Virus record (IMG/VR): IMGVR_UViG_3300042386_001233
Coordinates: 124,001-188,000 of that record
Direction: 5' to 3' (one strand)
Length of the DNA: 64,000 nucleotides
Shown piece by piece: positions 1 through 64,000 of this stretch (within the stretch, counting starts at the first letter, position 1; every line of letters starts with the position of its first letter). The notes beneath the pieces were generated by a model. The model did not search any database. It was given only the letters and a program-made list of their open reading frames with translations, and had not been told where the DNA came from. The position numbers were made by a program, and so were the translations under genes.

Positions 1-566
1 TTAGCAAGTTGTGAGACTATGTGTTTTTTTGCCATCATTTTTTTCCAATTTTTCTCTTTAGCTATCATACTATTCATACACCTGTCAGTAAAAATATCAA
101 CCATCTTATCACACTCGTTTTCGTTCCATCTAATGCCAGCCGCAGCAGCTTTGCTGTGTTCCCCATCCATACTAAATGACCCATAATGAATCATAACATG
201 TGTATTTGGCATCAATATTCTAAGGTCGGCAGCTTGTAATAAAACACTACTAGAAGATTCTGCTTTAGCATAAGCGAGGATGATAACTTTAGCTTTTGAT
301 GCCCTGACAGCATCATACATACCTAGGCAGTCTTGCCAGTCTCCTCCTGGTAAATGCATATGAACTAAAATTGGTTCTAGAGATAATAGGTTTAAGTACC
401 TGAGATTTTTTTCAAGTACTATAGCAGACCTATAGTCAACACCACCTTCTTCACTATCTCCTAAATATGAATGTAGATATATTTCTCTGTTTTTTGTATC
501 TATATTATATGAGTGTATTGATTGTAATTCGCTTTCAAGTTCAGTAAATGATTTGGCTGTTGACAT
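1..566 (-). CDS. clpP: ClpP-family ATP-dependent protease proteolytic subunit (3' end runs off window; not in ORF track)
   Basis: Manual translation from ATG at 566: MSTAKSFTELESELQSIHSYNIDTKNREIYLHSYLG...ILVHMHLPGGDWQDCLGMYDAV...AYAKAESSSSVLLQAADLRILMPNTHVMIHYG. This matches the ClpP pattern (xPGG, catalytic Ser in AxSxxS, R-x-x-xP-N, MIH). Confidence 0.85.
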   Translation of the reverse strand, partial: MSTAKSFTELESELQSIHSYNIDTKNREIYLHSYLGDSEEGGVDYRSAIVLEKNLRYLNLLSLEPILVHMHLPGGDWQDCLGMYDAVRASKAKVIILAYAKAESSSSVLLQAADLRILMPNTHVMIHYGSFSMDGEHSKAAAAGIRWNENECDKMVDIFTDRCMNSMIAKEKNWKKMMAKKHIVSQLA

Positions 567-568
567 TG

Positions 569-1000
569 TTATGATAGCTCCGAGTATACTCTCTTATTTA
601 TATCTCTCATTACCGAAGAATCATCAAAAGCTTTACCAACAGCAATTCGGAATCTGTATCTAGTAAAAATATCTAGGGTTTCAACCCCATCGGTTTTTTC
701 GATAACATCAGCAACTTTATGAGTAATATCAAAGTTAGTATGCCCAATCCAAAAATTAAAAATCTTTCCACTCATAGTATTATCAGTGACTGGTATAATG
801 CCCATTGGCGTAGCAATAACTTTTACTCTTTGTGTTGTATTAATTATTTTATTCTCTTGCTCCTCATCATTAATGTTTTCAGTAGTACCATCTGATTCTT
901 GTTCTTCATAATCTGCAAGATATGGATCATGCTCCAGCTCTTCTGCGTCATCAGATCCAAATGGATCAAGCCACTTTTGCCATGAGATAAGATTGATCAT
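569..1000 (-). CDS. hypothetical phage protein, acidic N-terminus
   Basis: 143 aa ORF packed against clpP; no recognised family. Confidence 0.6.
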   Translation of the reverse strand: MINLISWQKWLDPFGSDDAEELEHDPYLADYEEQESDGTTENINDEEQENKIINTTQRVKVIATPMGIIPVTDNTMSGKIFNFWIGHTNFDITHKVADVIEKTDGVETLDIFTRYRFRIAVGKAFDDSSVMRDINKRVYSELS

Positions 1001-1096
1001 ATAATTGATACTTTGTTTAAACTCTTATTTTTTTTAGAGATACCATGTATAATACACCCATGGTATAGTAATAAGAAATTGGCCGACAAACAACAG

Positions 1097-1513
1097 CTAT
1101 TTGGAGTTAAATACAGATCTTGGTCTGATTAGTGGGCCATTATCAATTAGTTTTTTCTCAAATTCGGTTTTTATAACATCATAATATGATAGAACATTAT
1201 CATAAAATAATTGCTCTTTATCATTATTCGTGTTTTTGATTTTATTACGAATTGTTGTCAATAATTTTGGTTCCATTAGATTATTAGTAACATAAATCAA
1301 CAATTCTGCAAATTTCTCTGCTTCTGTTGAAATTTCAACTAGAGATAATTTATCTAACTTTGGATGCAAAACTATGATATCAACCATGTCGTCTGGATGT
1401 AGAATTACACTTAGACTATGCATCTCCTCTGCTATAGACTCTTCTTGGGTTTTTTCTTTAGCCACAGAGGGCTGTTTTTTACTTAGCCAATAACGAAAGA
1501 GTTCTTGTAGCAT
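1097..1513 (-). CDS. hypothetical protein
   Basis: 138 aa ORF, colinear with neighbours. Confidence 0.55.
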   Translation of the reverse strand: MLQELFRYWLSKKQPSVAKEKTQEESIAEEMHSLSVILHPDDMVDIIVLHPKLDKLSLVEISTEAEKFAELLIYVTNNLMEPKLLTTIRNKIKNTNNDKEQLFYDNVLSYYDVIKTEFEKKLIDNGPLIRPRSVFNSK

Positions 1514-1904
1514 TTGGTGGTAGTATATCGGTGTTAAGATCTATGGTTCTAGTATAGCTATTTATTATAGTAGTTTCATAATTAACAAAACAAATATAAT
1601 ATATATCAAGCTGAGAAGTTATGATAATGTCAACTAATTTAGGATTTGTTCCAGAGGTTTCTTTTATACATCTATTCAACAGCATTGATAGAAGCTCATT
1701 AATGTCTTGATTAGGCTCTAGTTCAACAGAAGGCAGTCTTAGAGTATAATCAGCTAATGAGAGTATCTCATATCTGTTCTTGGAATGAATAAAAATTGGA
1801 ATAATAAGATTAAGCTGTGCATTTATCATAAGATCGAATAATATCCAGTGCTCTCTTAATGTTTTGCCTAATTGCTTCTCTAGAGACACCAAACTTTTTA
1901 CCAA
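1479..1904 (-). CDS. hypothetical protein (true start probably internal)
   Basis: ORF overlaps the sigma gene; an internal Met (MINAQL) is more plausible. Confidence 0.45.
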   Translation of the reverse strand: MVKSLVSLEKQLGKTLREHWILFDLMINAQLNLIIPIFIHSKNRYEILSLADYTLRLPSVELEPNQDINELLSMLLNRCIKETSGTNPKLVDIIITSQLDIYYICFVNYETTIINSYTRTIDLNTDILPPNATRTLSLLAK

Positions 1905-2409
1905 TATATGACAAAGTATGATTTTCTAGATAATACATTTTAATCTGTATTTTCTGTTTGTCAGATAAAATGCTATTATTCAGTAGCTGATCGATGCTTG
2001 ATGTTAACCGTGAAGACTCTTCTTTATCTATTAAAATATCTACTGGATCCATTGCCTTCTCATCAGATATAGAAGAATAGAATGACGAGTCTGAACCCTC
2101 TTCACTAAAATTAAGACTGATACTTGTATCGAGATGTTTTTTGTATTTATTAGTTACATATGTCTTAATTGCCCATATTGCACACTGATTACGATATGAG
2201 TATAGTGTCTTTTTCTGACCACTTTTCCCAGGTCTATTTGGATCAAATCTCCAATCGGCATACATAATGGCTGTTGCAACATCTGATACTGCATCAGTGT
2301 TTTTCAACATTTCTGCTGAGAGACCATTGTAAAATCTTGGTCCAAATTTCACTATGGTTTTTTTTGCTAGGTTTATATACGAATCCAAACTGTCATACGT
2401 TCTGTCCAT
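1810..2409 (-). CDS. sigma70-family RNA polymerase sigma factor (small; regions 2 and 4)
   Basis: Region-2-like DVATAIMYADWRFDPNR...TLYSYRNQCAIWAIKTY and region-4 HTH LSDKQKIQIKMYY...TLSYIGKKFGVSREAIRQNIKRAL. Confidence 0.85.
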   Translation of the reverse strand: MDRTYDSLDSYINLAKKTIVKFGPRFYNGLSAEMLKNTDAVSDVATAIMYADWRFDPNRPGKSGQKKTLYSYRNQCAIWAIKTYVTNKYKKHLDTSISLNFSEEGSDSSFYSSISDEKAMDPVDILIDKEESSRLTSSIDQLLNNSILSDKQKIQIKMYYLENHTLSYIGKKFGVSREAIRQNIKRALDIIRSYDKCTA

Positions 2410-2452
2410 TAAAAGTCCTTTTGTATAAAATAAAATCTTAATTGAAAGTGTC

Positions 2453-2881
2453 TTACTTAGTTAACTTTTTCCACTGATCAGGATCTGGTCTGTCTTTATC
2501 TCCTCGTTTAGCTGGCTTATAATTCTTGCCTTCTCGTTCTTTTTTCTTGCGGATATTATCCCAAAGTCCAGGCTTATCCCCAGCAAAAGAGTTATCGTCC
2601 TCTGATGGTACATACTTCACAAAATCGTGAATGGTTCGCATGTAATCCTCAGTTATGGCGATTTTACCCTGTAGCCAGCTTTCTGTCAAGTTTTCTTTAA
2701 CTGACGGGTCACCTAGAGAGTCAAGTATGTTTTTAGCATGTTGCATGATTGCTGTGAGTGAGCCGATATTCATCTCTAGGAAGTCTTGTTTATATTCATT
2801 TAACTCTGTCTTTGGAGACTCAATTTCTTGATTCTCTACTGCTGCCTGAACATTTTTTAGTATATCGTATATTCTGTCCAT
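2453..2881 (-). CDS. hypothetical phage protein with small conserved modules
   Basis: LTESWLQGKIAITEDYM and PGLWDNIRKKK motifs resemble modules I recall from large aquatic phage proteins. Confidence 0.55.
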   Translation of the reverse strand: MDRIYDILKNVQAAVENQEIESPKTELNEYKQDFLEMNIGSLTAIMQHAKNILDSLGDPSVKENLTESWLQGKIAITEDYMRTIHDFVKYVPSEDDNSFAGDKPGLWDNIRKKKEREGKNYKPAKRGDKDRPDPDQWKKLTK

Positions 2882-2908
2882 GATTAATACCTTTATTTAT
2901 TGAGACTA

Positions 2909-3502
2909 TTATGTCTGTAAAGTTAAAAAGTTGTCTATACCCATTTGTTCAATAAGCTTTAAGTAGCCTTCGTATAGTTTTATGCCATCTTCACTACCTT
3001 GTAGTAGAGGAATCATTATATTGGCTGTTAGTTCATCTCCTACCGCCCTAGCTGCAACAATAGTTGCTTTTTCTGTATCTGCAGCCTCTCTTACAGATGC
3101 TAAGTTATAGTTGATAATAGCAACCATGTCATGTCGTGTCCATGATGGAGGAGACACTACTAGTGGTTGATAATCTTGATCAAAAAATTCTAGTCTTGTT
3201 AAGTTGATTATTGAGTGTTGGTGTTCTTCTAGGGCATCTGCTTTAATGATAGCAGCAAGTTTCTTATATCCCCATCTTTCAAGATGAACAGCTTGAGCAC
3301 TTAATGAAGTTGTTTGTTGCCAGTGTATATTCAAAGACTTTTTAAGTAATCCGATAACATTATTTTCGGTCTCAGATACAACATTTTCTATAGTTTCATT
3401 AACCTCATTAGTTTCATTAGTCTGGCTAGCTTGTACTTCGTCCACTTGATTTTCCTTTACTTCAGCATTTTCGTTTAATAGTTCATCTATTGTTTTGGTC
3501 AT
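2909..3502 (-). CDS. bacterioferritin-like protein with degenerate ferroxidase centre
   Basis: Aligns by eye to Bfr (WGYKKLA, EEHQH, GDELTA, LIEQMGIDNFL); acidic N-terminal extension. Confidence 0.75.
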   Translation of the reverse strand: MTKTIDELLNENAEVKENQVDEVQASQTNETNEVNETIENVVSETENNVIGLLKKSLNIHWQQTTSLSAQAVHLERWGYKKLAAIIKADALEEHQHSIINLTRLEFFDQDYQPLVVSPPSWTRHDMVAIINYNLASVREAADTEKATIVAARAVGDELTANIMIPLLQGSEDGIKLYEGYLKLIEQMGIDNFLTLQT

Positions 3503-4001
3503 AATTATTAATCCATTTTTTATAGTTAGTATAAAATTGTTCTAAGTGCTGTTCATTGCGTATCATTCCTTCTATAATATTACACTGTACGCATAAAATT
3601 CCTCTAACCTTACCAGTATTGTGATCATGATCTATAACGGCAGCATTTCCTTTATTCTTAGCATGGTGAAAAACTGCAATACCACAGATACCGCAGTTCT
3701 TTATTGCTCTTAAATGTTTTAGCTCTTCTATAGTAATATTGTATTTTGTTATAAATTTGTAACAGGTTGTGCAGATTGTCGAACTGAAATATATGTGCCT
3801 GGTTTTATTGCATGATTGACATTGACCTATGTTTCCTTTACTCATTCTACATAGTCTACAGAAATTGTGTTTTTTGGATTTGAAAATAGTTCCACACTCG
3901 CAAGCCTTTAGCTTAAGTTTGCAATAATCACAAAATTTTCTAGAATTTTGAGGGACCTCATTTAATTTACATTTTCTACATTTTCTCATGATTATTACCA
4001 A
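3483..4001 (-). CDS. endonuclease VII-like homing endonuclease with Zn fingers
   Basis: CGIC...IDHDHNTGKVRGILCVQCN motif; multiple CxxC pairs. Confidence 0.85.
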   Translation of the reverse strand: MVIIMRKCRKCKLNEVPQNSRKFCDYCKLKLKACECGTIFKSKKHNFCRLCRMSKGNIGQCQSCNKTRHIYFSSTICTTCYKFITKYNITIEELKHLRAIKNCGICGIAVFHHAKNKGNAAVIDHDHNTGKVRGILCVQCNIIEGMIRNEQHLEQFYTNYKKWINNYDQNNR

Positions 4002-4531
4002 CTCTTACATGCCCAATATCGACTTTTCCACTTTGGCCCAGGATTATCACAATTCATTCTAGCTCTAAAACTTTTCCTTCGTGAAGGAATATTTTTTTTA
4101 ATTTTCATGTTAGGATCACCAAATCTAACAATAACTACTTTACCCTTGTCATTTTTAACATAAACGGCAGATTTTTTAGGACCGTCAGGAGTTCTAAAAG
4201 GTTTATTAAGAGTAACCTTGCGTCCTTGATATTCTGAAGATACGGCACATAGATCAAATTCTTCTGTTACTTCATCAGTATCAACATAGTCATTTTCATT
4301 GGGTAAAATCAAATTAGCTTTAGTTAGCTCTTCACCGTCACTATCGTATTCATTATCTATGTAGGAAATAGCCTCGCACACTTGCTCCAACAATGAAGCT
4401 TTGACCTGACCAAGACACGCTGCTATTCTTTGTTGAGAATCTGGATAGTCTTTTTTCATAGCCTCATCACCCATGCATCTTGCAACAAAATTTTTAGATT
4501 TTTCATCAGGATTTGGTTTTGGAATTGGCAT
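3995..4531 (-). CDS. conserved viral hypothetical protein
   Basis: C-terminal VRFGDPNMKIK...RRKSFRARMNC...RYWACKSW module typical of aquatic phages; N-terminal PIPKP...FVARCM...QRIAAC module. Confidence 0.6.
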   Translation of the reverse strand: MPIPKPNPDEKSKNFVARCMGDEAMKKDYPDSQQRIAACLGQVKASLLEQVCEAISYIDNEYDSDGEELTKANLILPNENDYVDTDEVTEEFDLCAVSSEYQGRKVTLNKPFRTPDGPKKSAVYVKNDKGKVVIVRFGDPNMKIKKNIPSRRKSFRARMNCDNPGPKWKSRYWACKSW

Positions 4532-4540
4532 AATATTAAC

Positions 4541-5602
4541 CTATTTATTCATGTAACTGAGTATCTTTTGTGCTGTATTTGTCCACGATAACTGATTAGC
4601 AGTATTTACACCAGCAGGATTAGTATTAATGTGATTATTGACCACATATCGCATATAATCGATCAATATGTCTTTTTCAGATTGATCTATTTTTGCCCAA
4701 TTACCCTGACCCATAAAAGCCTTGCCGTCATGGGCTTTTTCAGTAGTCGATATATCGACTAAATATGAGTTGTCTTTATTACAAAACTCTGTATGTGCTG
4801 AATAATTAGTAGTTATAACAGGTTTATTCATAGCCATACACTCTAATAACTCCATATTCCAACCCTCTGCTCTTGAGGGGAAAATACCACAATTAGCTTT
4901 TGATATTAGTTCTGCAATCTCAGAATGTTGAGCAAACCCCGAAAATAATTTAACTCTACTATCGTTTTGGTACATATTCTTCCACTGCTCAATTTCAGCA
5001 GGAGAGGAGTATCCATTGGTTGTTTCTGAAGCTAAAATCCAAAGTTCAACATCTGGATTATTTGGAAAAGCTTTGGTAAATAATTCTAATAAAATATCAT
5101 GACCTTTTCTTACTTCCCACTTGCCTATGTTAATAAATACATACTTATTATCAGATGGTTGTGAATATCTAGACTTATCAAATATCGACAAGTCAACGCC
5201 AAGCGGAGCAACATGAACTGGAGTTGAAACGTGCTTAGACACTACATCGGCTGCCCACTGACTAGTTGTAAAAATACCATCTGGAGTTTTTAGGCTATTG
5301 ATTTCTATATCACTAAAAGTATCTAGTTCAAAAAAGGGAAAAGCAAAATATGGACCTCTTCCTACATGCTCTAATAAGTCAAACTGATGCCATATTTTAA
5401 GATGAGGAGCATTTATATCGCATAAATATCTTTGTTTAAGAATATTTGATACAAAGGCGTGATCCTCTTGTGTTTCTACTGATGGCTGACCTATTGGGAA
5501 ATATGATATAACATTATTGAGAGCGCTAAGACCCTTAATAATATTGTAGGAAGCTATGCCATATCCTGTACTGTTGATTGGTGCCGACACATTGATGTTC
5601 AT
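4541..5602 (-). CDS. glycosyltransferase, GT-B fold (GT4-like)
   Basis: TGYG N-terminus, GKWEVRKGHDIL, FPSRAEGWNMELLECMAMNKPVITT (EX7E motif). Confidence 0.9.
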   Translation of the reverse strand: MNINVSAPINSTGYGIASYNIIKGLSALNNVISYFPIGQPSVETQEDHAFVSNILKQRYLCDINAPHLKIWHQFDLLEHVGRGPYFAFPFFELDTFSDIEINSLKTPDGIFTTSQWAADVVSKHVSTPVHVAPLGVDLSIFDKSRYSQPSDNKYVFINIGKWEVRKGHDILLELFTKAFPNNPDVELWILASETTNGYSSPAEIEQWKNMYQNDSRVKLFSGFAQHSEIAELISKANCGIFPSRAEGWNMELLECMAMNKPVITTNYSAHTEFCNKDNSYLVDISTTEKAHDGKAFMGQGNWAKIDQSEKDILIDYMRYVVNNHINTNPAGVNTANQLSWTNTAQKILSYMNK

Positions 5603-6720
5603 TTTTCAAATATCCTATTATGAGTATTGTTAACTTGTATAAATGTTGTTTTTTTACCAAAGTCTTTAATTTTAGAAGCTCCAACATAAGTGCATGAACT
5701 TCTAAGACCTCCCATTATATCCAACATAATATCCTCAGTAGTTCCCTTATATGGAATAATAACGGATTTTCCTTCACTGGTTCTATAGTTAGCAACTCCG
5801 TTATGATATTTATCCATTGCGTCCTTGGAACTCATACCATAGAACTTAAGACGTATCTTTCTTTTTTCTGTTTCATATCCAGGATTAAATGGTTGCCAAA
5901 ATTCTCCTGCAAGACCTGCTTTGACGCACTTATATTCGTATTCCCATTCCCCTTCACAGCAGTCTGTACCAGCAAGCATACTGCCAAGCATAACGAAATC
6001 TGTATTTGCACCAAAAGCTTTACAAATATCAGCAACTATTTTACAACCCCCATCGCTGCAAATGTGTCCACCAATACCATGAGCAGCGTCGGCACACTCC
6101 ATTACGGCAGACAGCTGGGGGTATCCCACGCCAGTTTTTAATCTTGTAGTACAAACAGATCCTGAACCTATACCGACCTTCACTATGTCCACCAGTCCGT
6201 GCATCAGCAGTTCTTCTGTCATTTCCGGAGTAACAACATTCCCAGCCATAATAACAATATCAGGATACATATCCCTAATATGTTTGACAGCCTTAACGAA
6301 CTTATCGCTATATCCGTTGGCAACATCAACGCATACATTTGGTAAATATAAGCCCTTAAGTTTTAGTCTGTCAAAAGTGTCTATGAGTTTCTCTATATCT
6401 GGCTTATTAATTCCTGTAGAATAGAAGGAAAGTTCTGGTTTTTGAGATTTTGTAAAATAGTCAACAATCTCATCAATAGAGTAGTGTTTATGCAAACATG
6501 TTATAGCATTGAATTGAGCCAGCACTCCTGCCATACTCATTGTGCCGGTTGTGTCCATATTGGCGGCAACAATAGGAGTACAAGATAAAAATCTTGTAGA
6601 ATATAGAAATTTAAAATCTCGTTGTAGAGAAACCTCTGATCTACTACCAAGTCTTGATCTCTTGGGTTTAATCAGTACATCGTCAAAATCTAGTTTTAGT
6701 TCATTGATAATTTTTTGCAT
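5599..6720 (-). CDS. guaC: GMP reductase
   Basis: LDFDDVLIKPKRS, PIVAANMDTTG, VDVANGYS, KVGIGSGSVCTTR...GVGYPQLSA, SDGGC, FYGMSS, YRTSEGK, GGLRSSCTYVGA. Confidence 0.92.
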   Translation of the reverse strand: MQKIINELKLDFDDVLIKPKRSRLGSRSEVSLQRDFKFLYSTRFLSCTPIVAANMDTTGTMSMAGVLAQFNAITCLHKHYSIDEIVDYFTKSQKPELSFYSTGINKPDIEKLIDTFDRLKLKGLYLPNVCVDVANGYSDKFVKAVKHIRDMYPDIVIMAGNVVTPEMTEELLMHGLVDIVKVGIGSGSVCTTRLKTGVGYPQLSAVMECADAAHGIGGHICSDGGCKIVADICKAFGANTDFVMLGSMLAGTDCCEGEWEYEYKCVKAGLAGEFWQPFNPGYETEKRKIRLKFYGMSSKDAMDKYHNGVANYRTSEGKSVIIPYKGTTEDIMLDIMGGLRSSCTYVGASKIKDFGKKTTFIQVNNTHNRIFEK

Positions 6721-6721
6721 T

Positions 6722-6925
6722 TTATGTTTTCTTCAAGTATTCATCAGTATCATAACACTTCCATGTTTTGTGGCTTTCAAAACCACGCTCGCTAACACAA
6801 ATTTTTGGTCCGGTTAAGAGACCCTTCCCTTTAAAATGATATAATGCTGCCAATATTGCGGATATTGGATCATTACAATCAATGATATATTTTATTTGAC
6901 CAGACTTTACATAATATTTAGGCAT
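6722..6925 (-). CDS. hypothetical protein
   Basis: 67 aa, tightly packed between guaC and the NDT-like gene. Confidence 0.55.
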   Translation of the reverse strand: MPKYYVKSGQIKYIIDCNDPISAILAALYHFKGKGLLTGPKICVSERGFESHKTWKCYDTDEYLKKT

Positions 6926-6926
6926 G

Positions 6927-7457
6927 TTATACCGAGAAAAAATACCATCTTTTATAGGTATCTATGTTTTCCGATGTGTTTATATGAGAAAGATAATCTT
7001 TGATATCATCCCAAGAAGAAAAAATAGTTTGATGTGGTATTGTGCCGAATAACCAATCCGGGGCGTTTATCTTACCTTGCTCCATATGAATTATTATTGG
7101 CTTTTTCTGACGATTAGCCCAAAATATTTCTTCATATGTTCCGCATGGATGAATATCAAGATTCAGATTCACGACCAAAAAGTCACTAATATCTACAAGT
7201 CTTAAATCTACCCTGCGAATAACTTTCATCATTTCTGCAAGTTCATCGTATCTCTCTGCTTTTTTCAGTTTGGTCTTAATAGTATGAGAGTCACTGTCTT
7301 CCATACCTGTGTTTGTTGGCTTAGTAATAGGATTAAAGACTATGGAACCCATTTCTTCAAGAAATGGAGTAATATTATCTCTCCAAGTAGCTCCGCGATC
7401 AGCAACTCTATCCATAGCCCCGGCCAAATAAACTCGTTGATTCTTCAATCTATTCAT
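6927..7457 (-). CDS. nucleoside 2-deoxyribosyltransferase-like / nucleotide hydrolase
   Basis: VYLAGAM...WR...FNP...DLRLVDISDFLVV...GTYEE motif set. Confidence 0.75.
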   Translation of the reverse strand: MNRLKNQRVYLAGAMDRVADRGATWRDNITPFLEEMGSIVFNPITKPTNTGMEDSDSHTIKTKLKKAERYDELAEMMKVIRRVDLRLVDISDFLVVNLNLDIHPCGTYEEIFWANRQKKPIIIHMEQGKINAPDWLFGTIPHQTIFSSWDDIKDYLSHINTSENIDTYKRWYFFSV

Positions 7458-7606
7458 ATTTAATTAGTAGCGATCAGTAAATAAAAAGGTAAATAAGTTT
7501 CTTGACGAATATAATCTATGACAGCTAGATCTGTCATGTATTTTATATTGGGCGTCTATCATGCCAAAAACTATTGCCAAAACCAAAAAGAATAATATAA
7601 CTTCAA

Positions 7607-8326
7607 TCATGTTAGGTATCCAATATAATTGTGTCTCATGCGATTAACTTCATCAATCATCTGTTGTAGATGTTTTGGGTCAGTAGACCGACCAGATGGG
7701 TTATGATAGTACAAACCGACTGGGTGGTTGACCATCTTTATTCTAGCACCTCCCGCAGCACAACGCAACCACATATCTCCATCAGAAGCCGTCTTATAGT
7801 TTTCATCAAATAGCCCAAATCTATCATGTAAATTCTTCTTCCATAACGGCATACAATGAGGACTGTTATTATTTAGTAGATTACGGAAAGAGTGGGGTAG
7901 GCATGGGTAGACTTGATCATATGTATTATCTTCATATTTTTCATTTGCTTCTGTAGAAACATAAGTAATTCCATATGCTATGTCTAGTAAAGGATCTCTG
8001 TCAAATGCTTTAAGCAAAATGTCTATACTGTCAGTACTTTTACGATCATCAATATTCCAGTTGCCTATTATAGATGATGAACATAAACGAATAGCAATGT
8101 TCCACGCAGCATATAATCCTGGATCTTTTTCTAGTTGATGATACTTTACATTATTAAACCTTTTTGCAATTGGTAGGATATAGTCTTTTTCATTTTCTGT
8201 AGAACTACAGTCAAGAAAAATAAATTCTGTATTATTAAATACTGATTGTTTTAGCATATCATTGAGATATCCTTCAATGAATTTTTCACCTTTATAAAAC
8301 GAACAAAATATTGAACATTTAAACAT
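7607..8326 (-). CDS. glycosyltransferase family 2
   Basis: FLDCSSTENE, GLYAAWN, NIDD, FGLFDENYKTASDGDMWLR; start moved to MFKCSIF. Confidence 0.88.
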   Translation of the reverse strand: MFKCSIFCSFYKGEKFIEGYLNDMLKQSVFNNTEFIFLDCSSTENEKDYILPIAKRFNNVKYHQLEKDPGLYAAWNIAIRLCSSSIIGNWNIDDRKSTDSIDILLKAFDRDPLLDIAYGITYVSTEANEKYEDNTYDQVYPCLPHSFRNLLNNNSPHCMPLWKKNLHDRFGLFDENYKTASDGDMWLRCAAGGARIKMVNHPVGLYYHNPSGRSTDPKHLQQMIDEVNRMRHNYIGYLT

Positions 8327-8339
8327 ATGCAGATTTTTA

Positions 8340-9443
8340 TTAGTTATATTTGAGAAAATGTATGATTTTATCGCAAATAAAGCTGATTTGACTTTCACTA
8401 AGAGTGGGATATGAAGGAACCATTAGACATTGGTTTTGTAATATTTTTGAGTTTTCATTAGATACGCATTTAATAGGCTTCAGATATTTATGCTGATGTA
8501 TATCATAAAACATTGGCCTTGTATCTATTCCTGCTTCGTACAAATATAATTCGAGTGATTTTTTCTTTTCTAAATCAAAATCTAGAAATCTCATACCAAG
8601 CATCCAATTAGAATGAGAGGTATCGGGATCTATATGCTGAAAAGATATATTAGGCAATTTTAAAATAGATCTATATTGATTAAAAATATTCTTTTTTTGA
8701 TTTATAATCCAGTCTAAATCATTTAGCTGACCATATAAAATAGCAGCTTGTATATTTGTCATTCTGTAATTATAGCCAAGATAATCATGAATGAATTTTT
8801 TATGGGATTGCCCTTGATTTTTTACTGTATTGATATAAGAGAACAGCTCATCATCAGAAGTTATAAAAGCACCACCTTCTCCGCATGTTATTGTTTTATT
8901 ACCAAAAAAAGATATTGATGAAGCAAAACATTCTGATCCAGATGGTTTATCTCCATAGGATCCCAAGAAGCCTTCACAATTGTCTTCTACAAAAATAGTA
9001 TTTGGAAATTTTTGTTTTAGTTTTGGAACATTGATAATATTTCCGATATTATGTACTATCAATACTGCGGTTTCTTCATCTAAAAGTTCTTCCAGATAAG
9101 AGTCTTCAAAATTCCAAGTATATAAATTGGCGTCTACTGGTATTAGTTCATACTTTTGAGTATATAAAAAAGCATTCCACGCAGCTACATATACATTATT
9201 TGGAACAATAATTTTTTTGATAGATGGATATTTATATTGTAGTGCCAAAGCTAATAGATGAGTAGCTGTCGTCCCATTATTCGTTAGTACGATTTTATGA
9301 TTGTTGTATTTAGCTTTTGATTTTAATAAATTTTTTGTTAAATCCAGATACTCTCCTTGAGATGATATCCAGCCACTATCCAGTGCTTTATGGGCATGTT
9401 TTAGATTATTTTTAGTTAGATACGGTTGGTATATAGGTATCAT
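8340..9443 (-). CDS. DegT/DnrJ/EryC1/StrS PLP aminotransferase (perosamine synthase-like)
   Basis: GWISSQG, TNNGTTA, EDNCEG, SFFGNKTITCGEGG (PLP Lys), GYNYRMTNIQAA. Confidence 0.92.
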   Translation of the reverse strand: MIPIYQPYLTKNNLKHAHKALDSGWISSQGEYLDLTKNLLKSKAKYNNHKIVLTNNGTTATHLLALALQYKYPSIKKIIVPNNVYVAAWNAFLYTQKYELIPVDANLYTWNFEDSYLEELLDEETAVLIVHNIGNIINVPKLKQKFPNTIFVEDNCEGFLGSYGDKPSGSECFASSISFFGNKTITCGEGGAFITSDDELFSYINTVKNQGQSHKKFIHDYLGYNYRMTNIQAAILYGQLNDLDWIINQKKNIFNQYRSILKLPNISFQHIDPDTSHSNWMLGMRFLDFDLEKKKSLELYLYEAGIDTRPMFYDIHQHKYLKPIKCVSNENSKILQNQCLMVPSYPTLSESQISFICDKIIHFLKYN

Positions 9444-9448
9444 AGAAT

Positions 9449-9757
9449 CTAGTATGTCTTATGACTTCTCTGTAAAAATTTACCATTATCTAACTCTTCT
9501 CCACTTATCTTAGCATTAATAATTTCAATAATTTTTTCATCTACTTCATTAATTAGTTGGTTTCTTTGAACATTTAAATCACAAGCTTTTTTAAGATACT
9601 GCCATAGTTCAATGGCTCCATTTTCAGTATCAAAATACTTTTGTTTATATTCTTCAAATGTCATTCGTCTAATTTCATACAGCAATTCTTGATTATTCCA
9701 CATTTTAAGATCTACTGTTGTTAGTTTATCTACTAGTGAGCCTAATGTATCGGCCAT
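9449..9757 (-). CDS. small helical protein (DUF4254-like)
   Basis: TLGSLVDKLTTVDLKMW...LNVQRNQLINEVD pattern. Confidence 0.55.
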   Translation of the reverse strand: MADTLGSLVDKLTTVDLKMWNNQELLYEIRRMTFEEYKQKYFDTENGAIELWQYLKKACDLNVQRNQLINEVDEKIIEIINAKISGEELDNGKFLQRSHKTY

Positions 9758-9759
9758 AT

Positions 9760-10311
9760 TTATTCTTTCTTTGTTAAAACTACTTGGTAATTTAGTGGTT
9801 TTCTGTCATCATTATCATTGTCTAAAATTTTATCTATTTTTACATTAAACAAATCATTAAACAGTTCACGATATCCGTATTCAGATATTCTCCAATAGTC
9901 AGGAAAGGGATTATGAAGATAGAAGTGGAATGGGGAGGACAAAAAAATCTGTCCATTGTTATTCAAAATATTGTTTAGTACTTCTGGTAATAGCCATATT
10001 TTTCCGATATGCTCTATAACTTCACAAGCAATAATAATATCAAATTTTCCAACTATTTCTGGAGTAAGGTCTAATACATCGTGTATATAATCTGCTTTAC
10101 TGTCTAAAAATTTATCACATGTTTTATATTCTATGTTTAATTTTGGAAGTAATTGATTTTGCAAATTGATATAATAGTTTTTAACCGGAGTATATCTTAT
10201 ATCCATTGGACCAATTTCAAGAATTCTCATACCATCTTTGCATGAAGGTAGGATAGAATTTTGATAGAAGTTAAATACAGAAGATCTTAATTTTAATACT
10301 TCTGGTCTCAT
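9760..10311 (-). CDS. class I SAM-dependent methyltransferase
   Basis: ILEIGP, FDIIIACEVIEH, SPFHFYLH.PFPDYWR. Confidence 0.85.
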   Translation of the reverse strand: MRPEVLKLRSSVFNFYQNSILPSCKDGMRILEIGPMDIRYTPVKNYYINLQNQLLPKLNIEYKTCDKFLDSKADYIHDVLDLTPEIVGKFDIIIACEVIEHIGKIWLLPEVLNNILNNNGQIFLSSPFHFYLHNPFPDYWRISEYGYRELFNDLFNVKIDKILDNDNDDRKPLNYQVVLTKKE

Positions 10312-10625
10312 TTAATTTCTTTCATGATATTATCCCATGTACCATAACTCAAAGCCTTATCGTCGATCCAATAATCATATATGGGCTTACCGCAAATTAA
10401 TAAATCATATTTGATATCATGGGACTTTAACCAATGTTCAGTCATCTTATATTCAGCCCAACCTCTAGCAGTATATATTGTTATGTGATAATTTTGATAG
10501 TATAGATTATTGATACTCTTAATAGCATTTTTTTGTGGAGTAGCAAGATACTTGTTGAAGGTTTTTTCTTCAGTACAGATAGTACCATCCATGTCTATGA
10601 TAAGATTTTTATGCGTTTCTCTCAT
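10308..10625 (-). CDS. HAD-superfamily phosphatase (capsule-locus type)
   Basis: IIDMDGTIC, IYTARG, GKP.YDYWIDDKA. Confidence 0.85.
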   Translation of the reverse strand: MRETHKNLIIDMDGTICTEEKTFNKYLATPQKNAIKSINNLYYQNYHITIYTARGWAEYKMTEHWLKSHDIKYDLLICGKPIYDYWIDDKALSYGTWDNIMKEIK

Positions 10626-10628
10626 ACA

Positions 10629-11537
10629 TTAATTAAAGAATGTCTCTTTGTAGTATCTTTCCATCAATAAGTTATTGGTCCAAGATTTAGGCTGGTAGTT
10701 AAAATCATAATTAAAATAATCTTTTTTTATCAGACTTATGATGTCTAGTCCAGACTCCATAGATAAAACAGTACCTCCGCCAAACCTTGCATTTACTTCA
10801 ATAATAAATGGTTGATCGTTGTTGTCAATAATGTATTGAAAGCAAGCTGGGCCCCTTATTTTTAATTTTTCTCCAATAAGTTTTGAGTAATCATACAGAA
10901 TGTCTTTATGAGATGTTCTTGAAGTCAATACCTCTCCACCAGCAACTCGTATTCTTTCTCTAGTAACCGCATCTATAAACTTATTAGTTTTGTCAAAATA
11001 ACAATCTACTGAATATTCTTTACCGAAAATTTGTTTTTGTAAGATAAATTTGTTGCTATCTATGGACATACTTTCATTGACACTATTTATAGTAGTAATA
11101 TTATTAGAAGAAAATCCAAAAACAGGCTTGCATATCAAAGGAAAACTATCAGGAAAAGGATATAGTTCTGGAAAATATTTTGTTATAAAATCAGCAAATA
11201 GTTTTTTATTAAAACAAGTATGTGATGTTTCAGAGTTAGAGTTTAGAAATACTACATCAGTATTTGATTTGTTTTTTTGTTCTATTTGTGATAGTATACA
11301 AACGGCTTCGTCTTGTAGTGGTACTATAAGTTTAACATTATTTTTAATAGCTGTTTCTAGAATATCTTGTTGAACGTTAGGATCTTTCCATGACAAACCT
11401 ATAATTATTTTACATATTTTTGACAATGGAACATCTTTGCTAGTTTCGTATGAGATAATATTGAATCCATTATCTATAAATCTCTCAGCTAAGGATACTC
11501 TGCGTCCAGCACCAACAAGCATAGCATTAAATGTCAT
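10629..11537 (-). CDS. ATP-grasp ligase (polysaccharide-locus type)
   Basis: AGRRVSL, KPVFGFSS, GKEYSVD, IIEVNARFGGG. Confidence 0.85.
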   Translation of the reverse strand: MTFNAMLVGAGRRVSLAERFIDNGFNIISYETSKDVPLSKICKIIIGLSWKDPNVQQDILETAIKNNVKLIVPLQDEAVCILSQIEQKNKSNTDVVFLNSNSETSHTCFNKKLFADFITKYFPELYPFPDSFPLICKPVFGFSSNNITTINSVNESMSIDSNKFILQKQIFGKEYSVDCYFDKTNKFIDAVTRERIRVAGGEVLTSRTSHKDILYDYSKLIGEKLKIRGPACFQYIIDNNDQPFIIEVNARFGGGTVLSMESGLDIISLIKKDYFNYDFNYQPKSWTNNLLMERYYKETFFN

Positions 11538-12190
11538 TATATTGTATTCCAGAATTTGTGAGGTTTAGACATTAGATTTATGTGACTAGGATATTTTTTA
11601 ATATATCTATGATGGAATATGGGAGTGTCTTTAGTATCCAATAAGTCTACCAAACAGATGAAAGAAGAGTCTATGCAATGAATCTCTTTTGCATTAAGAA
11701 TAGTATAGATCCAGTCAAAAAACTTACCGTGAGTTGGTGCGATTAAAGGAAGATCATGATGGATAATATATGGGGACTTGGCTATACTATGATCATGAAC
11801 GAATATATATTCATTCTCTTTGATGTTCAAAGAATCAAACAATTTTTTTTCGTTAGCTAAATTTCTGTTGATATAAAATTTTTGATACTCATATTCAATA
11901 GGAACACTTGCCATTTTATAAAATTGAGCAATAAAATTTTCTCTTGCATGAAGCTGGAATCCAATGTATAAAACGTCTTTTAGTCGATTCTTTTGTATAA
12001 AATTTTGAACATACTCGTCATCACCAACTATTAATTCTAAATTAGTTATATCGTTATACATATATTGAACATTGTCTTTATTGTGTGGTTTAACAAATAA
12101 AGAAACCTTATCGTTCTGTTCGCAGTAATGTCGAACTATTCCATGACAAGATATATGGTCCCCAAGCCCAAGATGATGATATATATACAT
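11537..12190 (-). CDS. putative glycosyltransferase-like protein
   Basis: HHLGLGD N-terminus and EIHCIDSSF; lies within the glycan cluster. Confidence 0.5.
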   Translation of the reverse strand: MYIYHHLGLGDHISCHGIVRHYCEQNDKVSLFVKPHNKDNVQYMYNDITNLELIVGDDEYVQNFIQKNRLKDVLYIGFQLHARENFIAQFYKMASVPIEYEYQKFYINRNLANEKKLFDSLNIKENEYIFVHDHSIAKSPYIIHHDLPLIAPTHGKFFDWIYTILNAKEIHCIDSSFICLVDLLDTKDTPIFHHRYIKKYPSHINLMSKPHKFWNTI

Positions 12191-12828
12191 TATATTAAGT
12201 CTTTTTGATTTTTAGAATTTAAATATAGTTTTTCCATAGTATCATAGCTTGTGACATAATGAAATGTCATATATTCACTTATTCTGTCATAAGTTAGTCC
12301 ATAAAACTCAGGTAATTGACCCTTAAAGAGATTATTATGTTTAAGAGGTATCTTTTTATTTCTAAAATTAATTCCAATAGAAACATCACCATATTGGGTA
12401 TTGTTATAGGATATATTAATCATGTTTTGTAGAATACTGTTATGCATCAAATACCCTGCGCCCCCTGACGGATAGTACAAAGTAGTATCTTGGGGCCAAG
12501 TATTTATGATTTCTCCATGAATGTGGTTGTGTTCAGCATTGATGACGTAATTGTCTAAATTTGTAGTATTCACAAAAGTATCATTATCACAAAAAAAATA
12601 CCATTCATAGTTATTGAATTGATTTAATAATAGATTAAATACATTGATTTGTTTAAGTTGCCCAGACGAATAATCAGACCGTTCACAAACTTTATAGCAA
12701 TTATTTGACGAGTCGTCGTGATCTGAATAAAAAATAACTGAATTATTTTTGCCCCATGTATTGGTAATGTTCTTGATTCTATTATTTTGGTGTTGAGTAT
12801 GTATGATACAGTATAGTATATTTTTCAT
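12190..12828 (-). CDS. Fringe/GT31-like glycosyltransferase
   Basis: TWG...FYSD, YEWYFFCDNDTFV (DxD), YPSGGAGY, GDVSIG, TFH. Confidence 0.8.
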   Translation of the reverse strand: MKNILYCIIHTQHQNNRIKNITNTWGKNNSVIFYSDHDDSSNNCYKVCERSDYSSGQLKQINVFNLLLNQFNNYEWYFFCDNDTFVNTTNLDNYVINAEHNHIHGEIINTWPQDTTLYYPSGGAGYLMHNSILQNMINISYNNTQYGDVSIGINFRNKKIPLKHNNLFKGQLPEFYGLTYDRISEYMTFHYVTSYDTMEKLYLNSKNQKDLI

Positions 12829-13586
12829 GACATTCCGATAGTTTTGTTATACAAAGTTTTGTCTTCTATAAAGGTTATTTGTTTCTCTGAATCAATCAAT
12901 GGAGGTATTCTAAAATGATGCATTCTAAGCACTGAGTAGTCATGAGCATGTTCTGATTCGTCTACGACATACCCCAGATCATGAACAACCCCTCCGTGCT
13001 GTATTAGAGGAGTTTTTGCATAATCTGACTTGCATATACTCTTGCCTCGGTTTTTAAATTTTGTTTGATTTCTGGATTCATAGTCCCATCTTGAACATGA
13101 AGCTGGTTGATTTGTGATCCAGTTTGAAAGCGTATACTTATTGTCAACATCAAAAGAGTGGCAATAGATTCTGTCGATTTTTTTTGTTTCCATCATATTT
13201 TCTACAATATCTGAGATATTAGAATCCATATCAGATACCACATACTCGTCTACGTCTATTAAATAACATATACATTGTCCATATTTTATATTTGCTATGT
13301 CTAAGCCCCTAGATAGAGAGCGAACTATTCTGTAGTTACAGCTAACACTGTGACCATATAGCTCAGAATCTGTCGTGTCGAACATTTGTCCTTTACCGTC
13401 TGTAGCAAGTAGCTCTAAATCGATGCCGTATTTATTACATATCTCTATTATTCTTTTTTTGGAAGAGTCAACAGAAAAATCATCAAAAAATATTAAACAA
13501 TTAATACCTTGACTAGCATGATATGCTATCCAATTTTCTAGTCTAATTGACAAATTTCTTGCTTGGGTTATAATAACGTGTTTCAT
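12825..13586 (-). CDS. GT-A fold glycosyltransferase (GT2/GT92-like)
   Basis: LENWIAYH...G, FDDFSVDSS, IDVDEY, GKSI, MHHF. Confidence 0.75.
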   Translation of the reverse strand: MKHVIITQARNLSIRLENWIAYHASQGINCLIFFDDFSVDSSKKRIIEICNKYGIDLELLATDGKGQMFDTTDSELYGHSVSCNYRIVRSLSRGLDIANIKYGQCICYLIDVDEYVVSDMDSNISDIVENMMETKKIDRIYCHSFDVDNKYTLSNWITNQPASCSRWDYESRNQTKFKNRGKSICKSDYAKTPLIQHGGVVHDLGYVVDESEHAHDYSVLRMHHFRIPPLIDSEKQITFIEDKTLYNKTIGMS

Positions 13587-14683
13587 CTTATGATCTCTTT
13601 TATTCTAGATAATGCTGAACCTATAACTTGATGCATATCATAGTATCTATACTCTGCTAGTCTTCCTCCAAAGAACACTCTGTTATTTGTTTGGTTTAGT
13701 TTTATGTATTTACTATATTTTTCGTTATTCTCTTTGTTATTAACTGGGTATATCGGCTCTTCTGACCCTGTCCATTTTATAGGATACTCTTTGCTAATAA
13801 TAGTATTACTTTCGTTATTATTTGCAGTAAGATTAAAGTGTTTGTGTTCAATAATTCTAGTATATGGTATATTTTGATCAGTATAGTTAATAACACTATG
13901 ACCTTGATAATTATTTGTTTCTAATATTTTATGTTCAAAATAAAGAGGTCGATAGTCTAGCATACCGAATTCTAAATTATAGAACTTATCTACTGATCCT
14001 GTATATATTATGTATTTTGAGATATTGTCGTAATAGTTTCTTCTGTCAAAGTAATCGACATTTAGTTCTACAGTAGATCCATCTAATAATTTTTCAAATA
14101 ATTCTGTATAACCATTTTTAGGAATGCCTTGATATGTATCATGAAAATAGTTGTTATCGTATGTAAATCTTAAAGGTAGTCTAGTTATAATATCTGATGG
14201 CAGATTCTTAGGTTCTGTCATCCACTGCTTAATAGTGTACCCTTTTATTAATTTTTCGTATATATCGAAACCAACCATAGACAACGCTTGTTCTTCTAGA
14301 TTTGAAGGATTTCCGATAAATTTTTGACTATCTATGATTGATCTAGCTTGTTCTGGAGTTGTGGCACCCCAAAACTTGTTAAAAGTCCACATATTGAAGG
14401 GCAAAGAGTAGATTTCATTATTGTAATTAGCTACCACATGATGTTTGTAGTTGTTGAATTCAATAAATCTATTTACATAATCCCATATTTTTTTATTAGA
14501 GGTATGAAAGATATGTGCGCCATATTTATGGACATCTATATTATTTTGTTTATAGGTATAGCAGTTCCCTCCTATGTGATCTCGTTTGTCTATCACCAGA
14601 CAAGAGTATCCTGCGTCACTTAGTTCTCTAGCACATACTGAACCATATATGCCAGCTCCAATAATTAAAAAATCAAATTTCAT
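13583..14683 (-). CDS. glf: UDP-galactopyranose mutase
   Basis: GAGIYG FAD motif, HIGGNCY, HKYGAHIFHT, YQGIPKNGYT, YTRIIEHKHF, GGRLAEYRYYDMHQVI. Confidence 0.95.
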   Translation of the reverse strand: MKFDFLIIGAGIYGSVCARELSDAGYSCLVIDKRDHIGGNCYTYKQNNIDVHKYGAHIFHTSNKKIWDYVNRFIEFNNYKHHVVANYNNEIYSLPFNMWTFNKFWGATTPEQARSIIDSQKFIGNPSNLEEQALSMVGFDIYEKLIKGYTIKQWMTEPKNLPSDIITRLPLRFTYDNNYFHDTYQGIPKNGYTELFEKLLDGSTVELNVDYFDRRNYYDNISKYIIYTGSVDKFYNLEFGMLDYRPLYFEHKILETNNYQGHSVINYTDQNIPYTRIIEHKHFNLTANNNESNTIISKEYPIKWTGSEEPIYPVNNKENNEKYSKYIKLNQTNNRVFFGGRLAEYRYYDMHQVIGSALSRIKEIIR

Positions 14684-15336
14684 AAGGGTATAAATTTATA
14701 GAATTCTGGATGTCTTATATCATTCTCGTCGTAAACGTCTCCGACAAATTCAGTACCTTGTCTCATAGTAGGAAAAGGTTTTTTGTCAAAAAACTCATCA
14801 TGAACAACTTTATCGTTTTGTATGAGTGGATATAGAGTGTTGCCTAAAAATTCATAATCAGTTCCATATTTATCTTTGCTGACATAATTTTTAAGAAGTT
14901 CTTCTATGTTATATGTATCGTTTTTTTTGTATCCCCACATTCCTCCCAAAATGGGATATCCGTGATGAGGATGATCCCTCATTATGTGAATGGTTTTATT
15001 TTGCTTTAGCCAATAGTCAACAGCATATTTTTCTCTCATACTAAGACGACTATCAGTATCTCTGAATACACAAACATCAAATTCGGGATCAAAACAAGTT
15101 TGAAATCTCCAGAACAGATTGGACCACGAATCTGATCCATTCATTGTTTTTACAATCACATGATCAAATTGTTCTAGTTCTATTTTTGTTTGTTCTGGAA
15201 CAGATGAGTCGCTTATGAAGAATACACATTTCCATTCTGGATATATTATTGAAGCTAGTTTTGCATTTTTAATAGCTCCAACATTATATTTTGGATTATT
15301 TCCCCATAAGCTAAAAGCAATACATTTATTAGTCAT
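14680..15336 (-). CDS. conserved putative glycosyltransferase-like protein
   Basis: IAFSLWGNNPKY.VGA..N, FWRF, RDTDSRLS.RE, HIMRDHPHH..PILGGMWG. Confidence 0.6.
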   Translation of the reverse strand: MTNKCIAFSLWGNNPKYNVGAIKNAKLASIIYPEWKCVFFISDSSVPEQTKIELEQFDHVIVKTMNGSDSWSNLFWRFQTCFDPEFDVCVFRDTDSRLSMREKYAVDYWLKQNKTIHIMRDHPHHGYPILGGMWGYKKNDTYNIEELLKNYVSKDKYGTDYEFLGNTLYPLIQNDKVVHDEFFDKKPFPTMRQGTEFVGDVYDENDIRHPEFYKFIPL

Positions 15337-15910
15337 TTAACTTATTATTTGTTTTAGGAGGATAGTTATACACAATAACATCAAACTGTCCCCAAATATC
15401 ATCAATTAAATCAGAAACGAACTGCCAATTACCACCAGCTAGTCCGCTACCAAATTTAGGACAATGTATTTCTATCTTTTCGCTTTTATTAGAGAATCCC
15501 GTATTAGATTTAATATATTGAGATAAAGTATTCATTGACTTAACTAATGCCAAATAGTTTAAAGGTCTGATATTGTTAGTCCCTTTAACTCCATTTTGAG
15601 CTATCATATTAACAAAAAATAGTTTATGCTTAAATTTATTGTCTTCATAGACTTTTAGTATTTGGCTATATCCAAAATTGTTACGCAAAAAGTGCTTGCC
15701 TAGCAAGTGATAGTCTTGTTTAACTGAAGGATATTTTTCAGCTAACTGAGCGGCAAATCCAGCACCGAATAGATCTATATTATTACACACATGAGGAACA
15801 AATACCGTAGATCCATTATTGCCGGAACTTACTCTTTCTCTGATAGATTCAAAAAGATTTTGATTAGAAAATCTGTAGTTGGGTAATAGTTTATTTATTT
15901 TTATTGACAT
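15329..15910 (-). CDS. macro domain ADP-ribose glycohydrolase (Poa1p/TARG1/DarG-like class)
   Basis: HVCNN...FGAGFAAQL.EKYP, NMIAQ, IHCPKFGSGLAGGNW. Confidence 0.8.
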   Translation of the reverse strand: MSIKINKLLPNYRFSNQNLFESIRERVSSGNNGSTVFVPHVCNNIDLFGAGFAAQLAEKYPSVKQDYHLLGKHFLRNNFGYSQILKVYEDNKFKHKLFFVNMIAQNGVKGTNNIRPLNYLALVKSMNTLSQYIKSNTGFSNKSEKIEIHCPKFGSGLAGGNWQFVSDLIDDIWGQFDVIVYNYPPKTNNKLND

Positions 15911-15914
15911 TTGA

Positions 15915-16193
15915 TCACCTTTGAATTTTTGGCCATTTGCCAATAGGGCATTCTTGATCAGCCCATGCTAGTTTATTTAAGAATTTCTTCTTCTTACTCA
16001 AATAACATCCACATACATTGCACTGTTCTTTGTTTGCATTGAATTCTTCACATGTTTCACATACGTGGTATCTGTCTAGTATTTCTTTTTGTGTGGACTT
16101 TGGGAATCCTCCATAAATATGAAACCATAAGGACTTAATGAAGATCTGTAGTCTGATTAGGAACATCCTTCTTCCTTTCTTTAATGGCAACAA
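15915..16193 (-). CDS. small Cys-rich Zn-binding protein
   Basis: R..VCETC...QCNVCGC...K...ECPIGKW. Confidence 0.6.
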   Translation of the reverse strand: MLPLKKGRRMFLIRLQIFIKSLWFHIYGGFPKSTQKEILDRYHVCETCEEFNANKEQCNVCGCYLSKKKKFLNKLAWADQECPIGKWPKIQR

Positions 16194-16386
16194 TATTTGA
16201 ATCTTTATCTACTGTAAAAAGATCAATTTGTTCTATTATAAGATCAGGCAACATCCATTTTGTTGTTCCATCAATAAGAGAAACACATAAACGAGAGCCA
16301 TTTTTCTTGTAGTCTGTGGTGACTACATATTGGCATCCATTGTGCTGATAGCAATCACCAATTAATAATTCTTCTAAGTATTTCAT
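16135..16386 (-). CDS. hypothetical protein
   Basis: 83 aa ORF colinear with neighbours. Confidence 0.5.
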   Translation of the reverse strand: MKYLEELLIGDCYQHNGCQYVVTTDYKKNGSRLCVSLIDGTTKWMLPDLIIEQIDLFTVDKDSNIVAIKERKKDVPNQTTDLH

Positions 16387-16391
16387 ATTAA

Positions 16392-16604
16392 TTAATGATT
16401 GTAGTATCTATCCCAGTCTTCCCATTCTTCGTCTTGGAGATCTTCTTTGTGTTTTTTAACCTGTTTATTTATATCTTTAGGAGAAAAATCACCATCATCG
16501 TAACGTTGTTTGTTACGCTTCTTTTTGATTTTATCTCTTCTATCGAGTTTTCGGTCTTTTTCTGGAAATTCGTTGTTTGGTTTCATTGAAATTATAGTCG
16601 CCAA
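16392..16604 (-). CDS. hypothetical highly charged small protein
   Basis: 70 aa; basic N-half, acidic/aromatic tail. Confidence 0.5.
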   Translation of the reverse strand: MATIISMKPNNEFPEKDRKLDRRDKIKKKRNKQRYDDGDFSPKDINKQVKKHKEDLQDEEWEDWDRYYNH

Positions 16605-16617
16605 AAGTATCTTTTGT

Positions 16618-16698
16618 ATAGTAGCTCAAAAAAGTTTGATGTCAATAGACTCTTTAGGATTTTTTTATCTTGACCCAACGAGAGAAGAGAATTACTAT
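16618..16698. promoter_or_regulatory. divergent sigma70-type promoter pair at the strand switch
   Basis: Minus: TTGACA(16645-40)-N16-TACTAT(16623-18). Plus: TTGACC(16670-75)-N17-TACTAT(16693-98). Confidence 0.55.
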
Positions 16699-16752
16699 TA
16701 TGCAGGTCGGTGGATATAATATACTCTTTAGATACAATACCCTCTATCATCC

Positions 16753-18414
16753 ATGCTCAAATCTACCATCGTTACAGGAATATGGGATTTGGGCAGAGGT
16801 TCGCTAGGCGACGGATGGAGCAGGTCTTTTGATCGCTACAGAAACAACTTCTCTGTTCTGCTAAATAATATTAAAGATATTCCTACTATAGTTTTTATAG
16901 ATAAAGAACACGAAGATATAGTATGGAAATACAGAAGCAGAGACAACACAGCTGTTTATCATCATTCTGCTAAGGATTTTGATAATAATTTTTTCCCTTT
17001 TCGCAATCAAGTGGAAAAAATAAGGACAAATGAAGACTGGTTATCTCAAGCTGGCTGGTTAAGAGATAGCACTCAAGCGAAATTGCCATTATACAACCCC
17101 ATGGTAATGAGCAAGATGTTCCTATTGCACAATGCAAAAGTATTTAATCCATTTAGTAGTGAGTACATGTATTGGCTTGATGGTGGAATATCCAATACTG
17201 TTCACCCAGGATACTTTAGCCACGACAAAGTAATAGAAAAAATACAAGATATCACTAAAAAATTCCTCTTTGTGTGTTTTCCTTATGAAACAGAATCAGA
17301 AATCCATGGATTCGACATAAGAAAAATGAGAGAATACGCTAAATCAGAAGAGGTTAATAGGGTTGCTAGAGGAGGATTTTTTGGTGGACACATTGATTAT
17401 ATATCTGAAGCTAATAATCTGTATTATAGTCTATTGAATGATTCTCTCAATAACGGTCTCATGGGTACTGAAGAAAGCATATTTACCCTAATGACATATT
17501 TGCAACCAGAAATGTATCAACATGAAACAATTAATCATGATGGTTTATTGTCAACATTTTTTGAAAAAGTAAAAAATAATCAAACAGTTATAGAAGAAAT
17601 AGCAAAAAACAATCCTAGAAAAAAGCATTCAAATAACGAAACAGTATTATACATTAATGCTTTTAATTCTCCAGAACAATTACAAATGGTCTTGGATAGT
17701 TTTGAACTACATGATAACTCATTTATTACTCAAACAAAAAAGATTCTAATAAACAATAGCACAAAAGAAGATCTCTTCAGTAAGTATGATGCCATTTGCG
17801 AAAAATACGGATTTTCAGAGCAGATTAAAAAAGGAAATTTAGGAGTTTGTCGAGCTAGACAATTTGCTGCTGAACATTTCGCAGACCTTGGTTCTAAATA
17901 CATGATCTTTTTTGAGGACGATATGTTGTTAGATTATTCTATATCTAATTGTAATTTTGGTTTTAAAAAATCGACACCTAATTTATTAAGTAGTCTTATT
18001 CGTATAATGGACAATGAAGAGTATGATTTTTTGAAATTTAGCTTTAGCGAATTTTATGGACATAACGGAGAACAGTGGAGTTGGCATAATGTTCCTTCAG
18101 AATTACGAGTAAAATATTTTGGAGACGCAAAGAAAAAACCCCCAACGAAGTTCTCCTGCATAAAATCTTATAATGGCATACCTTATGCAGAAGGTGAGAT
18201 TTACTATTCAAATTGGCCCCATATAATAGATCAGGAAGGCAACCAAAAACTATTCTTAGATACTACATGGTCAAATCCTTTTGAACAAACGTGGATGAGT
18301 CACATATATACTCTAACAATTAACAATAAAGTTAAACCAGCGATATTATTAGCTAGTCCAATAACACATAATAGGGTTCATTTTTATGAAGCGAACGAAC
18401 GCAAAGAAAATTAA
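16753..18414 (+). CDS. HtrL/WlaTC-like domain fused to a GT-A glycosyltransferase domain
   Basis: TIVTGIWDLGR, YNPMVMSKMFLL, YWLDGG, GGFFGG, GTEESIF; C-terminal domain with NLGVCRARQ and FFEDD. Confidence 0.65.
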   Translation: MLKSTIVTGIWDLGRGSLGDGWSRSFDRYRNNFSVLLNNIKDIPTIVFIDKEHEDIVWKYRSRDNTAVYHHSAKDFDNNFFPFRNQVEKIRTNEDWLSQAGWLRDSTQAKLPLYNPMVMSKMFLLHNAKVFNPFSSEYMYWLDGGISNTVHPGYFSHDKVIEKIQDITKKFLFVCFPYETESEIHGFDIRKMREYAKSEEVNRVARGGFFGGHIDYISEANNLYYSLLNDSLNNGLMGTEESIFTLMTYLQPEMYQHETINHDGLLSTFFEKVKNNQTVIEEIAKNNPRKKHSNNETVLYINAFNSPEQLQMVLDSFELHDNSFITQTKKILINNSTKEDLFSKYDAICEKYGFSEQIKKGNLGVCRARQFAAEHFADLGSKYMIFFEDDMLLDYSISNCNFGFKKSTPNLLSSLIRIMDNEEYDFLKFSFSEFYGHNGEQWSWHNVPSELRVKYFGDAKKKPPTKFSCIKSYNGIPYAEGEIYYSNWPHIIDQEGNQKLFLDTTWSNPFEQTWMSHIYTLTINNKVKPAILLASPITHNRVHFYEANERKEN

Positions 18415-19702
18415 AGCCAAGACTCAAACAGCCACAAAGAGTAATAAAGTAGAGACTATTTTTATTCAGATAGCTTCGTATCGAGATCCTCAACTCCTCC
18501 CAACCTTGAGAGATTTGTTTAGTAAAGCAAAAAATCCAAATAATATCACTGTTGGAATATGCTGGCAACATTCTCCAGATGATACATGGGATGTCCTAGC
18601 AGAGTTTGAAAACGATCCAAGAATAAAAGCTATAAACATAGACTATAAAGATAGTCAAGGTGTTTGCTGGGCTAGAAATTTAGTTCAATCTCTATATAAT
18701 GGAGAAACATATACTCTACAACTAGATAGTCACCACAGATTCGTTCAAGACTGGGATGAAATCTTAATAGATATGCTAAAAGGTTTACAAAAAGACGGCT
18801 ACAATAAACCGTTAATAACAGCATATATACCCAGCTTCGATCCAGACAATGATCCCGCATCCAGAGTTCAAGAGCCTTGGAAAATGAATTTTGATAGATT
18901 CATTCCTGAAGGAGCAGTTTTCTTTTTACCTGCCTCTTTTGATTCTTGGGACGATAAAACCAAACCTCTTCCAGGCAGATTTTATAGTGCTCATTTTGCT
19001 TTTAGCGTAGGAGCATTTTGTAAGGAGGTTCCTCACGATCCTCAATATTATTTTCATGGTGAAGAAATTAGTATTGCGGCTAGAGCATATACTCATGGGT
19101 ATGATATATTCCATCCTCATAAGGTTGTTTGTTGGCATGAATATACCAGAAAGGGAAGAACCAAGCAGTGGGATGATGATAAAAAATGGGGAGACAGGAA
19201 TAATATCTGTCATCTACGAAACAGAAAATTGTTTGAAATGGATGGAGAAAAAAGAGATATAGATTTTGGCCAATATGGTTTTGGCACAGTAAGATCTTTG
19301 AGAGATTACGAAAAATATAGTGGATTATCATTTGGTAAAAGAGCTATACAAAAAAGAGTACAGGATCATCAAGCACCACCAGATCCAGAAACATCCTATC
19401 TACCCGATGAGGATTTTGATAAAAGACTATTAAGGATATTCAAGCATTGCATAGATATTCAATATGGTCAAGTACCAGAAAATGATTATGATTTTTGGGC
19501 TGTTGCTTTTAAAGATAAAGAAGGTCGAGATATATACAGGCAGGACGCAGATAAAGACGAAATACTACGTATTAAAAATGATCCAGATGGATATTGCAAG
19601 GTGTGGAGAGAGTTTCAAACAGAAGTTACTCCAACAAGCTGGTTGATTTGGCCTCATAGCTTATCAAAAGGATGGGCAGAACCGATTGTAGGGTATCTGT
19701 AA
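18386..19702 (+). CDS. GT60-like polypeptide GlcNAc transferase (Skp1-hydroxyproline GlcNAc-T-like)
   Basis: IFIQIASYRDP, GVCWAR, LQLDSHHRF..DWD, FYSAHFAF, EVPHDP..YFHGEE...ARAYTHGYDIFHP, WHEY. Confidence 0.8.
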   Translation: MKRTNAKKIKAKTQTATKSNKVETIFIQIASYRDPQLLPTLRDLFSKAKNPNNITVGICWQHSPDDTWDVLAEFENDPRIKAINIDYKDSQGVCWARNLVQSLYNGETYTLQLDSHHRFVQDWDEILIDMLKGLQKDGYNKPLITAYIPSFDPDNDPASRVQEPWKMNFDRFIPEGAVFFLPASFDSWDDKTKPLPGRFYSAHFAFSVGAFCKEVPHDPQYYFHGEEISIAARAYTHGYDIFHPHKVVCWHEYTRKGRTKQWDDDKKWGDRNNICHLRNRKLFEMDGEKRDIDFGQYGFGTVRSLRDYEKYSGLSFGKRAIQKRVQDHQAPPDPETSYLPDEDFDKRLLRIFKHCIDIQYGQVPENDYDFWAVAFKDKEGRDIYRQDADKDEILRIKNDPDGYCKVWREFQTEVTPTSWLIWPHSLSKGWAEPIVGYL

Positions 19703-20322
19703 AACGTCTTATGCCAATATTTTCAAATATTAGTGCTATTGGAGATTCTCATGTTGGTGCTTTTTCACCATACTGTAGATTATGTACTCTTGGTCCAGTT
19801 ACCATGTATTCATTGACAACAGATAAGCTTAATGAATATATTGTTTATTTGCTTGAACGAAAAGAAATAGATATTAATGGCTGGTGGATTTTTTGTACTG
19901 GCGAAATAGATATAAGATGCTTATTACACAAACAAATAAATGAGTACGGTAGAAAAGAGGACGAGACTATAGAAACATTGGTAGAGAATTATATATCCAA
20001 TCTATATAAGCTGAATCACACCAAGTTAGCCATATCAACCACAGTACCACCTGCAAAAACAGAAGGTTTTGAAGTTCAACAAAAACATACCATTAATTCT
20101 GACTACCCTTTCAAGGGATCAGATTCAGAAAGAAACAGATGGTCTCAAAAATTAAATCACTATTTAATAAATAAGTGCATAGAAAAAAACATTACTTATA
20201 TAGATATATACTCTCTATTCAAGAACAACGAAGGATTTTTAGATCATCAATATATAGACGCAGATATGATACATGTTTCAAAAAATGATAAAATTGTCAC
20301 ATTACTTAATAATTTATACTAG
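19672..20322 (+). CDS. SGNH/GDSL hydrolase-like protein
   Basis: IGDSH, GEIDIR, terminal DMIH (DxxH). Confidence 0.7.
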   Translation: MGRTDCRVSVKRLMPIFSNISAIGDSHVGAFSPYCRLCTLGPVTMYSLTTDKLNEYIVYLLERKEIDINGWWIFCTGEIDIRCLLHKQINEYGRKEDETIETLVENYISNLYKLNHTKLAISTTVPPAKTEGFEVQQKHTINSDYPFKGSDSERNRWSQKLNHYLINKCIEKNITYIDIYSLFKNNEGFLDHQYIDADMIHVSKNDKIVTLLNNLY

Positions 20323-20330
20323 GAGAAACT

Positions 20331-21071
20331 ATGAATTTGCTTTCCGCCCTGACGACATATAATGTTAATTCGAATAAAATGAGAATAGGTAATGAGCACG
20401 ATGGTGGATATATTATCAATGATCTCATAGTTAAAAATACCAAAAGATTAATTTCTGTAGGAATAGGCGGAGAAGACAATTTTGAATTACAGTGGGCAGA
20501 AAAATTCCCAACAACATTCATAGAAGCATACGACGGAACGTATCCGTGTAACAATTTATGTAATAAATTTCCTGATAGAATTAACAAAAACATTTTTTAC
20601 GTTCATAATGACGTTGGTTTTGGAGAAAAACAAATTCCTCTCAATACAATCGTAGATAGTAAAGAAGGAGTTTTATTAAAAGTTGATATAGAAGGTGGTG
20701 AATATACTGCATTTGATAATTTATATCCAGACAGGAATCTAACAGGACTCATCTTAGAAGTCCACGATTTACATATACCTGAGAATTGTCAAAAAATAGC
20801 AAAAATAATCACTGAAAATTTCAAAAACTTGCTTCTTTTCCATGTTCACGGAAATTCGTGGGGAGGTATGTTTGATTTGAACTTGACACCCAATGTCAAT
20901 GATGGTATACTAATCAAGAGGTTTCCTCATGTGCTAGAACTGACATTCATATCAAAGCATATTGTAGATAATTACTCTCTTGAAAAGCGTAAATTCCCTG
21001 TGGATGGTTTGGATAATACTAACAGACATGATTTTCCTGACATAGATCTTTATTGGATAAATGCTATATGA
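20331..21071 (+). CDS. FkbM-like methyltransferase
   Basis: RIGNEHDGGY, SVGIG, LLKVDIEGGEY, LEVH, HVHGN, LELTF. Confidence 0.75.
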   Translation: MNLLSALTTYNVNSNKMRIGNEHDGGYIINDLIVKNTKRLISVGIGGEDNFELQWAEKFPTTFIEAYDGTYPCNNLCNKFPDRINKNIFYVHNDVGFGEKQIPLNTIVDSKEGVLLKVDIEGGEYTAFDNLYPDRNLTGLILEVHDLHIPENCQKIAKIITENFKNLLLFHVHGNSWGGMFDLNLTPNVNDGILIKRFPHVLELTFISKHIVDNYSLEKRKFPVDGLDNTNRHDFPDIDLYWINAI

Positions 21072-21928
21072 TATACATCTCGCTATGTGCTATGCCAGAT
21101 AGATTAGAGACTAAAGATAGTTCGTCCCAATGTTTATCTTCTTTATTAGAACAAGAAACAACCCATGAATATAAAGTTCTTTTAAATATTCCTTTAAAGT
21201 TAAGGAACTACGAAAATACAACTATACCACAATGGGTATTGGATTTAGAAGCAACATATAGCGGTAAGCTTATGATTCTTAGAGATGATACGGACTATGG
21301 ACCAATATCTAATCTATTGTCTCCCATTAAGCTAATAAGTATGGATCCAAATGACATTATTATTATTTGTGATGATGATCATATGTATGATCCAAAAATG
21401 ATCGAATACCATCTTAAAAAATTGCAACAATATCCCGACCATCATGCTATTTGCTTTAGGGGTAATCAACCACTAGAACTAAGAACGTGGTATATAGATA
21501 ATGTTAAATATGGTAAACTCTATAATTCCTGTGTTTTATTTCCAACAAGAAATGATATTTATTTAAAATTGCCTGATCATTGGCATAGCGTATCATATCG
21601 TAGAAAGTTTATTCAACAAGACATTTTTGATCAAGATTTTTTAAATATATCTTGGAATAACGACATTTTAATGGGATGTTATGCATGGTCTCATGACTTT
21701 TATTTCTTATGCGCTAACTATGATCAAGAGAGTGATTTTAGACCCGTTAACTATGATGGTCGAGGAGCTAATTCTTTTCCTTTAATGAAGATGCTTCCAT
21801 TTTCTGGAGACAGTGGGTGCAATAGATGGAGAGATAAAAATAAGAAACCGGGTGAAGATATATGGGATTTAGAAAAATTTCGACAACTATTTGATAAGGA
21901 TAAAGGAATAATACAATTATGGAAATAA
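21053..21928 (+). CDS. GT-A glycosyltransferase
   Basis: ISL..PDRL, LNIP, DYGPIS.L, IIICDDD, NDI. Confidence 0.7.
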   Translation: MDKCYMIYISLCAMPDRLETKDSSSQCLSSLLEQETTHEYKVLLNIPLKLRNYENTTIPQWVLDLEATYSGKLMILRDDTDYGPISNLLSPIKLISMDPNDIIIICDDDHMYDPKMIEYHLKKLQQYPDHHAICFRGNQPLELRTWYIDNVKYGKLYNSCVLFPTRNDIYLKLPDHWHSVSYRRKFIQQDIFDQDFLNISWNNDILMGCYAWSHDFYFLCANYDQESDFRPVNYDGRGANSFPLMKMLPFSGDSGCNRWRDKNKKPGEDIWDLEKFRQLFDKDKGIIQLWK

Positions 21929-22689
21929 TCATATCTCTAACAACTGTACCTAATAGGTTATATGAGCATCACGGTCATTCAGCCACTAGGGCTGCTCTCA
22001 CCACTCTATTAGAACAGTCATATCCTTCATATTCTGTTCACTTAAATATTCCTTTAGAATATAGAGGAGAGCAAGTTTCTATACCAGATTGGCTTAATGA
22101 CTACACAAATAAGTACAAACATCTAAAAGTTTTTTTAACACAAGACTATGGATCAATAACCAAGCTAATACCAACTCTAGAGAGAGTTGAAGATCCAGAA
22201 AGCATTATCATATTAGCAGATGATGATCTTTACTATATGGACGGATTAATTTCTGCACATATCAATGGAAGACAAAAATATCCAGACTACGCATTAGGTT
22301 TTGCTGGTATGGCAGCAATAGATGGCTCATGTCACTTTTGTACAACAATACCAAAGGATACCAGAGTTAAGGTTTTAGAAGGATACAAAACAGTATCATA
22401 CCTAAGAAAATTTTTTGACATTAATGAACTCAAAAAAGATTTTGTTGGTAAGTCTTGGAGAGATGACGAAACATTATCGGCTTATATGGGGTATAAAAAC
22501 ATTAAAAAATTAGTATTATCATATGAAGGGGATACTGACTTTTCTCCAAGAGTAGAGTCTTTTCCAGTAACTGGTCATGTTCCAGCAGAAAGAGGTGGAT
22601 GTAATTTATTCAGGGACTGTTCTGATTCCCAAAACAAGTCAGAACAAAATATACAGGAATTTTTTAAACTTGGTTACTTAGAAAGATAA
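21919..22689 (+). CDS. GT-A glycosyltransferase (paralog of upstream gene)
   Basis: ISLTTVPNRL, LNIP, DYGSITKL, IILADDD, DDE. Confidence 0.75.
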   Translation: MEIIISLTTVPNRLYEHHGHSATRAALTTLLEQSYPSYSVHLNIPLEYRGEQVSIPDWLNDYTNKYKHLKVFLTQDYGSITKLIPTLERVEDPESIIILADDDLYYMDGLISAHINGRQKYPDYALGFAGMAAIDGSCHFCTTIPKDTRVKVLEGYKTVSYLRKFFDINELKKDFVGKSWRDDETLSAYMGYKNIKKLVLSYEGDTDFSPRVESFPVTGHVPAERGGCNLFRDCSDSQNKSEQNIQEFFKLGYLER

Positions 22690-22691
22690 TT

Positions 22692-23072
22692 ATGAAATAC
22701 TTTTATTGTGTCATTTTGGTCATTCTTTTGTCTAGCAGCACTAAAGCTCAACAATGGTCTAATCCTGAAAATGCTAATCTTACAAGCACTATGACAAATA
22801 TGATGGTTAATTTTGGTATAGCAGGAATGCAGTCATCCCAACCTTATGCAGCAAATAATACTAATCAATATCTAGATTATCAAAATGGATATTATCAAGA
22901 ACTACAAAATAATTTAACTAGAACTGAAATATATTTTCAAAAAAGACAAACTAATATGTACTACAGAGAACTTGAGTTTATTCAAAAACGAGAACTCAAA
23001 AATCTTAAAAAATATGATCAGTTGACCATACCAGAGCTTAATAGAATTTTTGGGAAAGATAGCAGATATTAA
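22692..23072 (+). CDS. hypothetical protein with signal peptide
   Basis: MKYFYCVILVILLSSSTKA-QQ N-terminus. Confidence 0.55.
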   Translation: MKYFYCVILVILLSSSTKAQQWSNPENANLTSTMTNMMVNFGIAGMQSSQPYAANNTNQYLDYQNGYYQELQNNLTRTEIYFQKRQTNMYYRELEFIQKRELKNLKKYDQLTIPELNRIFGKDSRY

Positions 23073-24004
23073 AATATTGGATTTACAATCCCATAACCTT
23101 GATATTTTTTTATTCCTTTATATCTAGGATTTTCTAAAGAAATAGCATGTAGTTTAAATACTTCTATATAGTCTTCAAATGTTTTAAGCTGATATTTTTT
23201 ATGCTTATTATTATAGCTTAATAGTAATGAAGCACAACCGACGACAAATGGATTGCTCATGCTTGTTCCGCTCATACTAGCATATCTATTTCCTGGAACA
23301 CATCCAATAATATTGTGACCAGGAGCCAAAAAGTCTAAATCATCTCCACTACAGGTAAATGAAGTTCTATTCATATTTTCGTCTATTGCTCCTATAGATA
23401 TAGTATTTTTATATCTAGCTGGATACATTATTTCGGCATTTTCTCCGCTATTTCCAGCAGCGCAAAAAACAACACATCCCTTACTATTAGCATAAGTGAT
23501 AGCATCCTCTATAACCTTCGCCGGTGCTGGTGAACCAAGACTCATAGTTATAAAATCTACATCTCCGTGGTTTGCAGCCCAGTAAATTCCGTCTGCAACT
23601 GTGTTCATTGATCCTGAACCATCGTCTCCAAGTGATTTAACCGGAATAATTTTAGTCATAGGAGCAACTCCAACCATGCCAAAACCATTATCTGACGCAG
23701 CTATAGTAGAAGAAACATGCGTTCCGTGACCAGCACCATCTATTGGTTCTTTATTTTGATTAATAAAATTTTTCCCAGGTAATAAATTATCTACTAAGTC
23801 TTTATGGGTTAGGTCACATCCTGTGTCTATAACAGCTACGACTACTCCTTCTCCTTTAGACTCTTTCCATAGATTAGGCACATTAAATTTTGTAAGTTCC
23901 CATCCCTTAAATTGTGGATCATTCACAGATAGTCCATACACATCCTCTCTAACATATGGTAACAGTGAAATATTATTTTTCTTTTTTAAAAAACCTCTAG
24001 CCAT
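23069..24004 (-). CDS. subtilisin-family (S8) serine protease, intracellular ISP-like
   Basis: VAVIDTG, HGTHV, AAGNSG, SGTSMS triad; no signal peptide; N-terminal LLPY. Confidence 0.93.
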   Translation of the reverse strand: MARGFLKKKNNISLLPYVREDVYGLSVNDPQFKGWELTKFNVPNLWKESKGEGVVVAVIDTGCDLTHKDLVDNLLPGKNFINQNKEPIDGAGHGTHVSSTIAASDNGFGMVGVAPMTKIIPVKSLGDDGSGSMNTVADGIYWAANHGDVDFITMSLGSPAPAKVIEDAITYANSKGCVVFCAAGNSGENAEIMYPARYKNTISIGAIDENMNRTSFTCSGDDLDFLAPGHNIIGCVPGNRYASMSGTSMSNPFVVGCASLLLSYNNKHKKYQLKTFEDYIEVFKLHAISLENPRYKGIKKYQGYGIVNPIF

Positions 24005-24006
24005 GA

Positions 24007-24756
24007 TTACTCCTTAGCTTGTTTTAGTGTTTTTTTTATCCAATCGTGGAATAAACTTACCCTAGTATGACAACTTTCGTCTGTATATGTTGAGTTTGGC
24101 TTCCCGTCATAGCCTATAACAGACGAGTGGATTCCGGCAAGTTTGTTGCCTATGAACAAACCCCCGCCACTATCCCCACTACCTATAAGATATTCTAGTT
24201 CTGTCATTTTCTCGTTTCTTCTCGATGGCGAGCAGATTAAAATCTTTCTTTCTGTTCTATCTATAAAATTAGATCCAGCTCTTTTTTTTCCATCTGCTCT
24301 TTCAATACCAGTATTAAATGTTCCAGTAAATCCCAAACCGGCCATAGAGCATACTTTACCTACCTCATCTGAATCAATATATAATTCAGGATAATGGTCT
24401 AATTTAATTTCTTTTTCTATATAACCTAAAGCAATATCATTATAACCAAATACTTCTGTTTTATAATCTTCGTGAATAATAACTTTATCAATCTTGTATT
24501 GTTCTTCACCCACTGTAACTGACCAACTATGGCAATTTTCTACCACATGAGCAGCTGTAATTATCCAATGTGGATCTATTATAACAGCAGATCCACAAGA
24601 CAGTCCTTTGCCGTCAAAACAACATAGTTTAACAACACTATGAAATTTAGACCCATATTCTACATACCTTGAGTCTGGAGTATTAGGATCTATGGTTCCA
24701 GAATAAGCTGCAGAACCTATCAAAAATACTACTAAAGCTAGTAAAAATTGACGCAT
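24007..24756 (-). CDS. trypsin-like (S1) serine protease with signal peptide
   Basis: ITAAHV, NDIAL, GDSGGG; hydrophobic N-terminus. Confidence 0.93.
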   Translation of the reverse strand: MRQFLLALVVFLIGSAAYSGTIDPNTPDSRYVEYGSKFHSVVKLCCFDGKGLSCGSAVIIDPHWIITAAHVVENCHSWSVTVGEEQYKIDKVIIHEDYKTEVFGYNDIALGYIEKEIKLDHYPELYIDSDEVGKVCSMAGLGFTGTFNTGIERADGKKRAGSNFIDRTERKILICSPSRRNEKMTELEYLIGSGDSGGGLFIGNKLAGIHSSVIGYDGKPNSTYTDESCHTRVSLFHDWIKKTLKQAKE

Positions 24757-25069
24757 GGTTTTGCACTTTGGGAGAATAGGGACGATTCTTAACCTTATTT
24801 AAATACACCGAGCAATCATTAATCACGTCAACATTCCAACTACTATAATCCATTAAATGGCCAAAAACAAAATGACAATCAGAACACAAAGTAATAAGAT
24901 TAGTTAAATCCAACTCTCTGCTTGGATTGACATGAAAAGGCTCTATATGATGTACCTGAATTTTTTTGCATGAACCGCAAGCCATGCAGCAGGGTTGTGA
25001 TAGTAGGTGTTTTTTTCTTATTAATGACCATTTAGGAGATCTGTCGGATAAAATATTCCACATTTTCAC
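24683..25069 (-). CDS. HNH endonuclease
   Basis: CMACG...QVHHIEP...NLITLCSDCH..GH. Confidence 0.85.
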   Translation of the reverse strand: MKMWNILSDRSPKWSLIRKKHLLSQPCCMACGSCKKIQVHHIEPFHVNPSRELDLTNLITLCSDCHFVFGHLMDYSSWNVDVINDCSVYLNKVKNRPYSPKVQNHASIFTSFSSIFDRFCSLFWNHRS

Positions 25070-25073
25070 TATA

Positions 25074-25646
25074 TTATCCGCTTATTTCCATATAAATACA
25101 GTAATTCCCAACATTATCAAACCATGTTCCACTATCCCATATTCCACAATATACATATCCAGAGGATGGGGCAACTATATTTCCTCCCAATCCTATATAA
25201 AATGATCCAGTAGTAGTAAACGGTATTGAAGAAGCATCTGTTGTTGATAAAACGCCAAATACTGCATTATAATTGTTTATAAAAACATTAGGAGTACTAT
25301 AAATGCCACGAGCATCACTAATACAAGCACCAACAGCACAAGAAACACACCCTCTAACAGAGAAACTTATAGTCTGACCCGCTGTCACAAACTGCTGACC
25401 AATTCTTTTAAGTGTTGCTCCATCGGAATAAACTAATGATGTTTCAATGGGTAGGCACGTAATACTTTCGGCACTTATACACATTCTGGTTGGCGTGGGT
25501 GTGATTGTTGGTGTGGGTGTAGGGGTATTAGTTTTTGTTATTGTGGGTGTTAGACTTACTGTTGGAGTTATTGTTGGTGCTGGTGTGCTGCTACTCAGGG
25601 GTTTTTGAGTAGCTACTGGACAGCAATTTATATTAATAATTGTCAT
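25074..25646 (-). CDS. Cys-anchor + Thr/Pro stalk + putative lectin-like domain protein
   Basis: N-terminus [22 protein letters not shown] repeats, C-terminal F.IG...APSSG.VY.GIWD...DN.G.Y (PA-IL/LecA-like by eye). Confidence 0.6.
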   Translation of the reverse strand: MTIININCCPVATQKPLSSSTPAPTITPTVSLTPTITKTNTPTPTPTITPTPTRMCISAESITCLPIETSLVYSDGATLKRIGQQFVTAGQTISFSVRGCVSCAVGACISDARGIYSTPNVFINNYNAVFGVLSTTDASSIPFTTTGSFYIGLGGNIVAPSSGYVYCGIWDSGTWFDNVGNYCIYMEISG

Positions 25647-26233
25647 ATTTTATAACCACTTACTCTTGAGATCATAGGTCCAAAACATCCACCCGGAGAT
25701 ATTGATTCAAATTTTAGTAATGTACTATTAGAATTAGCAGTAAAAGTCTCAGAAATAGTATTCCAGCCAAAAGTTTCTGCTGAAACTTGAAACCCATAAC
25801 TTGGACACGTATAAGTATATGTTTTATTAAGTATTATATTAGTACCAGTTAGCGTTAATTTCATAACTTTATCAGCAACATTATTATCAAAACGCACCCC
25901 ACAATTTCCGCTTAGATCAAAATAAATTACATAATTTTGTCCAGGTATTGTTGTAATAGTTTGACTGATATATCCAATCCCACAAGCGTTTAAGTCTACA
26001 AAATATCTATCAAAACCATAATAATTATAATCTACAGAACTAAAAGTCCAATTACTAAGGGAATTTTCTAATGATCCGTTTATCACTATGTTAACAGGTT
26101 CTGCGCTTGGCGTAGGCGTTATTGTTTGTGTAGGAGTAGGGGTATTGGTTTTTGTTATCGTGGGAGTAGGAGTAACACTACTTAATGGTTTTTGAGTAGA
26201 CACTGGACAGCAATTAATACTTATGATGCTCAT
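25643..26233 (-). CDS. Cys-anchor + Thr/Pro stalk + DUF642/choice-of-anchor-C-like carbohydrate-binding domain
   Basis: N-terminus [22 protein letters not shown] repeats, NIVINGSLE...VDLNA...[13 protein letters not shown]...FDLSGN...FTA...L.F.S...FGP. Confidence 0.7.
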
Positions 26234-28302
26234 GGGATATAGTTAATTTCTCTTTGGGCTATAAAATAGTAGGTGGGTTCTGGTGTAGGTTGAGGCGTAG
26301 AACTTGGTGGTGGTGTAGAGCTTGGGGTTGCTGCCGGTGTGCTGCTAGATGTTGGTTCTGGAGTTTGAGTCGGAGTAATACTTGGAGTTGTTGTTATTGT
26401 CGGCGTTACGGTAGCAGTTGGTGTTGGGGTTGGAGTTACGCAGCATGATTCAAAGCAATACGTTCCAGGAAATGATACCCAAGAACTTGGAATATTAGAT
26501 GGCGAAACAGATGTAGAATCAAAATATGCATCTTGACAATTTGTAAAATGCATAGCCCTAATTCTAAAAGTTAGAGGCTGATCCGCACTTGTGCAAGTAC
26601 CGTCTCCACTTTTATTCTCAAAACTATTTAGATAATACTGATAAGATGAAGCGTTAGGATTAAATATGCAGATATTATCTACTATATCATCAACCGATCC
26701 GCTTTGACCATTTGCGTCCAGTGCTTGTATCTGATACCCCTCTATACAGCCTTGACTACCTGGTTCAGTATTTCTGTTCCATGTTAAATATATAATTACT
26801 TGGTTAGGGCTTTCAGTACCATCCTTTATACATGAACAGGCAGCACTTTGAATACTAGGAGTTAATAACTGACAATTATTTGTTGGCGTTGGGGTCGGAC
26901 TTTGGCTAGGCGGTGGAGTACAACAATTACAATTACTTGTATTTCCCTCAAATGCCCATACTGGAGGAACATTACATTGACAGGCAGTAGATATTCCAGT
27001 TATATTTAATCCTCCAACACAAGAAATATTAGCACTTGCTGTCCATTTATTAGCACATGAACTAGAACCAGTATATGCTACACTAGGATCACAAGTAACT
27101 GACATAAAGTATGTATCGCCACAAGCCAATGTGCCGCTACTAGTCCAATAATTTGGCATGACTTTAGTAAATAACAAATCTAGACTTATAGTTCTGGTTA
27201 TATTGTTACAATTTAATACAAATGTAGTCAAACCATTCCAGTCGCAGCAAGTAGCTCTACTTGGAGATGGCGTTAATGTCTGAGATGCTGTTAATGAAGG
27301 CGTTGGAGTTAGCGTTCTGGTGACTGTTTGGGTTGGTGTTCTTGTTGGAGTAGGAGTGCAACAACTGCAATTATCAAAATTGCCAACAAAACTCCAAATA
27401 GGAGGAGCGTTACATTGACAGGCTTCTTTTATTCCAGTAATTATTAGACCAGTAACACAGGATATGGTTAATGAAGAAGTCCATTTATTTATACATGAAC
27501 CTGATCCTGTGTATCTAGCATTTGGATCACATGTTATCGTAGAACTAAAAGTATCTCCACATGATAAACTTCCACTAGCTTGCCATGTATTTGCTGCTGT
27601 TTTTGTATAGGCTACTGGAATGACTAAATTGCCACAAGAAGCATCAAACTGTAAGAATGTATTACCGTCCCACTCACAACATGTAACAGTAGATGGGCTT
27701 GGAGTATTTGTCGGAGTAGCAGTAATTGTGATAGAAGGAGTAATAGAGGGTGTTACTGTAGCAGTAGCAGATCTTGTGATAGTAACTGTTGGGGTTTGGC
27801 TTACTGTAATACTTGGTGTTTGCGTTGGTGTTTGCGTAGGTGTTGGTGTCTGTGTATTGGTCTGAGTAATACTAGGAGTTAGTGTAGGGGTCGATGTAGC
27901 TGTTCGACTATTAGTGGGGGTTGCAGTTGGTGTTCTTGTATTAGTAGGGGTGTTTGTTCTAGTTGTTGTTATGCTTGGAGTTACGGTAGGGGTTACTGTT
28001 CTTGTTAGTGTTCTAGTTGGTGTTCTTGTTGGGGTAACTGTTCTAGTTACAGTAATGCTTGGAGTTATTGTAGGGGTAAGTGTTGGTGTCGGTGTTGGCG
28101 TTTTTTTAGGGGTTCTAGTTGGTGTTGGAGTTTTAGTAGGTGTCTTAGTAGGCGTTTTACTAAGGGAATTTCTATCTATAAAAGGACACCCATCATCCGA
28201 CCCTATCCTTGGAGGTTTTGGAGTTTCTGTTGGTGTTCTGGTTGGTGTTGGAGATGGCGGAAGTATTTTCCGCTCATTTTGTCCGTTCATTCTGTTTGTC
28301 AT
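26230..28302 (-). CDS. large mucin-like Thr/Pro/Ser-rich protein with two Cys-rich repeat domains
   Basis: 690 aa; long TPT tracts separate two ~110 aa homologous Cys-rich domains and a third beta-rich Cys domain. Confidence 0.8.
26920..27684 (-). repeat. internal duplication: two Cys-rich domains (27358-27684 and 26920-27252)
   Basis: TCC.W.G.T...W..SG.L.CGDT...TCDP...YTGS.SC.NKWT.S..ISCV.GL.ITGI..ACQCN.PP.W.F.GN..NC.CC occurs in both. Confidence 0.9.
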
Positions 28303-28305
28303 TTA

Positions 28306-29307
28306 TTACAATACTTTCGCAGCTATTAAACATCCTTTTGACACTGAATGTAACGGATCGGCGGCATGCTTAACTTCTTTAATAGACAAAGGAAAATTAT
28401 TTTCTGATAGTTTTTTCTTAAAATGTTCAATATAACCACCAGCTTGTGATGTTCCACCAGCAATGACTATTGTTAGTGGGTCTTTAAACTTTGGTAAAGC
28501 TTTATGATCTGTTAGTGCTGCTGTTAATTGTTTAGTAGTATAATCTATTAAACGATCATAATATGACGATACAGCTGCTAATATAGGATTATCATTATGC
28601 TGACCAACATTAAAATTTCCACCCTCTTTCTCAGCCTGTACGACACTATCCGGTTCCCCTGTGGCTACGGCGCTCATTCTATCTACCCAATCCCCAGATT
28701 TAGTTGTGGAAAATACAACAGTGGGTTCACCATTTAGCATTACACAAACATTAGTCATACCAGCACCACAGCTAATAGCTATACCAGTATAATCATTATC
28801 CGCTAACTCAGCATAGCATAAAGCTTCAGCTTCATTAATTGATCTAGCGTTATATCCACAGCTATCTAAAATAGTTTTGACTACATCTTCATGATATCCA
28901 ACATCAAAATCTTCATCTTCTTGGTCTACTGGTTGAGCAGGAACACAAAAAACGATCTTTTCAAGGGGCTCCGAAGATTGCCCGACTACTTCCTTTAATA
29001 TAAAAGCTAAGACTCTTTTCGCATCTTTCTCTTTTGCAGAAACAACTCCTTTGTACATTGGTCTTTTAGCGGTGTCGTTTCTCTCAATAGCTTTTTCAAT
29101 AGCATCTTGTCCGAGGATAATAAAAGAACCGTCTGTATCTTTAATAAAGACTTTTCCAGCCAATCCCTTTTCTATCATCTTTGTTGCTACTGGAGTAGAT
29201 GGCTTGATGATATAAAAGGCATCTCTAAAGTCTTTGTATTGTACTTTATCTCCTTTGTCCTCAGATAAAACAATATAGCTTGTTCCTACGTCAAGACCCC
29301 TAGCCAT
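28306..29307 (-). CDS. actin-like ATPase (volactin/MreB-FtsA superfamily)
   Basis: Phosphate-1 GLDVGTS, connect INEAEA, phosphate-2 ISCGAGMTNV, GDWVD, adenosine IVIAGGTS, terminal P..SVSKG. Confidence 0.88.
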   Translation of the reverse strand: MARGLDVGTSYIVLSEDKGDKVQYKDFRDAFYIIKPSTPVATKMIEKGLAGKVFIKDTDGSFIILGQDAIEKAIERNDTAKRPMYKGVVSAKEKDAKRVLAFILKEVVGQSSEPLEKIVFCVPAQPVDQEDEDFDVGYHEDVVKTILDSCGYNARSINEAEALCYAELADNDYTGIAISCGAGMTNVCVMLNGEPTVVFSTTKSGDWVDRMSAVATGEPDSVVQAEKEGGNFNVGQHNDNPILAAVSSYYDRLIDYTTKQLTAALTDHKALPKFKDPLTIVIAGGTSQAGGYIEHFKKKLSENNFPLSIKEVKHAADPLHSVSKGCLIAAKVL

Positions 29308-29310
29308 AAT

Positions 29311-29622
29311 TCACCTCTTTAAATTTTGTAGTTTATTAACAGACTCGGAAATATTCTCGTTTGACAATCTTGTATTTCCTAATTCGTTATATTTTTTCTC
29401 CATCCCATCAACACTTATATCTGTAACAAATTTTCTGTCATCTATAATAATCTTATTTTGACTTTTTTCATTATTATTATATTGTTTGTTTCTTTTTGAT
29501 ATTGGTTTTTCAATCATTGTATAACTACTATTGTTTAATCTTCCTATAATATAACCAATTCCAAAAGAGACAAAATTAAAAAGTACCAATATTATACTTA
29601 ACAGAGATGCAGTATCTATCAT
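29311..29622 (-). CDS. small N-terminally membrane-anchored protein
   Basis: One hydrophobic helix (LLSIILVLFNFVSFGIGYIIG) then a charged tail; AAGGAGG SD; 3 nt from the actin start. Confidence 0.7.
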   Translation of the reverse strand: MIDTASLLSIILVLFNFVSFGIGYIIGRLNNSSYTMIEKPISKRNKQYNNNEKSQNKIIIDDRKFVTDISVDGMEKKYNELGNTRLSNENISESVNKLQNLKR

Positions 29623-29663
29623 GTGGATAGCCTCCTTACCAAATTTACACCATACTATAAAAG

Positions 29664-29689
29664 AAAAAAGGAGCGATTGCTCGCTCCTT
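29664..29689 (-). terminator. rho-independent terminator after ruvB
   Basis: AAGGAGCGA-gcaa-TCGCTCCTT hairpin followed by a U-run on the minus strand. Confidence 0.8.
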
Positions 29690-29727
29690 AATTTTAAAAA
29701 TGGGGTTGTAATCGGCCCGTAGTTTTC

Positions 29728-30618
29728 CTATATCGTACCCATGACTCTGCCCTTTTGGGTACGAACAACATAACCCTTACGAACCAAAAACGGCTCAATA
29801 CTATTCTCGATAGTATCTAAAGCTATTCCAGTCATTGCTGATATAGACTTAAGACCCAAAGGATTACCCTTGCTTCGTCTCAAAGCATCAATATAAAGCC
29901 TATCATACAGATCCAAACCCTTACTATCTATACCCTGAGTAGAAAAAATGGTATCAATTGTACATGGATCGGTATGGCATATCTTGTAGTTTTTATACCA
30001 TAATAGTCTAGCATTAAGAATTCTCGGAGTACCCTTGCTTCTTTTTGCTATCTCAACCAAATCTTCATCAGAGATTTCTAGATCTAATTTAGCAGAGTTC
30101 AATCTTGCTACTTTAGCTAGATCATCATCCGTATAGAAAGAAAGATGTTCTTTGATTGTAAACCTGTCATAAAATGGCTGACTTAAACTTCCCCCACTAG
30201 TAGTCGCTCCGATAAGAGTAAACATTGGAAGATCAATAGTTTCTGGAGCATCTTCTGATGATATACTAAGTACAAAATCTTCCATGATAGGATACAAAAA
30301 CTCCTCTACTGTTTTGGGCAACCTGTGTATTTCGTCAATAAACAACACAGACCTAGCAGAGATTCCCATAATATATGGCAAAAGATTTTTTATGCTACGA
30401 ATATTAGCAGCATTGAGAGTATAAAGACTGACCCCCATTTCGTTTGCTATAGCACTCGCTATGGTAGTCTTGCCAAGCCCAGGAGGGCCGTCTATTAAAA
30501 CATGAGGCAGCACACTGCTAGACATTTTACAGCCCATAGCAGAGATGCGTAGACGCTCAATAACGTCGCCCTGACCAATGATTTCATCAAAACTCTTCGG
30601 CCTTGTAACATTTGCCAT
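29728..30618 (-). CDS. ruvB: Holliday junction branch-migration AAA+ helicase RuvB
   Basis: RPKSFDEIIGQ, GPPGLGKTT, FIDEIHRL, LYPIMEDF, FTLIGATT, DRF, GTPR, IEPFL...RTQKGR. Confidence 0.95.
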   Translation of the reverse strand: MANVTRPKSFDEIIGQGDVIERLRISAMGCKMSSSVLPHVLIDGPPGLGKTTIASAIANEMGVSLYTLNAANIRSIKNLLPYIMGISARSVLFIDEIHRLPKTVEEFLYPIMEDFVLSISSEDAPETIDLPMFTLIGATTSGGSLSQPFYDRFTIKEHLSFYTDDDLAKVARLNSAKLDLEISDEDLVEIAKRSKGTPRILNARLLWYKNYKICHTDPCTIDTIFSTQGIDSKGLDLYDRLYIDALRRSKGNPLGLKSISAMTGIALDTIENSIEPFLVRKGYVVRTQKGRVMGTI

Positions 30619-30621
30619 AAT

Positions 30622-31038
30622 TCACATTCCTCCAAAAATTTTCAGAGCATCCTTCACTAACAATAAAGGATTATTCTGATTAGTAAGATCGTATACTTTA
30701 TTTACCAAATCTACAGCTTCTTTGTTAGAAAAACCATAGTTTTCCAAAATTTTATATGCTTTTTTAAGATACTCAGGCTCCTCTTTCGTAACTATTTCAG
30801 ATGACTTATTAGATTCTGTTCTAGGTTTTGTGGTCTTTTTTGAGAATTGTGTTTTTATATTTGCTATCTGGCGTATCTTATAAACATTCCCGCAATCACA
30901 TACAAGTTTAAAACCCTTCACTTGAACTTGATTCAAAAATAGCCAATGTTCTGATTCGCACTCTGTATTTGTGCATTTATATTTAAACTGAGCATCTAGA
31001 CTAATCGGTTTCAGGCTTTTGGTTTGATTTTGTATCAT
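30622..31038 (-). CDS. Zn-ribbon + RuvA C-terminal-domain-like protein
   Basis: CTNTEC...VCDCG N-terminus; C-terminal AYKILENYGFSNKEAVDLV...LLVKDALK; 3 nt upstream of ruvB. Confidence 0.6.
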   Translation of the reverse strand: MIQNQTKSLKPISLDAQFKYKCTNTECESEHWLFLNQVQVKGFKLVCDCGNVYKIRQIANIKTQFSKKTTKPRTESNKSSEIVTKEEPEYLKKAYKILENYGFSNKEAVDLVNKVYDLTNQNNPLLLVKDALKIFGGM

Positions 31039-31480
31039 CTTCTTCTTTCACCCAAAAAATAAAATCGTTTTGATCACTATCGTACGCACTATCAAGAATT
31101 CCTTTATTAACCAAGGAATTTAATATATTACTAATCATTCTATTATTCAGATCTTCTATAATAGTTTGAAGAAGTTTATCAGTTAAACAATATCTTACTT
31201 CTTTTGTTTTTTTATTTATCTGTTTCTTTGCGTGGTTTTTAATTATAATAGCAGATTCATCATGGGTTAGTGTCTCATTCATCTCCTCTATTTCTTGTTT
31301 GCTCATTTCAGATATGGATGCCACCATAGAATCGTGTTCTACTTCTTTTATAGCTCCAAAAAATTTAAAAACTAATGATCTTGAATGGTCAACAAAGTCA
31401 TCAAAATCATTTATAAAAAACCATTGTTCATTTTTCATTGAACTAGGGTTACTCCTTCGTACTTTGGAATCTCTGTCCAC
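31001..31480 (-). CDS. hypothetical protein (paralog family with 49190 and 49533 ORFs)
   Basis: C-terminal LNSLVNKGILDSAYDSDQNDFIFW. Confidence 0.6.
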   Translation of the reverse strand: MDRDSKVRRSNPSSMKNEQWFFINDFDDFVDHSRSLVFKFFGAIKEVEHDSMVASISEMSKQEIEEMNETLTHDESAIIIKNHAKKQINKKTKEVRYCLTDKLLQTIIEDLNNRMISNILNSLVNKGILDSAYDSDQNDFIFWVKEEDDTKSNQKPETD

Positions 31481-32353
31481 ATCAGTTTAGCAGAGAACTC
31501 TGGTTTGTACACTGTGACCACCCTATCTGTTTTTTTATCTTTTTCCACAATTGCTTCTACTATTACTCTATCTTCATTAAGTCTTTTTTCTATCTCTCTA
31601 ATAGAGTCAGACATACTATCGAATGTTTTATTGTATTCTGGTCTATTAAATAGTGTTTTAAAATATGTGGTCATAATTATTTATCTTTGAGTTCTGTTTG
31701 ACAGTTATTGTGTTTGTCTACAAATGTTCTTTCAAATCCCAATTCTGCTAGTATGGGCATTTCGTAAAAGGTAATAGTAAATCTTACATTACCGGCATCA
31801 TCTGTCATTTTTGTCCACTCAATTCTTTTTGCTTGGCTCATGTTGGTTGCAAGATCGTATGCTATTAACGGAGTTTCTGTCAAAGAACCAAAAGCCATCG
31901 CTAAATATAAAAATAATGCTGGTAACATAACATCCGTGTCTTTCAGTTTAAAATATCAAACATACCATCATAATAATTCGGCTGTTGTAAAAAGTGAACA
32001 GCGTTTGCTATTAAATGATTTCTATACTCAGTATCTAATTTGTTGTGAATAAAATATTTTGTTTTGTAAATTGGTTCTTTGTAATGATTGTTCCCCAAAT
32101 ACAGGGAGTTTTTGAAGTTCCCTGATTTGGAGAAGTAATCATTCACAGGTAACGAACCTTTAGGAAAGCTCGGGCCAATATACCATACGTTTGAAGGATG
32201 TTCAACTATTTCATTTAGAGTATCATATAACATTTTTCCCCAAGCATCCCAAGCGTCGGGGTCAAACTTGAAATACTTTTTATAATGACTCTCTAAATTG
32301 TCCTGACTATCACCATAGTCATCGTAGTCATCATCTTCATAATCTTCGTGCAT
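31435..32353 (-). CDS. three small hypothetical proteins (31435-31674, 31677-31928, 31943-32353)
   Basis: Tightly packed ORFs, no recognised motif. Confidence 0.5.
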
Positions 32354-32356
32354 ATT

Positions 32357-33514
32357 TCACCCGATACAAAATTTATCACTAATCTTAGACGCTAGTTCTT
32401 TAGCAGCATTAGAAAGAAACCTGTTGTTGCTAAAGTAGAGGGGTGTTGAGACTTGATTAAGGAACTCCACGACCGTTTTTAAAAGCTTGGTCTGGGAACC
32501 GTCAAGATCTAAATCTTCGCCCCCAGCGTCAACAGGAAGCGGCTCAATAGCATCTGTATCGTCCTCAGTAACAGGAGATACTGGAGTAGGATCACCATAA
32601 GCCTTGTTGAACATACCATGACCAGAATAGACATACTTTGTCTTGATATCTTCTGTGCTGTTGGTATATGTGTTAAGGTTTAAAGACTTCATCTGATTTG
32701 CAATAGTTGTAGCAACATTAATTGCAACTGGAACTCCAGTGATGTCAGACTTTTTATAAGCCTTGGCATATTCTTTAAACCATTCGTCGCTAGTCTTATT
32801 AGCAACAATATTAACAACAGCAGAAACTCCATCAAGAGCCTCTTTAAGTTGTTCAATATTTATCGGATTACCAGTTGATCCAGACAAAATACTGGTAAAA
32901 TAAGGTTGCTTTCCTTCCCAACCCTTCCTCCACCAAGTATAAGGGATTCTGTAAATCTGATTGATTTTGATAGCTCGGGCATCACCACCAAAATGATTTA
33001 CCAGTTTCTTTTGAATACCATTCCAATAAGTCTTATGAGGACTATTAGTATTTGGGTTTAGAATCCAATAGCACTGATAACCATTACGAGTATCAACAAC
33101 CCAGCTTGGCTTTACTGGAAAGTTATTGATATAATTCAAGAATCCCCTTTTCTTCTGCATTACGACACTGGGCTTAAAATAGTTACCGTTATCATCTCGT
33201 CCAGCATCCATATCAACAAAACAAGCACGAATTCTACTAATAGCATATTGTTTACGTCCACCATTAACGTAGAAATAAGCATCAGCACCTTGGTTATCAT
33301 TTGCAATAGCAACGGTGGTGAGATGATCTGTATGATTCATGCTACTGATCTTCTTGCGAGGATCACCATTGTAACAGAAAATCTGCTGACCACCAAAAGA
33401 CTCAAAAAACTTATTCCTCAAAGTAATCTGATCTCTTGTTCCAATAGCACTATGAGTCTTATCAAACGGATTAAAAGCCAAAGTATCGCTAAACATTTGT
33501 TTTCCTTTTTCCAC
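32357..33514 (-). CDS. RepB'-type (AEP superfamily) DNA primase-like protein
   Basis: AYFYVN, RACFVDMD (DxD), PSWVVDTRNGYQCYW, FGGD, YRIP. Confidence 0.75.
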   Translation of the reverse strand: MEKGKQMFSDTLAFNPFDKTHSAIGTRDQITLRNKFFESFGGQQIFCYNGDPRKKISSMNHTDHLTTVAIANDNQGADAYFYVNGGRKQYAISRIRACFVDMDAGRDDNGNYFKPSVVMQKKRGFLNYINNFPVKPSWVVDTRNGYQCYWILNPNTNSPHKTYWNGIQKKLVNHFGGDARAIKINQIYRIPYTWWRKGWEGKQPYFTSILSGSTGNPINIEQLKEALDGVSAVVNIVANKTSDEWFKEYAKAYKKSDITGVPVAINVATTIANQMKSLNLNTYTNSTEDIKTKYVYSGHGMFNKAYGDPTPVSPVTEDDTDAIEPLPVDAGGEDLDLDGSQTKLLKTVVEFLNQVSTPLYFSNNRFLSNAAKELASKISDKFCIG

Positions 33515-33575
33515 TTCCTACCTACATTTTTGATATTGGGATAGTAAACACTACCATCAAAAGCAATATCGTAAA

Positions 33576-33655
33576 AGATGGTAACGGAATCGAACCGTTA
33601 TTGTAGGATAGTAAAAACTATATAGGTACTATCTTACAAGTTCCAAACACCACCT
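33576..33655 (-). ncRNA. tRNA-like / tmRNA-TLD-like structured RNA (80 nt)
   Basis: Acceptor AGGUGGU/ACCAUCU with G3.U70; T-arm AACGG-UUCGAUU-CCGUU; stemless 9-nt D region; 12-bp helix with one mismatch in place of the anticodon arm. Confidence 0.65.
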
Positions 33656-33658
33656 TGA

Positions 33659-34234
33659 CTATTTACTAACTCCATATTTATTCTTGAGACTTTCCATTGT
33701 TCTATTAATTTTCACTTCGCTTTTTTTGGTAAATTTATCACTATCAGATAGTTCATAATGCAACTCTCTATGACATCTATTACAAAGCAGTTTACACTTT
33801 TTTATTTCTTGTAACAGTTTTTCAAAATTTGTATTAATTTCTCCTATCGCATACTCTTTGATCGCAGGATCTAAATGATGAAAATCTAATGCCGATTGAC
33901 ACTTATTGTATCCACATTTTTCACATCTGTTGCCCAGTTGTTCTATTAGAATTTTTTTCTTTGCTATTTTAATGATTTTGTTAGCGCATTTACTACAAGT
34001 TTTCATTGAGCTTTTTTTATCACAAATTTCACAGTTGGTTATACCTAATGCTTTTCTGTTTGTTTTATCGTGTGGTCTTAAGTTTTTAGTTAAGTACCCT
34101 AGTCGTTTTTTAGCCTCATGAATAGATGATTTAGAACATCCATATAATTCGGCTAACTCATACGAGGTTTTACCTTCAAGTATATGCTGCTTGAATCTTT
34201 TCTTATCCTTGATAATTTCTTTAATAGTCATCAT
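33659..34234 (-). CDS. HNH homing endonuclease with N-terminal HTH
   Basis: ELAELYGCSKSSI HTH; CEKCGY...ALDFHHLDP..K...KCKLLCNRCHRELH. Confidence 0.88.
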   Translation of the reverse strand: MMTIKEIIKDKKRFKQHILEGKTSYELAELYGCSKSSIHEAKKRLGYLTKNLRPHDKTNRKALGITNCEICDKKSSMKTCSKCANKIIKIAKKKILIEQLGNRCEKCGYNKCQSALDFHHLDPAIKEYAIGEINTNFEKLLQEIKKCKLLCNRCHRELHYELSDSDKFTKKSEVKINRTMESLKNKYGVSK

Positions 34235-34301
34235 AAACCCCCGGAGAATGAAAGTATACCTTTTAATACACCTTTCAAACTCCGAGGGCATGATTTATTT
34301 T

Positions 34302-35171
34302 TTAGAAATTATCCTCATCCTCTTCATCGTCAAAATCGTCCTCATAATCATCTTCGTCAGAATCGTCAAATTGAGACCAATAATCTTCATCGGTCAAGTG
34401 ATCATCATTATCTTCGTCATCATTATCATCATAGCTAAAATTTTCCGAATACAGAGGCTTAAGTAATTCTCCTGCATATTCAGCAACAACTTCATATCGA
34501 CAAGTACGAAGTTTTTCATAATTGCAATCACTTGGGACACTGACTACATCTTTCGGGTTAATCTTGACGATCACAATTCGATCTCCATTCTCAAGACTAC
34601 CATACCCAGCAACATAGTTTAAAGCCCCGGCATGAAGTCCATTTGAACAACCCCTACCTCTATCGTCATCAACTTTAGATCGTGTCATTTCGCAAACCTT
34701 ACCAACACTATTGTCGAAAACACCACGATACTTATCCTTAAAATCTGAACGAACAGCTTTATAGGCCAAAAAATATCCATCGGAAGTTACAGCCAAATTC
34801 TCATGTTCCAAGAAATCATACAGTTCCTTCTGACTCTGCATACTTGGATTTTCCATGAGATTATTCAGGAAATTAACAAGGGGCTGAAACGGCAATCCCT
34901 TGCTCATAAACTCCAGAATACGCTTACTAATACTACCATGAACTTCCTCACCCTCGTAGAGAACCTGACCGTTCTTGATCTCCACAAGACCATCGCTAAA
35001 AGTAGCAACAGCCTTTTGAACATCAACAACTTCCAAGAGTTCCTCTGCCGTAGCAGTAGGAAGTCTTTCCAGAATCAACTTATAGTTGATATGATCCGGC
35101 AACACCTGATAACTCTGGTTGTTAAGAACCAGCGTCAAATTACCATCCACAAACATAAACGGAACAGCCAT
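34302..35171 (-). CDS. rIIB: T4 rIIB-like protein
   Basis: DGYFLAYKAV..D, VDDDR..GCS.GLH, IVKINPKDVVSVP.D...KLRTCRYEVV; acidic tail. Confidence 0.85.
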   Translation of the reverse strand: MAVPFMFVDGNLTLVLNNQSYQVLPDHINYKLILERLPTATAEELLEVVDVQKAVATFSDGLVEIKNGQVLYEGEEVHGSISKRILEFMSKGLPFQPLVNFLNNLMENPSMQSQKELYDFLEHENLAVTSDGYFLAYKAVRSDFKDKYRGVFDNSVGKVCEMTRSKVDDDRGRGCSNGLHAGALNYVAGYGSLENGDRIVIVKINPKDVVSVPSDCNYEKLRTCRYEVVAEYAGELLKPLYSENFSYDDNDDEDNDDHLTDEDYWSQFDDSDEDDYEDDFDDEEDEDNF

Positions 35172-35217
35172 AATCCAAACTCCTAATACTTTTAGTTACG
35201 ATACCTGTGATACTGTC

Positions 35218-35256
35218 ATTTTACACTAATCGGCAAGCTTGTCAAGGGGTCTTGAG
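35218..35256 (-). promoter_or_regulatory. interlocked sigma70 + sigma28-like promoter (rIIB)
   Basis: TTGACA-N16-TAAAAT overlapped by CTCAAG-N16-GCCGATTA. Confidence 0.7.
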
Positions 35257-35266
35257 AAATTCCTGA

Positions 35267-37951
35267 CTACTTGATCAAACTACTCAACTGAATCTTAAAA
35301 AGGTCAATATTCTCCTGACTCATCTGCTCAATCCAATCCTTGCTAGACTTTCCATAATAGGAACTACGATCTTCAAGAATAGGATTCTGACTAGGCTTTA
35401 GGTCTGTCAGATTGCCGCTAACTTGATGAGTTCCCATCATATATTTCAGCATAGGATTCTTGTCTACTTCAGCCTTAATCTTCTCCCTAATTTCAGAGAT
35501 TTTCCATCTCTTAAGATCTTCAGTAGAAGTTCCACGAATAATCTTGAGATAACCCTCTGCCTTGTCTTGATTAGTCACAGAATACAAACGAGTGACAATC
35601 ATGTTTGTCAAGGTGTTATAGGCCAAATTAGCATTACGAATCTCTTTACTATCAACATCTTCAATCCCAGCCTCTTTCATAAGCTTAGAAATATGAGAAA
35701 GATATTCTGTTTGACTGAACTTAGTGATATTAAAAGGATGAATATGAACAGTATTAGCAAAGAACTCTGTTAGCATTGTTTTGTTCAAGCAATCAACAAG
35801 AGTCTTATTGCCAATAAACTTATCATAATCCAATCCAAAGATACTCAGAACATGAAACATAAACTGCTTATCGGTTGTTCCATACTGGCAATATCTATAG
35901 CCGCCAGTAGTCTTTTCTTCAGTTGCAAAATCTTTCTTGCAATATTCAACAAGCTTGTTGATAGAAGCAAGATTCTTAAAGTGCTTGTTAGCAACAACTT
36001 TAAGTTGACGCTTCAAGAAATCATTGAAGTTAACAAGATTATATCCGTCTTTCTCAAGCTTTTTAGCAAAAGCTGTTTTGATAGCATAAACCTTACTATC
36101 TCCAACCAAGTCCTTGACTATACTCTTGAGTTTATCATCACTAAGAGTAATAGCGATGTCATTAATCTCAGGATAACCAGACTCAGGCTCAGTCTTATAA
36201 CGAAGCATAGGAACATACACAATCTCATCCTGTTCCAGAAAATCCTCTAGTTGTTCTTCTGAAAGAATTCTGAGACAAGTAGCATCATTATAAGGATTAG
36301 TAATCTGCTTACTGTCCTTATCATAACCGTGGATAAAGAATACATCTTGATCACTAACACTACCATTAGAATTTCTATTGTAAGACTTTCTTGGGCCAGA
36401 ACTTTGTGTCAGATGTTTATAGTCTGAAACCTTGAGCAGATTTCCAGCCCCAACATCTTCGATCAGTTGATCAAAACCTTCTCCGCTTTTTGTATGATCC
36501 TTAGTGTCGATCATCAGATAAGCAAAGCAATCGTTTGCATTACAATATCTTGTAAGAATTTTCTTGGCACTTTCTTCACTAGCAACGTCGCAGACAAAGA
36601 AAGCCATCGTTCCCTTCTTTTTCTGATTATTCCAGTAATAGGAACCTTTACCAGTAAGAGTTTCATGATGGATTCTGTCTGTCAGAGCAACTTGGCGGCG
36701 AGAACGATAGCCAGCAGTCTTGTAATTAAAAACGTACAGACTCTTACCGGCAGGAATTTTATATTCCAAGTCATTGCCAGAGTTGATAGGATGATCTTTA
36801 CCCTTGGGATCAGTCCAAGTAGCACCAACACCCCAGCCGCCAGCCAATTCATTCATAGCATAGTATGAAGTAATTGCTTCTACCTTGTTTTGGGCAGCTT
36901 GAATTTTCTTGGAGAATTCTTCCTTCATCTCCATGTAAATTTCTTGAGTCTTTTTACGCAGTGTCTTGATAACATCTTTAGTATACTGCAAACCTTCACG
37001 GCTAACATCCATTTCCAGTTCACCGATACCAAAATCAAGCTCAAGATAAAGGCCGGAGTTCAGAATCTCTCCAACGAAACTCTTCCAAGAATCAATATCT
37101 GCTTTCTGGAAAGCCCTATTCCACTTCTGAATATGATCGGGCATCTCATCCTTCTCTTGACCAACAATCTGTGCGGTCTGAACAGGATAAGCGATATTGC
37201 CCATGATAGCTACGATACCACTATCAATTCGATGATAACCATTAGGGAAATAACTATTATCATTATTAAGTCGGCATACCCTCCAACCTTCACCACTAAT
37301 GATGATGTTGGTATTACTATACTTATGATCTTGCAGATTATTTCCGATACCACCTTCAAGGATGGGTTTCATGCGGAAATAGTGGAAGATTCTCTTAGCC
37401 TTGTCGGTAAACTCTTGGAAATCATGCTGCTTAACAGCGAAACTAATTTCAAGACCATTAGGCTCAGACGTATCTGAAGTATTGAAAAGATTCAGAGTAG
37501 GCACTCCGCTCTCGTCAATCGCAGCAATATAGGTATACTTCTTACCGTTGTAATATGATGCCGTGGTGAAACTCTTGGTATACGCGAAGGGACTCTTAGA
37601 CCCTAGACCAAGACAACCAACAAAATCATTACTATCATTCTTGTTGGACGCACCATAAGTTGTATACAAGTCCTCCATATCGGCCTGACTAAGACCAGTG
37701 CCATAATCTCTGACTACGAAGGTAGGATTGGCAGCGGTAGGCAAAGTCACCTTAAAGGGATTCTTATTCCCGGCAGAGATATGACTATCATAAGCATTAG
37801 TAGAAAGCTCACGAATCGCAGCCATAACCTTATCAGAGTAAAGAGAGTCTGAAAGGATTTTAAACATTTTGCTCGTCTGAGCAATATTGAACTGATTCCT
37901 GCTTGCAACTCCAACGCTGTGAGTCTCAATCGTCCTATCTGCCAACTTCAT
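35267..37951 (-). CDS. rIIA: T4 rIIA-like protein (GHKL ATPase N-terminus)
   Basis: FKILSDSLYSDK.AAIRELSTNAYDSH, RDYGTGLS, YGASNK, GCLGLGSKSPFAYT, SREGLQY; directly upstream of rIIB. Confidence 0.88.
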   Translation of the reverse strand: MKLADRTIETHSVGVASRNQFNIAQTSKMFKILSDSLYSDKVMAAIRELSTNAYDSHISAGNKNPFKVTLPTAANPTFVVRDYGTGLSQADMEDLYTTYGASNKNDSNDFVGCLGLGSKSPFAYTKSFTTASYYNGKKYTYIAAIDESGVPTLNLFNTSDTSEPNGLEISFAVKQHDFQEFTDKAKRIFHYFRMKPILEGGIGNNLQDHKYSNTNIIISGEGWRVCRLNNDNSYFPNGYHRIDSGIVAIMGNIAYPVQTAQIVGQEKDEMPDHIQKWNRAFQKADIDSWKSFVGEILNSGLYLELDFGIGELEMDVSREGLQYTKDVIKTLRKKTQEIYMEMKEEFSKKIQAAQNKVEAITSYYAMNELAGGWGVGATWTDPKGKDHPINSGNDLEYKIPAGKSLYVFNYKTAGYRSRRQVALTDRIHHETLTGKGSYYWNNQKKKGTMAFFVCDVASEESAKKILTRYCNANDCFAYLMIDTKDHTKSGEGFDQLIEDVGAGNLLKVSDYKHLTQSSGPRKSYNRNSNGSVSDQDVFFIHGYDKDSKQITNPYNDATCLRILSEEQLEDFLEQDEIVYVPMLRYKTEPESGYPEINDIAITLSDDKLKSIVKDLVGDSKVYAIKTAFAKKLEKDGYNLVNFNDFLKRQLKVVANKHFKNLASINKLVEYCKKDFATEEKTTGGYRYCQYGTTDKQFMFHVLSIFGLDYDKFIGNKTLVDCLNKTMLTEFFANTVHIHPFNITKFSQTEYLSHISKLMKEAGIEDVDSKEIRNANLAYNTLTNMIVTRLYSVTNQDKAEGYLKIIRGTSTEDLKRWKISEIREKIKAEVDKNPMLKYMMGTHQVSGNLTDLKPSQNPILEDRSSYYGKSSKDWIEQMSQENIDLFKIQLSSLIK

Positions 37952-37991
37952 CTGTATTCTCCAAAAGTGTTATCGTTCCTGTGATGGCTCA

Positions 37992-38020
37992 AGTATACCA
38001 TCGGCAAACCATCTTGTCAA
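37992..38020 (-). promoter_or_regulatory. sigma70 promoter (rIIA)
   Basis: TTGACA-N17-TATACT, with GCCGAT in the spacer. Confidence 0.8.
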
Positions 38021-38268
38021 GCATCACTTTTCTTTTGTTGTCTGTCTGAGATTATTTTAAAACCGATAGCTATGTCTATCAGACCCAAAACTTTTAAAAA
38101 TGGCACTGGCAAAGTGAATGTCATCCCTCCGACAAGTATGCAAAGAAGTCCCATAATCCATACAACAAACTTTGGCATCCAATCAAATAATGACAAAAGA
38201 TAACTCATTGGCCCTATAATTAGCACAGATAAAAAAATAATTGTTACTAGTAGAGCTAAACTAGCCAT
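38017..38268 (-). CDS. small membrane protein
   Basis: Three hydrophobic segments. Confidence 0.6.
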   Translation of the reverse strand: MASLALLVTIIFLSVLIIGPMSYLLSLFDWMPKFVVWIMGLLCILVGGMTFTLPVPFLKVLGLIDIAIGFKIISDRQQKKSDA

Positions 38269-38567
38269 TAGTTATCTTCATTATCATAATCGCCTGGATC
38301 AAAATCCTCATCTTCATAAGGATTCCATTCTGTATTATATTCATCTTCTTCTTCTTCTTCGTCTATTTGTTCCTCCATTAATTCAATTGCGTCCATAACA
38401 ACTTCAAATTCTTGAATTTTATTAAGAACAAGATCTACTTTTTTGTCTAGATTTTTGATAAGTTTCTTTAACTCGCTAATATCTTTTGAAAGATTGTCTT
38501 CTATTTGATGTATCTCTTTATTAGCTTTGATTATCTCTTTGTTAATATTCTCAATATCTCTTGACAT
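38268..38567 (-). CDS. coiled-coil protein with very acidic tail
   Basis: Heptad pattern then EEEEEDEY...DEDF. Confidence 0.55.
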   Translation of the reverse strand: MSRDIENINKEIIKANKEIHQIEDNLSKDISELKKLIKNLDKKVDLVLNKIQEFEVVMDAIELMEEQIDEEEEEDEYNTEWNPYEDEDFDPGDYDNEDN

Positions 38568-38580
38568 AAGTAGTTACCTA

Positions 38581-38922
38581 TTATAGACGTTTATATTCTT
38601 TAATATCTCCATTTTCAATAATCTTCTTATCTTCGTATGAGCTTGCTGCACGACGATAAAATTCTTGCTTAATATTCTCTAATACACCAGTAATCATAGC
38701 AATCTTGGAGTATGAAATGTCTCCCATAATCCCACCTAATATTCGAGAAAAACAATAGTTAATTTTACCTAAAAGCATCATTGTTTGATTGTCTGTCAAG
38801 TTTTGTTGTTGGCAAATTTCTCCCTCTAAGGAGCATTTAAATACAAAAATTAAACTATCTATATGATTATCTAGTATTTTTCTATCTTGTTCTTTGATAT
38901 ATGGCATTTTAAATTCCTTCAC
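38581..38922 (-). CDS. conserved phage hypothetical protein
   Basis: MPYIK...G.INY...GVLENIKQEFYRR...YED.KI.ENGD. Confidence 0.6.
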   Translation of the reverse strand: MKEFKMPYIKEQDRKILDNHIDSLIFVFKCSLEGEICQQQNLTDNQTMMLLGKINYCFSRILGGIMGDISYSKIAMITGVLENIKQEFYRRAASSYEDKKIIENGDIKEYKRL

Positions 38923-39463
38923 ACTTACATTGGTATTTTAAACAATATGAACATTTTGGGCCGGGATCAGAATTTCCAAAATAATTAGCATAACCATCCC
39001 AGGTTTCTTTACCCGTGTCGATGCAAACCAATTTAGCTTTACCGTCTCTTATAATATAACCAATATTTTTTGTGTGACAGTCCCAAAATTTTAACTTTGT
39101 TTTGTCATATATAGATTCTACTAATTCTTGTATTTTCCATAGCTTAGTTTTTTCGCTACTTTCTTTAGCCAGTTCAGTAACATATCCCCAACCACTTATT
39201 TTATGAGGAAAGAAAGGCTCGTACCTCATTTTGCACAATTCAGAACAGACCTTGGGAGCAAGATCATAACTACTTAATTTGGACTGAATTTGTCTGGCGT
39301 ATGATGCTCTAGACTTAGAAATAAATTCTTTGAATCCTAAAGATGGTTCATTAGAGACTTTAAACAAAGTACAATAACCACCGTTTTCACTATAGTAGTC
39401 AGATAAATCAACTTTATATTTTGTACTTACCATATTAATAAGAGATAACTTGAGGAATTTCAC
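38909..39463 (-). CDS. protein kinase-like (PKL fold) protein
   Basis: GGYC, GFKEF, LAPKV, YVTELA, DCHTKNIG (catalytic loop), IDTG (DFG equivalent). Confidence 0.65.
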   Translation of the reverse strand: MKFLKLSLINMVSTKYKVDLSDYYSENGGYCTLFKVSNEPSLGFKEFISKSRASYARQIQSKLSSYDLAPKVCSELCKMRYEPFFPHKISGWGYVTELAKESSEKTKLWKIQELVESIYDKTKLKFWDCHTKNIGYIIRDGKAKLVCIDTGKETWDGYANYFGNSDPGPKCSYCLKYQCKCEGI

Positions 39464-40824
39464 CAGTTATATTATATAGAAAAGCTTTTGCCTTATCTAT
39501 AGAATGAAACTCTCCAAGAAAAACAGTTCCCGGTAGACCATCACTATCAACTGGTACTGATCCATATATTTGATAAAAGGGGTCATCATAAGCATCCTTT
39601 TCTTTTTCTAAAAATTCCGCAGATGTTCTGATTTCATCTATATAAGTACCTCCCTCATAATCACTATATTCTCTTACAGTAACCAGTAAAAAATATTCTA
39701 TGGGAGATTTGGGATTATTATTCTTAATCCTACCATTACAAAGAGTATTACCCATCATTTTTCCTATAAAGAGGAATTACAGTATTTTGATCAACATAAG
39801 GGTTGTTTTGAGTTCTTAAATCAAACAAATCACCACGACCATTAATTCTGGCCCAAGCAACAGGCTTATCAAGAGAATCTTTTAAAGACTGCATCTGCTG
39901 AGACACTTCCAAGTATTCGTTTGTCTGTTCAACAGCAAATTCATTAGCTCTATAGACTTCTTCAGCCCATTCTTTATTTTTCTCTTTTAGTTTTTTCAAT
40001 TCATCTTTGGCATTTTGCACAAAGAAAAGATCAGCCCCAGAAGCCCAAGCAAAATCAATAATACTCTCAAGAGGATTAGCGTGTTTTTCCATATAAGTTG
40101 CTAGTTCTATAAATGTCCTTCTTATTCCATCTTCCCAATTTTCATATTCTTCGATCATTCTTTAGCTGTTCTATTTCTCTTTCCAATTTAGCTACTCTTT
40201 CGTATATATCATGGTTAGCTAAACGAGGCAGGTCTTTTGCTGGTGTTTTGCCATCTCCAATTCTTGTATCCCACAACTCAGCAATGCTATCATACTGGTA
40301 TAAGAAGAGTTCGCCAAGTCTTGGAATAACATCACAACCATTCTTGGCTTTTGGTAGACTAAAAGATCCGTTCATTCTAAGACAGTAATTTCTGCTCCCT
40401 TAAATTCAGGCTTATAGAAGCCTGTCAAACTGTCCTTCTGATAAGTATCTTCAACGATGAATCTAATATCATACTTATTCTCCATTATGGAAACTTCTGA
40501 ACTAGTAGAAATCTTTTTGTTCTCAACAATATATTGAATAATTGCTATCTTAATTTCTTCTTTAGTTAGATTGTATAGATTATATGTCATAAATTAAAAG
40601 TCATCTCCCATTCGATATTCATCAAACTTTTCTTGACATTCTTCATTAGCATCATAATATCCAACATCATAACCTTGTTCATGGCCCATAGCATACGCTG
40701 CCATCAACCATTTGATTATATCGTCAGTCTTTCCTTTTGCAACACAATTTCTTATGTCGCTTATAGCTCTTTCGTGTCTGACGCTATATCCTTCAACTTC
40801 ATTTATCCAGTGGTCGAATGTCAT
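39435..40824 (-). CDS. cluster of five small hypothetical proteins
   Basis: ORFs 39435-39758, 39748-40158, 40142-40375, 40372-40590 and 40594-40824 overlap or abut. Confidence 0.5.
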
Positions 40825-40853
40825 AAGAGTAAACTCATTTAAAAAGGATTAAG

Positions 40854-41128
40854 TAGGAGCGGTGAGAATCGAACTCACACTGGATGGATTTTCTTGCCAC
40901 TATAGTTTTCACTACCATTTCTGTTTGTGGTCTGGACTTTATCTTAACCATAACTTTCGTTTTAGGTTCCTGCCGTCAAGTCTCTACACCTTCATAATAT
41001 TTCTATTAAGCTTGGCTCGGTATTAGCAGTTAAGCCTCCACCGAATTTGACAGGTTCTACATCAAAGATTTCTCTTTAAGCACTCAAATTGTATAAGTCC
41101 ATTGTCTCTGCCGTTGGACTACGCTCCC
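40854..41128 (-). tRNA. trnL: tRNA-Leu(UAA) interrupted by a group I intron
   Basis: Exon1 GGGAGCGUAGUCCAACGGCAGAGACAAUGGACUU (41128-41095) + exon2 AAAAUCCAUCCAGUGUGAGUUCGAUUCUCACCGCUCCUA (40892-40854); spliced loop CUUAAAA. Confidence 0.9.
40893..41094 (-). mobile_element. self-splicing group I intron (tRNA-Leu UAA type), 202 nt, no ORF
   Basis: Inserted after U34; IGS GAGU pairs with ACUU; P AAAUUCGGUG, Q AAUACCGAGCCAA, R GUGUAGAGACUUGACGG, S AAGAUAAAGUCC; terminal G. Confidence 0.9.
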
Positions 41129-41133
41129 GTATA

Positions 41134-41215
41134 CTTCCAAGCTACATATCATAACGATTGGTTAGATGTTTGTCTATGTGTCTCTACCAATATTTATGAG
41201 GGATGTAGTTGGAAG
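41134..41215. other. long interrupted inverted repeat / hairpin just upstream of tRNA-Leu
   Basis: CTTCCAA/TTGGAAG, CTACAT/ATGTAG, TCATAA/TTATGA, ATTGGT/ACCAAT nested pairs. Confidence 0.65.
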
Positions 41216-41235
41216 CATTTGGTTTACACTAAGAC

Positions 41236-41520
41236 TCAGCCGTTAGAATGAGCAGCCTTTAGACGGCGAACAGTCTCAGCCATAGCCTCGACATTATCCA
41301 CAGTCTTTGTGGGCTTTGCTCGCTCCATCGCTGGCAGTTCAATGCCCTTCTTAGCCAGAGCGGCCTTTGTACGAGCATAACGAGCCATCGTACTAGCAAC
41401 CTTCTGACCAGTCTTACTGGCAATCTCAGCATAGGTCTTGCTGGAAAAAACTGCCTCAAGGAACTGGTCATCACTGCAACGAACACGACTCTGCTTCTCA
41501 GTAGTAGTAACTTCAGCCAT
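41236..41520 (-). CDS. small basic HTH-like DNA-binding protein
   Basis: SKTYAEIASKTGQKVASTMAR; GGAGG SD; own promoter. Confidence 0.6.
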   Translation of the reverse strand: MAEVTTTEKQSRVRCSDDQFLEAVFSSKTYAEIASKTGQKVASTMARYARTKAALAKKGIELPAMERAKPTKTVDNVEAMAETVRRLKAAHSNG

Positions 41521-41577
41521 AATCAACCTCCAAATTCTTAACCAATCTACAACCAAGGCTCAGTCAAGCGACTGATC

Positions 41578-42198
41578 TTACCTTGCGTTGTTCCTTCGAT
41601 TGTACAACATAGTATCGTCACTGTCAATGGGCGACCTTGAAATTTTTTTCGTTCTCGCCAGAAATTGCTGTTGAACGTCTTTAAAGCTCCAAGGAGTACC
41701 AAACTCCACCCCATCTCTTTTATTATCGACCCCTACATCAAGAGTGAGCGTTCCAGAAGCAACGTCCTCACGATGCAGTCTGCCATGAACATGACCATAA
41801 AGCATCCAACTTTTCCTATAGCTACCAGACCAACTTCTCATAGGATAATGACACATAAATATCTTTTGATTAACATACAGAATCATTTTCTGATCAGACA
41901 CACTAGAAAATCCACTAGTAAACTTAGTTGGTTCATCATGATTACCAAGAATAATGTGAACATTCTCACAAACTATTCTTTCTCTATATGAGAGAGCAGT
42001 TCCACCCTTATGACAGAAATCTCCTATAATATAAAGAATATCGTTTTGTCCAACTGTTTCGTTTATAGAAGAAATAATTTTAGCGTCCATCTCTCCACCA
42101 GTAGAAAATGGACGATTACAATATCCTATAATATTCCTATGTCCCAGGTGAAGATCAGCAGTAAAAAATACTTTCTGACCATCAACTATCTTATCCAT
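41578..42198 (-). CDS. calcineurin-like metallophosphoesterase
   Basis: TADLHLGH, GDF, GNHD, CHYP, YGHVH, DVGVD. Confidence 0.9.
   Translation of the reverse strand: MDKIVDGQKVFFTADLHLGHRNIIGYCNRPFSTGGEMDAKIISSINETVGQNDILYIIGDFCHKGGTALSYRERIVCENVHIILGNHDEPTKFTSGFSSVSDQKMILYVNQKIFMCHYPMRSWSGSYRKSWMLYGHVHGRLHREDVASGTLTLDVGVDNKRDGVEFGTPWSFKDVQQQFLARTKKISRSPIDSDDTMLYNRRNNAR
41599..41641 (-). promoter_or_regulatory. interlocked sigma70 + sigma28-like promoter
   Basis: TTGACA-N17-TACAAT with TTCAAG-N16-GACGATAC. Confidence 0.75.
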
Positions 42199-42202
42199 TA
42201 AA

Positions 42203-42388
42203 TTAATCCTCTGTTGGAAGAACCAGAGCCATTAGTAAATATGCCCAGAAAAGAATACTTCCGGTGAAAATCGCACCAGCAACAAATCCCAGCCTAACTA
42301 CAGAAACATCTAACCCTAGACTTTCTGCTAGTCCTCCACAAACACCAAAGAAAACTCTATTCTTATTACTCTTGTGAAATTGGTTCAT
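42203..42388 (-). CDS. PspC-domain membrane protein
   Basis: RVFFGVCGGLAESLGLDVSVVRL...YLLMALVLP. Confidence 0.85.
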   Translation of the reverse strand: MNQFHKSNKNRVFFGVCGGLAESLGLDVSVVRLGFVAGAIFTGSILFWAYLLMALVLPTED

Positions 42389-42484
42389 AAGTAGATCCTT
42401 TAATAATTTGTTGAATCTGATATTCTGAATAGCCAGACATTAACATTGCTTGATGATAACCGATAACGGGAATGAGTTCTGAAA

Positions 42485-43558
42485 TCATGATGTTTCCTTT
42501 GGTGAGTATAGAGTAACCTTAATTATTATATACCCATCCCGCCCACTGTCAATATTCTGTATTGATGATATTCTTCCTTTACCCAAGAATGAATCACCAA
42601 CTAACAAGAATGGCCCGCCGTCTAAGTTAGCAGAAGTTATTATTGAGATATCTGATTGACATCCAAATTTCGCCCAATCGCTTTCTCCCTCAACCAAATA
42701 TTCATATTCCCCAATTTGTGTTATTATTCTTTTGTTTTTGTTCTTAGACTGTAAGCACTGGCTCATTAAAAGCCTCACTATCGAGTATATAACCTTGATT
42801 ATTTTCTGACGTTAGGTTAGCAAGAACGTCTTTTAGTCTTTGATTTTCTTTCTCAAGGGTATTCATTATTTTTTCAGCTTGATTTAAAGCTTTCTGAAGA
42901 GATTTAACTCTATTAGCTAATTGATCGTTCATATATTCTGTTGCTGTTCTGACAACCATGATTAGCCTCCTTGATATGAGTTTGACAACCTTATATTATA
43001 CACCTTACAGGTTAAGTCCATTTAAGAATTTTTGTAAATCTTTGAGTTGTTTTTTGTCTAACACCATCTGATCAGCATAGGGCTTTTTATATGCTAAAAC
43101 TTGAAAACAGTACCTTAGTCTCTGCCATAATGACATCTTATTACTATAGTTTGTATAATGCTCAAATATAGCCAAATCTGCCAACTCAATTTCATGGTCA
43201 TATTCTATTACCAATATCTCACTCTTACAAGAACACGGAATGAATAGTGTCTTATTTTCTTTTAGATTGGTTACGCTTCCCATGTTTCTTCTTTCTAAAA
43301 ATTCTTTCGTAGTTTTTGTCCCAAGTATCTTGAGAAACTAGACTGACTCTTCTTTTAGACCCTTTACCATTTTGGCTCATCATTTTCTCCTACATACAAA
43401 AATTCGTTCTCTTTTACAATATATAGTGTTGATGAATCCCCATAAATTTCATACAAATAAGAACCATCTCCTTGAGGCATGTCTTTATTCAGATAACCAT
43501 ACTCTATTATCTCATTATCTCTCATAATAGCAACTCTAGGAAATCTCATTGGACTCAT
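42485..43558 (-). CDS. cluster of small hypothetical proteins
   Basis: ORFs 42485-42778, 42744-42959, 43005-43283 and 43364-43558, plus a short MSQNGKGSKRR ORF starting at about 43382. Confidence 0.5.
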
Positions 43559-44253
43559 GATTCTAGTACATAACTCCAGTAGCGACTATCTTCTTTCTTT
43601 TGAAGATCATCCCAATAGATCGACCTTGCTACATAGGATGGGACTTTCAATTTACCACAGTTAACCATCCAATGCCGCTCCATCTTCTTATAGATTTGTG
43701 AACCAATCTTGCTCTTATTATACTTCAGAGCCTCAACATCGTAAAGCCTCAGTTGATGAATATCTCCGCAGAGTACCCTAGCCTCATTAGGATGAATCAT
43801 CTCAAGAGCAAAGCTAATCTTAGCCAGACCAATTCCGCTAATCTTATTGAGGATACTATCACGTTTCTTAACATGATACTTCTTTGTGGTCAGATAAAAA
43901 TCTTTAGGATTAGCCCAAAACTTGGTGCTAAAATCCCAGATATAAGCGGTGCGATTATTGTGCAACCCAACACCACTCTTGTGGAGTTTTGTCAAAAGAA
44001 TTTCTTTACTATCTACCCATTCGCTAAAATTCTTGATAGCATTGTATCCCTTGACATTACCCTGCCAAGTGGTATGCACTGAACAATAGGCAAAGAGATA
44101 GCGACGGAAAATATCTTCGTCAGTCTTGGGGCGAACACTCTCCCAATAGTCTTTATAGGCAACTACCTTATCCTTCGGAAAATTCTTGAAAAACTCATCG
44201 GCCTTGCTGGTACTCATAACAATCGGCTTTTTCTCAACAACAATCTCTGTCAT
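43555..44253 (-). CDS. HhH DNA glycosylase-like protein (8-oxoguanine glycosylase type)
   Basis: HhH motif ISGIGLAKISF followed by LCGDIHQLR (DxH). Confidence 0.6.
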   Translation of the reverse strand: MTEIVVEKKPIVMSTSKADEFFKNFPKDKVVAYKDYWESVRPKTDEDIFRRYLFAYCSVHTTWQGNVKGYNAIKNFSEWVDSKEILLTKLHKSGVGLHNNRTAYIWDFSTKFWANPKDFYLTTKKYHVKKRDSILNKISGIGLAKISFALEMIHPNEARVLCGDIHQLRLYDVEALKYNKSKIGSQIYKKMERHWMVNCGKLKVPSYVARSIYWDDLQKKEDSRYWSYVLES

Positions 44254-44290
44254 AATGTCCTCAAAGGTTGGTTCCAAAGTGTATGCTCAC

Positions 44291-44334
44291 ATTCTACACT
44301 AGTCCTATCGTCTTGTCAAGCCCCGTTTCTTGAA
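44291..44334 (-). promoter_or_regulatory. interlocked sigma70 + sigma28-like promoter
   Basis: TTGACA-N17-TAGAAT with TTCAAG-N16-GACGATAG. Confidence 0.75.
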
Positions 44335-44745
44335 TCAATCCAATTTCGTAACGCCAGACTTATCTAAAATCTCATCTAATTTATAGTAGTATTCCCATGT
44401 TTTCCATTTCACTCTAACACTGCCAATATCTTTAATTTCTTTTCCGTTTTTGTCTTTGATCTTATAAACAGCCCAATAATGCTCTTCTCCTTTTACAAAC
44501 TCATGAATAATTTCAAAATCTTTTGGACAGTCTAGGCTTGCCCATAATCTTAATCGTCCATTAGATTTAACCCATTCTTCTATCCTTTCATCATACTTTA
44601 TTGGAAAAAATATATTTCGTACTGATCTTTCTACAAGAACATATTTGTAGCCAAACCATTCTGAATTACAAATAAAACCTATAGAAAATCCTACGAATAG
44701 AATAAACCACGGATATATCAGAGAGCGAAGAACAACTTTGATCAT
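44335..44745 (-). CDS. hypothetical membrane-anchored protein
   Basis: N-terminal hydrophobic helix. Confidence 0.55.
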   Translation of the reverse strand: MIKVVLRSLIYPWFILFVGFSIGFICNSEWFGYKYVLVERSVRNIFFPIKYDERIEEWVKSNGRLRLWASLDCPKDFEIIHEFVKGEEHYWAVYKIKDKNGKEIKDIGSVRVKWKTWEYYYKLDEILDKSGVTKLD

Positions 44746-44797
44746 TTAATGTCTCCAGTAAGGCGAGATAATTAAATACACCATTACTGGAAATTGG

Positions 44798-45778
44798 TCA
44801 ATCGGTTTTATCCTTTACTTCCTTCACATATTTCATCAATGGATTTTCTTGTTTAGGTATAATGGTTTTATGATTAGTAGTCCATGCTGGCAGTTTACCA
44901 GATAGCTTAGTTTTCTTTTTAGCTTTTTGTTTTTGGTATTGTTCTTCTAGTCTTATTCTTTTTTGTTGAAAAGTTTCTTTCGGTTTATTTTTTTGGAAAT
45001 GTGGCCTTATGCAACTTTTAAGTTTTTCACTAGCATTAGGATGATTCAATAGAAGATTTATAAAATATGGAAAAGCTTGACGTAGTTGTTTTTTAATTTC
45101 ATCTTCACTAAGATTATTATAGTATTTTACTTTAGAATTAATCCATGATTGATCTTTGTTTTTAAAATAATTGCTAATATCTTTATTGTCAACAGCTTTA
45201 GGCTTTTTTTTCTTTTTATGTTGCTTTATATAGTTATCAATTTCATTTTTTATAACATCTAAAGACGATTCTTCTTTTTTCGATGTTGTATTTATTACTT
45301 CTGGTTTATTAGCATTAGTAGAGATAGGTTTCTTTTTGTTTTTATTCTTATGTTTCTTTCTCTTGATATGGTTATGCTCAAATAGTCTTTCTGAATTATA
45401 TTGAATATCACTATTAAATGCTTGAGCCCAAATTTGCCATTCATCTAAAGTATTTTTGCTATTTTGACAAAATAATTTATTTAACAAGCTTTTCTTTTTA
45501 CCAATATGCTTGTCTTGCTCAACAAAATTATGGCATGGTTCACACAATGTAATTAATTCATGCTGATCTCCCTGACCCAGCATGATAATTTTTGTGTAAT
45601 CAATATGATGAACTGTTTTAGAAGGAGTGCCACATACTTGACAACATTTACCATCTCTTTCTAAGACTAATTGCCTAATATTCCACCATAGTCTAGATTT
45701 TATATAGGCATCATAACTTCTAAAACCTAGCTCTTTCCATGCTGGTGGCATAATTCTATATGTCTCTTTCTTCTCCAT
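44798..45778 (-). CDS. HNH endonuclease with long Lys-rich C-terminus
   Basis: VLERDGKCCQVCG...VHHIDY...LITLCEPCH. Confidence 0.8.
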   Translation of the reverse strand: MEKKETYRIMPPAWKELGFRSYDAYIKSRLWWNIRQLVLERDGKCCQVCGTPSKTVHHIDYTKIIMLGQGDQHELITLCEPCHNFVEQDKHIGKKKSLLNKLFCQNSKNTLDEWQIWAQAFNSDIQYNSERLFEHNHIKRKKHKNKNKKKPISTNANKPEVINTTSKKEESSLDVIKNEIDNYIKQHKKKKKPKAVDNKDISNYFKNKDQSWINSKVKYYNNLSEDEIKKQLRQAFPYFINLLLNHPNASEKLKSCIRPHFQKNKPKETFQQKRIRLEEQYQKQKAKKKTKLSGKLPAWTTNHKTIIPKQENPLMKYVKEVKDKTD

Positions 45779-46376
45779 GAAGAATCTTATTACTTTTCTT
45801 GATGTTGTCTATTGCCCACAATGGTTGTAAATTTGTATAGTGAAAACATTTTTTTTGTTCTGACTCTTTGGACATATCAAATGATGAACATGGTAATATA
45901 TGATCTATATGCCATTTTCCATAATTGTCCCAACTCATTCCAATTGTGAATTTAGTTTCTAGATGAATTTTTAACTCACTTATTGTGCATCCTAAATAAT
46001 CTAAGGTCGTTGTCGTTTTTTTATTATTCTTGATGGCTGTTCTTAATCTAGTCCTTAAATTATAGGCTATTTTAAAAGACACGTCCTGTTTTCTTCTTGC
46101 TTTCTCTCTTTTTGCTCTTTGTTGATATATCTTTTTTTTATGCTTGTCAAAATATTCTTGTACCTTGTCCTTATTTTCTTCTCTATATTTTTTAGCATAT
46201 TCTAGCTTAGAGTCTTTATTTTGAATGTAATTATTAGTAACCCTATCTAATACATTGGCTTTATTCTTTTTGTACCATTCTTGCTGACATTTTTTATTGC
46301 AATTTTTGCACCATGTTCCTTTTTTCCATTCATTATGTTCTACTTTACAAGAAGAGCAGATTTTATTCTTTTTCAT
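45756..46376 (-). CDS. HNH-like homing endonuclease
   Basis: CSSC...CKNC, LGCTI.EL..HLE, MSWDNYGKWHIDHILP...CFHYTNLQPLWA.DN..K. Confidence 0.8.
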   Translation of the reverse strand: MKKNKICSSCKVEHNEWKKGTWCKNCNKKCQQEWYKKNKANVLDRVTNNYIQNKDSKLEYAKKYREENKDKVQEYFDKHKKKIYQQRAKREKARRKQDVSFKIAYNLRTRLRTAIKNNKKTTTTLDYLGCTISELKIHLETKFTIGMSWDNYGKWHIDHILPCSSFDMSKESEQKKCFHYTNLQPLWAIDNIKKSNKILHGEERDI

Positions 46377-46440
46377 TTGGTTTTCTCCTACTCATAGTTA
46401 CACCAAATGTCCCAAATTGTTCCCAGTTTTTTGAAGAAGA

Positions 46441-47742
46441 TTAGGTATCTCTAGAATCTCCATATAGGTATTTAAATGTAGGAAACCTCAAAGAGATACC
46501 GCCTTTTTCGTTCTCTGTCTCCTCAAAATATTGTACCAAAATAATCTTGCCAAGAATCTTCTTAGGGTTCTTATAAAACTCTTGTCTTTGTTCGATACTA
46601 AAACCAGACCCAACTCGTACAGTATGTCCCTTATGCTGAATCATAACACAACTCAACATAGTTTCCTCACATTCTGCACCATCCTTAACATAACGGAATG
46701 GCCCCATTTCAGTATCTAGAACCTCATATTCATCATCAAAGAATGACTTATATTTGAGTAGGTCTTTGGATCGCTTTCCTTTATATGGAGCATCTGATCG
46801 AAGCATAAGCCCCTCCCAGCCATTCTCAGTAGATTCTTTGACAAATTCTTGGAAATGGTTTTCATCCTTAATCAAGGATTGCTCCAGAAGTGTCAAGCAT
46901 GGACATTCGTTCTTCTTCATAATCTCTGTAAGATTCTTGAGCCTGATACTAAATGGTCGATTTTTCTCTCCCTTCTGGCTATAAAACTCATCATGAGTAA
47001 TCATATCAAAAATTTTATAGGAAGGATTGGGAATAGTATGATCCTTCTTGCGAAGTTCCTTCATTACTCCTTGAAAATCCTCGTTACCCTCTTCATCAAC
47101 CAGACAAAGCTCTCCATCAAGAACTACATTAGTAAGTCCCAAAGCTTTAATCCCACCGCTAACAATATCAAGAGTATCAAAGATTTTTCCCGTGCGGGAA
47201 TAAAAGGTAGTATTGCCATTACTATCAACAATAGCAATACATCTAGCACCGTCGATCTTCCTGCTAACATACCATCCATCCTTCCAGTCTACGATTTTAG
47301 GAACATACTTGTCCGCTAGAGCAACACTAAATGTTGGGATATGATCTGGAATAGCCTTATTAATCAGCTTATCTCCAGCACGGGTTTTCAAATCCTTGTC
47401 AATGATGCAATGAACGAGTTCTTCGTATTCTCTTTGGTTGTCAATAAAGCTATTAACTGCTCCAATAGCATCATGACCTGTGATTTCTCTATTCTTCAAA
47501 GCATCCAACAGATCAAATATAGACTTGTATACTTTACCACGCAGATGACTTTTCTTTTTAAGATTATCACTAGTTACATTGTACTGCCAAAGAGGATGAT
47601 AAGTATAGAGCAGAATCTTTTTAAGAAAATTTGCTCCACTCTCATTAGAGGAAGTATAATCCTCAATAATGCCAACTTTATCAAGTGTGCTGCTAGTTGA
47701 CTTCAAATCACGAACAAAACCATTAAGATGCTCAAACGACAT
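46441..47742 (-). CDS. lig: ATP-dependent DNA ligase
   Basis: SRKIDGAR (KxDG), LDGEL, IFD, EGLMLR, YKGKRS.DLLK.K, VGSGFS, LRFPTF; start moved to MSFEHL, downstream of the promoter. Confidence 0.93.
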   Translation of the reverse strand: MSFEHLNGFVRDLKSTSSTLDKVGIIEDYTSSNESGANFLKKILLYTYHPLWQYNVTSDNLKKKSHLRGKVYKSIFDLLDALKNREITGHDAIGAVNSFIDNQREYEELVHCIIDKDLKTRAGDKLINKAIPDHIPTFSVALADKYVPKIVDWKDGWYVSRKIDGARCIAIVDSNGNTTFYSRTGKIFDTLDIVSGGIKALGLTNVVLDGELCLVDEEGNEDFQGVMKELRKKDHTIPNPSYKIFDMITHDEFYSQKGEKNRPFSIRLKNLTEIMKKNECPCLTLLEQSLIKDENHFQEFVKESTENGWEGLMLRSDAPYKGKRSKDLLKYKSFFDDEYEVLDTEMGPFRYVKDGAECEETMLSCVMIQHKGHTVRVGSGFSIEQRQEFYKNPKKILGKIILVQYFEETENEKGGISLRFPTFKYLYGDSRDT

Positions 47743-47767
47743 TTTTATTTTCTCCTGTGTTGTCCCA

Positions 47768-47796
47768 ATTCTACCATACGGTAGTCCCTTTGTCAA
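47768..47796 (-). promoter_or_regulatory. sigma70 promoter (ligase)
   Basis: TTGACA-N17-TAGAAT. Confidence 0.75.
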
Positions 47797-48008
47797 GTAT
47801 CATCTAATCGGTTTCGTTTCTTAAATACTATCGCCATAGACTGAACCAAATCGCTGCCAGAAGTTTGAAACCAACATGGAAAAAACGCATGAATTATCAA
47901 ACAAAATCCAGCCAATAAAGATAAGCATCCAAAAAATACAGCAAACCTAAAATGTTGCCAGTATGTCATATTGTTTTCTGCTAGGTGTTCTTTAATCTTA
48001 TTTTTCAT
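47793..48008 (-). CDS. small membrane protein (DUF6356-like)
   Basis: HL..NNMTYWQHFRFA...IHAFFP..F.T.GS. Confidence 0.6.
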   Translation of the reverse strand: MKNKIKEHLAENNMTYWQHFRFAVFFGCLSLLAGFCLIIHAFFPCWFQTSGSDLVQSMAIVFKKRNRLDDT

Positions 48009-48345
48009 ATCGTTTTTGTCTTGAAAGAAAATAATTCATAGCGTTAACGATGCTCTGAAAATCATCACCCAGTTTGCCTATGCCAGTATTGCAAGGTTCA
48101 CAGAGCCAGCCCCTAAAACTATTATCATCATGATCATGATCTAAGGCCCATTTGTAGGGAACCTTTTTACAGCACTCACATACTTCTGGTTTTGGTGGCG
48201 CTTTTTTATGTAGCTTAACTCTAATCTTAGAATGTTTTTTAACACACTTGCGACATCTGCTATCAAGATTATCTTTGTACATAGTGTGTTTGGGAAAACT
48301 TGCTAAGTTTTTACGTTTTCCACAGTAAGTACAAATTTTTCTCAT
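47998..48345 (-). CDS. endonuclease VII-like homing endonuclease
   Basis: CECC...LDHDH...FRGWLCEPCNTGIGKLGD. Confidence 0.85.
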   Translation of the reverse strand: MRKICTYCGKRKNLASFPKHTMYKDNLDSRCRKCVKKHSKIRVKLHKKAPPKPEVCECCKKVPYKWALDHDHDDNSFRGWLCEPCNTGIGKLGDDFQSIVNAMNYFLSRQKRYEK

Positions 48346-48354
48346 AATATTAAG

Positions 48355-48707
48355 TGGACGATTGGGGAATCGAACCCCGTCCAGTATAAACGTCTATATA
48401 AACTTCTACATTGTTAGTTACTTGTTATCACACAAATAACAAAGCTATCAGAATTATCTGAGTCAGATTGAGTACAATCATCATTCCTATTTATGTCTGG
48501 TAGGACTACCATATCCGAATATCGGAGTCAGCATGATTTGGTAATAAGGCTCATGCCGCCCCACTCATTACCTAATTAATTAGGCAGCGAGAGCGAGAGT
48601 TGAAACTTCGCCAATTAACATTTTTAATCGACTTTTATACTGGCCGGTCGATCAACCAGTCAATGCAATTTATATTTCTTTTTACCTGTCGATACCAGGA
48701 ATCGCCC
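48355..48707 (-). ncRNA. ssrA: tmRNA; tag peptide (A)GEVSTLALAA* at 48612-48580
   Basis: 5' GGGCGAUUCCUGGUAUCGAC and 3' GGACGGGGUUCGAUUCCCCAAUCGUCCA; G3.U70, A73; PK1-like region; UUAAUU before resume codon GGC; tag ends LAA-UAA. Confidence 0.93.
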
Positions 48708-48891
48708 GTTCTTTAGTATACCCCCAAAACTTTGGTTTGATATGAATTTCTGGAGTTCTTTCTATAATAATCCTTGCTGGCTTGTTTGACAACTTTTTTA
48801 GTCTTTGAATATCTGAATAAAGTAGGAAGTTAAATCCTAGTGAAGTTAGGAATAATCCTGCAAAAATAGCCGTTAATGGTTGAAGTCTCAT
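48682..48891 (-). CDS. small membrane-anchored protein whose 3' end overlaps the tmRNA 5' end
   Basis: Hydrophobic N-terminus; last codons lie in the tmRNA acceptor/D region. Confidence 0.5.
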   Translation of the reverse strand: MRLQPLTAIFAGLFLTSLGFNFLLYSDIQRLKKLSNKPARIIIERTPEIHIKPKFWGYTKERAIPGIDR

Positions 48892-48912
48892 CAGAATCCT
48901 TCCTGTTTAAAG

Positions 48913-48988
48913 TAGGGCGAGTTGGAGTCGAACCAACCTATGAACACCTTATAAGAGTGTCGGATGCAACCGGCTTACCTTCCGCCCC
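48913..48988 (-). tRNA. trnI: tRNA-Ile(UAU)
   Basis: GGGGCGG/UCGCCCU acceptor, anticodon arm ACACU-CUUAUAA-GGUGU, T-arm GUUGG-UUCGACU-CCAAC, A73. Confidence 0.85.
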
Positions 48989-48998
48989 GTGTTGAGTT

Positions 48999-49036
48999 AT
49001 TGTATCATATCGACCAACCACTGTCAAGACCTTTAG
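48999..49036 (-). promoter_or_regulatory. interlocked sigma70 + sigma28-like promoter (tRNA-Ile/tmRNA)
   Basis: TTGACA-N17-TACAAT with CTAAAG-N16-GTCGATAT. Confidence 0.78.
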
Positions 49037-49189
49037 GAATTTTGTTGAGACTCTAGTTGATTTAATCTTTGACTAATTTTATCTAGAGCTAATGCTGCAT
49101 CTCCACAAGCCTTACACAAGTCAGAATATAAATATTCTTTCAAGTCATGAATTTGATCTTTTAGTTGTTGTATTTCTTCTTTTGACATA

Positions 49190-49916
49190 TTATTTAATAG
49201 TGTTGAATGTTTCGTTTGATTCAGGATGCCAAAAAATCATCTCATTAGAGTCATCGTCCCATGCACACTCTATTTTTCCAGACGAGGCTACTTGGCTCAG
49301 GCTTGAGTTGTAAATCCATTTTTTAATCTCGGCACAAAGATGATCATAGTTACATTCAGAAATTATGAACTCATCATTATATCCTGGTTCAATATATTTT
49401 CTAACCAAGTTTTCTGCTTGAGCTAATGAAATCAAGTTGTCTACCTGATGATGGTATGATCTGGGAAAAACCATTACTACGTTTTTTCTAATGCTTTTAG
49501 TAAAAAGATTGACGTTCCTAATATTCAAATAGTTACTCATCATTGTCCTTTGAGGGTTTTGCAGAAATACTTGTCTTGTCTTTATTTGCCAACCAAAAAA
49601 CCATGTCGTTAGACTCGTTATCCCAAGCACATTCTACGAATCCTTTTGAAGCAAGTTTAGCTAGACCAACTCCATAAAGCCAATCTCTAATATCATTGAA
49701 TACATCATCAAAAATCTGTTCGTTGATAAGATAATTACCTTCTTCGTCAAGTCCAAGGTTATTTTTTTTGATCAAGTTAATTACCTGACCAATAGAGATA
49801 AATTCATCCAAATTTTCTGTATAGTCTTTTTCAAAAGAGGATGCAGCACCCTCTCTCATAGCTTTGGCATAACCTTCCAAGTCAATAATACTATAGCTTT
49901 CCATCGTTTCTTCCAA
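49190..49916 (-). CDS. tandem paralog pair of hypothetical proteins (49190-~49543 and 49533-49916)
   Basis: Shared LD.(L/F)IS..Q...L...I..W.Y...L...AS.G..ECAWD..SN.M.FW. Confidence 0.7.
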
Positions 49917-50602
49917 TTAAAGATATTTTGTAGTACCCTTGCCACTCTCGTTAATTTTACACCGCTCCAACAGATTGTCAATAGTGTTCTGCAAACTATA
50001 CTCCCCTCTACTTAGCCACTTTTTATCCTCATAAAGAGCAGTGGTAATTTGAGGCAGATAGAATTGGATAGCTCGTTCAAATTCTTCTGGAAAATAAGTC
50101 TTTAAAATACGCTCAATATGATAGAGACTGTTTACTATCTTATCTCTATTGTCAAGCAGAATATTGATTTGATCTTTTTGTTCTTGAGTAAGAGACATTA
50201 CGCCTCCACCTTTGGTTTAAGTTTCATAAGCTTATGCTTAATTTTCCAAACATGAGTCTCTTTGTTCTGAATATCTGGCCCCATATAAATGTGACAGAAG
50301 CCTTGGTGCTTGTCCAGACCCCATGCTTTAATTCCATGCTGGTCAATCCCTTCCACAACAAAACGACCCCTATAACCCATCGGGATGAACTCAGCACCCC
50401 TCACAAAGTATGGGCCTCCACCAACTCTAATTCTATCTCCTTTAATCAGTTCCTTCCAATTAAAGTCACGAATAATCTTTGTGTTCTTTGCTTCTTTGCT
50501 CTTTGCCTTAAAAACGAACGGAGCATTGCACTTAGGACACATATAAGCTCGCGGGCCTGTGGTAGCTCCACATTTTTCACAAGTTTTTTGACCCTTACCC
50601 AT
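49917..50602 (-). CDS. two hypothetical proteins (49917-50198; Zn-finger protein 50198-50602)
   Basis: CEKCG...CPKC in the second ORF. Confidence 0.55.
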
Positions 50603-50638
50603 TTTCTTTTCTCCTGTGTTTGTTGACGTTACACCCTA

Positions 50639-50680
50639 AGTATATCTCACTTATCGGCACTGTCAAGAGGGAATCTTTAG
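50639..50680 (-). promoter_or_regulatory. interlocked sigma70 + sigma28-like promoter
   Basis: TTGACA-N16-TATACT with CTAAAG-N16-GCCGATAA (perfect sigma28 boxes). Confidence 0.8.
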
Positions 50681-50712
50681 AGTATTCTCGATTTTTTGAT
50701 TTAGTCACTAAT

Positions 50713-52108
50713 TTAGATAATATAGCCTTCTTTTTCTGCTTCACTATCACAAAGAGTTTTTATCCATGCCATAACCGGCTCTCCTTCATTGTCTCTTCTT
50801 TGTTTACGAAGCTTTCCTTTTTCTCCAGTAACTTCACAAGTTGTATAACTCATACTTTCTGCCATATCTATTGCTCCTTTGATAAAATCATCAGCGCCAT
50901 AAGCATAGGCTCTTAGCCCACCAAACTTTTCCTTAATTTGACTCCAACAGAAAAAATCTAGAGGCTCATTAGTCTTTTGCTTGTAATGAAGACGATTATC
51001 TACAATATAACATAGCTTGGATAGGATATTAAACCAACCATCCCCACATTCTATCCATGTAAGATTTTTAAACTGTTCAGGATAGGCTGAGATTAATTTA
51101 GCTGTTAGTTCAGGACTCATTGTAATCTACCTTGTGTATAATTCGTGTTCCAAGATGAGCGTTACTTAATTCTGTACTATCGTTAAGAGATTCATCACAA
51201 AGTCTTTCAAATTCTTTTCTGTCAATCTTTCGACCATCAAGAATAGTTTCTTCAAGATGTTTTTGAGTCAGCTCTTCTGGCTTATCAATCAATACAGTAT
51301 CATAAGCGTGTTCAAGATTCTTAGCTTCAATCACATACTTATGTCGAAACAAAGAAACGGTATTAACTTCAAAAAGTGGCATAATAATCTCCTTAGTCTA
51401 TGTTGATATTATATTCATTAACTAATCTGTGAAATTCTGATCTAATCTTGTCAAGAGCATCACCCGCATCGGTAAAATCATTGCTATATTTCTGCCAAGA
51501 CCGTAATTGTTGAGAAAAATCCCACAACATTCTTTTAGCATCATTGGCTTTAACAGCCGTATCAAACTCGTACTGTTCTTCTGGTAGTTTAAATTTTAAA
51601 GTTGCTATTGGCATAATTCACCACTTCTTTTTAAGATCGTCTGGTCTTTTGTCTGGATCTGGAATAATAGTCAAAACATTGTTTCTGAAAGTTGTCATAT
51701 AGCTTTGAGAAATCTTTCGCTTCAACAATCCCTCTTCTTCAATCTGAGTATAAACATTAATTCGATAATAGTCATGGAATACATTAATAACTTTAGTCAT
51801 CAAATGATTTTTAGGTTTCTCAACCTGCTTAAACAATAGTCCCTCAAGCTCAAATTCATTAGTCATCTAGCTCTCCTGTTTGCTCTGTTCAAAATCCTAA
51901 TAGTCTCTTTAGCATTGCTTGGAACCATAACCAGGCTTGGTGCGGTCTTATGTCCCCAATCCATATATCCAACAGCTTTTTGTTCTGCTGAACATTCCTT
52001 ACATACAATATTTCTATTAGTTTCTACAAGAAACTCATATCTTTCAACACCAACACAATTTTTGCAATAAATGCAATTCATAGTTTCTCCAAAATGACGC
52101 GGCAACAA
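50713..52108 (-). CDS. cluster of five small phage hypothetical proteins
   Basis: Includes the ECGDGWF...QIKEKFGGLR protein (50713-51120) and a CxxC...CxxC protein (51863-52108). Confidence 0.55.
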
Positions 52109-52115
52109 CTCATGT

Positions 52116-52157
52116 TTTATACCACAAGTATCGGAGTTGTCAACAGGCAGACTTTAG
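52116..52157 (-). promoter_or_regulatory. interlocked sigma70 + sigma28-like promoter
   Basis: TTGACA-N16-TATAAA with CTAAAG-N16-TCCGATAC. Confidence 0.72.
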
Positions 52158-52160
52158 AAA

Positions 52161-52463
52161 CTATTTGTGTTTCTTTTTCTTTTTTATATTTCTGTCTAGA
52201 TGGTCTAAATATAGATTCTGATGAAGCTGTTCTTGTTTCTCTTTTTCTTTGCGTAGTTTTTTATGTTTTTTATCTTCTACTAGTTTGATTTTAATAGCTT
52301 TTGTGCCAGAATATATCATGAAAAGAGGAACAAATAAAAATATCAAGAGTATAACATACGAAAAATAAAACAATATCTTAATTAAGTACCCTAAAAAAAT
52401 AATACAGTAATATGAAAACGGAGCTTCTCTCTCAAAATATTCCATCCACTCTGGTTCAAACAT
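52161..52463 (-). CDS. hypothetical membrane protein
   Basis: Long hydrophobic segment, basic tail. Confidence 0.5.
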   Translation of the reverse strand: MFEPEWMEYFEREAPFSYYCIIFLGYLIKILFYFSYVILLIFLFVPLFMIYSGTKAIKIKLVEDKKHKKLRKEKEKQEQLHQNLYLDHLDRNIKKKKKHK

Positions 52464-52917
52464 AAGGAATGTCTACCATGTGTTCAATCTTGATGGTTTT
52501 AGTAGGACAAACAAAGTTTCCATCATCATCACTATAATAGATATTATTTAATCCCACAGCATTTAATAGCTTAGAGCAATTAACACATGGCTTGCTTCCA
52601 AGGATCAATCCCTGTCTGTTAATTCGTAAGACACATACGCTCCAATTAGGATCAATGGAGTTATAGCGATCAAGTAATTTAGAAATAAGATGAGATTCAC
52701 TATGTACATAAGGATACTCCAAATATTTGGGGATATTAAATCTTTTGCCAATCCTAAATGCTTTGGTACTCATTTTAACAGGATTGTTCTGAGCAAATTC
52801 TATCATCTTGTTACCATCAAAAGCAGCACAATAATGATAACAACGAACAAGAGGATTCGGTTCCCAATTTTCGTAGGCTTTCTTAATGGTCTTGTGAATT
52901 ATTTTCATTACTTTCAT
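52456..52917 (-). CDS. Zn-dependent cytidine/dCMP deaminase-like protein
   Basis: HSE...SKPCVNC...G...IYYS. Confidence 0.75.
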   Translation of the reverse strand: MKVMKIIHKTIKKAYENWEPNPLVRCYHYCAAFDGNKMIEFAQNNPVKMSTKAFRIGKRFNIPKYLEYPYVHSESHLISKLLDRYNSIDPNWSVCVLRINRQGLILGSKPCVNCSKLLNAVGLNNIYYSDDDGNFVCPTKTIKIEHMVDIPYV

Positions 52918-53093
52918 CCAATAGTCTATTTATTTTATCCAAATCTATAGGAGTATAAGTATCATCATTATCTTGACCATAAGCATCCCATTCAGTTTTA
53001 TTTAATGGGGGTAGTCTGTGTTTAGTAACCTCTTTTGGTGTTGGAGTTTCTGGATTAAGTTTGATTCTTTTAGGTTCTTTCATAAGTACCTCT

Positions 53094-53243
53094 TTATTTT
53101 GAAGCTAACATATACAGTCCAACATTAGCTGCTGCATAACCAAGATAGGCTATAAACATACCATAGTTACTATGTAGATAACCTTGTTCAATGGCTATAT
53201 AAAGATATATTATACCAGTAATAAGAATAAGGTTAGCCGACAT
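53094..53243 (-). CDS. small membrane protein (not in ORF track)
   Basis: Manual translation MSANLILITGIIYLYIAIEQGYLHSNYGMFIAYLGYAAANVGLYMLASK*. Confidence 0.6.
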   Translation of the reverse strand: MSANLILITGIIYLYIAIEQGYLHSNYGMFIAYLGYAAANVGLYMLASK

Positions 53244-53407
53244 TTTAGTTCTTCTCTATGGGGATATAGCGAGAGCCATCGGGAGCAGTTTGTTCCTGAC
53301 CAATAGTAATCTTCTTATCTTCCTTCAGCAAGTTAATGATTGCTTGAGTATTGACATTGGGACTAATTGAAATTGCACCGATTTGAGCCATAATTATCTC
53401 CTTATAT

Positions 53408-54319
53408 TTAAGAAACACAGTTTAGTAACGAATCATATTTTGCAAGAGCCAAGTCTTTTGCTTTTAGTTCTAGATCAATATCAAACTCAAGACCATAATT
53501 ATCAAAAGTATTTTCTGGATAATCTGCGTGCGCTCTTGGATTATTTCCTTCTCTACTTTCACTATAATGAAAAAGCGGTCTAGTTTGCCAAGTATCCCAA
53601 CACATATTAATAGCCTCACGTTCTGTAAGACCATTTGGGTGGCACTTATGATGTAAATAGTCGAAACATATTGGAATACGAGTAATCGGATGGAAGATAT
53701 CTACTAATTCTTTCACACTCCAGCAGTTAAGTTTGTCATCGTTTTCGATTGTGATGCGAGCCTGACAGTTATTGTCCAGTTTCTTAAAGTTGTTGTAGAA
53801 CCTGTGAGCAATTTCTTCTCTGGTTCCATTATTATTATGAATATGGAAATTCATTGGAGATCTACGATCTGCTGGAAGTCCAATTCTGTCAAAGAAACTG
53901 CTGTAGAAATTGAGTTCTGTAATGGTTTTTTCGATAACTTTTTCGTTGAGACTAGCCAGACTGTTAAATTCACTTGGATGAGCAGAAACACGAACGCTAG
54001 TAGAGGAAATAGTTTCTGAAAGATTGTCAAACGCATCTTGTATTTCGTCATAATTAGGCAAATCTTCAAGACTCACATTAGCCTCATCGTAAGTAATAAG
54101 AGGAAAAATGTCGCTACTAACACGATAAACATAATTGTTTTCTGCACAAAATTGAATTGTTTTATTGGTTACTTCTAGATTGTTTTTGATTCTATCACCA
54201 AGAATCTCTAGTGCTTCTTCTCGCGGCAAAGAACTGAATCGTTTAAAGGTCATAGTCTGATGACCAAATCCCTGTTCTTTCAACTTGAGGGATATGCAGC
54301 AAAGTCCAAGTTTATTCAT
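53408..54319 (-). CDS. uvsE: UV damage endonuclease UvsE/UVDE
   Basis: LGLCCIS, YRVSSDIFP, RVSAHP, IENDD, IPICFDYLHH, PLFHYSE, RAHADY, LELKAKDLA; start moved to MNKLGL. Confidence 0.92.
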   Translation of the reverse strand: MNKLGLCCISLKLKEQGFGHQTMTFKRFSSLPREEALEILGDRIKNNLEVTNKTIQFCAENNYVYRVSSDIFPLITYDEANVSLEDLPNYDEIQDAFDNLSETISSTSVRVSAHPSEFNSLASLNEKVIEKTITELNFYSSFFDRIGLPADRRSPMNFHIHNNNGTREEIAHRFYNNFKKLDNNCQARITIENDDKLNCWSVKELVDIFHPITRIPICFDYLHHKCHPNGLTEREAINMCWDTWQTRPLFHYSESREGNNPRAHADYPENTFDNYGLEFDIDLELKAKDLALAKYDSLLNCVS

Positions 54320-54337
54320 AGTGTCTCCTGTGCCGGA

Positions 54338-54378
54338 ATTATATCCTAGTATCGTCAAGTTGTCAAGCCAGACTTGAG
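54338..54378 (-). promoter_or_regulatory. interlocked sigma70 + sigma28-like promoter (uvsE)
   Basis: TTGACA-N17-TATAAT with CTCAAG-N16-GACGATAC. Confidence 0.8.
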
Positions 54379-54380
54379 AA

Positions 54381-55016
54381 TTATTCGTATTCAACCAGCA
54401 ATGCTTGTCGAATAGGATCAGTAAGATTATGACGATCTAGATAAAAAGATAGATCGGGATTAAAAGTATTAGGCATATGTTCTAATACTCTTTGTGAGTA
54501 TATTGGACGTTTTGGTCGTAGTCTTAATTCTCTATTGAGATGATAACTCCATAAATACGCATTAGTTGCTCGTATATATTTATCTGTGTCAAAATCTTCG
54601 ATAGGACAATTTTTGACCAGTTTTAAAACTCTTTTTTCACAATCATGTTCTATCTCTAAAATATCGTGTAGACTTTTGTCTAGTTCTTCTGTAGTGACTT
54701 TGTAGTCTTTAATAAAAGCACTAGCAACCAAAGAAGGATAACTAATCCAATCAAAAAGAATATCATATGTTTCCATACTTCTATCCCACAATTTACGATC
54801 AGTTTTCCATTGAAGGAAATGACAGTATTCATGAATAAGTATTTCAAAACCCATGTGATGCTTCATGGCTACCGCGAATTCTTTTTCATTATCCTCTATA
54901 GAACACCATCCACCACAAGCTCCCTCTAATTCTTCTTGATTGTATAGCAAAACAGAGAATCCATGATCAAGCAATTCTCTAACTATTTTAATTGTTAAAT
55001 TAGATTTAGTTTCCAT
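54381..55016 (-). CDS. putative zincin metallopeptidase
   Basis: ILIHEYCHFLQ (HExxH) plus downstream EHDCE. Confidence 0.6.
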   Translation of the reverse strand: METKSNLTIKIVRELLDHGFSVLLYNQEELEGACGGWCSIEDNEKEFAVAMKHHMGFEILIHEYCHFLQWKTDRKLWDRSMETYDILFDWISYPSLVASAFIKDYKVTTEELDKSLHDILEIEHDCEKRVLKLVKNCPIEDFDTDKYIRATNAYLWSYHLNRELRLRPKRPIYSQRVLEHMPNTFNPDLSFYLDRHNLTDPIRQALLVEYE

Positions 55017-55201
55017 TGTTTATACTAATTGTCCTTGTTCATTAACAACAGAATAGATTTTCATTACTTTGAGATCTGGTTCAAAATATTCATGAAATTT
55101 TTGTATCGCTGCTTCTCTTGAAGATTCAAAAAAAGAACCATGAAGAATAAGTTTTTGTCCGTCTGAGTCTTGTAATTGTCCGGTAACAATAAGCTCTTTC
55201 T

Positions 55202-55834
55202 TTACCATCCTAATGCCTCCGATACAGTAGGAAATTGTTCTGAAAAAATTCTTTTTGCTTCTTCTGCAATAAGCATATGTTCTTTTTGAGTCCCATTAGA
55301 AGATCGTAATTCTATGTAGTGAATCCATGATCTGATATTTCCATGAATATATAAACGAGTAGGAGTTGCCAATGGTAGAATAAATCTAGCACACTCTTTA
55401 GCTATTCCATCAGCTATCATTCCATCGTAAATAGATTTAGCCTTAGCAAAATGTTCTCTAATTCTCATACCCCATTTAGCCCTAACTTCATCTGGAATAT
55501 CATCTATACTATTTTGACGATTTTTATCGTCTTGTCTGCGTAATTCAAATAATGGAATTTCTTCTGCTAATAGTGTCGTGTCTGCATATCTCTGAGAAAA
55601 CTCTTGAAAATTAAAGCTTCTATGTCTAAGAATTTGAGCCGCTATTCCTCTTGTGGTATTCACCTCAAGACCCATACTCGCCATTTCAAATATCGACCAA
55701 TGTTTATTTTTAATACAGTAAGCTAATAGTTTTGCGTAATTATCTGAATCCTGATTTTTCGGGTTACTGACCCTCGCACAATAGCTCATTAGTTTTTCTG
55801 CGTCTGGAGTTACACTAATTAGTTTTACACTCAT
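55202..55834 (-). CDS. thyX: FAD-dependent thymidylate synthase
   Basis: YCARVSNP, HWSIFE, QILRHRSFNFQEFSQRY, AKECARFILP, RSWIHYIELR, TQKEH. Confidence 0.95.
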   Translation of the reverse strand: MSVKLISVTPDAEKLMSYCARVSNPKNQDSDNYAKLLAYCIKNKHWSIFEMASMGLEVNTTRGIAAQILRHRSFNFQEFSQRYADTTLLAEEIPLFELRRQDDKNRQNSIDDIPDEVRAKWGMRIREHFAKAKSIYDGMIADGIAKECARFILPLATPTRLYIHGNIRSWIHYIELRSSNGTQKEHMLIAEEAKRIFSEQFPTVSEALGW

Positions 55835-56066
55835 ATTTGATCCTCCGTATATAATATTTCAAACTCTTCTAATGGACAAAGTTCTTCATCCCAAAAACCA
55901 TTTCTTAAACCTCTACCAAGTATATGTCCTGCTTTTAGCCAAGTATTATGATAGCTATCAAGAGTCATTCTTTTGGTAATTCTGCCCCAATCACATATTG
56001 TAGCATCAAAAACTTCTGTTCCAGCATCAAACCATTCGTCTGATTTAGACACAAATTTGACATACA

Positions 56067-56765
56067 TTATTCTTTTGCCTCTTTAAATTCATAAAAGTAT
56101 TCTTCTTCTTCTGATTTGCTTACCCACCTACTACCAGTATGCTCACAACTAAATTCTTTGCTAAAAACTTTCCAATCTGGTTTCTTGTCAAATGTTCTAC
56201 TGATAAAACTTCCTCCATCCATCCACAGTACCCTATTGTTTGGTTGTATAAAAAATTGTCCACCTTCACCTAAGAATACATGACCACATTTATGACCAGC
56301 AGCCATTTCACCATAACCAGATTTGTACTGTGGGCCAAAACACCAATCTAAAGTAAACAAATATTTGGATCTATGTAATGAATGATCCTTTAGCATTATT
56401 TTAGCTGCTCTGTTTTTTGTATATTCATTAATATTGCACGACACATAGTAGCTCATACTATCCCACAGTTGTATCCAGTCCAATGGATATTCGCTACCTC
56501 CCTCATCATTACCTCTTAGATAATGAATTGGAACTCTGGCGTGTTGACTTCCATATTCTGTCATAATAGAAAACATACCACATCTTTGTGGGATGCTGGT
56601 GAAGCTAAAAACTTCAACCACTATTCTTTCATTTTTGACATTAGGGAGTTCATCGTTTAGAAAGCCCGTATCAAGAAAACACCAAAATGGAGGAATGTCT
56701 ATATTTAGGTAATTGCTCACGGTACTGTTCTTTCTGAAGGAATATTTGGCTCCTGTAAATTCCAC
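56067..56765 (-). CDS. conserved phage hypothetical protein
   Basis: PIH...QLWD...YLFTLDW...E...HKCGH...G.F..QPNNR. Confidence 0.6.
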   Translation of the reverse strand: MEFTGAKYSFRKNSTVSNYLNIDIPPFWCFLDTGFLNDELPNVKNERIVVEVFSFTSIPQRCGMFSIMTEYGSQHARVPIHYLRGNDEGGSEYPLDWIQLWDSMSYYVSCNINEYTKNRAAKIMLKDHSLHRSKYLFTLDWCFGPQYKSGYGEMAAGHKCGHVFLGEGGQFFIQPNNRVLWMDGGSFISRTFDKKPDWKVFSKEFSCEHTGSRWVSKSEEEEYFYEFKEAKE

Positions 56766-58455
56766 ATAGGATTAGCACCAAAGTATATCTCATGACTATC
56801 TACATGAATACACTCTCTTGTTGAGAACAAATCTACTACCCAAATAGTATTAATGTCTGGCCCATAATCTATAACCAATCTAGCAAAACCTTCTCCTTTT
56901 GGAGTAAAAACATTGATAGGAGGATTTAATTGCAAAATATACATTAATAATCGCTCACTGTAAATTTAACATCGGCTTTTTCTTCTTTAAACTTGGTTTG
57001 ATGTTCAACCCATTTATCTTCTGTCATATGATTAAAAATAGCGGTAGCTACTTTGCTAACACTTTTTGCTACTCCACTAGCATCCGGCCCAGCATCTAAC
57101 TTAGCCCAATAATAAAGACCATCTTCCTTGTCTTTAATTACTTCATAACCCTGTGTTTTAGCCCATTTTTTGATTTCGGAGATCATCATATTAACAACTC
57201 ATGTTACCAGACTTGGGTGGTTTGTCAACATACTTTCTTGTGGTTGGATCGTAATTTTCTATAGGTTTATCATAATGCTTCCATGCTTTTTCATGTCGCA
57301 AAGCAATGATCTCTTTTTCTTGCTCAAATATTCTTTTCTTTTGATATTCAATTAACTTATATAGCTCAATGATGTAATCTAAAACCTGCTGTCCTTTATA
57401 TTGTGACAGGATACTGCTGACTTTAGACAAATTCATAGGCTCATACTTGAGTGTCATATCGTAATCGTCTGGATTCCAGTTAGGATCATATGCCTCGCTC
57501 ATTTTTGCATAGCCTCTTCATGGGAAATTGTTCTCTTATGATCAAATCCCATAGAGAATCCCTGCATATAAACAGTTTTAAGTAGACGAGAATTTTCTCC
57601 AACAAGTTGTCTATTATCTTTTGCCCAAAGAACAAAACTTTTCTCTTCATCGCAAATATCAGACAAGTCTGGATAATAAATATCATCAAACCAATAATAA
57701 TGTTTTTGTAGCATAGTATCTAATGCTATAAATACTGGTGGTTTTGGATCATAACTATGGTCTATTGCTGATATAACAAGCTCATCCATAAACACATTAA
57801 CAATCTTGTCTCCAACCTTTAATCCCATAGCCAAATCAAGACGCATTAGTAGTCTCCTTACTAAATTGATCCATATATGAATTGTAGGCATCTTCTAGAT
57901 TTTCAATAAGCTTAAATTTCCAGATTGGAGCCTTGTTCCATTCTGTACTCTCGTCAATGCTTTCAATCAAACACTGTAATGCTTTTTCTGTGCCTATTGT
58001 TTCTAATGCTTTTTTAATTTGGTCTTTATTAGTCATCCCATCCTCTTGTATAAATAACTTCCTGCCCAATCACACTCATCAATAAGTTTTTTGTGGTCAT
58101 GAAATAGATTGTATCTAGCATCTTTATATGGAGCTTTATAGCTTGCTGGCTTATAAACATCTCCGGTGTTTTTATCTACGAAAGCATGAATAGTCTCAAC
58201 ACCTTCCCAAACTTGAGTAATCTTGTAGTATTTCTTATTCTCTTTGAAGAAATAATAAACAGCTTGTTCATCTCCATAGGTCTGTTTTTTAGCTTTTACT
58301 TCAAGAGCATCTAACCATATGTTAATATGGTCATGAAAATTAGTAGCTGTAGAGTTCACCAGTTAACCCCTAAAAAATAACCAAAAACAAAAAATACAAT
58401 AATCACTAAAGTTAGTTCGATTAACCAAGTAAAATCCCAATCCATCCAGTTCCTC

Positions 58456-58492
58456 ATTCTATCTTATCGGTTTTCTCTTGTCAAGACTTCAA
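58456..58492 (-). promoter_or_regulatory. sigma70 promoter with overlapping sigma28-like boxes
   Basis: TTGACA-N17-TAGAAT; TTGAAG-N15-ACCGATAA. Confidence 0.65.
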
Positions 58493-59337
58493 GCAAAACC
58501 AATTCTTTGCTTTGTTGTAGATAGAGTGCTTTCAATTTCATAGTCAGCAAAACTCTTGCAGTCATAACTTCGTCCATTCCACCAGCCAATTTCATAGCTG
58601 ATCGAATTATTTCCACGAATATTAATCCCTGTTACCTTGCCGAATACATCTTCAGCCAGTTTAACGTCAGTACCAATAGCAAAAACTTCTGTCTTATCTT
58701 TCATTATTATCTCCATTTTCTATCCATAGGTTGTGGTCGAACATCGGCGGCTTGTCTTGATCTAATAGCGATCTGCGTTCTTCTCGCAAAGAACCTATTT
58801 CTTTTCTTTGGGTTCTAATCTCATTTTTAAGAGACTCTATTGTATATTTTTGCTGTTCTATTGTTTTTTCCAGACGATTGATATAAGTATCTATATCAAA
58901 AAATGGATCTTTTTTATCTAACTGTTTCATGATTCCATGCTTTTTCTAGATAGCTTAGTGTTGTATCGGTTTTGTTATCGTTATAAAAACAATCTAAGTC
59001 TGTTGAGATTAATTCTCTATGCTTATCGGGCCAAACTTCTGATAAGGAATTCATAACTGTTTGACCATACCTTAAACCATACTTTTTAAGATCATGATCA
59101 ATTTTGTTTTTAAAATCAGAGTAGGTCACTTATGTCTCTTTTTAAGAAGAGTCACAATATCTCCGGCGGTATCTACAACATTGTTCCCGCCAAGATAATA
59201 CTGTCCAGTAATCTGAATCATTTCATCCAAAGTATCTTCAGCATTATAAAGTCTGGCCCACTTTGGCTTATATTCAGCTTTCATATAATTCCAAACACTA
59301 TTATAGAAATCACAAATAGCTTGATTTACTGACTCGT

Positions 59338-59495
59338 TCATTGCTTTTCCTTTTTAGTAGATGATTCGTCTTTCACTTCTAGTTTAACGTCCTCTGGTTC
59401 CTTTGTCAAGCCCTCTGGTTGCTCGTTATAAGGGCAGTTAAAGCATCCAAGGGGCAGCAGTACCCTCTTTTTAATAGGAACTCCCTAGATAGCAT
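59338..59495 (-). pseudogene. small Cys-rich protein gene (LLKRGYCC..GC..CPY type) with a 1-nt frameshift at 59451-59454
   Basis: Frame 0 MLSREFLLKRGYCC; -1 frame LGCFNCPYNEQPEG...KEKQ*, ending in an ATGA overlap with the next gene. Confidence 0.6.
59381..59409 (-). promoter_or_regulatory. sigma70 promoter
   Basis: TTGACA-N17-TAAACT. Confidence 0.6.
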
Positions 59496-60611
59496 CAACC
59501 TGTTCGCTCTGAGGATATTCTTTGATAGTCCATCCTAGCTGTAGTAAGTCTGATCGAATTTCATCAGTAACAAAACTCTCCCCAACATATCCATCATGAT
59601 GATTACCTATTCCAGAACAATACCAATCAATATAACTCTCTCCCTTATTTCTTATATCTGCAATAACACCCCCAGCATATCTCCAAGAACAACTCCATTC
59701 TTCATCATTCTTGTAGAATAAATTATTGCACATGGCGGAATATAAATTTTGGCTGTAAGATTCGCTGTTAACACATTTGTCTGTAATATAATCCGATTTG
59801 ATAAGATCGTGTTCTAAACTAACTGTTCTCATGACCACAACTCCTTACGGATTTTAATTAGTTCAATGAGCATTTTTGTATCTTCTTTTTCGTAGTCTGC
59901 TTCAATCTTTTCAAGCTTTTTAAATTCCAGTAGTTCTTTTTTAGATATCTTTCCACCCATCAAGTTGTCTTCTTTATTCTGATCCCAGTTTAATCCAGCA
60001 ACAGTCATTGGTTCTGGTCGATTAGGACGATCTTTCCACCAGAGATAAAGTTCTTTAATCTTTTGTGCAGAGATGGCTTGGTGGGTTGGTTTTCCGTACT
60101 TTGGGTCTTTTTTATCTACTCCCCAATCTTTGGTATACTTTAAAGAACAAGCCCACTTTAGATAAGCTAATCCTGCTTCAATTGATCGACCATGTTTGAA
60201 CTTGTATTTTTTAGTACCTTTTTTAAGAGACCATTTTGCTAGGTGTGCATATTCAATCTCTACAAAATCCACAAGCTCATTAAATAACCCATGAAGAATT
60301 CTATAATCAAGCTCATAGTAATGTCCTGGCTTTAGTCTAGTTTTTAGATAGTGTGTTTTAGTTATCCAACGATTGTTGATATAGTATCTAATCTCAGTGT
60401 AAACGTCCACAGGAAACATGATCAAATCCTGTAGTTTAGGTAATACTTCTTCTGCCAGCCAATATCTTACTGGTCTTTTCTTTTTTTGTTTTTTATTCCA
60501 TTCGTCCCATTTGCCCCACTCTAAAGCAAAGGGTTTCTTCTCTCCGCGAATAAAATCCGCGAACCTAGAACAATTCCAATGATGAACTCTTGATTTTGGT
60601 CTTAGCCACAT
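59485..60611 (-). CDS. two conserved phage hypothetical proteins (59485-59838, 59829-60611)
   Basis: YSQNLYSAMCNN...WSCSWR.AGG...YIDWYCSG; HYWxCS-like N-terminus...ELYLWW...RP...MLIELIKIR..LW. Confidence 0.6.
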
Positions 60612-61413
60612 AATTTATTCCTGTACTTTAGTTCCAATATCATAAGGATATCCATCTTCTACTTCTTCACTATAAGTATCTTCATAATGATTATCCCACC
60701 AAGGAATTTTACTATCTGGTAATGTACTCATGATTAAAATTGAAATTCTTTTAGGATATTTAATATTCGTCGTGCTAATGCAGCACCACCGACAATTCTA
60801 CCATCATTATAATCTTCACCATATCCAGCACTAGCCTCATGATCTTTTTGTGCTTTGATCTTTTGGTTACACAATTTCATAATTTCAAGTATGCTAGTTT
60901 TTTCTTTGTCGTTCATACAAATAATCTATCCTGCAATAGTTTTCTAACTGTTTCTGTTACATTAATCCCATTAAGTATAATGTCGTCAGAGCCATAAGGA
61001 TTACTTGGCATCTTTTTAGCAACCGTATTGTATAGCCAAAATATAACAAACCGCTCATTTTCTGTCACAGAATGGCCTCCTTGGTTTCCTCATCAAGAAC
61101 AGGATTATCAAAAGATTCTATTAGTCTTTGTAGGGTAACTTTAAGATCTTCTAAGCCTTCTTCCATAATTCTAATAGGTTCTTCTGTCCAGCCTTTTACT
61201 TTCCCATCTTCATCATAATAAACTTCATGGATAGCATAATAAATACTGTCATCATCAATATGTCTAATTATTCTATGATTCCACATGATATAATCCTTTG
61301 TATTAAAGCAGAATTGGTTTTGGTCATTTACGAAAACTTTTCTGCAAACAAAACCTACGGCTGTTGATTATTGAGGATACCCGCGACCCCAACCTTTCGG
61401 CATCAACATTTTA

Positions 61414-61441
61414 ATTATACTACCCGATACTAGACTGTCAA
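61414..61441 (-). promoter_or_regulatory. sigma70 promoter followed by a structured leader
   Basis: TTGACA-N16-TATAAT. Confidence 0.75.
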
Positions 61442-62041
61442 TAGTTCAGTTTCCAATTCGTTTAAACATCTGAAATCCGTACCACTTATATTCATATTCC
61501 AACTCTTATGATAATGACCAAATCGCCATTTCTTAGGTTGATGAATATTAAATAGCTCTTGCAAAGCCCATCCTGTTAGGTTCTCATATTTTCTTTGGTT
61601 GGAATCTAGTATTTGTAAACTAACTTCGTCTGGACAATCATGAGTTAAAACAATATCAGGCTTGATCTGTCTATAAAGCTCTCTGGCCTTCAAGAATTGA
61701 TCAATAGTAACCTGTTCTTGCTGCCACCAATTTATTCCAATAGTTCGATCTTGACGATCAATACTATAGGCTCCACGATAAAAAAAGAAGGATATTCCAT
61801 TCAATGTGGTAAAACCATAATCTCCCAAGTAATGAGGAATATGAATAATCCTATCATAATGATCATGATTTCCTCCTATGATCTTGTGTTTTTCATCGTC
61901 CACATTAAATACTGTACCATAATCAAAACCAAAATCTCCTAATTGAATAGTATATGGATGACGATCTTTTTCTCTGATAATTTCATGGTAGCGTTTATAT
62001 TTACCATGAACGTCGCCAATAAGAGTTATTGAATCTTTCAT
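61430..62041 (-). CDS. calcineurin-like metallophosphoesterase
   Basis: IGDVHG, QLGDFG, GGNHD, GAYSID, LTHDCP, FGHYH. Confidence 0.9.
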   Translation of the reverse strand: MKDSITLIGDVHGKYKRYHEIIREKDRHPYTIQLGDFGFDYGTVFNVDDEKHKIIGGNHDHYDRIIHIPHYLGDYGFTTLNGISFFFYRGAYSIDRQDRTIGINWWQQEQVTIDQFLKARELYRQIKPDIVLTHDCPDEVSLQILDSNQRKYENLTGWALQELFNIHQPKKWRFGHYHKSWNMNISGTDFRCLNELETELLTV

Positions 62042-62505
62042 ACTCCATCCAAAGGATCGTTTTCATAAGGATAACTAAACGGCCCTAAAACACTTTTTCT
62101 TTTTTCTTTCAGTAAATCAATTACATCATTGAAGCACGACTCGCACAGATCAACCTCAAATCTTGATCCATCATTCTTTGAGCCATATCCCCAACAAGAT
62201 TCAAGAGTGGCATAATCTGGCCCAACATCTGGATAGTTAGTGGTACTTTTCCCACAAGCATCACATGAAACGTCATCAAGAACTTTTCTAATTTCTTCTT
62301 TAAATGTTCTCATTACCATCTTCGTGACGGGTCACGCCTTTTTGGTTTCTTATTTTTAAGTTTAGTCATAGACCAACCGTATGGTACTGTATTGTATTGA
62401 CTTTTAGAAAGGCCAATATATTCTGCCCAGTAATCCATAGTTTTTTTGTATCCATCAATAATAACGTCTTTGGAACAAGTTTTCTTCAACAAATCTTCAA
62501 AACTC

Positions 62506-62667
62506 TTAGCCATTGTTAATAATCTCCAGAATAGTTTCTGCTAGTGTTGAACGCCCAACAATTCGTCCATCCTCATAAGGATCATTATAACTAGATTTTT
62601 GACTCCAACATTGCATAATACCCAAGCACATTCGCCTAATTTCTTCCAGTTTTTCTTCTTTAGTCAT
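62506..62667 (-). CDS. small hypothetical protein (not in ORF track), paralog of 60734-60916
   Basis: Manual translation MTKEEKLEEIRRMC...DPYEDGRIVGRSTLAETILEIINNG*. Confidence 0.6.
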   Translation of the reverse strand: MTKEEKLEEIRRMCLGIMQCWSQKSSYNDPYEDGRIVGRSTLAETILEIINNG

Positions 62668-63175
62668 TTTCTACCTCTGTTGGAATATAGAGCGGTTGTT
62701 TAATATTGCATCGTCCAAGAGCAATTCTAACGCCCAGCTTTTTATTATAGTTTTCTTTCTTGCTACAAATAGCCAGCCCTTCGTAATGATCACCAGATGG
62801 ACTGTCAATTACAATTTGAGTTGATCCACCTTTAGTATCTGGATCAACAGGCCCATAACCATGATCTCCACTAGGCTTGCTACCTACTTGCCACTTATAG
62901 TAGCCGTTATAAAGACGATTATGAAGAACCCTAACCTTGTAGCCATCATTACGAAGCTGTTGAATTGTCATATTTTCTCCAATTTATTAATGTAGACCAC
63001 AAACTTCCACTGTACGAGTGATAATAATAGTATTATATTCCTGCAAAAAACTATTTAGATCATCTTGTTTAATAACTAGTTCACAGTTATTCTGACCGAT
63101 AAAATACTTGTCAAGCAAATTTTGAACTTTTTGTTGAACTGTTGGACTCATTAGATTTTCTCCAAGGTATGCCCT

Positions 63176-63216
63176 AGTATACTACAGTATCGGCGTTTGT
63201 CAACAACCAACTTTAA
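63176..63216 (-). promoter_or_regulatory. interlocked sigma70 + sigma28-like promoter
   Basis: TTGACA-N16-TATACT with TTAAAG-N16-GCCGATAC. Confidence 0.8.
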
Positions 63217-63651
63217 AAATCAGCTAGGAACTTTTTCTTTGTAGTCCTTTACTTCTGCTATGAGTTTTTTCAGTTTTTCATTATCTTTCAAATCAGATAA
63301 CGTATAGTTAACTCTACGATTTTGTCTAGAGTCTGGATTCATGTCGCCCAAAAACAAAATACTAATAGCTAAACCGGAACTAACAATTAAAGTAATTATT
63401 AGCCCTGCAAAAAAAATAAACATTTCCATGATTAATCTCCCTTATAAGAGAATAGATTACCAAGACTAAGAATACTAGGAACCCACAAACCTACAAAAAG
63501 TCCACTATCTTTAGCCTCTGGCATACCACTGAACCAAAGACCAACACTAAGAGCAAAGCTCAAAAAAGCAGCAACCAAAACACTAATCTTAAAAACGCTC
63601 ATAATAAAACTCCGGTTTGTGTTTGTTAAAATAACCTTTCGATACCCTTGC

Positions 63652-63685
63652 ATTATACATCGTCATACTCAGCAGTCAACTTGAA
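63652..63685 (-). promoter_or_regulatory. sigma70 promoter with overlapping sigma28-like boxes
   Basis: TTGACT-N16-TATAAT; TTCAAG-N15-GACGATGT. Confidence 0.65.
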
Positions 63686-63931
63686 TTTTTAGGTATTGTC
63701 CTTATAAAGACCAACGCTCACTCCAGAATCAGCACTTTGATAATACTCTCCCTTACGATATTCTGGAAAATCAACTTCATTGACCCCAAATCCTATCCTA
63801 AGATACTCATTAGCATGAATCTCTCCCTGAAAATAATCGTCAAATACTTTCACTTGTTCGATAGTTGAATTTCTAGCCACAATAAAAACCCATCTCATGT
63901 AAATTTCTCCAAAAGGCAGTCTTTAGCGTAA

Positions 63932-63959
63932 ATTATACCACGTTTAACTGGAGGGTCAA
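63932..63959 (-). promoter_or_regulatory. sigma70 promoter
   Basis: TTGACC-N16-TATAAT. Confidence 0.65.
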
Positions 63960-64000
63960 CTGGATTTTCAAATTTATTGACAGATTTTACAACCCATCCA

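What the first reader, a model, noticed from the sequence alone, without database searches (positions are those of the whole stretch)
35218..63685. Interlocked double promoters: a sigma28-like YTMAAG-N16-NNCGATW threaded through sigma70 TTGACA-N16/17-TAtaaT
Seen: eight promoters (35218, 41599, 44291, 48999, 50639, 52116, 54338, 63176) contain both a sigma70 pair and a second pair, (C/T)T(A/C)AAG ... (G/T)(C/A/T)CGAT(A/T), spaced exactly 16 nt. Two more (58456, 63652) have 15 nt. The gap between TTGACA and the CGAT box varies from 1 to 7 nt across the eight while the second pair keeps a fixed spacing, so it behaves as an independent promoter rather than an operator. Known: FliA/WhiG sigma28 recognises TAAAG...GCCGATAA with a spacer about 2 nt shorter. 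Inference: early genes fire whether the host is in a housekeeping or a flagellated/developmental state, or expression is handed over to the phage sigma (1810-2409).
Basis: partly seen in the sequence, partly recalled or inferred. Interest (0 to 1): 0.8.

Follow-up and report, generated by a model that had tools for sequence, protein, structure and literature searches.

The report
Second promoter threaded through early promoters
In an uncultured freshwater jumbo phage, ten strong host-type early promoters each carry a second, flagellar-sigma-like two-box signal at a fixed internal spacing, conserved in hundreds of relatives and sometimes standing alone, so it is most likely a second promoter class whose reader is still unknown.

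Summary
All ten sites lie on the minus strand. YTMAAG-N16-NNCGATW occurs 8 times against 0.18 expected, and never at N15 or N17. Two relaxed N15 sites complete the ten.

In about 200 related IMG/VR loci I found 343 non-redundant copies. They are strand-specific, spaced 16 or less often 15, with consensus (C/T)T(A/C)AAG and G(C/A)CGATA. These match the sigma28 -35 and -10 boxes, but the spacer is 2 nt longer than canonical.

The pair slides against the TTGACA/TAnnnT pair. It is nested around the -35, wholly upstream of it, or shifted downstream. In relatives it stands alone in front of one conserved gene. The half-sites show no symmetry. This favours an autonomous promoter over an operator.

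Canonical host FliA does not fit the spacing. The phage sigma (1810-2409) is a generic two-domain sigma with a sigma70-like region 4.2 helix and no FliA signature. A third motif, GGTGTAT(A/T), competes for it.

Verdict: a new variant of phage multi-sigma promoter wiring, with the mechanism inferred rather than shown.

The parts
35218..35256 (-). Dual promoter upstream of rIIB. Left box CTCAAG 35256-35251; -35 TTGACA 35245-35240; right box GCCGATT 35234-35228; -10 TAAAAT 35223-35218.
   Evidence: 20.0 bits. Conserved in 47 distinct relatives.
41599..41641 (-). Dual promoter upstream of the small HTH ORF. Left box TTCAAG 41641-41636; -35 41627-41622; right box GACGATA 41619-41613; -10 TACAAT 41604-41599.
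   Evidence: (19.8 bits).
44291..44334 (-). Dual promoter upstream of the Ogg-like glycosylase gene (43555-44277). Left box TTCAAG 44334-44329; -35 44319-44314; right box GACGATA 44312-44306; -10 TAGAAT 44296-44291.
   Evidence: In the orthologue alignment the flanks are unrelated but the boxes are kept. Gene family.
48999..49036 (-). Dual promoter upstream of tRNA-Ile(TAT). Left box CTAAAG 49036-49031; -35 49027-49022; right box GTCGATA 49014-49008; -10 TACAAT 49004-48999.
   Evidence: Orthologues switch between spacing 15 and 16 through indels on either side of TTGACA.
50639..50680 (-). Dual promoter. Left box CTAAAG 50680-50675; -35 50666-50661; right box GCCGATA 50658-50652; -10 TATACT 50644-50639.
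   Evidence: best score in the window, 21.4 bits.
52116..52157 (-). Dual promoter. Left box CTAAAG 52157-52152; -35 52143-52138; right box TCCGATA 52135-52129; -10 TATAAA 52121-52116.
   Evidence: 15.8 bits.
54338..54378 (-). Dual promoter upstream of an endonuclease gene. Left box CTCAAG 54378-54373; -35 54366-54361; right box GACGATA 54356-54350; -10 TATAAT 54343-54338.
63176..63216 (-). Dual promoter. Left box TTAAAG 63216-63211; -35 63203-63198; right box GCCGATA 63194-63188; -10 TATACT 63181-63176.
   Evidence: 20.8 bits.
58456..58492 (-). Dual promoter with spacing 15 and a weak left box. Left box TTGAAG 58492-58487; -35 58484-58479; right box ACCGATA 58471-58465; -10 TAGAAT 58461-58456.
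   Evidence: (11.7 bits).
63652..63685 (-). Dual promoter with spacing 15. Left box TTCAAG 63685-63680, abutting the -35 TTGACT 63679-63674; right box GACGATG 63664-63658; -10 TATAAT 63657-63652.
   Evidence: (17.7 bits).
37992..38027 (-). rIIA promoter with a decayed second pair. Left-box position reads GTGATG 38027-38022; -35 38020-38015; right box GCCGATG 38005-37999 is kept; -10 TATACT 37997-37992.
   Evidence: Distant relatives have CTAAAG, TTAAAG or ATCAAG at the left-box position.
47768..47825 (-). Ligase promoter with the second pair wholly upstream. TTTAAG 47825-47820, then N15, then GATGATA 47804-47798 (CGATA mutated to TGATA here), then C, then -35 47796-47791; -10 TAGAAT 47773-47768.
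   Evidence: Relatives carry TTCAAG-N15-GACGATAC-TTGACA.
1810..2409 (-). Phage sigma-70-family factor of 199 aa, with a sigma2 and a sigma4 domain and a disordered linker. It is a candidate reader, not a demonstrated one.
41236..41520 (-). Small early HTH protein (about 94 aa from its Met), directly downstream of dual promoter P41627. It is a candidate DNA-binding regulator under the rival operator reading.
   Evidence: weak Sigma70_r4_2 match, E = 0.007; phrog_323, D5-like regulator, E = 0.003.

Best explanation
The second pair is an autonomous promoter class, (C/T)T(A/C)AAG-N16(15)-G(C/A)CGATA(A). It is read by RNA polymerase carrying a specificity factor other than the host housekeeping sigma. 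It is laid over, or directly beside, the sigma70-type early promoters of this phage family.

Each dual site should therefore give two starts: one 6-8 nt after the TAnnnT hexamer, and one 8-9 nt after the CGATA box. At P44319 the predicted starts are about 44284 and about 44297 on the minus strand.

Functionally it would work like T4 middle promoters. Early-region genes such as rIIB, a tRNA, nucleotide-metabolism genes and nucleases would be served by a second holoenzyme, and so stay expressed independently of sigma70.

Shown: the motif, its spacing, strand bias, conservation, sliding register and stand-alone copies.

Inferred: that it is a promoter, and who reads it. My ranking of readers is:
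- the phage sigma family of 1810-2409, about 0.35;
- a FliA-type sigma with a longer spacer optimum, either the unknown host's or a second phage sigma outside the window, about 0.25;
- something else for the remainder.
For: 1. Spacing specificity. In the window there are 8 hits at N16 against 0.18 expected and none at N15 or N17. In 80 rIIA loci the gene strand has 132 hits at N16, 24 at N15 and 8 at N17, against 0-2 on the other strand. In 118 further loci, after excluding the hits that selected them, there are 168 at N16 and 99 at N15 against a background of 5-21.

2. Half-site identity. The two halves are dissimilar and ordered. The G at the first right-box position (0.89) was not imposed by my pattern. 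The boxes match the sigma28 consensus TAAAGTTT-n11-GCCGATAA and the P. aeruginosa fliC promoter, TCTAAAG at -36 to -30 and GCCGATAA at -15 to -8.

3. Sliding register. Among 343 non-redundant sites, the -35 lies nested between the boxes in 287 (register +6 to +15). The pair lies wholly upstream in 14 (+29/30). It is shifted downstream in 23 (-6 to -8), as in TTGACA-CTCAAG-N10-TATAAT-GTCGATA. Within one orthologous promoter, indels on either side of TTGACA keep the box spacing at 15-16.

4. Stand-alone copies. Upstream of a conserved 119-aa membrane-protein gene, 10 of 11 distinct loci carry the pair, and 2 of these (L192, L136) also have a nested TTGACA. For 7 of them I inspected the spacer or scored it for a sigma70 pair and found none (L128, L219, L179, L138, L184, L189, L232); L185 has only a weak candidate. 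The spacers are unrelated in sequence and the spacing is 15 or 16. The eighth base of the right box is A in 6 of 7 stand-alone copies, which completes G(C/T)CGATAA.

5. Conservation. The boxes are kept across relatives with 58-100% rIIA identity, even where the flanking DNA is non-homologous.

6. A phage sigma with an intact sigma4 domain co-occurs on the same contigs. Its DNA-contact segments YSYRNQC and VSREA(V/I)RQ are conserved down to 49% overall identity.
Against:
- In the window itself the pair never occurs without TTGAC, and none is seen in 34 kb of non-early genes. The 45 loci around the sigma gene show no enrichment at spacing 16.
- The register distribution is not uniform. It peaks at +13 to +15, with one box usually abutting the -35. 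This could mean functional coupling to sigma70 region 4. Part of the peak is selection bias from the pattern used.
- The spacer is 16, not the canonical 14.
- The phage sigma scores as a generic sigma70-family protein. It reaches 26 bits against the FliA/WhiG model, whose cut-off is 190.
- Its region 4.2 helix aligns with primary SigA: GVSREAIRQ against GVTRERIRQ. That predicts a TTGACA-like -35 rather than TAAAG.
- A third motif, GGTGTAT(A/T), is a competing candidate for its regulon.
Confidence: 0.55

Rival explanations
1. The pair is a bipartite operator. A phage-encoded early regulator, for example the small HTH protein at 41236-41520, or a host regulator, binds the two boxes about two helical turns apart. 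It shuts off or modulates the strong sigma70 early promoters by occluding the -35, the spacer or the start site.
For: - In the window every copy overlaps a sigma70-type promoter.
- In nearly all 343 family sites one box abuts the -35 hexamer, and the registers cluster rather than spread evenly.
- The box centres are about 22 bp apart, so they lie on the same face of the helix.
- A small HTH protein is encoded right behind one of the best-conserved dual promoters.
- Early shut-off is a common need in large lytic phages (general knowledge).
Against: - The half-sites share no dyad or direct-repeat symmetry.
- Orientation is strictly co-directional with the genes.
- A tolerance of one base pair in spacing is typical of sigma factors.
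- Stand-alone copies have no detectable sigma70 pair and sit about 25-45 nt upstream of a start codon.
- Both boxes equal a known promoter consensus.
Confidence: 0.2
2. Host flagellar sigma (FliA, SigD or WhiG type) reads the second pair from time zero. Early genes then fire from both the housekeeping and the motility holoenzyme.
For: - 13 of 14 consensus positions match sigma28 promoters in both boxes, and the order and orientation also match.
- The sites are confined to the early region, where host-read promoters are expected.
- The phage sigma shows no FliA-like determinants.
Against: - The modal spacer is 16 and the minor class is 15. Hits at the canonical 14 are at background level: 8 against 4 on the other strand, and 12.
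- Alternative sigmas tolerate little change in spacer length (general knowledge).
- The host is unknown, and many freshwater plankton are non-motile.
- C is as frequent as A at the second -35 position.
Confidence: 0.2
3. Sigma appropriation, as with T4 MotA/AsiA. Host sigma70 stays on the polymerase. A phage activator binds the left box, and the CGATA(n)T stretch serves as a weak -10.
For: - The phage has T4-like gene content (rIIA, rIIB, clamp loader) and an early region of small ORFs.
- 56% of sites have T two bases after CGATA, giving GATAnT.
Against: - The conserved G(C/A)C just upstream of GAT has no role in sigma70 -10 recognition.
- No MotA or AsiA homologue was seen among the roughly 40 early ORFs scanned.
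- The box lies 2 bp further from the -10-like element than a -35 would.
Confidence: 0.08

Closest known systems
Sigma28 (FliA/SigD/WhiG) promoters: TAAAGTTT-n11-GCCGATAA
   Same: Both boxes, their order and their orientation match. The left box with its upstream T's resembles the P. aeruginosa fliC TCTAAAG. The right box G(C/A)CGATA, with a final A in stand-alone copies, equals GCCGATAA.
   Different: There are 16 nt (less often 15) between TAAAG and GCCGATA, against 14. C is as common as A at the second -35 base. The sites sit inside or beside sigma70 promoters of a phage. No FliA-type protein has been identified.
T4 middle promoters (MotA/AsiA) that serve early-region genes alongside early promoters
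   Same: A second promoter class is confined to the early region. It stands in front of the same kinds of genes (rIIB, tRNA, nucleotide metabolism, nucleases). This would give two transcription modes for one gene set. The T4 side of this comparison rests on general knowledge.
   Different: There is no MotA box at a fixed distance from a sigma70 -10. The element has its own -10-like box. The two promoters are physically interleaved at variable register.
Phage-encoded sigma cascades (for example SPO1 gp28 middle promoters)
   Same: The phage encodes a two-domain sigma, and a bipartite promoter distinct from the host consensus exists in the genome.
   Different: The promoter sequence is different. 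A link between this sigma and this motif is not shown. Systematic threading through host-type promoters is not a described feature of SPO1, as far as I know.
Two-half-site operators spaced two helical turns apart over early promoters (for example the phage P2 C repressor)
   Same: The box centres are about 22 bp apart and flank core promoter elements.
   Different: Those half-sites are repeats of one sequence, whereas here the halves are unrelated. Stand-alone copies occur without a promoter to repress.

Membership tests
Sigma28 (FliA/WhiG/SigD)-dependent promoter | -35 element TAAAG | tested here: met
   The left box is (C/T)T(A/C)AAG, with T, A, A and G invariant by construction of the search pattern, and A 0.46 / C 0.52 at the second base. 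T-rich positions upstream resemble TCTAAAG.
Sigma28 (FliA/WhiG/SigD)-dependent promoter | -10 element GCCGATAA | tested here: met
   The right box is G (0.89), C/A, C, G, A, T, A (0.67). The G was not imposed by the pattern. The eighth base is A in 6 of 7 stand-alone copies.
Sigma28 (FliA/WhiG/SigD)-dependent promoter | 14 nt between TAAAG and GCCGATAA (n11 in the TAAAGTTT-n11-GCCGATAA notation) | tested here: not met
   The modal spacing is 16 and the minor class is 15. Spacing 14 is at background level.
Sigma28 (FliA/WhiG/SigD)-dependent promoter | Transcription by a FliA holoenzyme, starting about 8 nt after the box | not testable with these tools
The host is unknown.
Dual (overlapping) promoters for two sigma factors | Two complete element pairs, each with its own fixed internal spacing, within one promoter region | tested here: met
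   TTGAC(A/T)-N16/17-TAnnnT and YTMAAG-N15/16-GMCGATA occur at all ten window sites.
Dual (overlapping) promoters for two sigma factors | Independence of the two pairs: variable register, and each able to occur alone | tested here: met
   Registers are -8 to -6, +6 to +15 and +29/30. Sigma70-only promoters occur at 42552 and 61441. Second-pair-only sites occur in relatives.
Dual (overlapping) promoters for two sigma factors | Two transcription starts | not testable with these tools
Repressor operator | Dyad or direct-repeat symmetry of the half-sites | tested here: not met
   TAAAG against the reverse complement of CGATA (TATCG) matches at 3 of 5 positions, and the TCAAG variant at 2 of 5. There is no direct-repeat similarity.
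Repressor operator | Always positioned over a promoter that it controls | tested here: inconclusive
   This holds in the window. It does not hold for the stand-alone sites in relatives.
Sigma-70 family protein (ORF 1810-2409) | Sigma2 and sigma4 domains above curated thresholds | tested here: met
   TIGR02937 scores 46.6 bits against a cut-off of 42.9, over residues 13-193. Pfam Sigma70_r4 scores 42.2 against 24.1. The AlphaFold model has mean pLDDT 78, and Foldseek's top hits are all sigma factors.
FliA/WhiG subfamily (ORF 1810-2409) | Score above the subfamily cut-off, and a FliA-type region 4.2 helix | tested here: not met
   TIGR02479 scores 26.3 bits against a cut-off of 189.6. The helix GVSREAIRQ aligns with primary SigA GVTRERIRQ. 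P. aeruginosa FliA reads the -35 with S224 and Q228.

The most novel reading that the evidence does not exclude
A large family of uncultured jumbo phages wires its early genes to two RNA polymerase holoenzymes by threading a flagellar-type promoter through housekeeping promoters. In the first case, early expression would sense whether the cell is flagellated, as a flagellotropic phage might need.
Probability: 0.2. Interest if true: 0.8.

Novelty: new variant of a known kind. Interest (0 to 1): 0.6.

Why it matters
Phage temporal programmes are known from a handful of cultured models. This one is a widespread freshwater jumbo-phage family with no cultured relative. The collections hold 223 sigma-bearing contig stretches and hundreds of copies of the motif.

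The family shows a clean, conserved promoter grammar with three classes:
- sigma70-type promoters;
- a sigma28-like pair with a shifted spacer;
- a motif with no -35 element, GGTGTAT(A/T).

The physical interleaving of two promoters at many registers is a natural experiment. It bears on how two holoenzymes compete for the same DNA, and on how spacer length sets sigma specificity. If the phage sigma reads the pair, it would be a compact orthogonal sigma/promoter set. If host FliA reads it, this would be a phage that couples infection to host motility.

Tried and rejected
- Megablast of 24 kb of the window against GenBank phages gave no match. A tblastn search with the sigma also gave no match. 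There is therefore no cultured relative to lean on.
- rIIA and an S8 protease gave only distant hits to many unrelated phages, so the host could not be inferred.
- I looked for stand-alone copies in the window and around the sigma gene and found none. They appeared only in more distant relatives.
- Other spacings (8-14 and 17-24) turned out to be conserved coding segments or noise.
- I tried to classify the sigma by sequence, profile and fold. It stayed a generic sigma70-family protein; SigH, SigA, SigD and sigma32 all scored alike.
- No promoter of any of the three classes lies directly upstream of the sigma gene.
- The sigma's neighbours show no anti-sigma or partner domain.
- A literature search found no description of sigma28-type promoters in phage early regions.
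- A loose definition of the downstream-shifted class (TAnnnT followed by NNCGATA) was mostly noise. Even so, it showed left boxes only at spacing 15 or 16.
- A leader motif shared by rIIA and rIIB was not recovered with a strict pattern.

Full report
**What the window is.** The window has 34% G+C. Genes in 23-64 kb run on the minus strand. It carries rIIA (35267-37951), rIIB (34302-35171), an ATP-dependent ligase, a clamp loader, ThyX, many small early ORFs, a block of sugar-biosynthesis and glycosyltransferase genes (about 4.5-22.7 kb), and a 199-aa sigma-70-family gene at 1810-2409. It has no near relative among GenBank phages. IMG/VR holds many relatives on contigs of about 200-240 kb. rIIA identity ranges from 58 to 100% in 80 loci. 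The sigma was found in 45 loci and in 223 stretches. This is an uncultured jumbo-phage family. I infer a mostly freshwater origin from the IMG sample numbers only, and the host is unknown.

**Checking the observation.** All ten sites are on the minus strand.
- YTMAAG-N16-NNCGATW gives 8 matches against 0.18 expected. With N15 or N17 it gives none.
- The two N15 sites, 58492 and 63685, need a relaxed box.
- Each site also has TTGAC(A/T)-N16/17-TAnnnT, and an independent scan ranks these among the best sigma70-like matches.
- The distance from TTGACA to the right box varies from 1 to 7 nt, as stated.
- A weight-matrix scan separates the true sites (15.8 bits or more) from background (13.5 or less). 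Within the window, no copy lacks TTGAC.

**Family-wide anatomy.** In 80 rIIA loci the spacing histogram on the gene strand is 132 at N16, 24 at N15 and 8 at N17, against 0-2 on the other strand. Other spacings proved to be conserved coding segments.

I weighted the register classes equally, so that the sigma70 elements would not leak into the logo. The consensus is then (C/T)T(A/C)AAG and G(C/A)CGATA. The leading G (0.89) was not part of the search pattern.

Orthologous promoters keep both boxes across the whole identity range, even where the flanking DNA is unrelated. Occasional losses occur. The left box is lost at the rIIA promoter in the window's clade. CGATA has become TGATA at the ligase promoter in the window.

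After removing the hits that selected these loci, they still show 168 sites at N16 and 99 at N15, against a background of 5-21.

**Register.** I found 343 non-redundant sites at 17 bits or more. Of these, 334 have a sigma70-like pair within 45 nt by a loose score.
- In 287 sites the -35 hexamer lies between the two boxes (register +6 to +15, peaking at +13 to +15).
- In 14 sites the whole pair is upstream, with CGATAC abutting TTGACA (+29/30).
- In 23 sites the pair is shifted downstream, as in TTGACA-CTCAAG-N10-TATAAT-GTCGATA (-6 to -8).

The peak is partly inflated because selected registers 14 and 15. It persists when those hits are excluded. One box usually abuts the -35. Registers in which two elements would need the same bases are absent, as expected. 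Registers -9 to -17 are also absent, and I cannot explain that.

**Stand-alone copies.** A conserved gene for a 119-aa membrane protein (MIQWVG...KDYQKGDIK) has the pair upstream in 10 of 11 distinct loci, at spacing 15 or 16, about 25-45 nt before the start codon. Two of those loci (L192, L136) carry a nested TTGACA. In seven others (L128, L219, L179, L138, L184, L189, L232) I found no sigma70-type pair, by score or by reading the spacer, and the spacers between the boxes are unrelated in sequence. L185 has only a weak candidate. In 6 of 7 stand-alone copies the eighth base is A, which completes G(C/T)CGATAA. This is the best evidence that the pair functions on its own.

**Comparison with sigma28.** The E. 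coli consensus is TAAAGTTT-n11-GCCGATAA (PMC2859248). In the P. aeruginosa fliC open complex the elements are TCTAAAG at -36 to -30 and GCCGATAA at -15 to -8, and the A at -11 is flipped out (PMC12784957). The phage boxes match both elements. However, they lie 16 nt apart (less often 15) rather than 14, and spacing 14 is not enriched anywhere. A sigma with a canonical FliA geometry is therefore a poor fit.

**The phage sigma.**
- It passes the general sigma70-family model (46.6 bits against a cut-off of 42.9). It fails the FliA/WhiG model by a wide margin (26 against 190).
- The model shows a sigma2 domain, a disordered linker (residues 93-116) and a sigma4 domain. Foldseek returns SigH, SigA, SigD and sigma32 with similar scores.
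- The family alignment shows invariant DNA-contact segments. YSYRNQC and VSREA(V/I)RQ are conserved down to 49% overall identity.
- The 4.2 helix aligns with primary SigA: GVSREAIRQ against GVTRERIRQ. It keeps the residues that, from established structural work on sigma70 and the -35 element, read TTGACA. P. aeruginosa FliA uses S224 and Q228 instead. I infer, but have not shown, that this sigma's -35 preference is TTGACA-like rather than TAAAG-like.
- No promoter of any class lies directly upstream of the sigma gene.

**A third motif.** GGTGTAT is the most enriched 7-mer in upstream regions around the sigma loci, present in 34 of 181. All nine window copies of GGTGTAWW are on the gene strand. 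About five lie just upstream of genes, including non-early genes (1058, 29651, 34272, 43004, 44782). Family-wide, 115 non-redundant copies are followed by a ribosome-binding site and a start codon, and they show no conserved -35. This class could be the regulon of the phage sigma. It could also be a late class that needs no -35, read by another factor.

**Weighing the readings.** The following favour a promoter over an operator: dissimilar ordered half-sites, a spacing tolerance of one base pair, strict co-orientation with genes, identity with a known promoter consensus, sliding register and stand-alone copies. The operator reading keeps some weight for three reasons. In the window every copy overlaps a sigma70 promoter. 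The boxes hug the -35. A small HTH protein (41236-41520) is encoded behind one of the best-conserved dual promoters.

Among the non-host motifs, only the second pair offers a -35-type box. A phage factor would also explain the non-canonical spacer. The site set (rIIB, tRNA, nucleotide metabolism) resembles T4 middle-promoter targets. Against this stand the sigma70-like 4.2 helix and the competing GGTGTAT class. A FliA-type sigma with a longer spacer optimum remains possible, whether from the host or from the phage outside this window.

**Limits.** No transcript data could be used. The host is unknown. Only 64 kb of a genome of roughly 240 kb was seen. My sigma70 scoring near motif sites is loose. 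Several counts include related sequences despite de-duplication.

Noticed in passing
window 48352-48707 (-): A phage-encoded tmRNA (Rfam RF00023, 77 bits, full-length model match). ARAGORN did not call it. A sigma70-like promoter at 48663 lies inside the Rfam range, so the true 5' end is unclear.
   Followed up: partly
window 40911-41104 (-): A group I intron (RF00028, 56.9 bits) just downstream of the small HTH ORF. The interrupted gene was not worked out.
   Followed up: no
window 28306-29307 (-): An actin-fold protein matching Pfam Volactin (E = 6e-66) and weakly matching MreB. It sits among the replication genes.
   Followed up: no
window 1058, 29651, 34272, 43004, 44782 (all -); sigma loci L081-L125: A third promoter-like motif, GGTGTAT(A/T), with no conserved -35. 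It lies just upstream of ribosome-binding sites of both early and non-early genes. It is the top 7-mer in upstream regions (34 of 181), and 115 non-redundant copies occur family-wide.
   Followed up: partly
L128, L219, L179, L138, L184, L189, L232, L185 (upstream of the MIQWVG...KDYQKGDIK gene): Stand-alone second-pair sites. Further upstream lie conserved repeats GACGTAA(A/G)(C/T)CCTT and a G+C-rich hairpin. L232 has three CTACCCAATT repeats instead.
   Followed up: partly
L017, L008, L036 and others, compared with the window: The sigma is far more divergent than rIIA between the same pairs of genomes. For example, rIIA is 92% identical but sigma only 50%. This suggests allele replacement or fast evolution outside the DNA-contact segments.
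   Followed up: no
window 16387-16752: A divergent intergenic region with back-to-back -35 hexamers (GTCAAG ... TTGACA). The minus-strand promoter at 16645 has a CTAAAG left box but no CGATA box. Similar GTCAAG-N24-TTGAC arrangements recur in relatives.
   Followed up: no
window about 4500-22700: A large block of sugar-nucleotide and glycosyltransferase genes on both strands, next to the sigma gene. It includes UDP-galactopyranose mutase, a DegT aminotransferase, GT2, GT4 and GlcNAc transferases, and an IMPDH/GMP-reductase-like gene.
   Followed up: no
window 35190-35215 and 37965-37990 (-): The rIIA and rIIB leaders share a conserved stretch: ATCACAGG(T/A)A(T/A)CG(T/A)TAAC-like. It lies between the -10 and the ribosome-binding site and may be a translational control site. 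A strict pattern search did not recover it.
   Followed up: partly
window 33659-34291, 44798-45778, 3483-4001, 47998-48345, 45756-46376 (-): Several HNH and endonuclease VII-type nuclease genes are scattered through the early and replication regions. One sits directly after rIIB.
   Followed up: no

What the first reader, a model, noticed from the sequence alone, without database searches (positions are those of the whole stretch)
40854..41128. Phage tRNA-Leu(UAA) split by a compact group I intron
Seen: a 202-nt ORF-less intron at the U^AA position with P/Q/R/S elements like the cyanobacterial/plastid trnL intron. Known: phage group I introns are mostly described in protein genes. Inference: the phage acts as a vector for this tRNA intron, and splicing could time UUA decoding.
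Basis: partly seen in the sequence, partly recalled or inferred. Interest (0 to 1): 0.6.

Follow-up and report, generated by a model that had tools for sequence, protein, structure and literature searches.

The report
Self-splicing intron in phage leucine tRNA
A freshwater phage carries a leucine tRNA gene (anticodon UAA) split by a 202-base group I intron at the same spot as the classic bacterial and chloroplast tRNA-Leu intron; related phages hold the same gene with and without it, so it is a real and probably mobile member of a known kind, not a new mechanism.

Summary
On the minus strand, 41128-40854 is a tRNA(UAA) gene with exons 41128-41095 and 40892-40854. An ORF-less 202-nt group I intron, 41094-40893, lies between U34 and A35 (Rfam RF00028 56.9 bits, E 8e-12; ARAGORN -i). 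A P1-P9 model is 96% paired over 29 homologues, with 31 of 55 pairs compensatory. Syntenic relatives carry the same tRNA without the intron, which fixes both junctions. No RNA data exist, so splicing is inferred.

- The intron is not in the cyanobacterial trnL clade. It sits in a phage-only clade.
- The core motif hit at least 119 viral contigs, 79 of them inside split tRNA genes (Leu, Arg, Lys, Thr and others). Agrobacterium phage Atu_ph07 holds an unannotated copy.
- The tRNA is 73 nt with a short variable loop ("type I"). Its D-arm motif occurs in viral tRNAs only with leucine anticodons, all six. Cultured cyanophages carry it, annotated tRNA-Leu.

Intron presence and tRNA type are scattered among near-identical flanks, and the intron is better conserved than its exons. 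Longer relatives encode HNH endonucleases. This fits a selfish mobile element. Nothing supports "timing of UUA decoding". Verdict: a new member of a known kind.

The parts
41095..41128 (-). tRNA-Leu(UAA) 5' exon, nt 1-34. It holds the acceptor 5' strand, U8, a 3-bp D stem with loop CAACGGCAGA, the anticodon-stem 5' strand, and C32 U33 U34.
   Evidence: ARAGORN -i; cloverleaf pair counts over 10 distinct family members; intron-less alleles.
40893..41094 (-). Group I intron, 202 nt, with no ORF on its strand. The 5' splice site follows U 41095. The terminal G (omega G) is 40893.
   Evidence: RF00028 at 56.9 bits, E 8.4e-12; structure counts on alignment A1; its exact absence in syntenic L269.
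40854..40892 (-). tRNA-Leu(UAA) 3' exon, nt 35-73. It holds A35 A36 A37 A38, the anticodon-stem 3' strand, a 5-nt variable loop CCAGU, the T arm, the acceptor 3' strand and discriminator A73. CCA is not encoded; CUU follows.
41082..41098 (-). P1: exon ACUU plus intron A (41098-41094) pairs with the internal guide UGAGU (41086-41082). The U.G wobble at the splice site is 41095 with 41085.
   Evidence: Rfam alignment. The U.G pair is present in 28 of 29 aligned homologues (columns 12/30).
41062..41079 (-). P2 hairpin, 7 bp with a GAAA loop.
   Evidence: All 7 pairs show compensatory change (helix 3). The helix is also recovered by the MFE fold.
40935..41054 (-). Catalytic core. P3 is 41054-41049 with 40974-40969. 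P4 is 41045-41041 with 41020-41016. P5 is 41036-41034 with 41027-41025. P6 is 41010-40993. P7 (pseudoknot, G-binding helix) is 40982-40979 with 40938-40935. P8 is 40968-40946.
   Evidence: P3 has 4 of 6 pairs compensatory and is 100% paired; P5 3 of 3; P6 5 of 6; P8 5 of 8. P4 and P7 are nearly invariant. The 21-nt J6/7-P7-P3' motif is shared with bacterial tRNA introns.
40896..40931 (-). 3' domain. A closing helix (40931-40927 with 40900-40896) encloses two small GAAA hairpins (40923-40916 and 40914-40903), followed by AAG and the 3' splice site.
   Evidence: helices 10-12. The C-G to U-A switch in the closing helix occurs in 11 of 29 sequences. All 4 pairs of the last hairpin covary.
41148..41176 (-). 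Promoter-like site (TAGACA, 17 nt, TATGAT) ending 20 nt upstream of tRNA nt 1. This is weak evidence only.
   Evidence: 10 of 12 matches. Six such sites were found in the 1.1 kb scanned, against 3.0 expected.

Best explanation
The locus is a functional phage tRNA-Leu(UAA) gene interrupted between U34 and A35 by a self-splicing, ORF-less group I intron of the bacterial tRNA type (IC3-like).

Proposed mechanism:
- The gene is transcribed on the minus strand together with, or just downstream of, the neighbouring early-type genes.
- The intron folds. P1 presents the U.G pair at 41095/41085.
- Free guanosine attacks after U34, and the terminal G 40893 then directs exon ligation.
- The product is a 73-nt tRNA with anticodon loop CUUAAAA.
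- Host enzymes trim the ends and add CCA.
- Host LeuRS charges it, and it reads UUA/UUG. UUA is the commonest leucine codon of this 34%-GC phage.

The intron itself is most likely a selfish element that spreads among related phages. Spread would occur by recombination or by homing with an endonuclease supplied in trans. It probably does not act as a regulator.

Shown here: the intron family, its structure, the junctions, the intron-plus and intron-minus polymorphism, and the leucine-type tRNA body. Inferred: splicing itself, charging with leucine, and the mode of mobility.
For: - Rfam RF00028 scores above its gathering score.
- On 29 homologues, 96.4% of cells pair and 31 of 55 pairs are compensatory. 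None of 500 shuffles reach these values, and slid controls pair at 42% or less.
- The U before the 5' splice site and the terminal G are conserved.
- Syntenic relatives L269, L314, L248, L298, L261 and L322 carry the same tRNA without the intron. In L269 the BLAST alignment joins window 40892 to 41094/41095.
- The intron-less homologue in L084 scores 57.5 bits on the Rfam tRNA model.
- The tRNA cloverleaf keeps pairing through compensatory changes at 6-67, 7-66, 10-25, 11-24, 28-42, 50-64 and 52-62.
- The D-arm motif was found in at least 107 viral tRNAs, and apart from two mis-placed intron calls every one carries a leucine anticodon: UAA, CAA, UAG, GAG, AAG or CAG.
- A73, U8-A14, A15-U48 and G18G19 are invariant. 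These are the E. coli LeuRS identity set, which does not need the long arm (PMC9976931).
- Cultured phages carry the short form annotated as tRNA-Leu, for example P-SSM7.
- UUA makes up 28% of Leu codons.
- For mobility: window versus L040 gives 201/202 identical in the intron but 64/73 in the exons. Window versus the long-arm L010 gives 91% in the intron and 67% in the exons.
- On a flank tree, intron presence needs 4 changes and tRNA type 7 changes.
- A related intron at the same site in L061 encodes an HNH endonuclease.
Against: - There are no RNA data. All 24 public runs that hold the phage are DNA, so splicing and expression are unobserved.
- The host is unknown.
- E. coli LeuRS did not charge the natural short-loop tRNA-Leu(CAA) of Streptomyces coelicolor (PMC6614811). 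Charging of a short-loop tRNA-Leu therefore depends on the host enzyme.
- High intron conservation could reflect constraint on the ribozyme rather than recent transfer.
Intron-less long-arm alleles could not be sampled.
- No endonuclease gene lies in or next to this intron. The nearest HNH gene is about 35 kb away.
Confidence: 0.82

Rival explanations
1. Regulatory intron: splicing efficiency limits or delays the supply of the UUA decoder and so times translation of UUA-rich phage genes.
For: UUA is the top Leu codon. A single UUA-reading tRNA acts as a developmental regulator in Streptomyces (bldA, discussed in PMC6614811). The intron is very well conserved.
Against: Close relatives with near-identical flanks do without the intron, so it is dispensable. 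The host presumably supplies its own UUR-reading tRNA. There are no expression data. The same intron family sits in many unrelated phage tRNAs, which fits a parasite better than a tuned switch.
Confidence: 0.06
2. The intron gives a competitive benefit at the DNA level. It disrupts the target site of a homing endonuclease that cuts intron-less tRNA-Leu(UAA) genes. Intron-plus phages would then be immune and convert co-infecting relatives (marker exclusion).
For: Intron-plus and intron-minus alleles are interleaved on the flank tree. The intron is more conserved than either exons or flanks. Related introns at the same site carry HNH ORFs (L061, 25.2 bits against a cut-off of 21.4). A free-standing HNH gene exists in the contig.
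Against: No endonuclease has been linked to this site. The HNH gene in the contig is distant and of unknown specificity. This is a variant of the best explanation rather than a true alternative.
Confidence: 0.1
3. Decaying gene: the intron can no longer splice and the tRNA gene is a relic.
For: Splicing has not been observed. P1 is short at 5 bp.
Against: The core is intact and covarying. The splice-site U.G pair and terminal G are kept. The intron is 99.5% identical between phages whose flanks differ by about 10%. The exons keep a perfect cloverleaf.
Confidence: 0.04
4. A different junction or identity: the mature tRNA has another anticodon (for example GAA, as ARAGORN called for some relatives) or accepts an amino acid other than leucine.
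For: ARAGORN labels six related genes Phe(gaa). The tRNA lacks the long variable arm typical of bacterial tRNA-Leu.
Against: A GAA junction needs a non-G residue at the intron's 3' end. Placing the junction by the U/terminal-G rule gives CUU|AAAA in all of them. Intron-less alleles read CTTAAAA. The D-arm type co-occurs only with leucine anticodons of both codon boxes.
Confidence: 0.03

Closest known systems
Group I intron of cyanobacterial and plastid tRNA-Leu(UAA) ('Leu.3Ug' in Williams 2020, bioRxiv 10.1101/2020.01.27.920355)
   Same: The insertion site is identical (CUU/a...g/AAAA, between U34 and A35). The ends are U and G, the architecture is the same, and the 21-nt core motif is shared. 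Both are ORF-less and compact.
   Different: In the tree, the cyanobacterial introns (37 of the 43 bacterial Leu(UAA) rows) form their own clade, and the window's intron lies elsewhere. The host genome is a phage. The host tRNA is a short-loop form. The window's intron is shorter: 202 nt against 219-441 nt in the sampled cyanobacteria.
Group I introns of other bacterial tRNA genes (Arg CCU, Ile2/fMet CAU; non-cyanobacterial Leu UAA of Phaeodactylibacter, a Rhodospirillaceae MAG and Gammaproteobacteria MAGs)
   Same: They share the core motif and fold, and they form the sister and neighbouring clades of the phage introns. Alignment with L143, L165 and L180 supports the same helices.
   Different: These are cellular genomes (some MAG contigs could be phage-derived; not checked). 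All their tRNA-Leu bodies have long arms, at 83-89 nt.
Introns in tRNA genes of Lak megaphages (Devoto et al., bioRxiv 10.1101/356790)
   Same: They are introns inside phage tRNA genes, highly conserved between genomes, and present or absent between variants.
   Different: They were reported as 'enigmatic' and not classified. They sit in other tRNAs (Phe, Gly, Thr, Tyr) of gut megaphages. I did not compare them with this family.
Unannotated homologues in deposited phage genomes: Agrobacterium phage Atu_ph07 (MF403008, about 112.9-113.2 kb) and the 735-kb uncultured phage LR756501
   Same: They are 77-78% identical to the window's intron. They are also inside tRNA-Leu(UAA) at the same site.
   Different: Their tRNA bodies have long arms (84 and 86 nt), and the Atu_ph07 intron is 278 nt. 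The records annotate no tRNA or intron there. Rfam RF00028 does not detect them even at E 0.001.
Small ORF-less group I introns of about 200 nt in phage protein genes (Jug phages, PMC12880540; crAss-like phages)
   Same: Their size and phage setting are similar. Weaker core similarity was seen to a Pelagibacter phage capsid-gene intron and to a crAss-like phage region next to a GIY-YIG gene.
   Different: They interrupt coding sequence, not a tRNA anticodon loop.
Short-variable-loop ('type I') tRNA-Leu: S. coelicolor tRNA-Leu(CAA) (PMC6614811) and the 73-nt tRNA-Leu(UAA) of cyanophage P-SSM7
   Same: These are tRNA-Leu without the long arm. P-SSM7's tRNA is 83.6% identical over 73 nt to the intron-less allele L269 and is annotated as reading UUA.
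   Different: They have no intron. Leucylation has been shown only for the Streptomyces tRNA with its own LeuRS.

Membership tests
Group I intron (Rfam RF00028) | Covariance-model score at or above the curated gathering score | tested here: met
   56.9 bits against 50, full model 1-253, E 8.4e-12; the same hit in the whole contig.
Group I intron (Rfam RF00028) | The 5' splice site follows a U that forms a U.G wobble in P1 with the internal guide | tested here: met
   U 41095 pairs with G 41085. The U.G pair is present in 28 of 29 homologues.
Group I intron (Rfam RF00028) | Terminal G (omega G) before the 3' splice site | tested here: met
   G 40893 is invariant in alignment A1 (G210 of the first sequence).
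Group I intron (Rfam RF00028) | Conserved P3-P8 core with the P3/P7 pseudoknot, supported by covariation | tested here: met
   96.4% of cells are paired and 31 of 55 pairs are compensatory; 0 of 500 shuffles reach these values and slid controls pair at 42% or less. P7 and P4 are nearly invariant, so covariation says nothing either way for those two helices.
Group I intron (Rfam RF00028) | Guanosine-dependent self-splicing | not testable with these tools
   No RNA run holds the phage. This needs an in vitro assay.
tRNA-Leu(UAA) anticodon-loop intron ('Leu.3Ug') | Insertion between U34 and A35, giving the loop CUUAAAA | tested here: met
   ARAGORN -i; the U/terminal-G rule; natural intron-less alleles at the syntenic locus.
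Cyanobacterial/plastid trnL intron lineage | Groups with the cyanobacterial trnL introns in a phylogeny | tested here: not met
   The cyanobacterial introns form a separate clade (support 93/92). The window's intron lies in a viral-only set of 24-25 rows (supports 92/78 and 82/58) within a mainly viral clade of 49 rows (93/89). The bootstrap had not settled, and sampling was by an exact motif.
Bacterial-type tRNA-Leu | Leucine anticodon plus the E. coli LeuRS identity set (A73, U8-A14, A15-U48, G18G19) | tested here: met
   All are invariant in 10 distinct family members. The identity set is taken from PMC9976931.
Bacterial-type tRNA-Leu | Long variable arm (class II / type II shape) | tested here: not met
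   The variable loop is 5 nt (CCAGU) and the tRNA is 73 nt. The same D-arm type occurs in at least 107 viral tRNAs of 73-76 nt, all with Leu anticodons. It is filed as a short-loop tRNA-Leu.
Bacterial-type tRNA-Leu | Charged with leucine by LeuRS | not testable with these tools
   The host is unknown. E. coli LeuRS failed on a natural short-loop tRNA-Leu whereas the Streptomyces enzyme succeeded (PMC6614811).
Mobile (homing) group I intron | Intron-encoded homing endonuclease | tested here: not met
   There is no ORF on the intron strand of the 202-nt intron. Longer relatives L061 and L073 do carry HNH-like ORFs.
Mobile (homing) group I intron | Patchy presence among close relatives, and an intron phylogeny that disagrees with its host gene | tested here: met
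   Intron presence needs 4 changes on the flank tree. In the intron tree, short-arm and long-arm host tRNAs are interleaved, for example L010 with L042 at 100/84. The intron is 99.5% identical where the exons are 87.7%.

The most novel reading that the evidence does not exclude
The window samples a freshwater phage lineage in which the tRNA-Leu(UAA) locus is a swappable cassette. Short-loop or long-arm tRNA bodies, each with or without the same intron, are exchanged between genomes whose flanks are nearly identical. The most novel reading is that this turnover is driven by conflict rather than drift. Armless leucine tRNAs could escape host defence nucleases that cut the variable region of long-arm tRNAs. 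Anticodon-loop introns could mark or protect tRNA genes in endonuclease warfare between co-infecting phages. Group I introns in phage tRNA genes would then be a widespread, largely undescribed layer of phage tRNA biology.
Probability: 0.12. Interest if true: 0.7.

Novelty: new member of a known kind. Interest (0 to 1): 0.48.

Why it matters
A 2014 review stated that every phage intron then known was in a protein gene, even though phages encode many tRNAs (PMC3984707). The only later report I found is the unclassified introns of Lak megaphage tRNAs.

This locus, and the quick census it prompted, show that classical tRNA-type group I introns are common in phage tRNA genes. A cultured jumbo phage carries one that is unannotated. 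Standard tools miss these genes: ARAGORN without the intron option finds nothing, and Rfam's model fails on some homologues. Phage tRNA repertoires, and arguments from codon use or suppressor tRNAs that rest on them, are therefore likely under-counted.

The natural intron-plus and intron-minus pairs give a ready system for studying tRNA-intron mobility. So do the short-arm and long-arm tRNA-Leu alleles at one locus. The compact 202-nt ribozyme has many natural variants and may interest RNA engineers.

Tried and rejected
- RNA evidence: the one run search returned 24 holders, all DNA lake metagenomes. Laying four of them gave contigs only. They showed no spliced or intron-less joint at this locus. 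They did show assembly breaks at 40897-40926, where the intron's 3' part is shared with other tRNA contexts. This says nothing about splicing.
- Rfam on relatives: at gathering score it found nothing in L002-L005. At E 0.001 or better it still missed the Atu_ph07 and LR756501 homologues. Absence of an RF00028 hit is therefore weak evidence.
- GAA (Phe) junction: considered and rejected.
- Assembly chimera: considered and rejected.
- Neighbouring ORFs (76 aa at 40594-40824, 106 aa at 41236-41556, and others) have no endonuclease or other informative family hit. The exception is a phosphoesterase at 41578-42198.
- MAFFT placed the 202-nt gap wrongly in alignment A2. The intron-less reading rests on the sequences themselves and on the BLAST joins.
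- Exons were handled separately or by reference, and natural intron-less alleles took the place of the spliced model.
- Tools not used, because the finding is an RNA feature: the large protein searches, structure prediction and complex prediction.
The library lacks most subscription journals, so this is not proof of absence.

Full report
**1. What is there**

Read on the minus strand, 41128-40854 is a tRNA gene in two pieces.
Without that option it finds only the tRNA-Ile at 48912-48988.
- The exons are 41128-41095 (34 nt) and 40892-40854 (39 nt). The intron is 41094-40893.
- Rfam's group I intron model matches 41104-40911 on the minus strand end to end, at 56.9 bits (gathering score 50) and E 8.4e-12. 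It is the only such match in the 90,490-bp viral contig that holds the window.
- The 5' exon ends in U 41095, which pairs with G 41085 in P1. The intron ends in G 40893.
- The intron strand has no ORF.
- CCA is not encoded.

**2. Is it real**

The evidence comes from independent assemblies, covariation and natural intron-less alleles.
- Three IMG/VR contigs from other metagenomes are 100% identical to the window over 5-6 kb.
- 24 public lake-water DNA runs hold the stretch. One 78.7-kb contig spans it.
- I aligned 29 homologous introns with 8 nt of exon on each side (alignment A1) and wrote a P1-P9 model with the P3/P7 pseudoknot.
- On that model 96.4% of cells pair and 31 of 55 pairs show compensatory change. 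None of 500 shuffles reach the observed values, and sliding the partners drops pairing to 24-42%.
- P4 and P7 are almost invariant, so covariation is silent on them. A plain MFE fold recovers P2, P3, P4/P5, P8 and the 3' hairpins (z = -2.4).
- The strongest test of the junctions is natural. Syntenic relatives L269, L314, L248, L298, L261 and L322 carry the same tRNA uninterrupted.
- L269's tRNA matches the window's two exons at 70 of 73 positions. BLAST joins window 40892 directly to 41094/41095.
- An intron-less homologue in L084 scores 57.5 bits on Rfam's tRNA model.
- I did not build or search a joined exon sequence. These natural alleles served instead.

**3. Where the intron belongs**

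- A 21-nt core motif from the intron hit at least 119 viral contigs and at least 120 bacterial contigs.
- In bacteria, 113 of 120 hits lie in split tRNA genes of the classical kinds: Leu UAA (mostly cyanobacteria), CAU tRNAs and Arg CCU. This matches Williams' survey (bioRxiv 10.1101/2020.01.27.920355).
- In viral contigs, 79 of 119 lie in split tRNA genes. These are Leu(UAA), Arg(UCU), Arg(CCG), Lys(UUU), Thr(UGU), Ser, Pro and suppressor-like tRNAs. Several ARAGORN boundaries there are clearly wrong.
- The deposited genomes of Agrobacterium phage Atu_ph07 and the 735-kb phage LR756501 hold a homologue in tRNA-Leu(UAA). It is unannotated and invisible to RF00028.
- In a maximum-likelihood tree of 131 introns, the cyanobacterial trnL introns form their own clade. 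The window's intron lies in a viral-only group of Leu(UAA) introns. Non-cyanobacterial bacterial trnL introns are in the neighbouring clade.
- Supports are moderate, and sampling was by an exact motif.

**4. The tRNA**

- The mature product is 73 nt with a 5-nt variable loop. This is unlike the 83-89-nt tRNA-Leu of every sampled bacterium.
- Ten distinct family members keep the cloverleaf through compensatory changes in all four stems. G1.U72, A73, U8-A14 and A15-U48 are invariant.
- Six genes that ARAGORN labelled Phe(gaa), and one labelled Lys, become CUU|AAAA once the U/terminal-G rule is applied.
- A scan with the D-arm motif alone returned at least 107 viral tRNAs of 73-76 nt. Their anticodons are UAA, CAA, UAG, GAG, AAG and CAG. 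Apart from two mis-placed intron calls, no anticodon outside the two leucine boxes appeared. This is good evidence that the body specifies leucine.
- Cultured phages carry it annotated as tRNA-Leu, for example P-SSM7, next to tRNA-Ile(AUA) and tRNA-Arg(AGA).
- Published work shows that E. coli LeuRS needs A73, A15-U48, G18G19 and A20a, and not the long arm (PMC9976931).
- The same enzyme did not charge the natural short-loop tRNA-Leu(CAA) of Streptomyces, which its own LeuRS does charge (PMC6614811). Charging here is therefore likely but depends on the host.
- UUA is the phage's commonest Leu codon at 28%. AUA makes up 38% of Ile codons. This fits the two phage tRNAs.

**5. The phage and the locus**

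- The contig has 34% GC and encodes rIIA/rIIB, a clamp loader, an ATP-dependent DNA ligase, UvdE and glycosyltransferases.
- It has no close cultured relative. It comes from lake water.
- The region upstream of the tRNA (41236-42200) is syntenic in about 40 fetched viral loci.
- On a tree of that flank, tRNA type (short loop or long arm) needs 7 changes and intron presence needs 4. Some near-identical flanks carry different cassettes, for example L081 against L105 and L022 against L085.
- The intron is better conserved than what surrounds it. Window against L040 gives 201/202 in the intron, 64/73 in the exons and about 90% in the flanks. Window against long-arm L010 gives 91%, 67% and 74%.
- A longer relative inserted at the same site encodes an HNH endonuclease (L061), and L073 has a weaker HNH-like ORF.

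**6. Interpretation**

- The best account is a functional tRNA-Leu(UAA) gene carrying a self-splicing, selfish group I intron. The intron moves or is exchanged among related phages.
- Splicing, charging and the mechanism of spread are inferred. No RNA data exist.
It is made less likely by relatives that lack the intron.
- The kind of element is known. The same site and fold occur in bacteria and plastids, and introns in phage tRNAs were noted for Lak phages (bioRxiv 10.1101/356790).
- What is new is the setting: a compact tRNA-type group I intron in a short-loop phage tRNA-Leu. It appears to belong to a large, little-described population of such introns in phage tRNA genes.

Noticed in passing
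window 48352-48707 (-): Phage-encoded tmRNA (Rfam RF00023, 77.4 bits), which ARAGORN did not call. The in-frame tag reads ...GEVSTLALAA followed by a stop. A syntenic relative, L010, has one at 118.6 bits.
   Followed up: partly
window 48912-48988 (-): tRNA-Ile with anticodon UAU, which reads AUA. AUA makes up 38% of Ile codons in the window's ORFs. The set Ile(UAU) plus Leu(UAA), with or without Arg(UCU), recurs in L289 and in cyanophage P-SSM7.
   Followed up: partly
viral loci L247-L362 (for example L269:2538-2610, L347:5096-5168, L253, L249): [quoted passage not shown] Members carry all six leucine anticodons. I found no paper describing this family in phages.
   Followed up: partly
viral loci L006-L124: The same intron family splits many other phage tRNA genes: Arg(UCU) at two different loop positions, Arg(CCG), Lys(UUU), Thr(UGU), Ser(UGA), Pro(UGG), and tRNAs with UCA or CUA anticodons that would read stop codons. 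ARAGORN's splice boundaries are often off by 1-4 nt.
   Followed up: partly
L061:868-1365 (-) and L073:6215-6679 (-): Long (666-687 nt) relatives of the intron, at the same CUU|AAAA site of phage tRNA-Leu(UAA) genes, contain ORFs with HNH endonuclease signatures. L061 scores above the Pfam cut-off and lies on the tRNA strand. L073 scores below the cut-off and is antisense.
   Followed up: partly
L081 against L105, and L022 against L085 (flank homologous to window 41200-41700): Nearly identical flanking sequence lies next to different tRNA-Leu(UAA) bodies (long arm against short loop). This implies cassette exchange at the locus.
   Followed up: partly
window 40897-40926: In three of four lake metagenome assemblies the contigs break inside the intron's 3' part. 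Loose ends lead into other tRNA 3' halves, so many related intron copies coexist in the same lakes and fragment the assemblies.
   Followed up: no
window 28306-29307 (-): A 333-aa protein matches Pfam Volactin (PF25216) end to end (E 5.7e-66), with a weak MreB match. This is an actin-like protein in a phage.
   Followed up: no
L003 (MF403008 111432-114710), tRNA at 1459-1820 (-): The Agrobacterium phage Atu_ph07 record annotates a 117-nt 'hypothetical protein' CDS that overlaps one end of an unannotated, intron-split tRNA-Leu(UAA) gene.
   Followed up: partly
window 34302-37951 (-), 53408-54394 (-), 43555-44277 (-): rIIA and rIIB homologues, a UvdE UV endonuclease and an Ogg-type glycosylase. 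This is a DNA-repair-rich early region of a large lytic phage with no close cultured relative.
   Followed up: no
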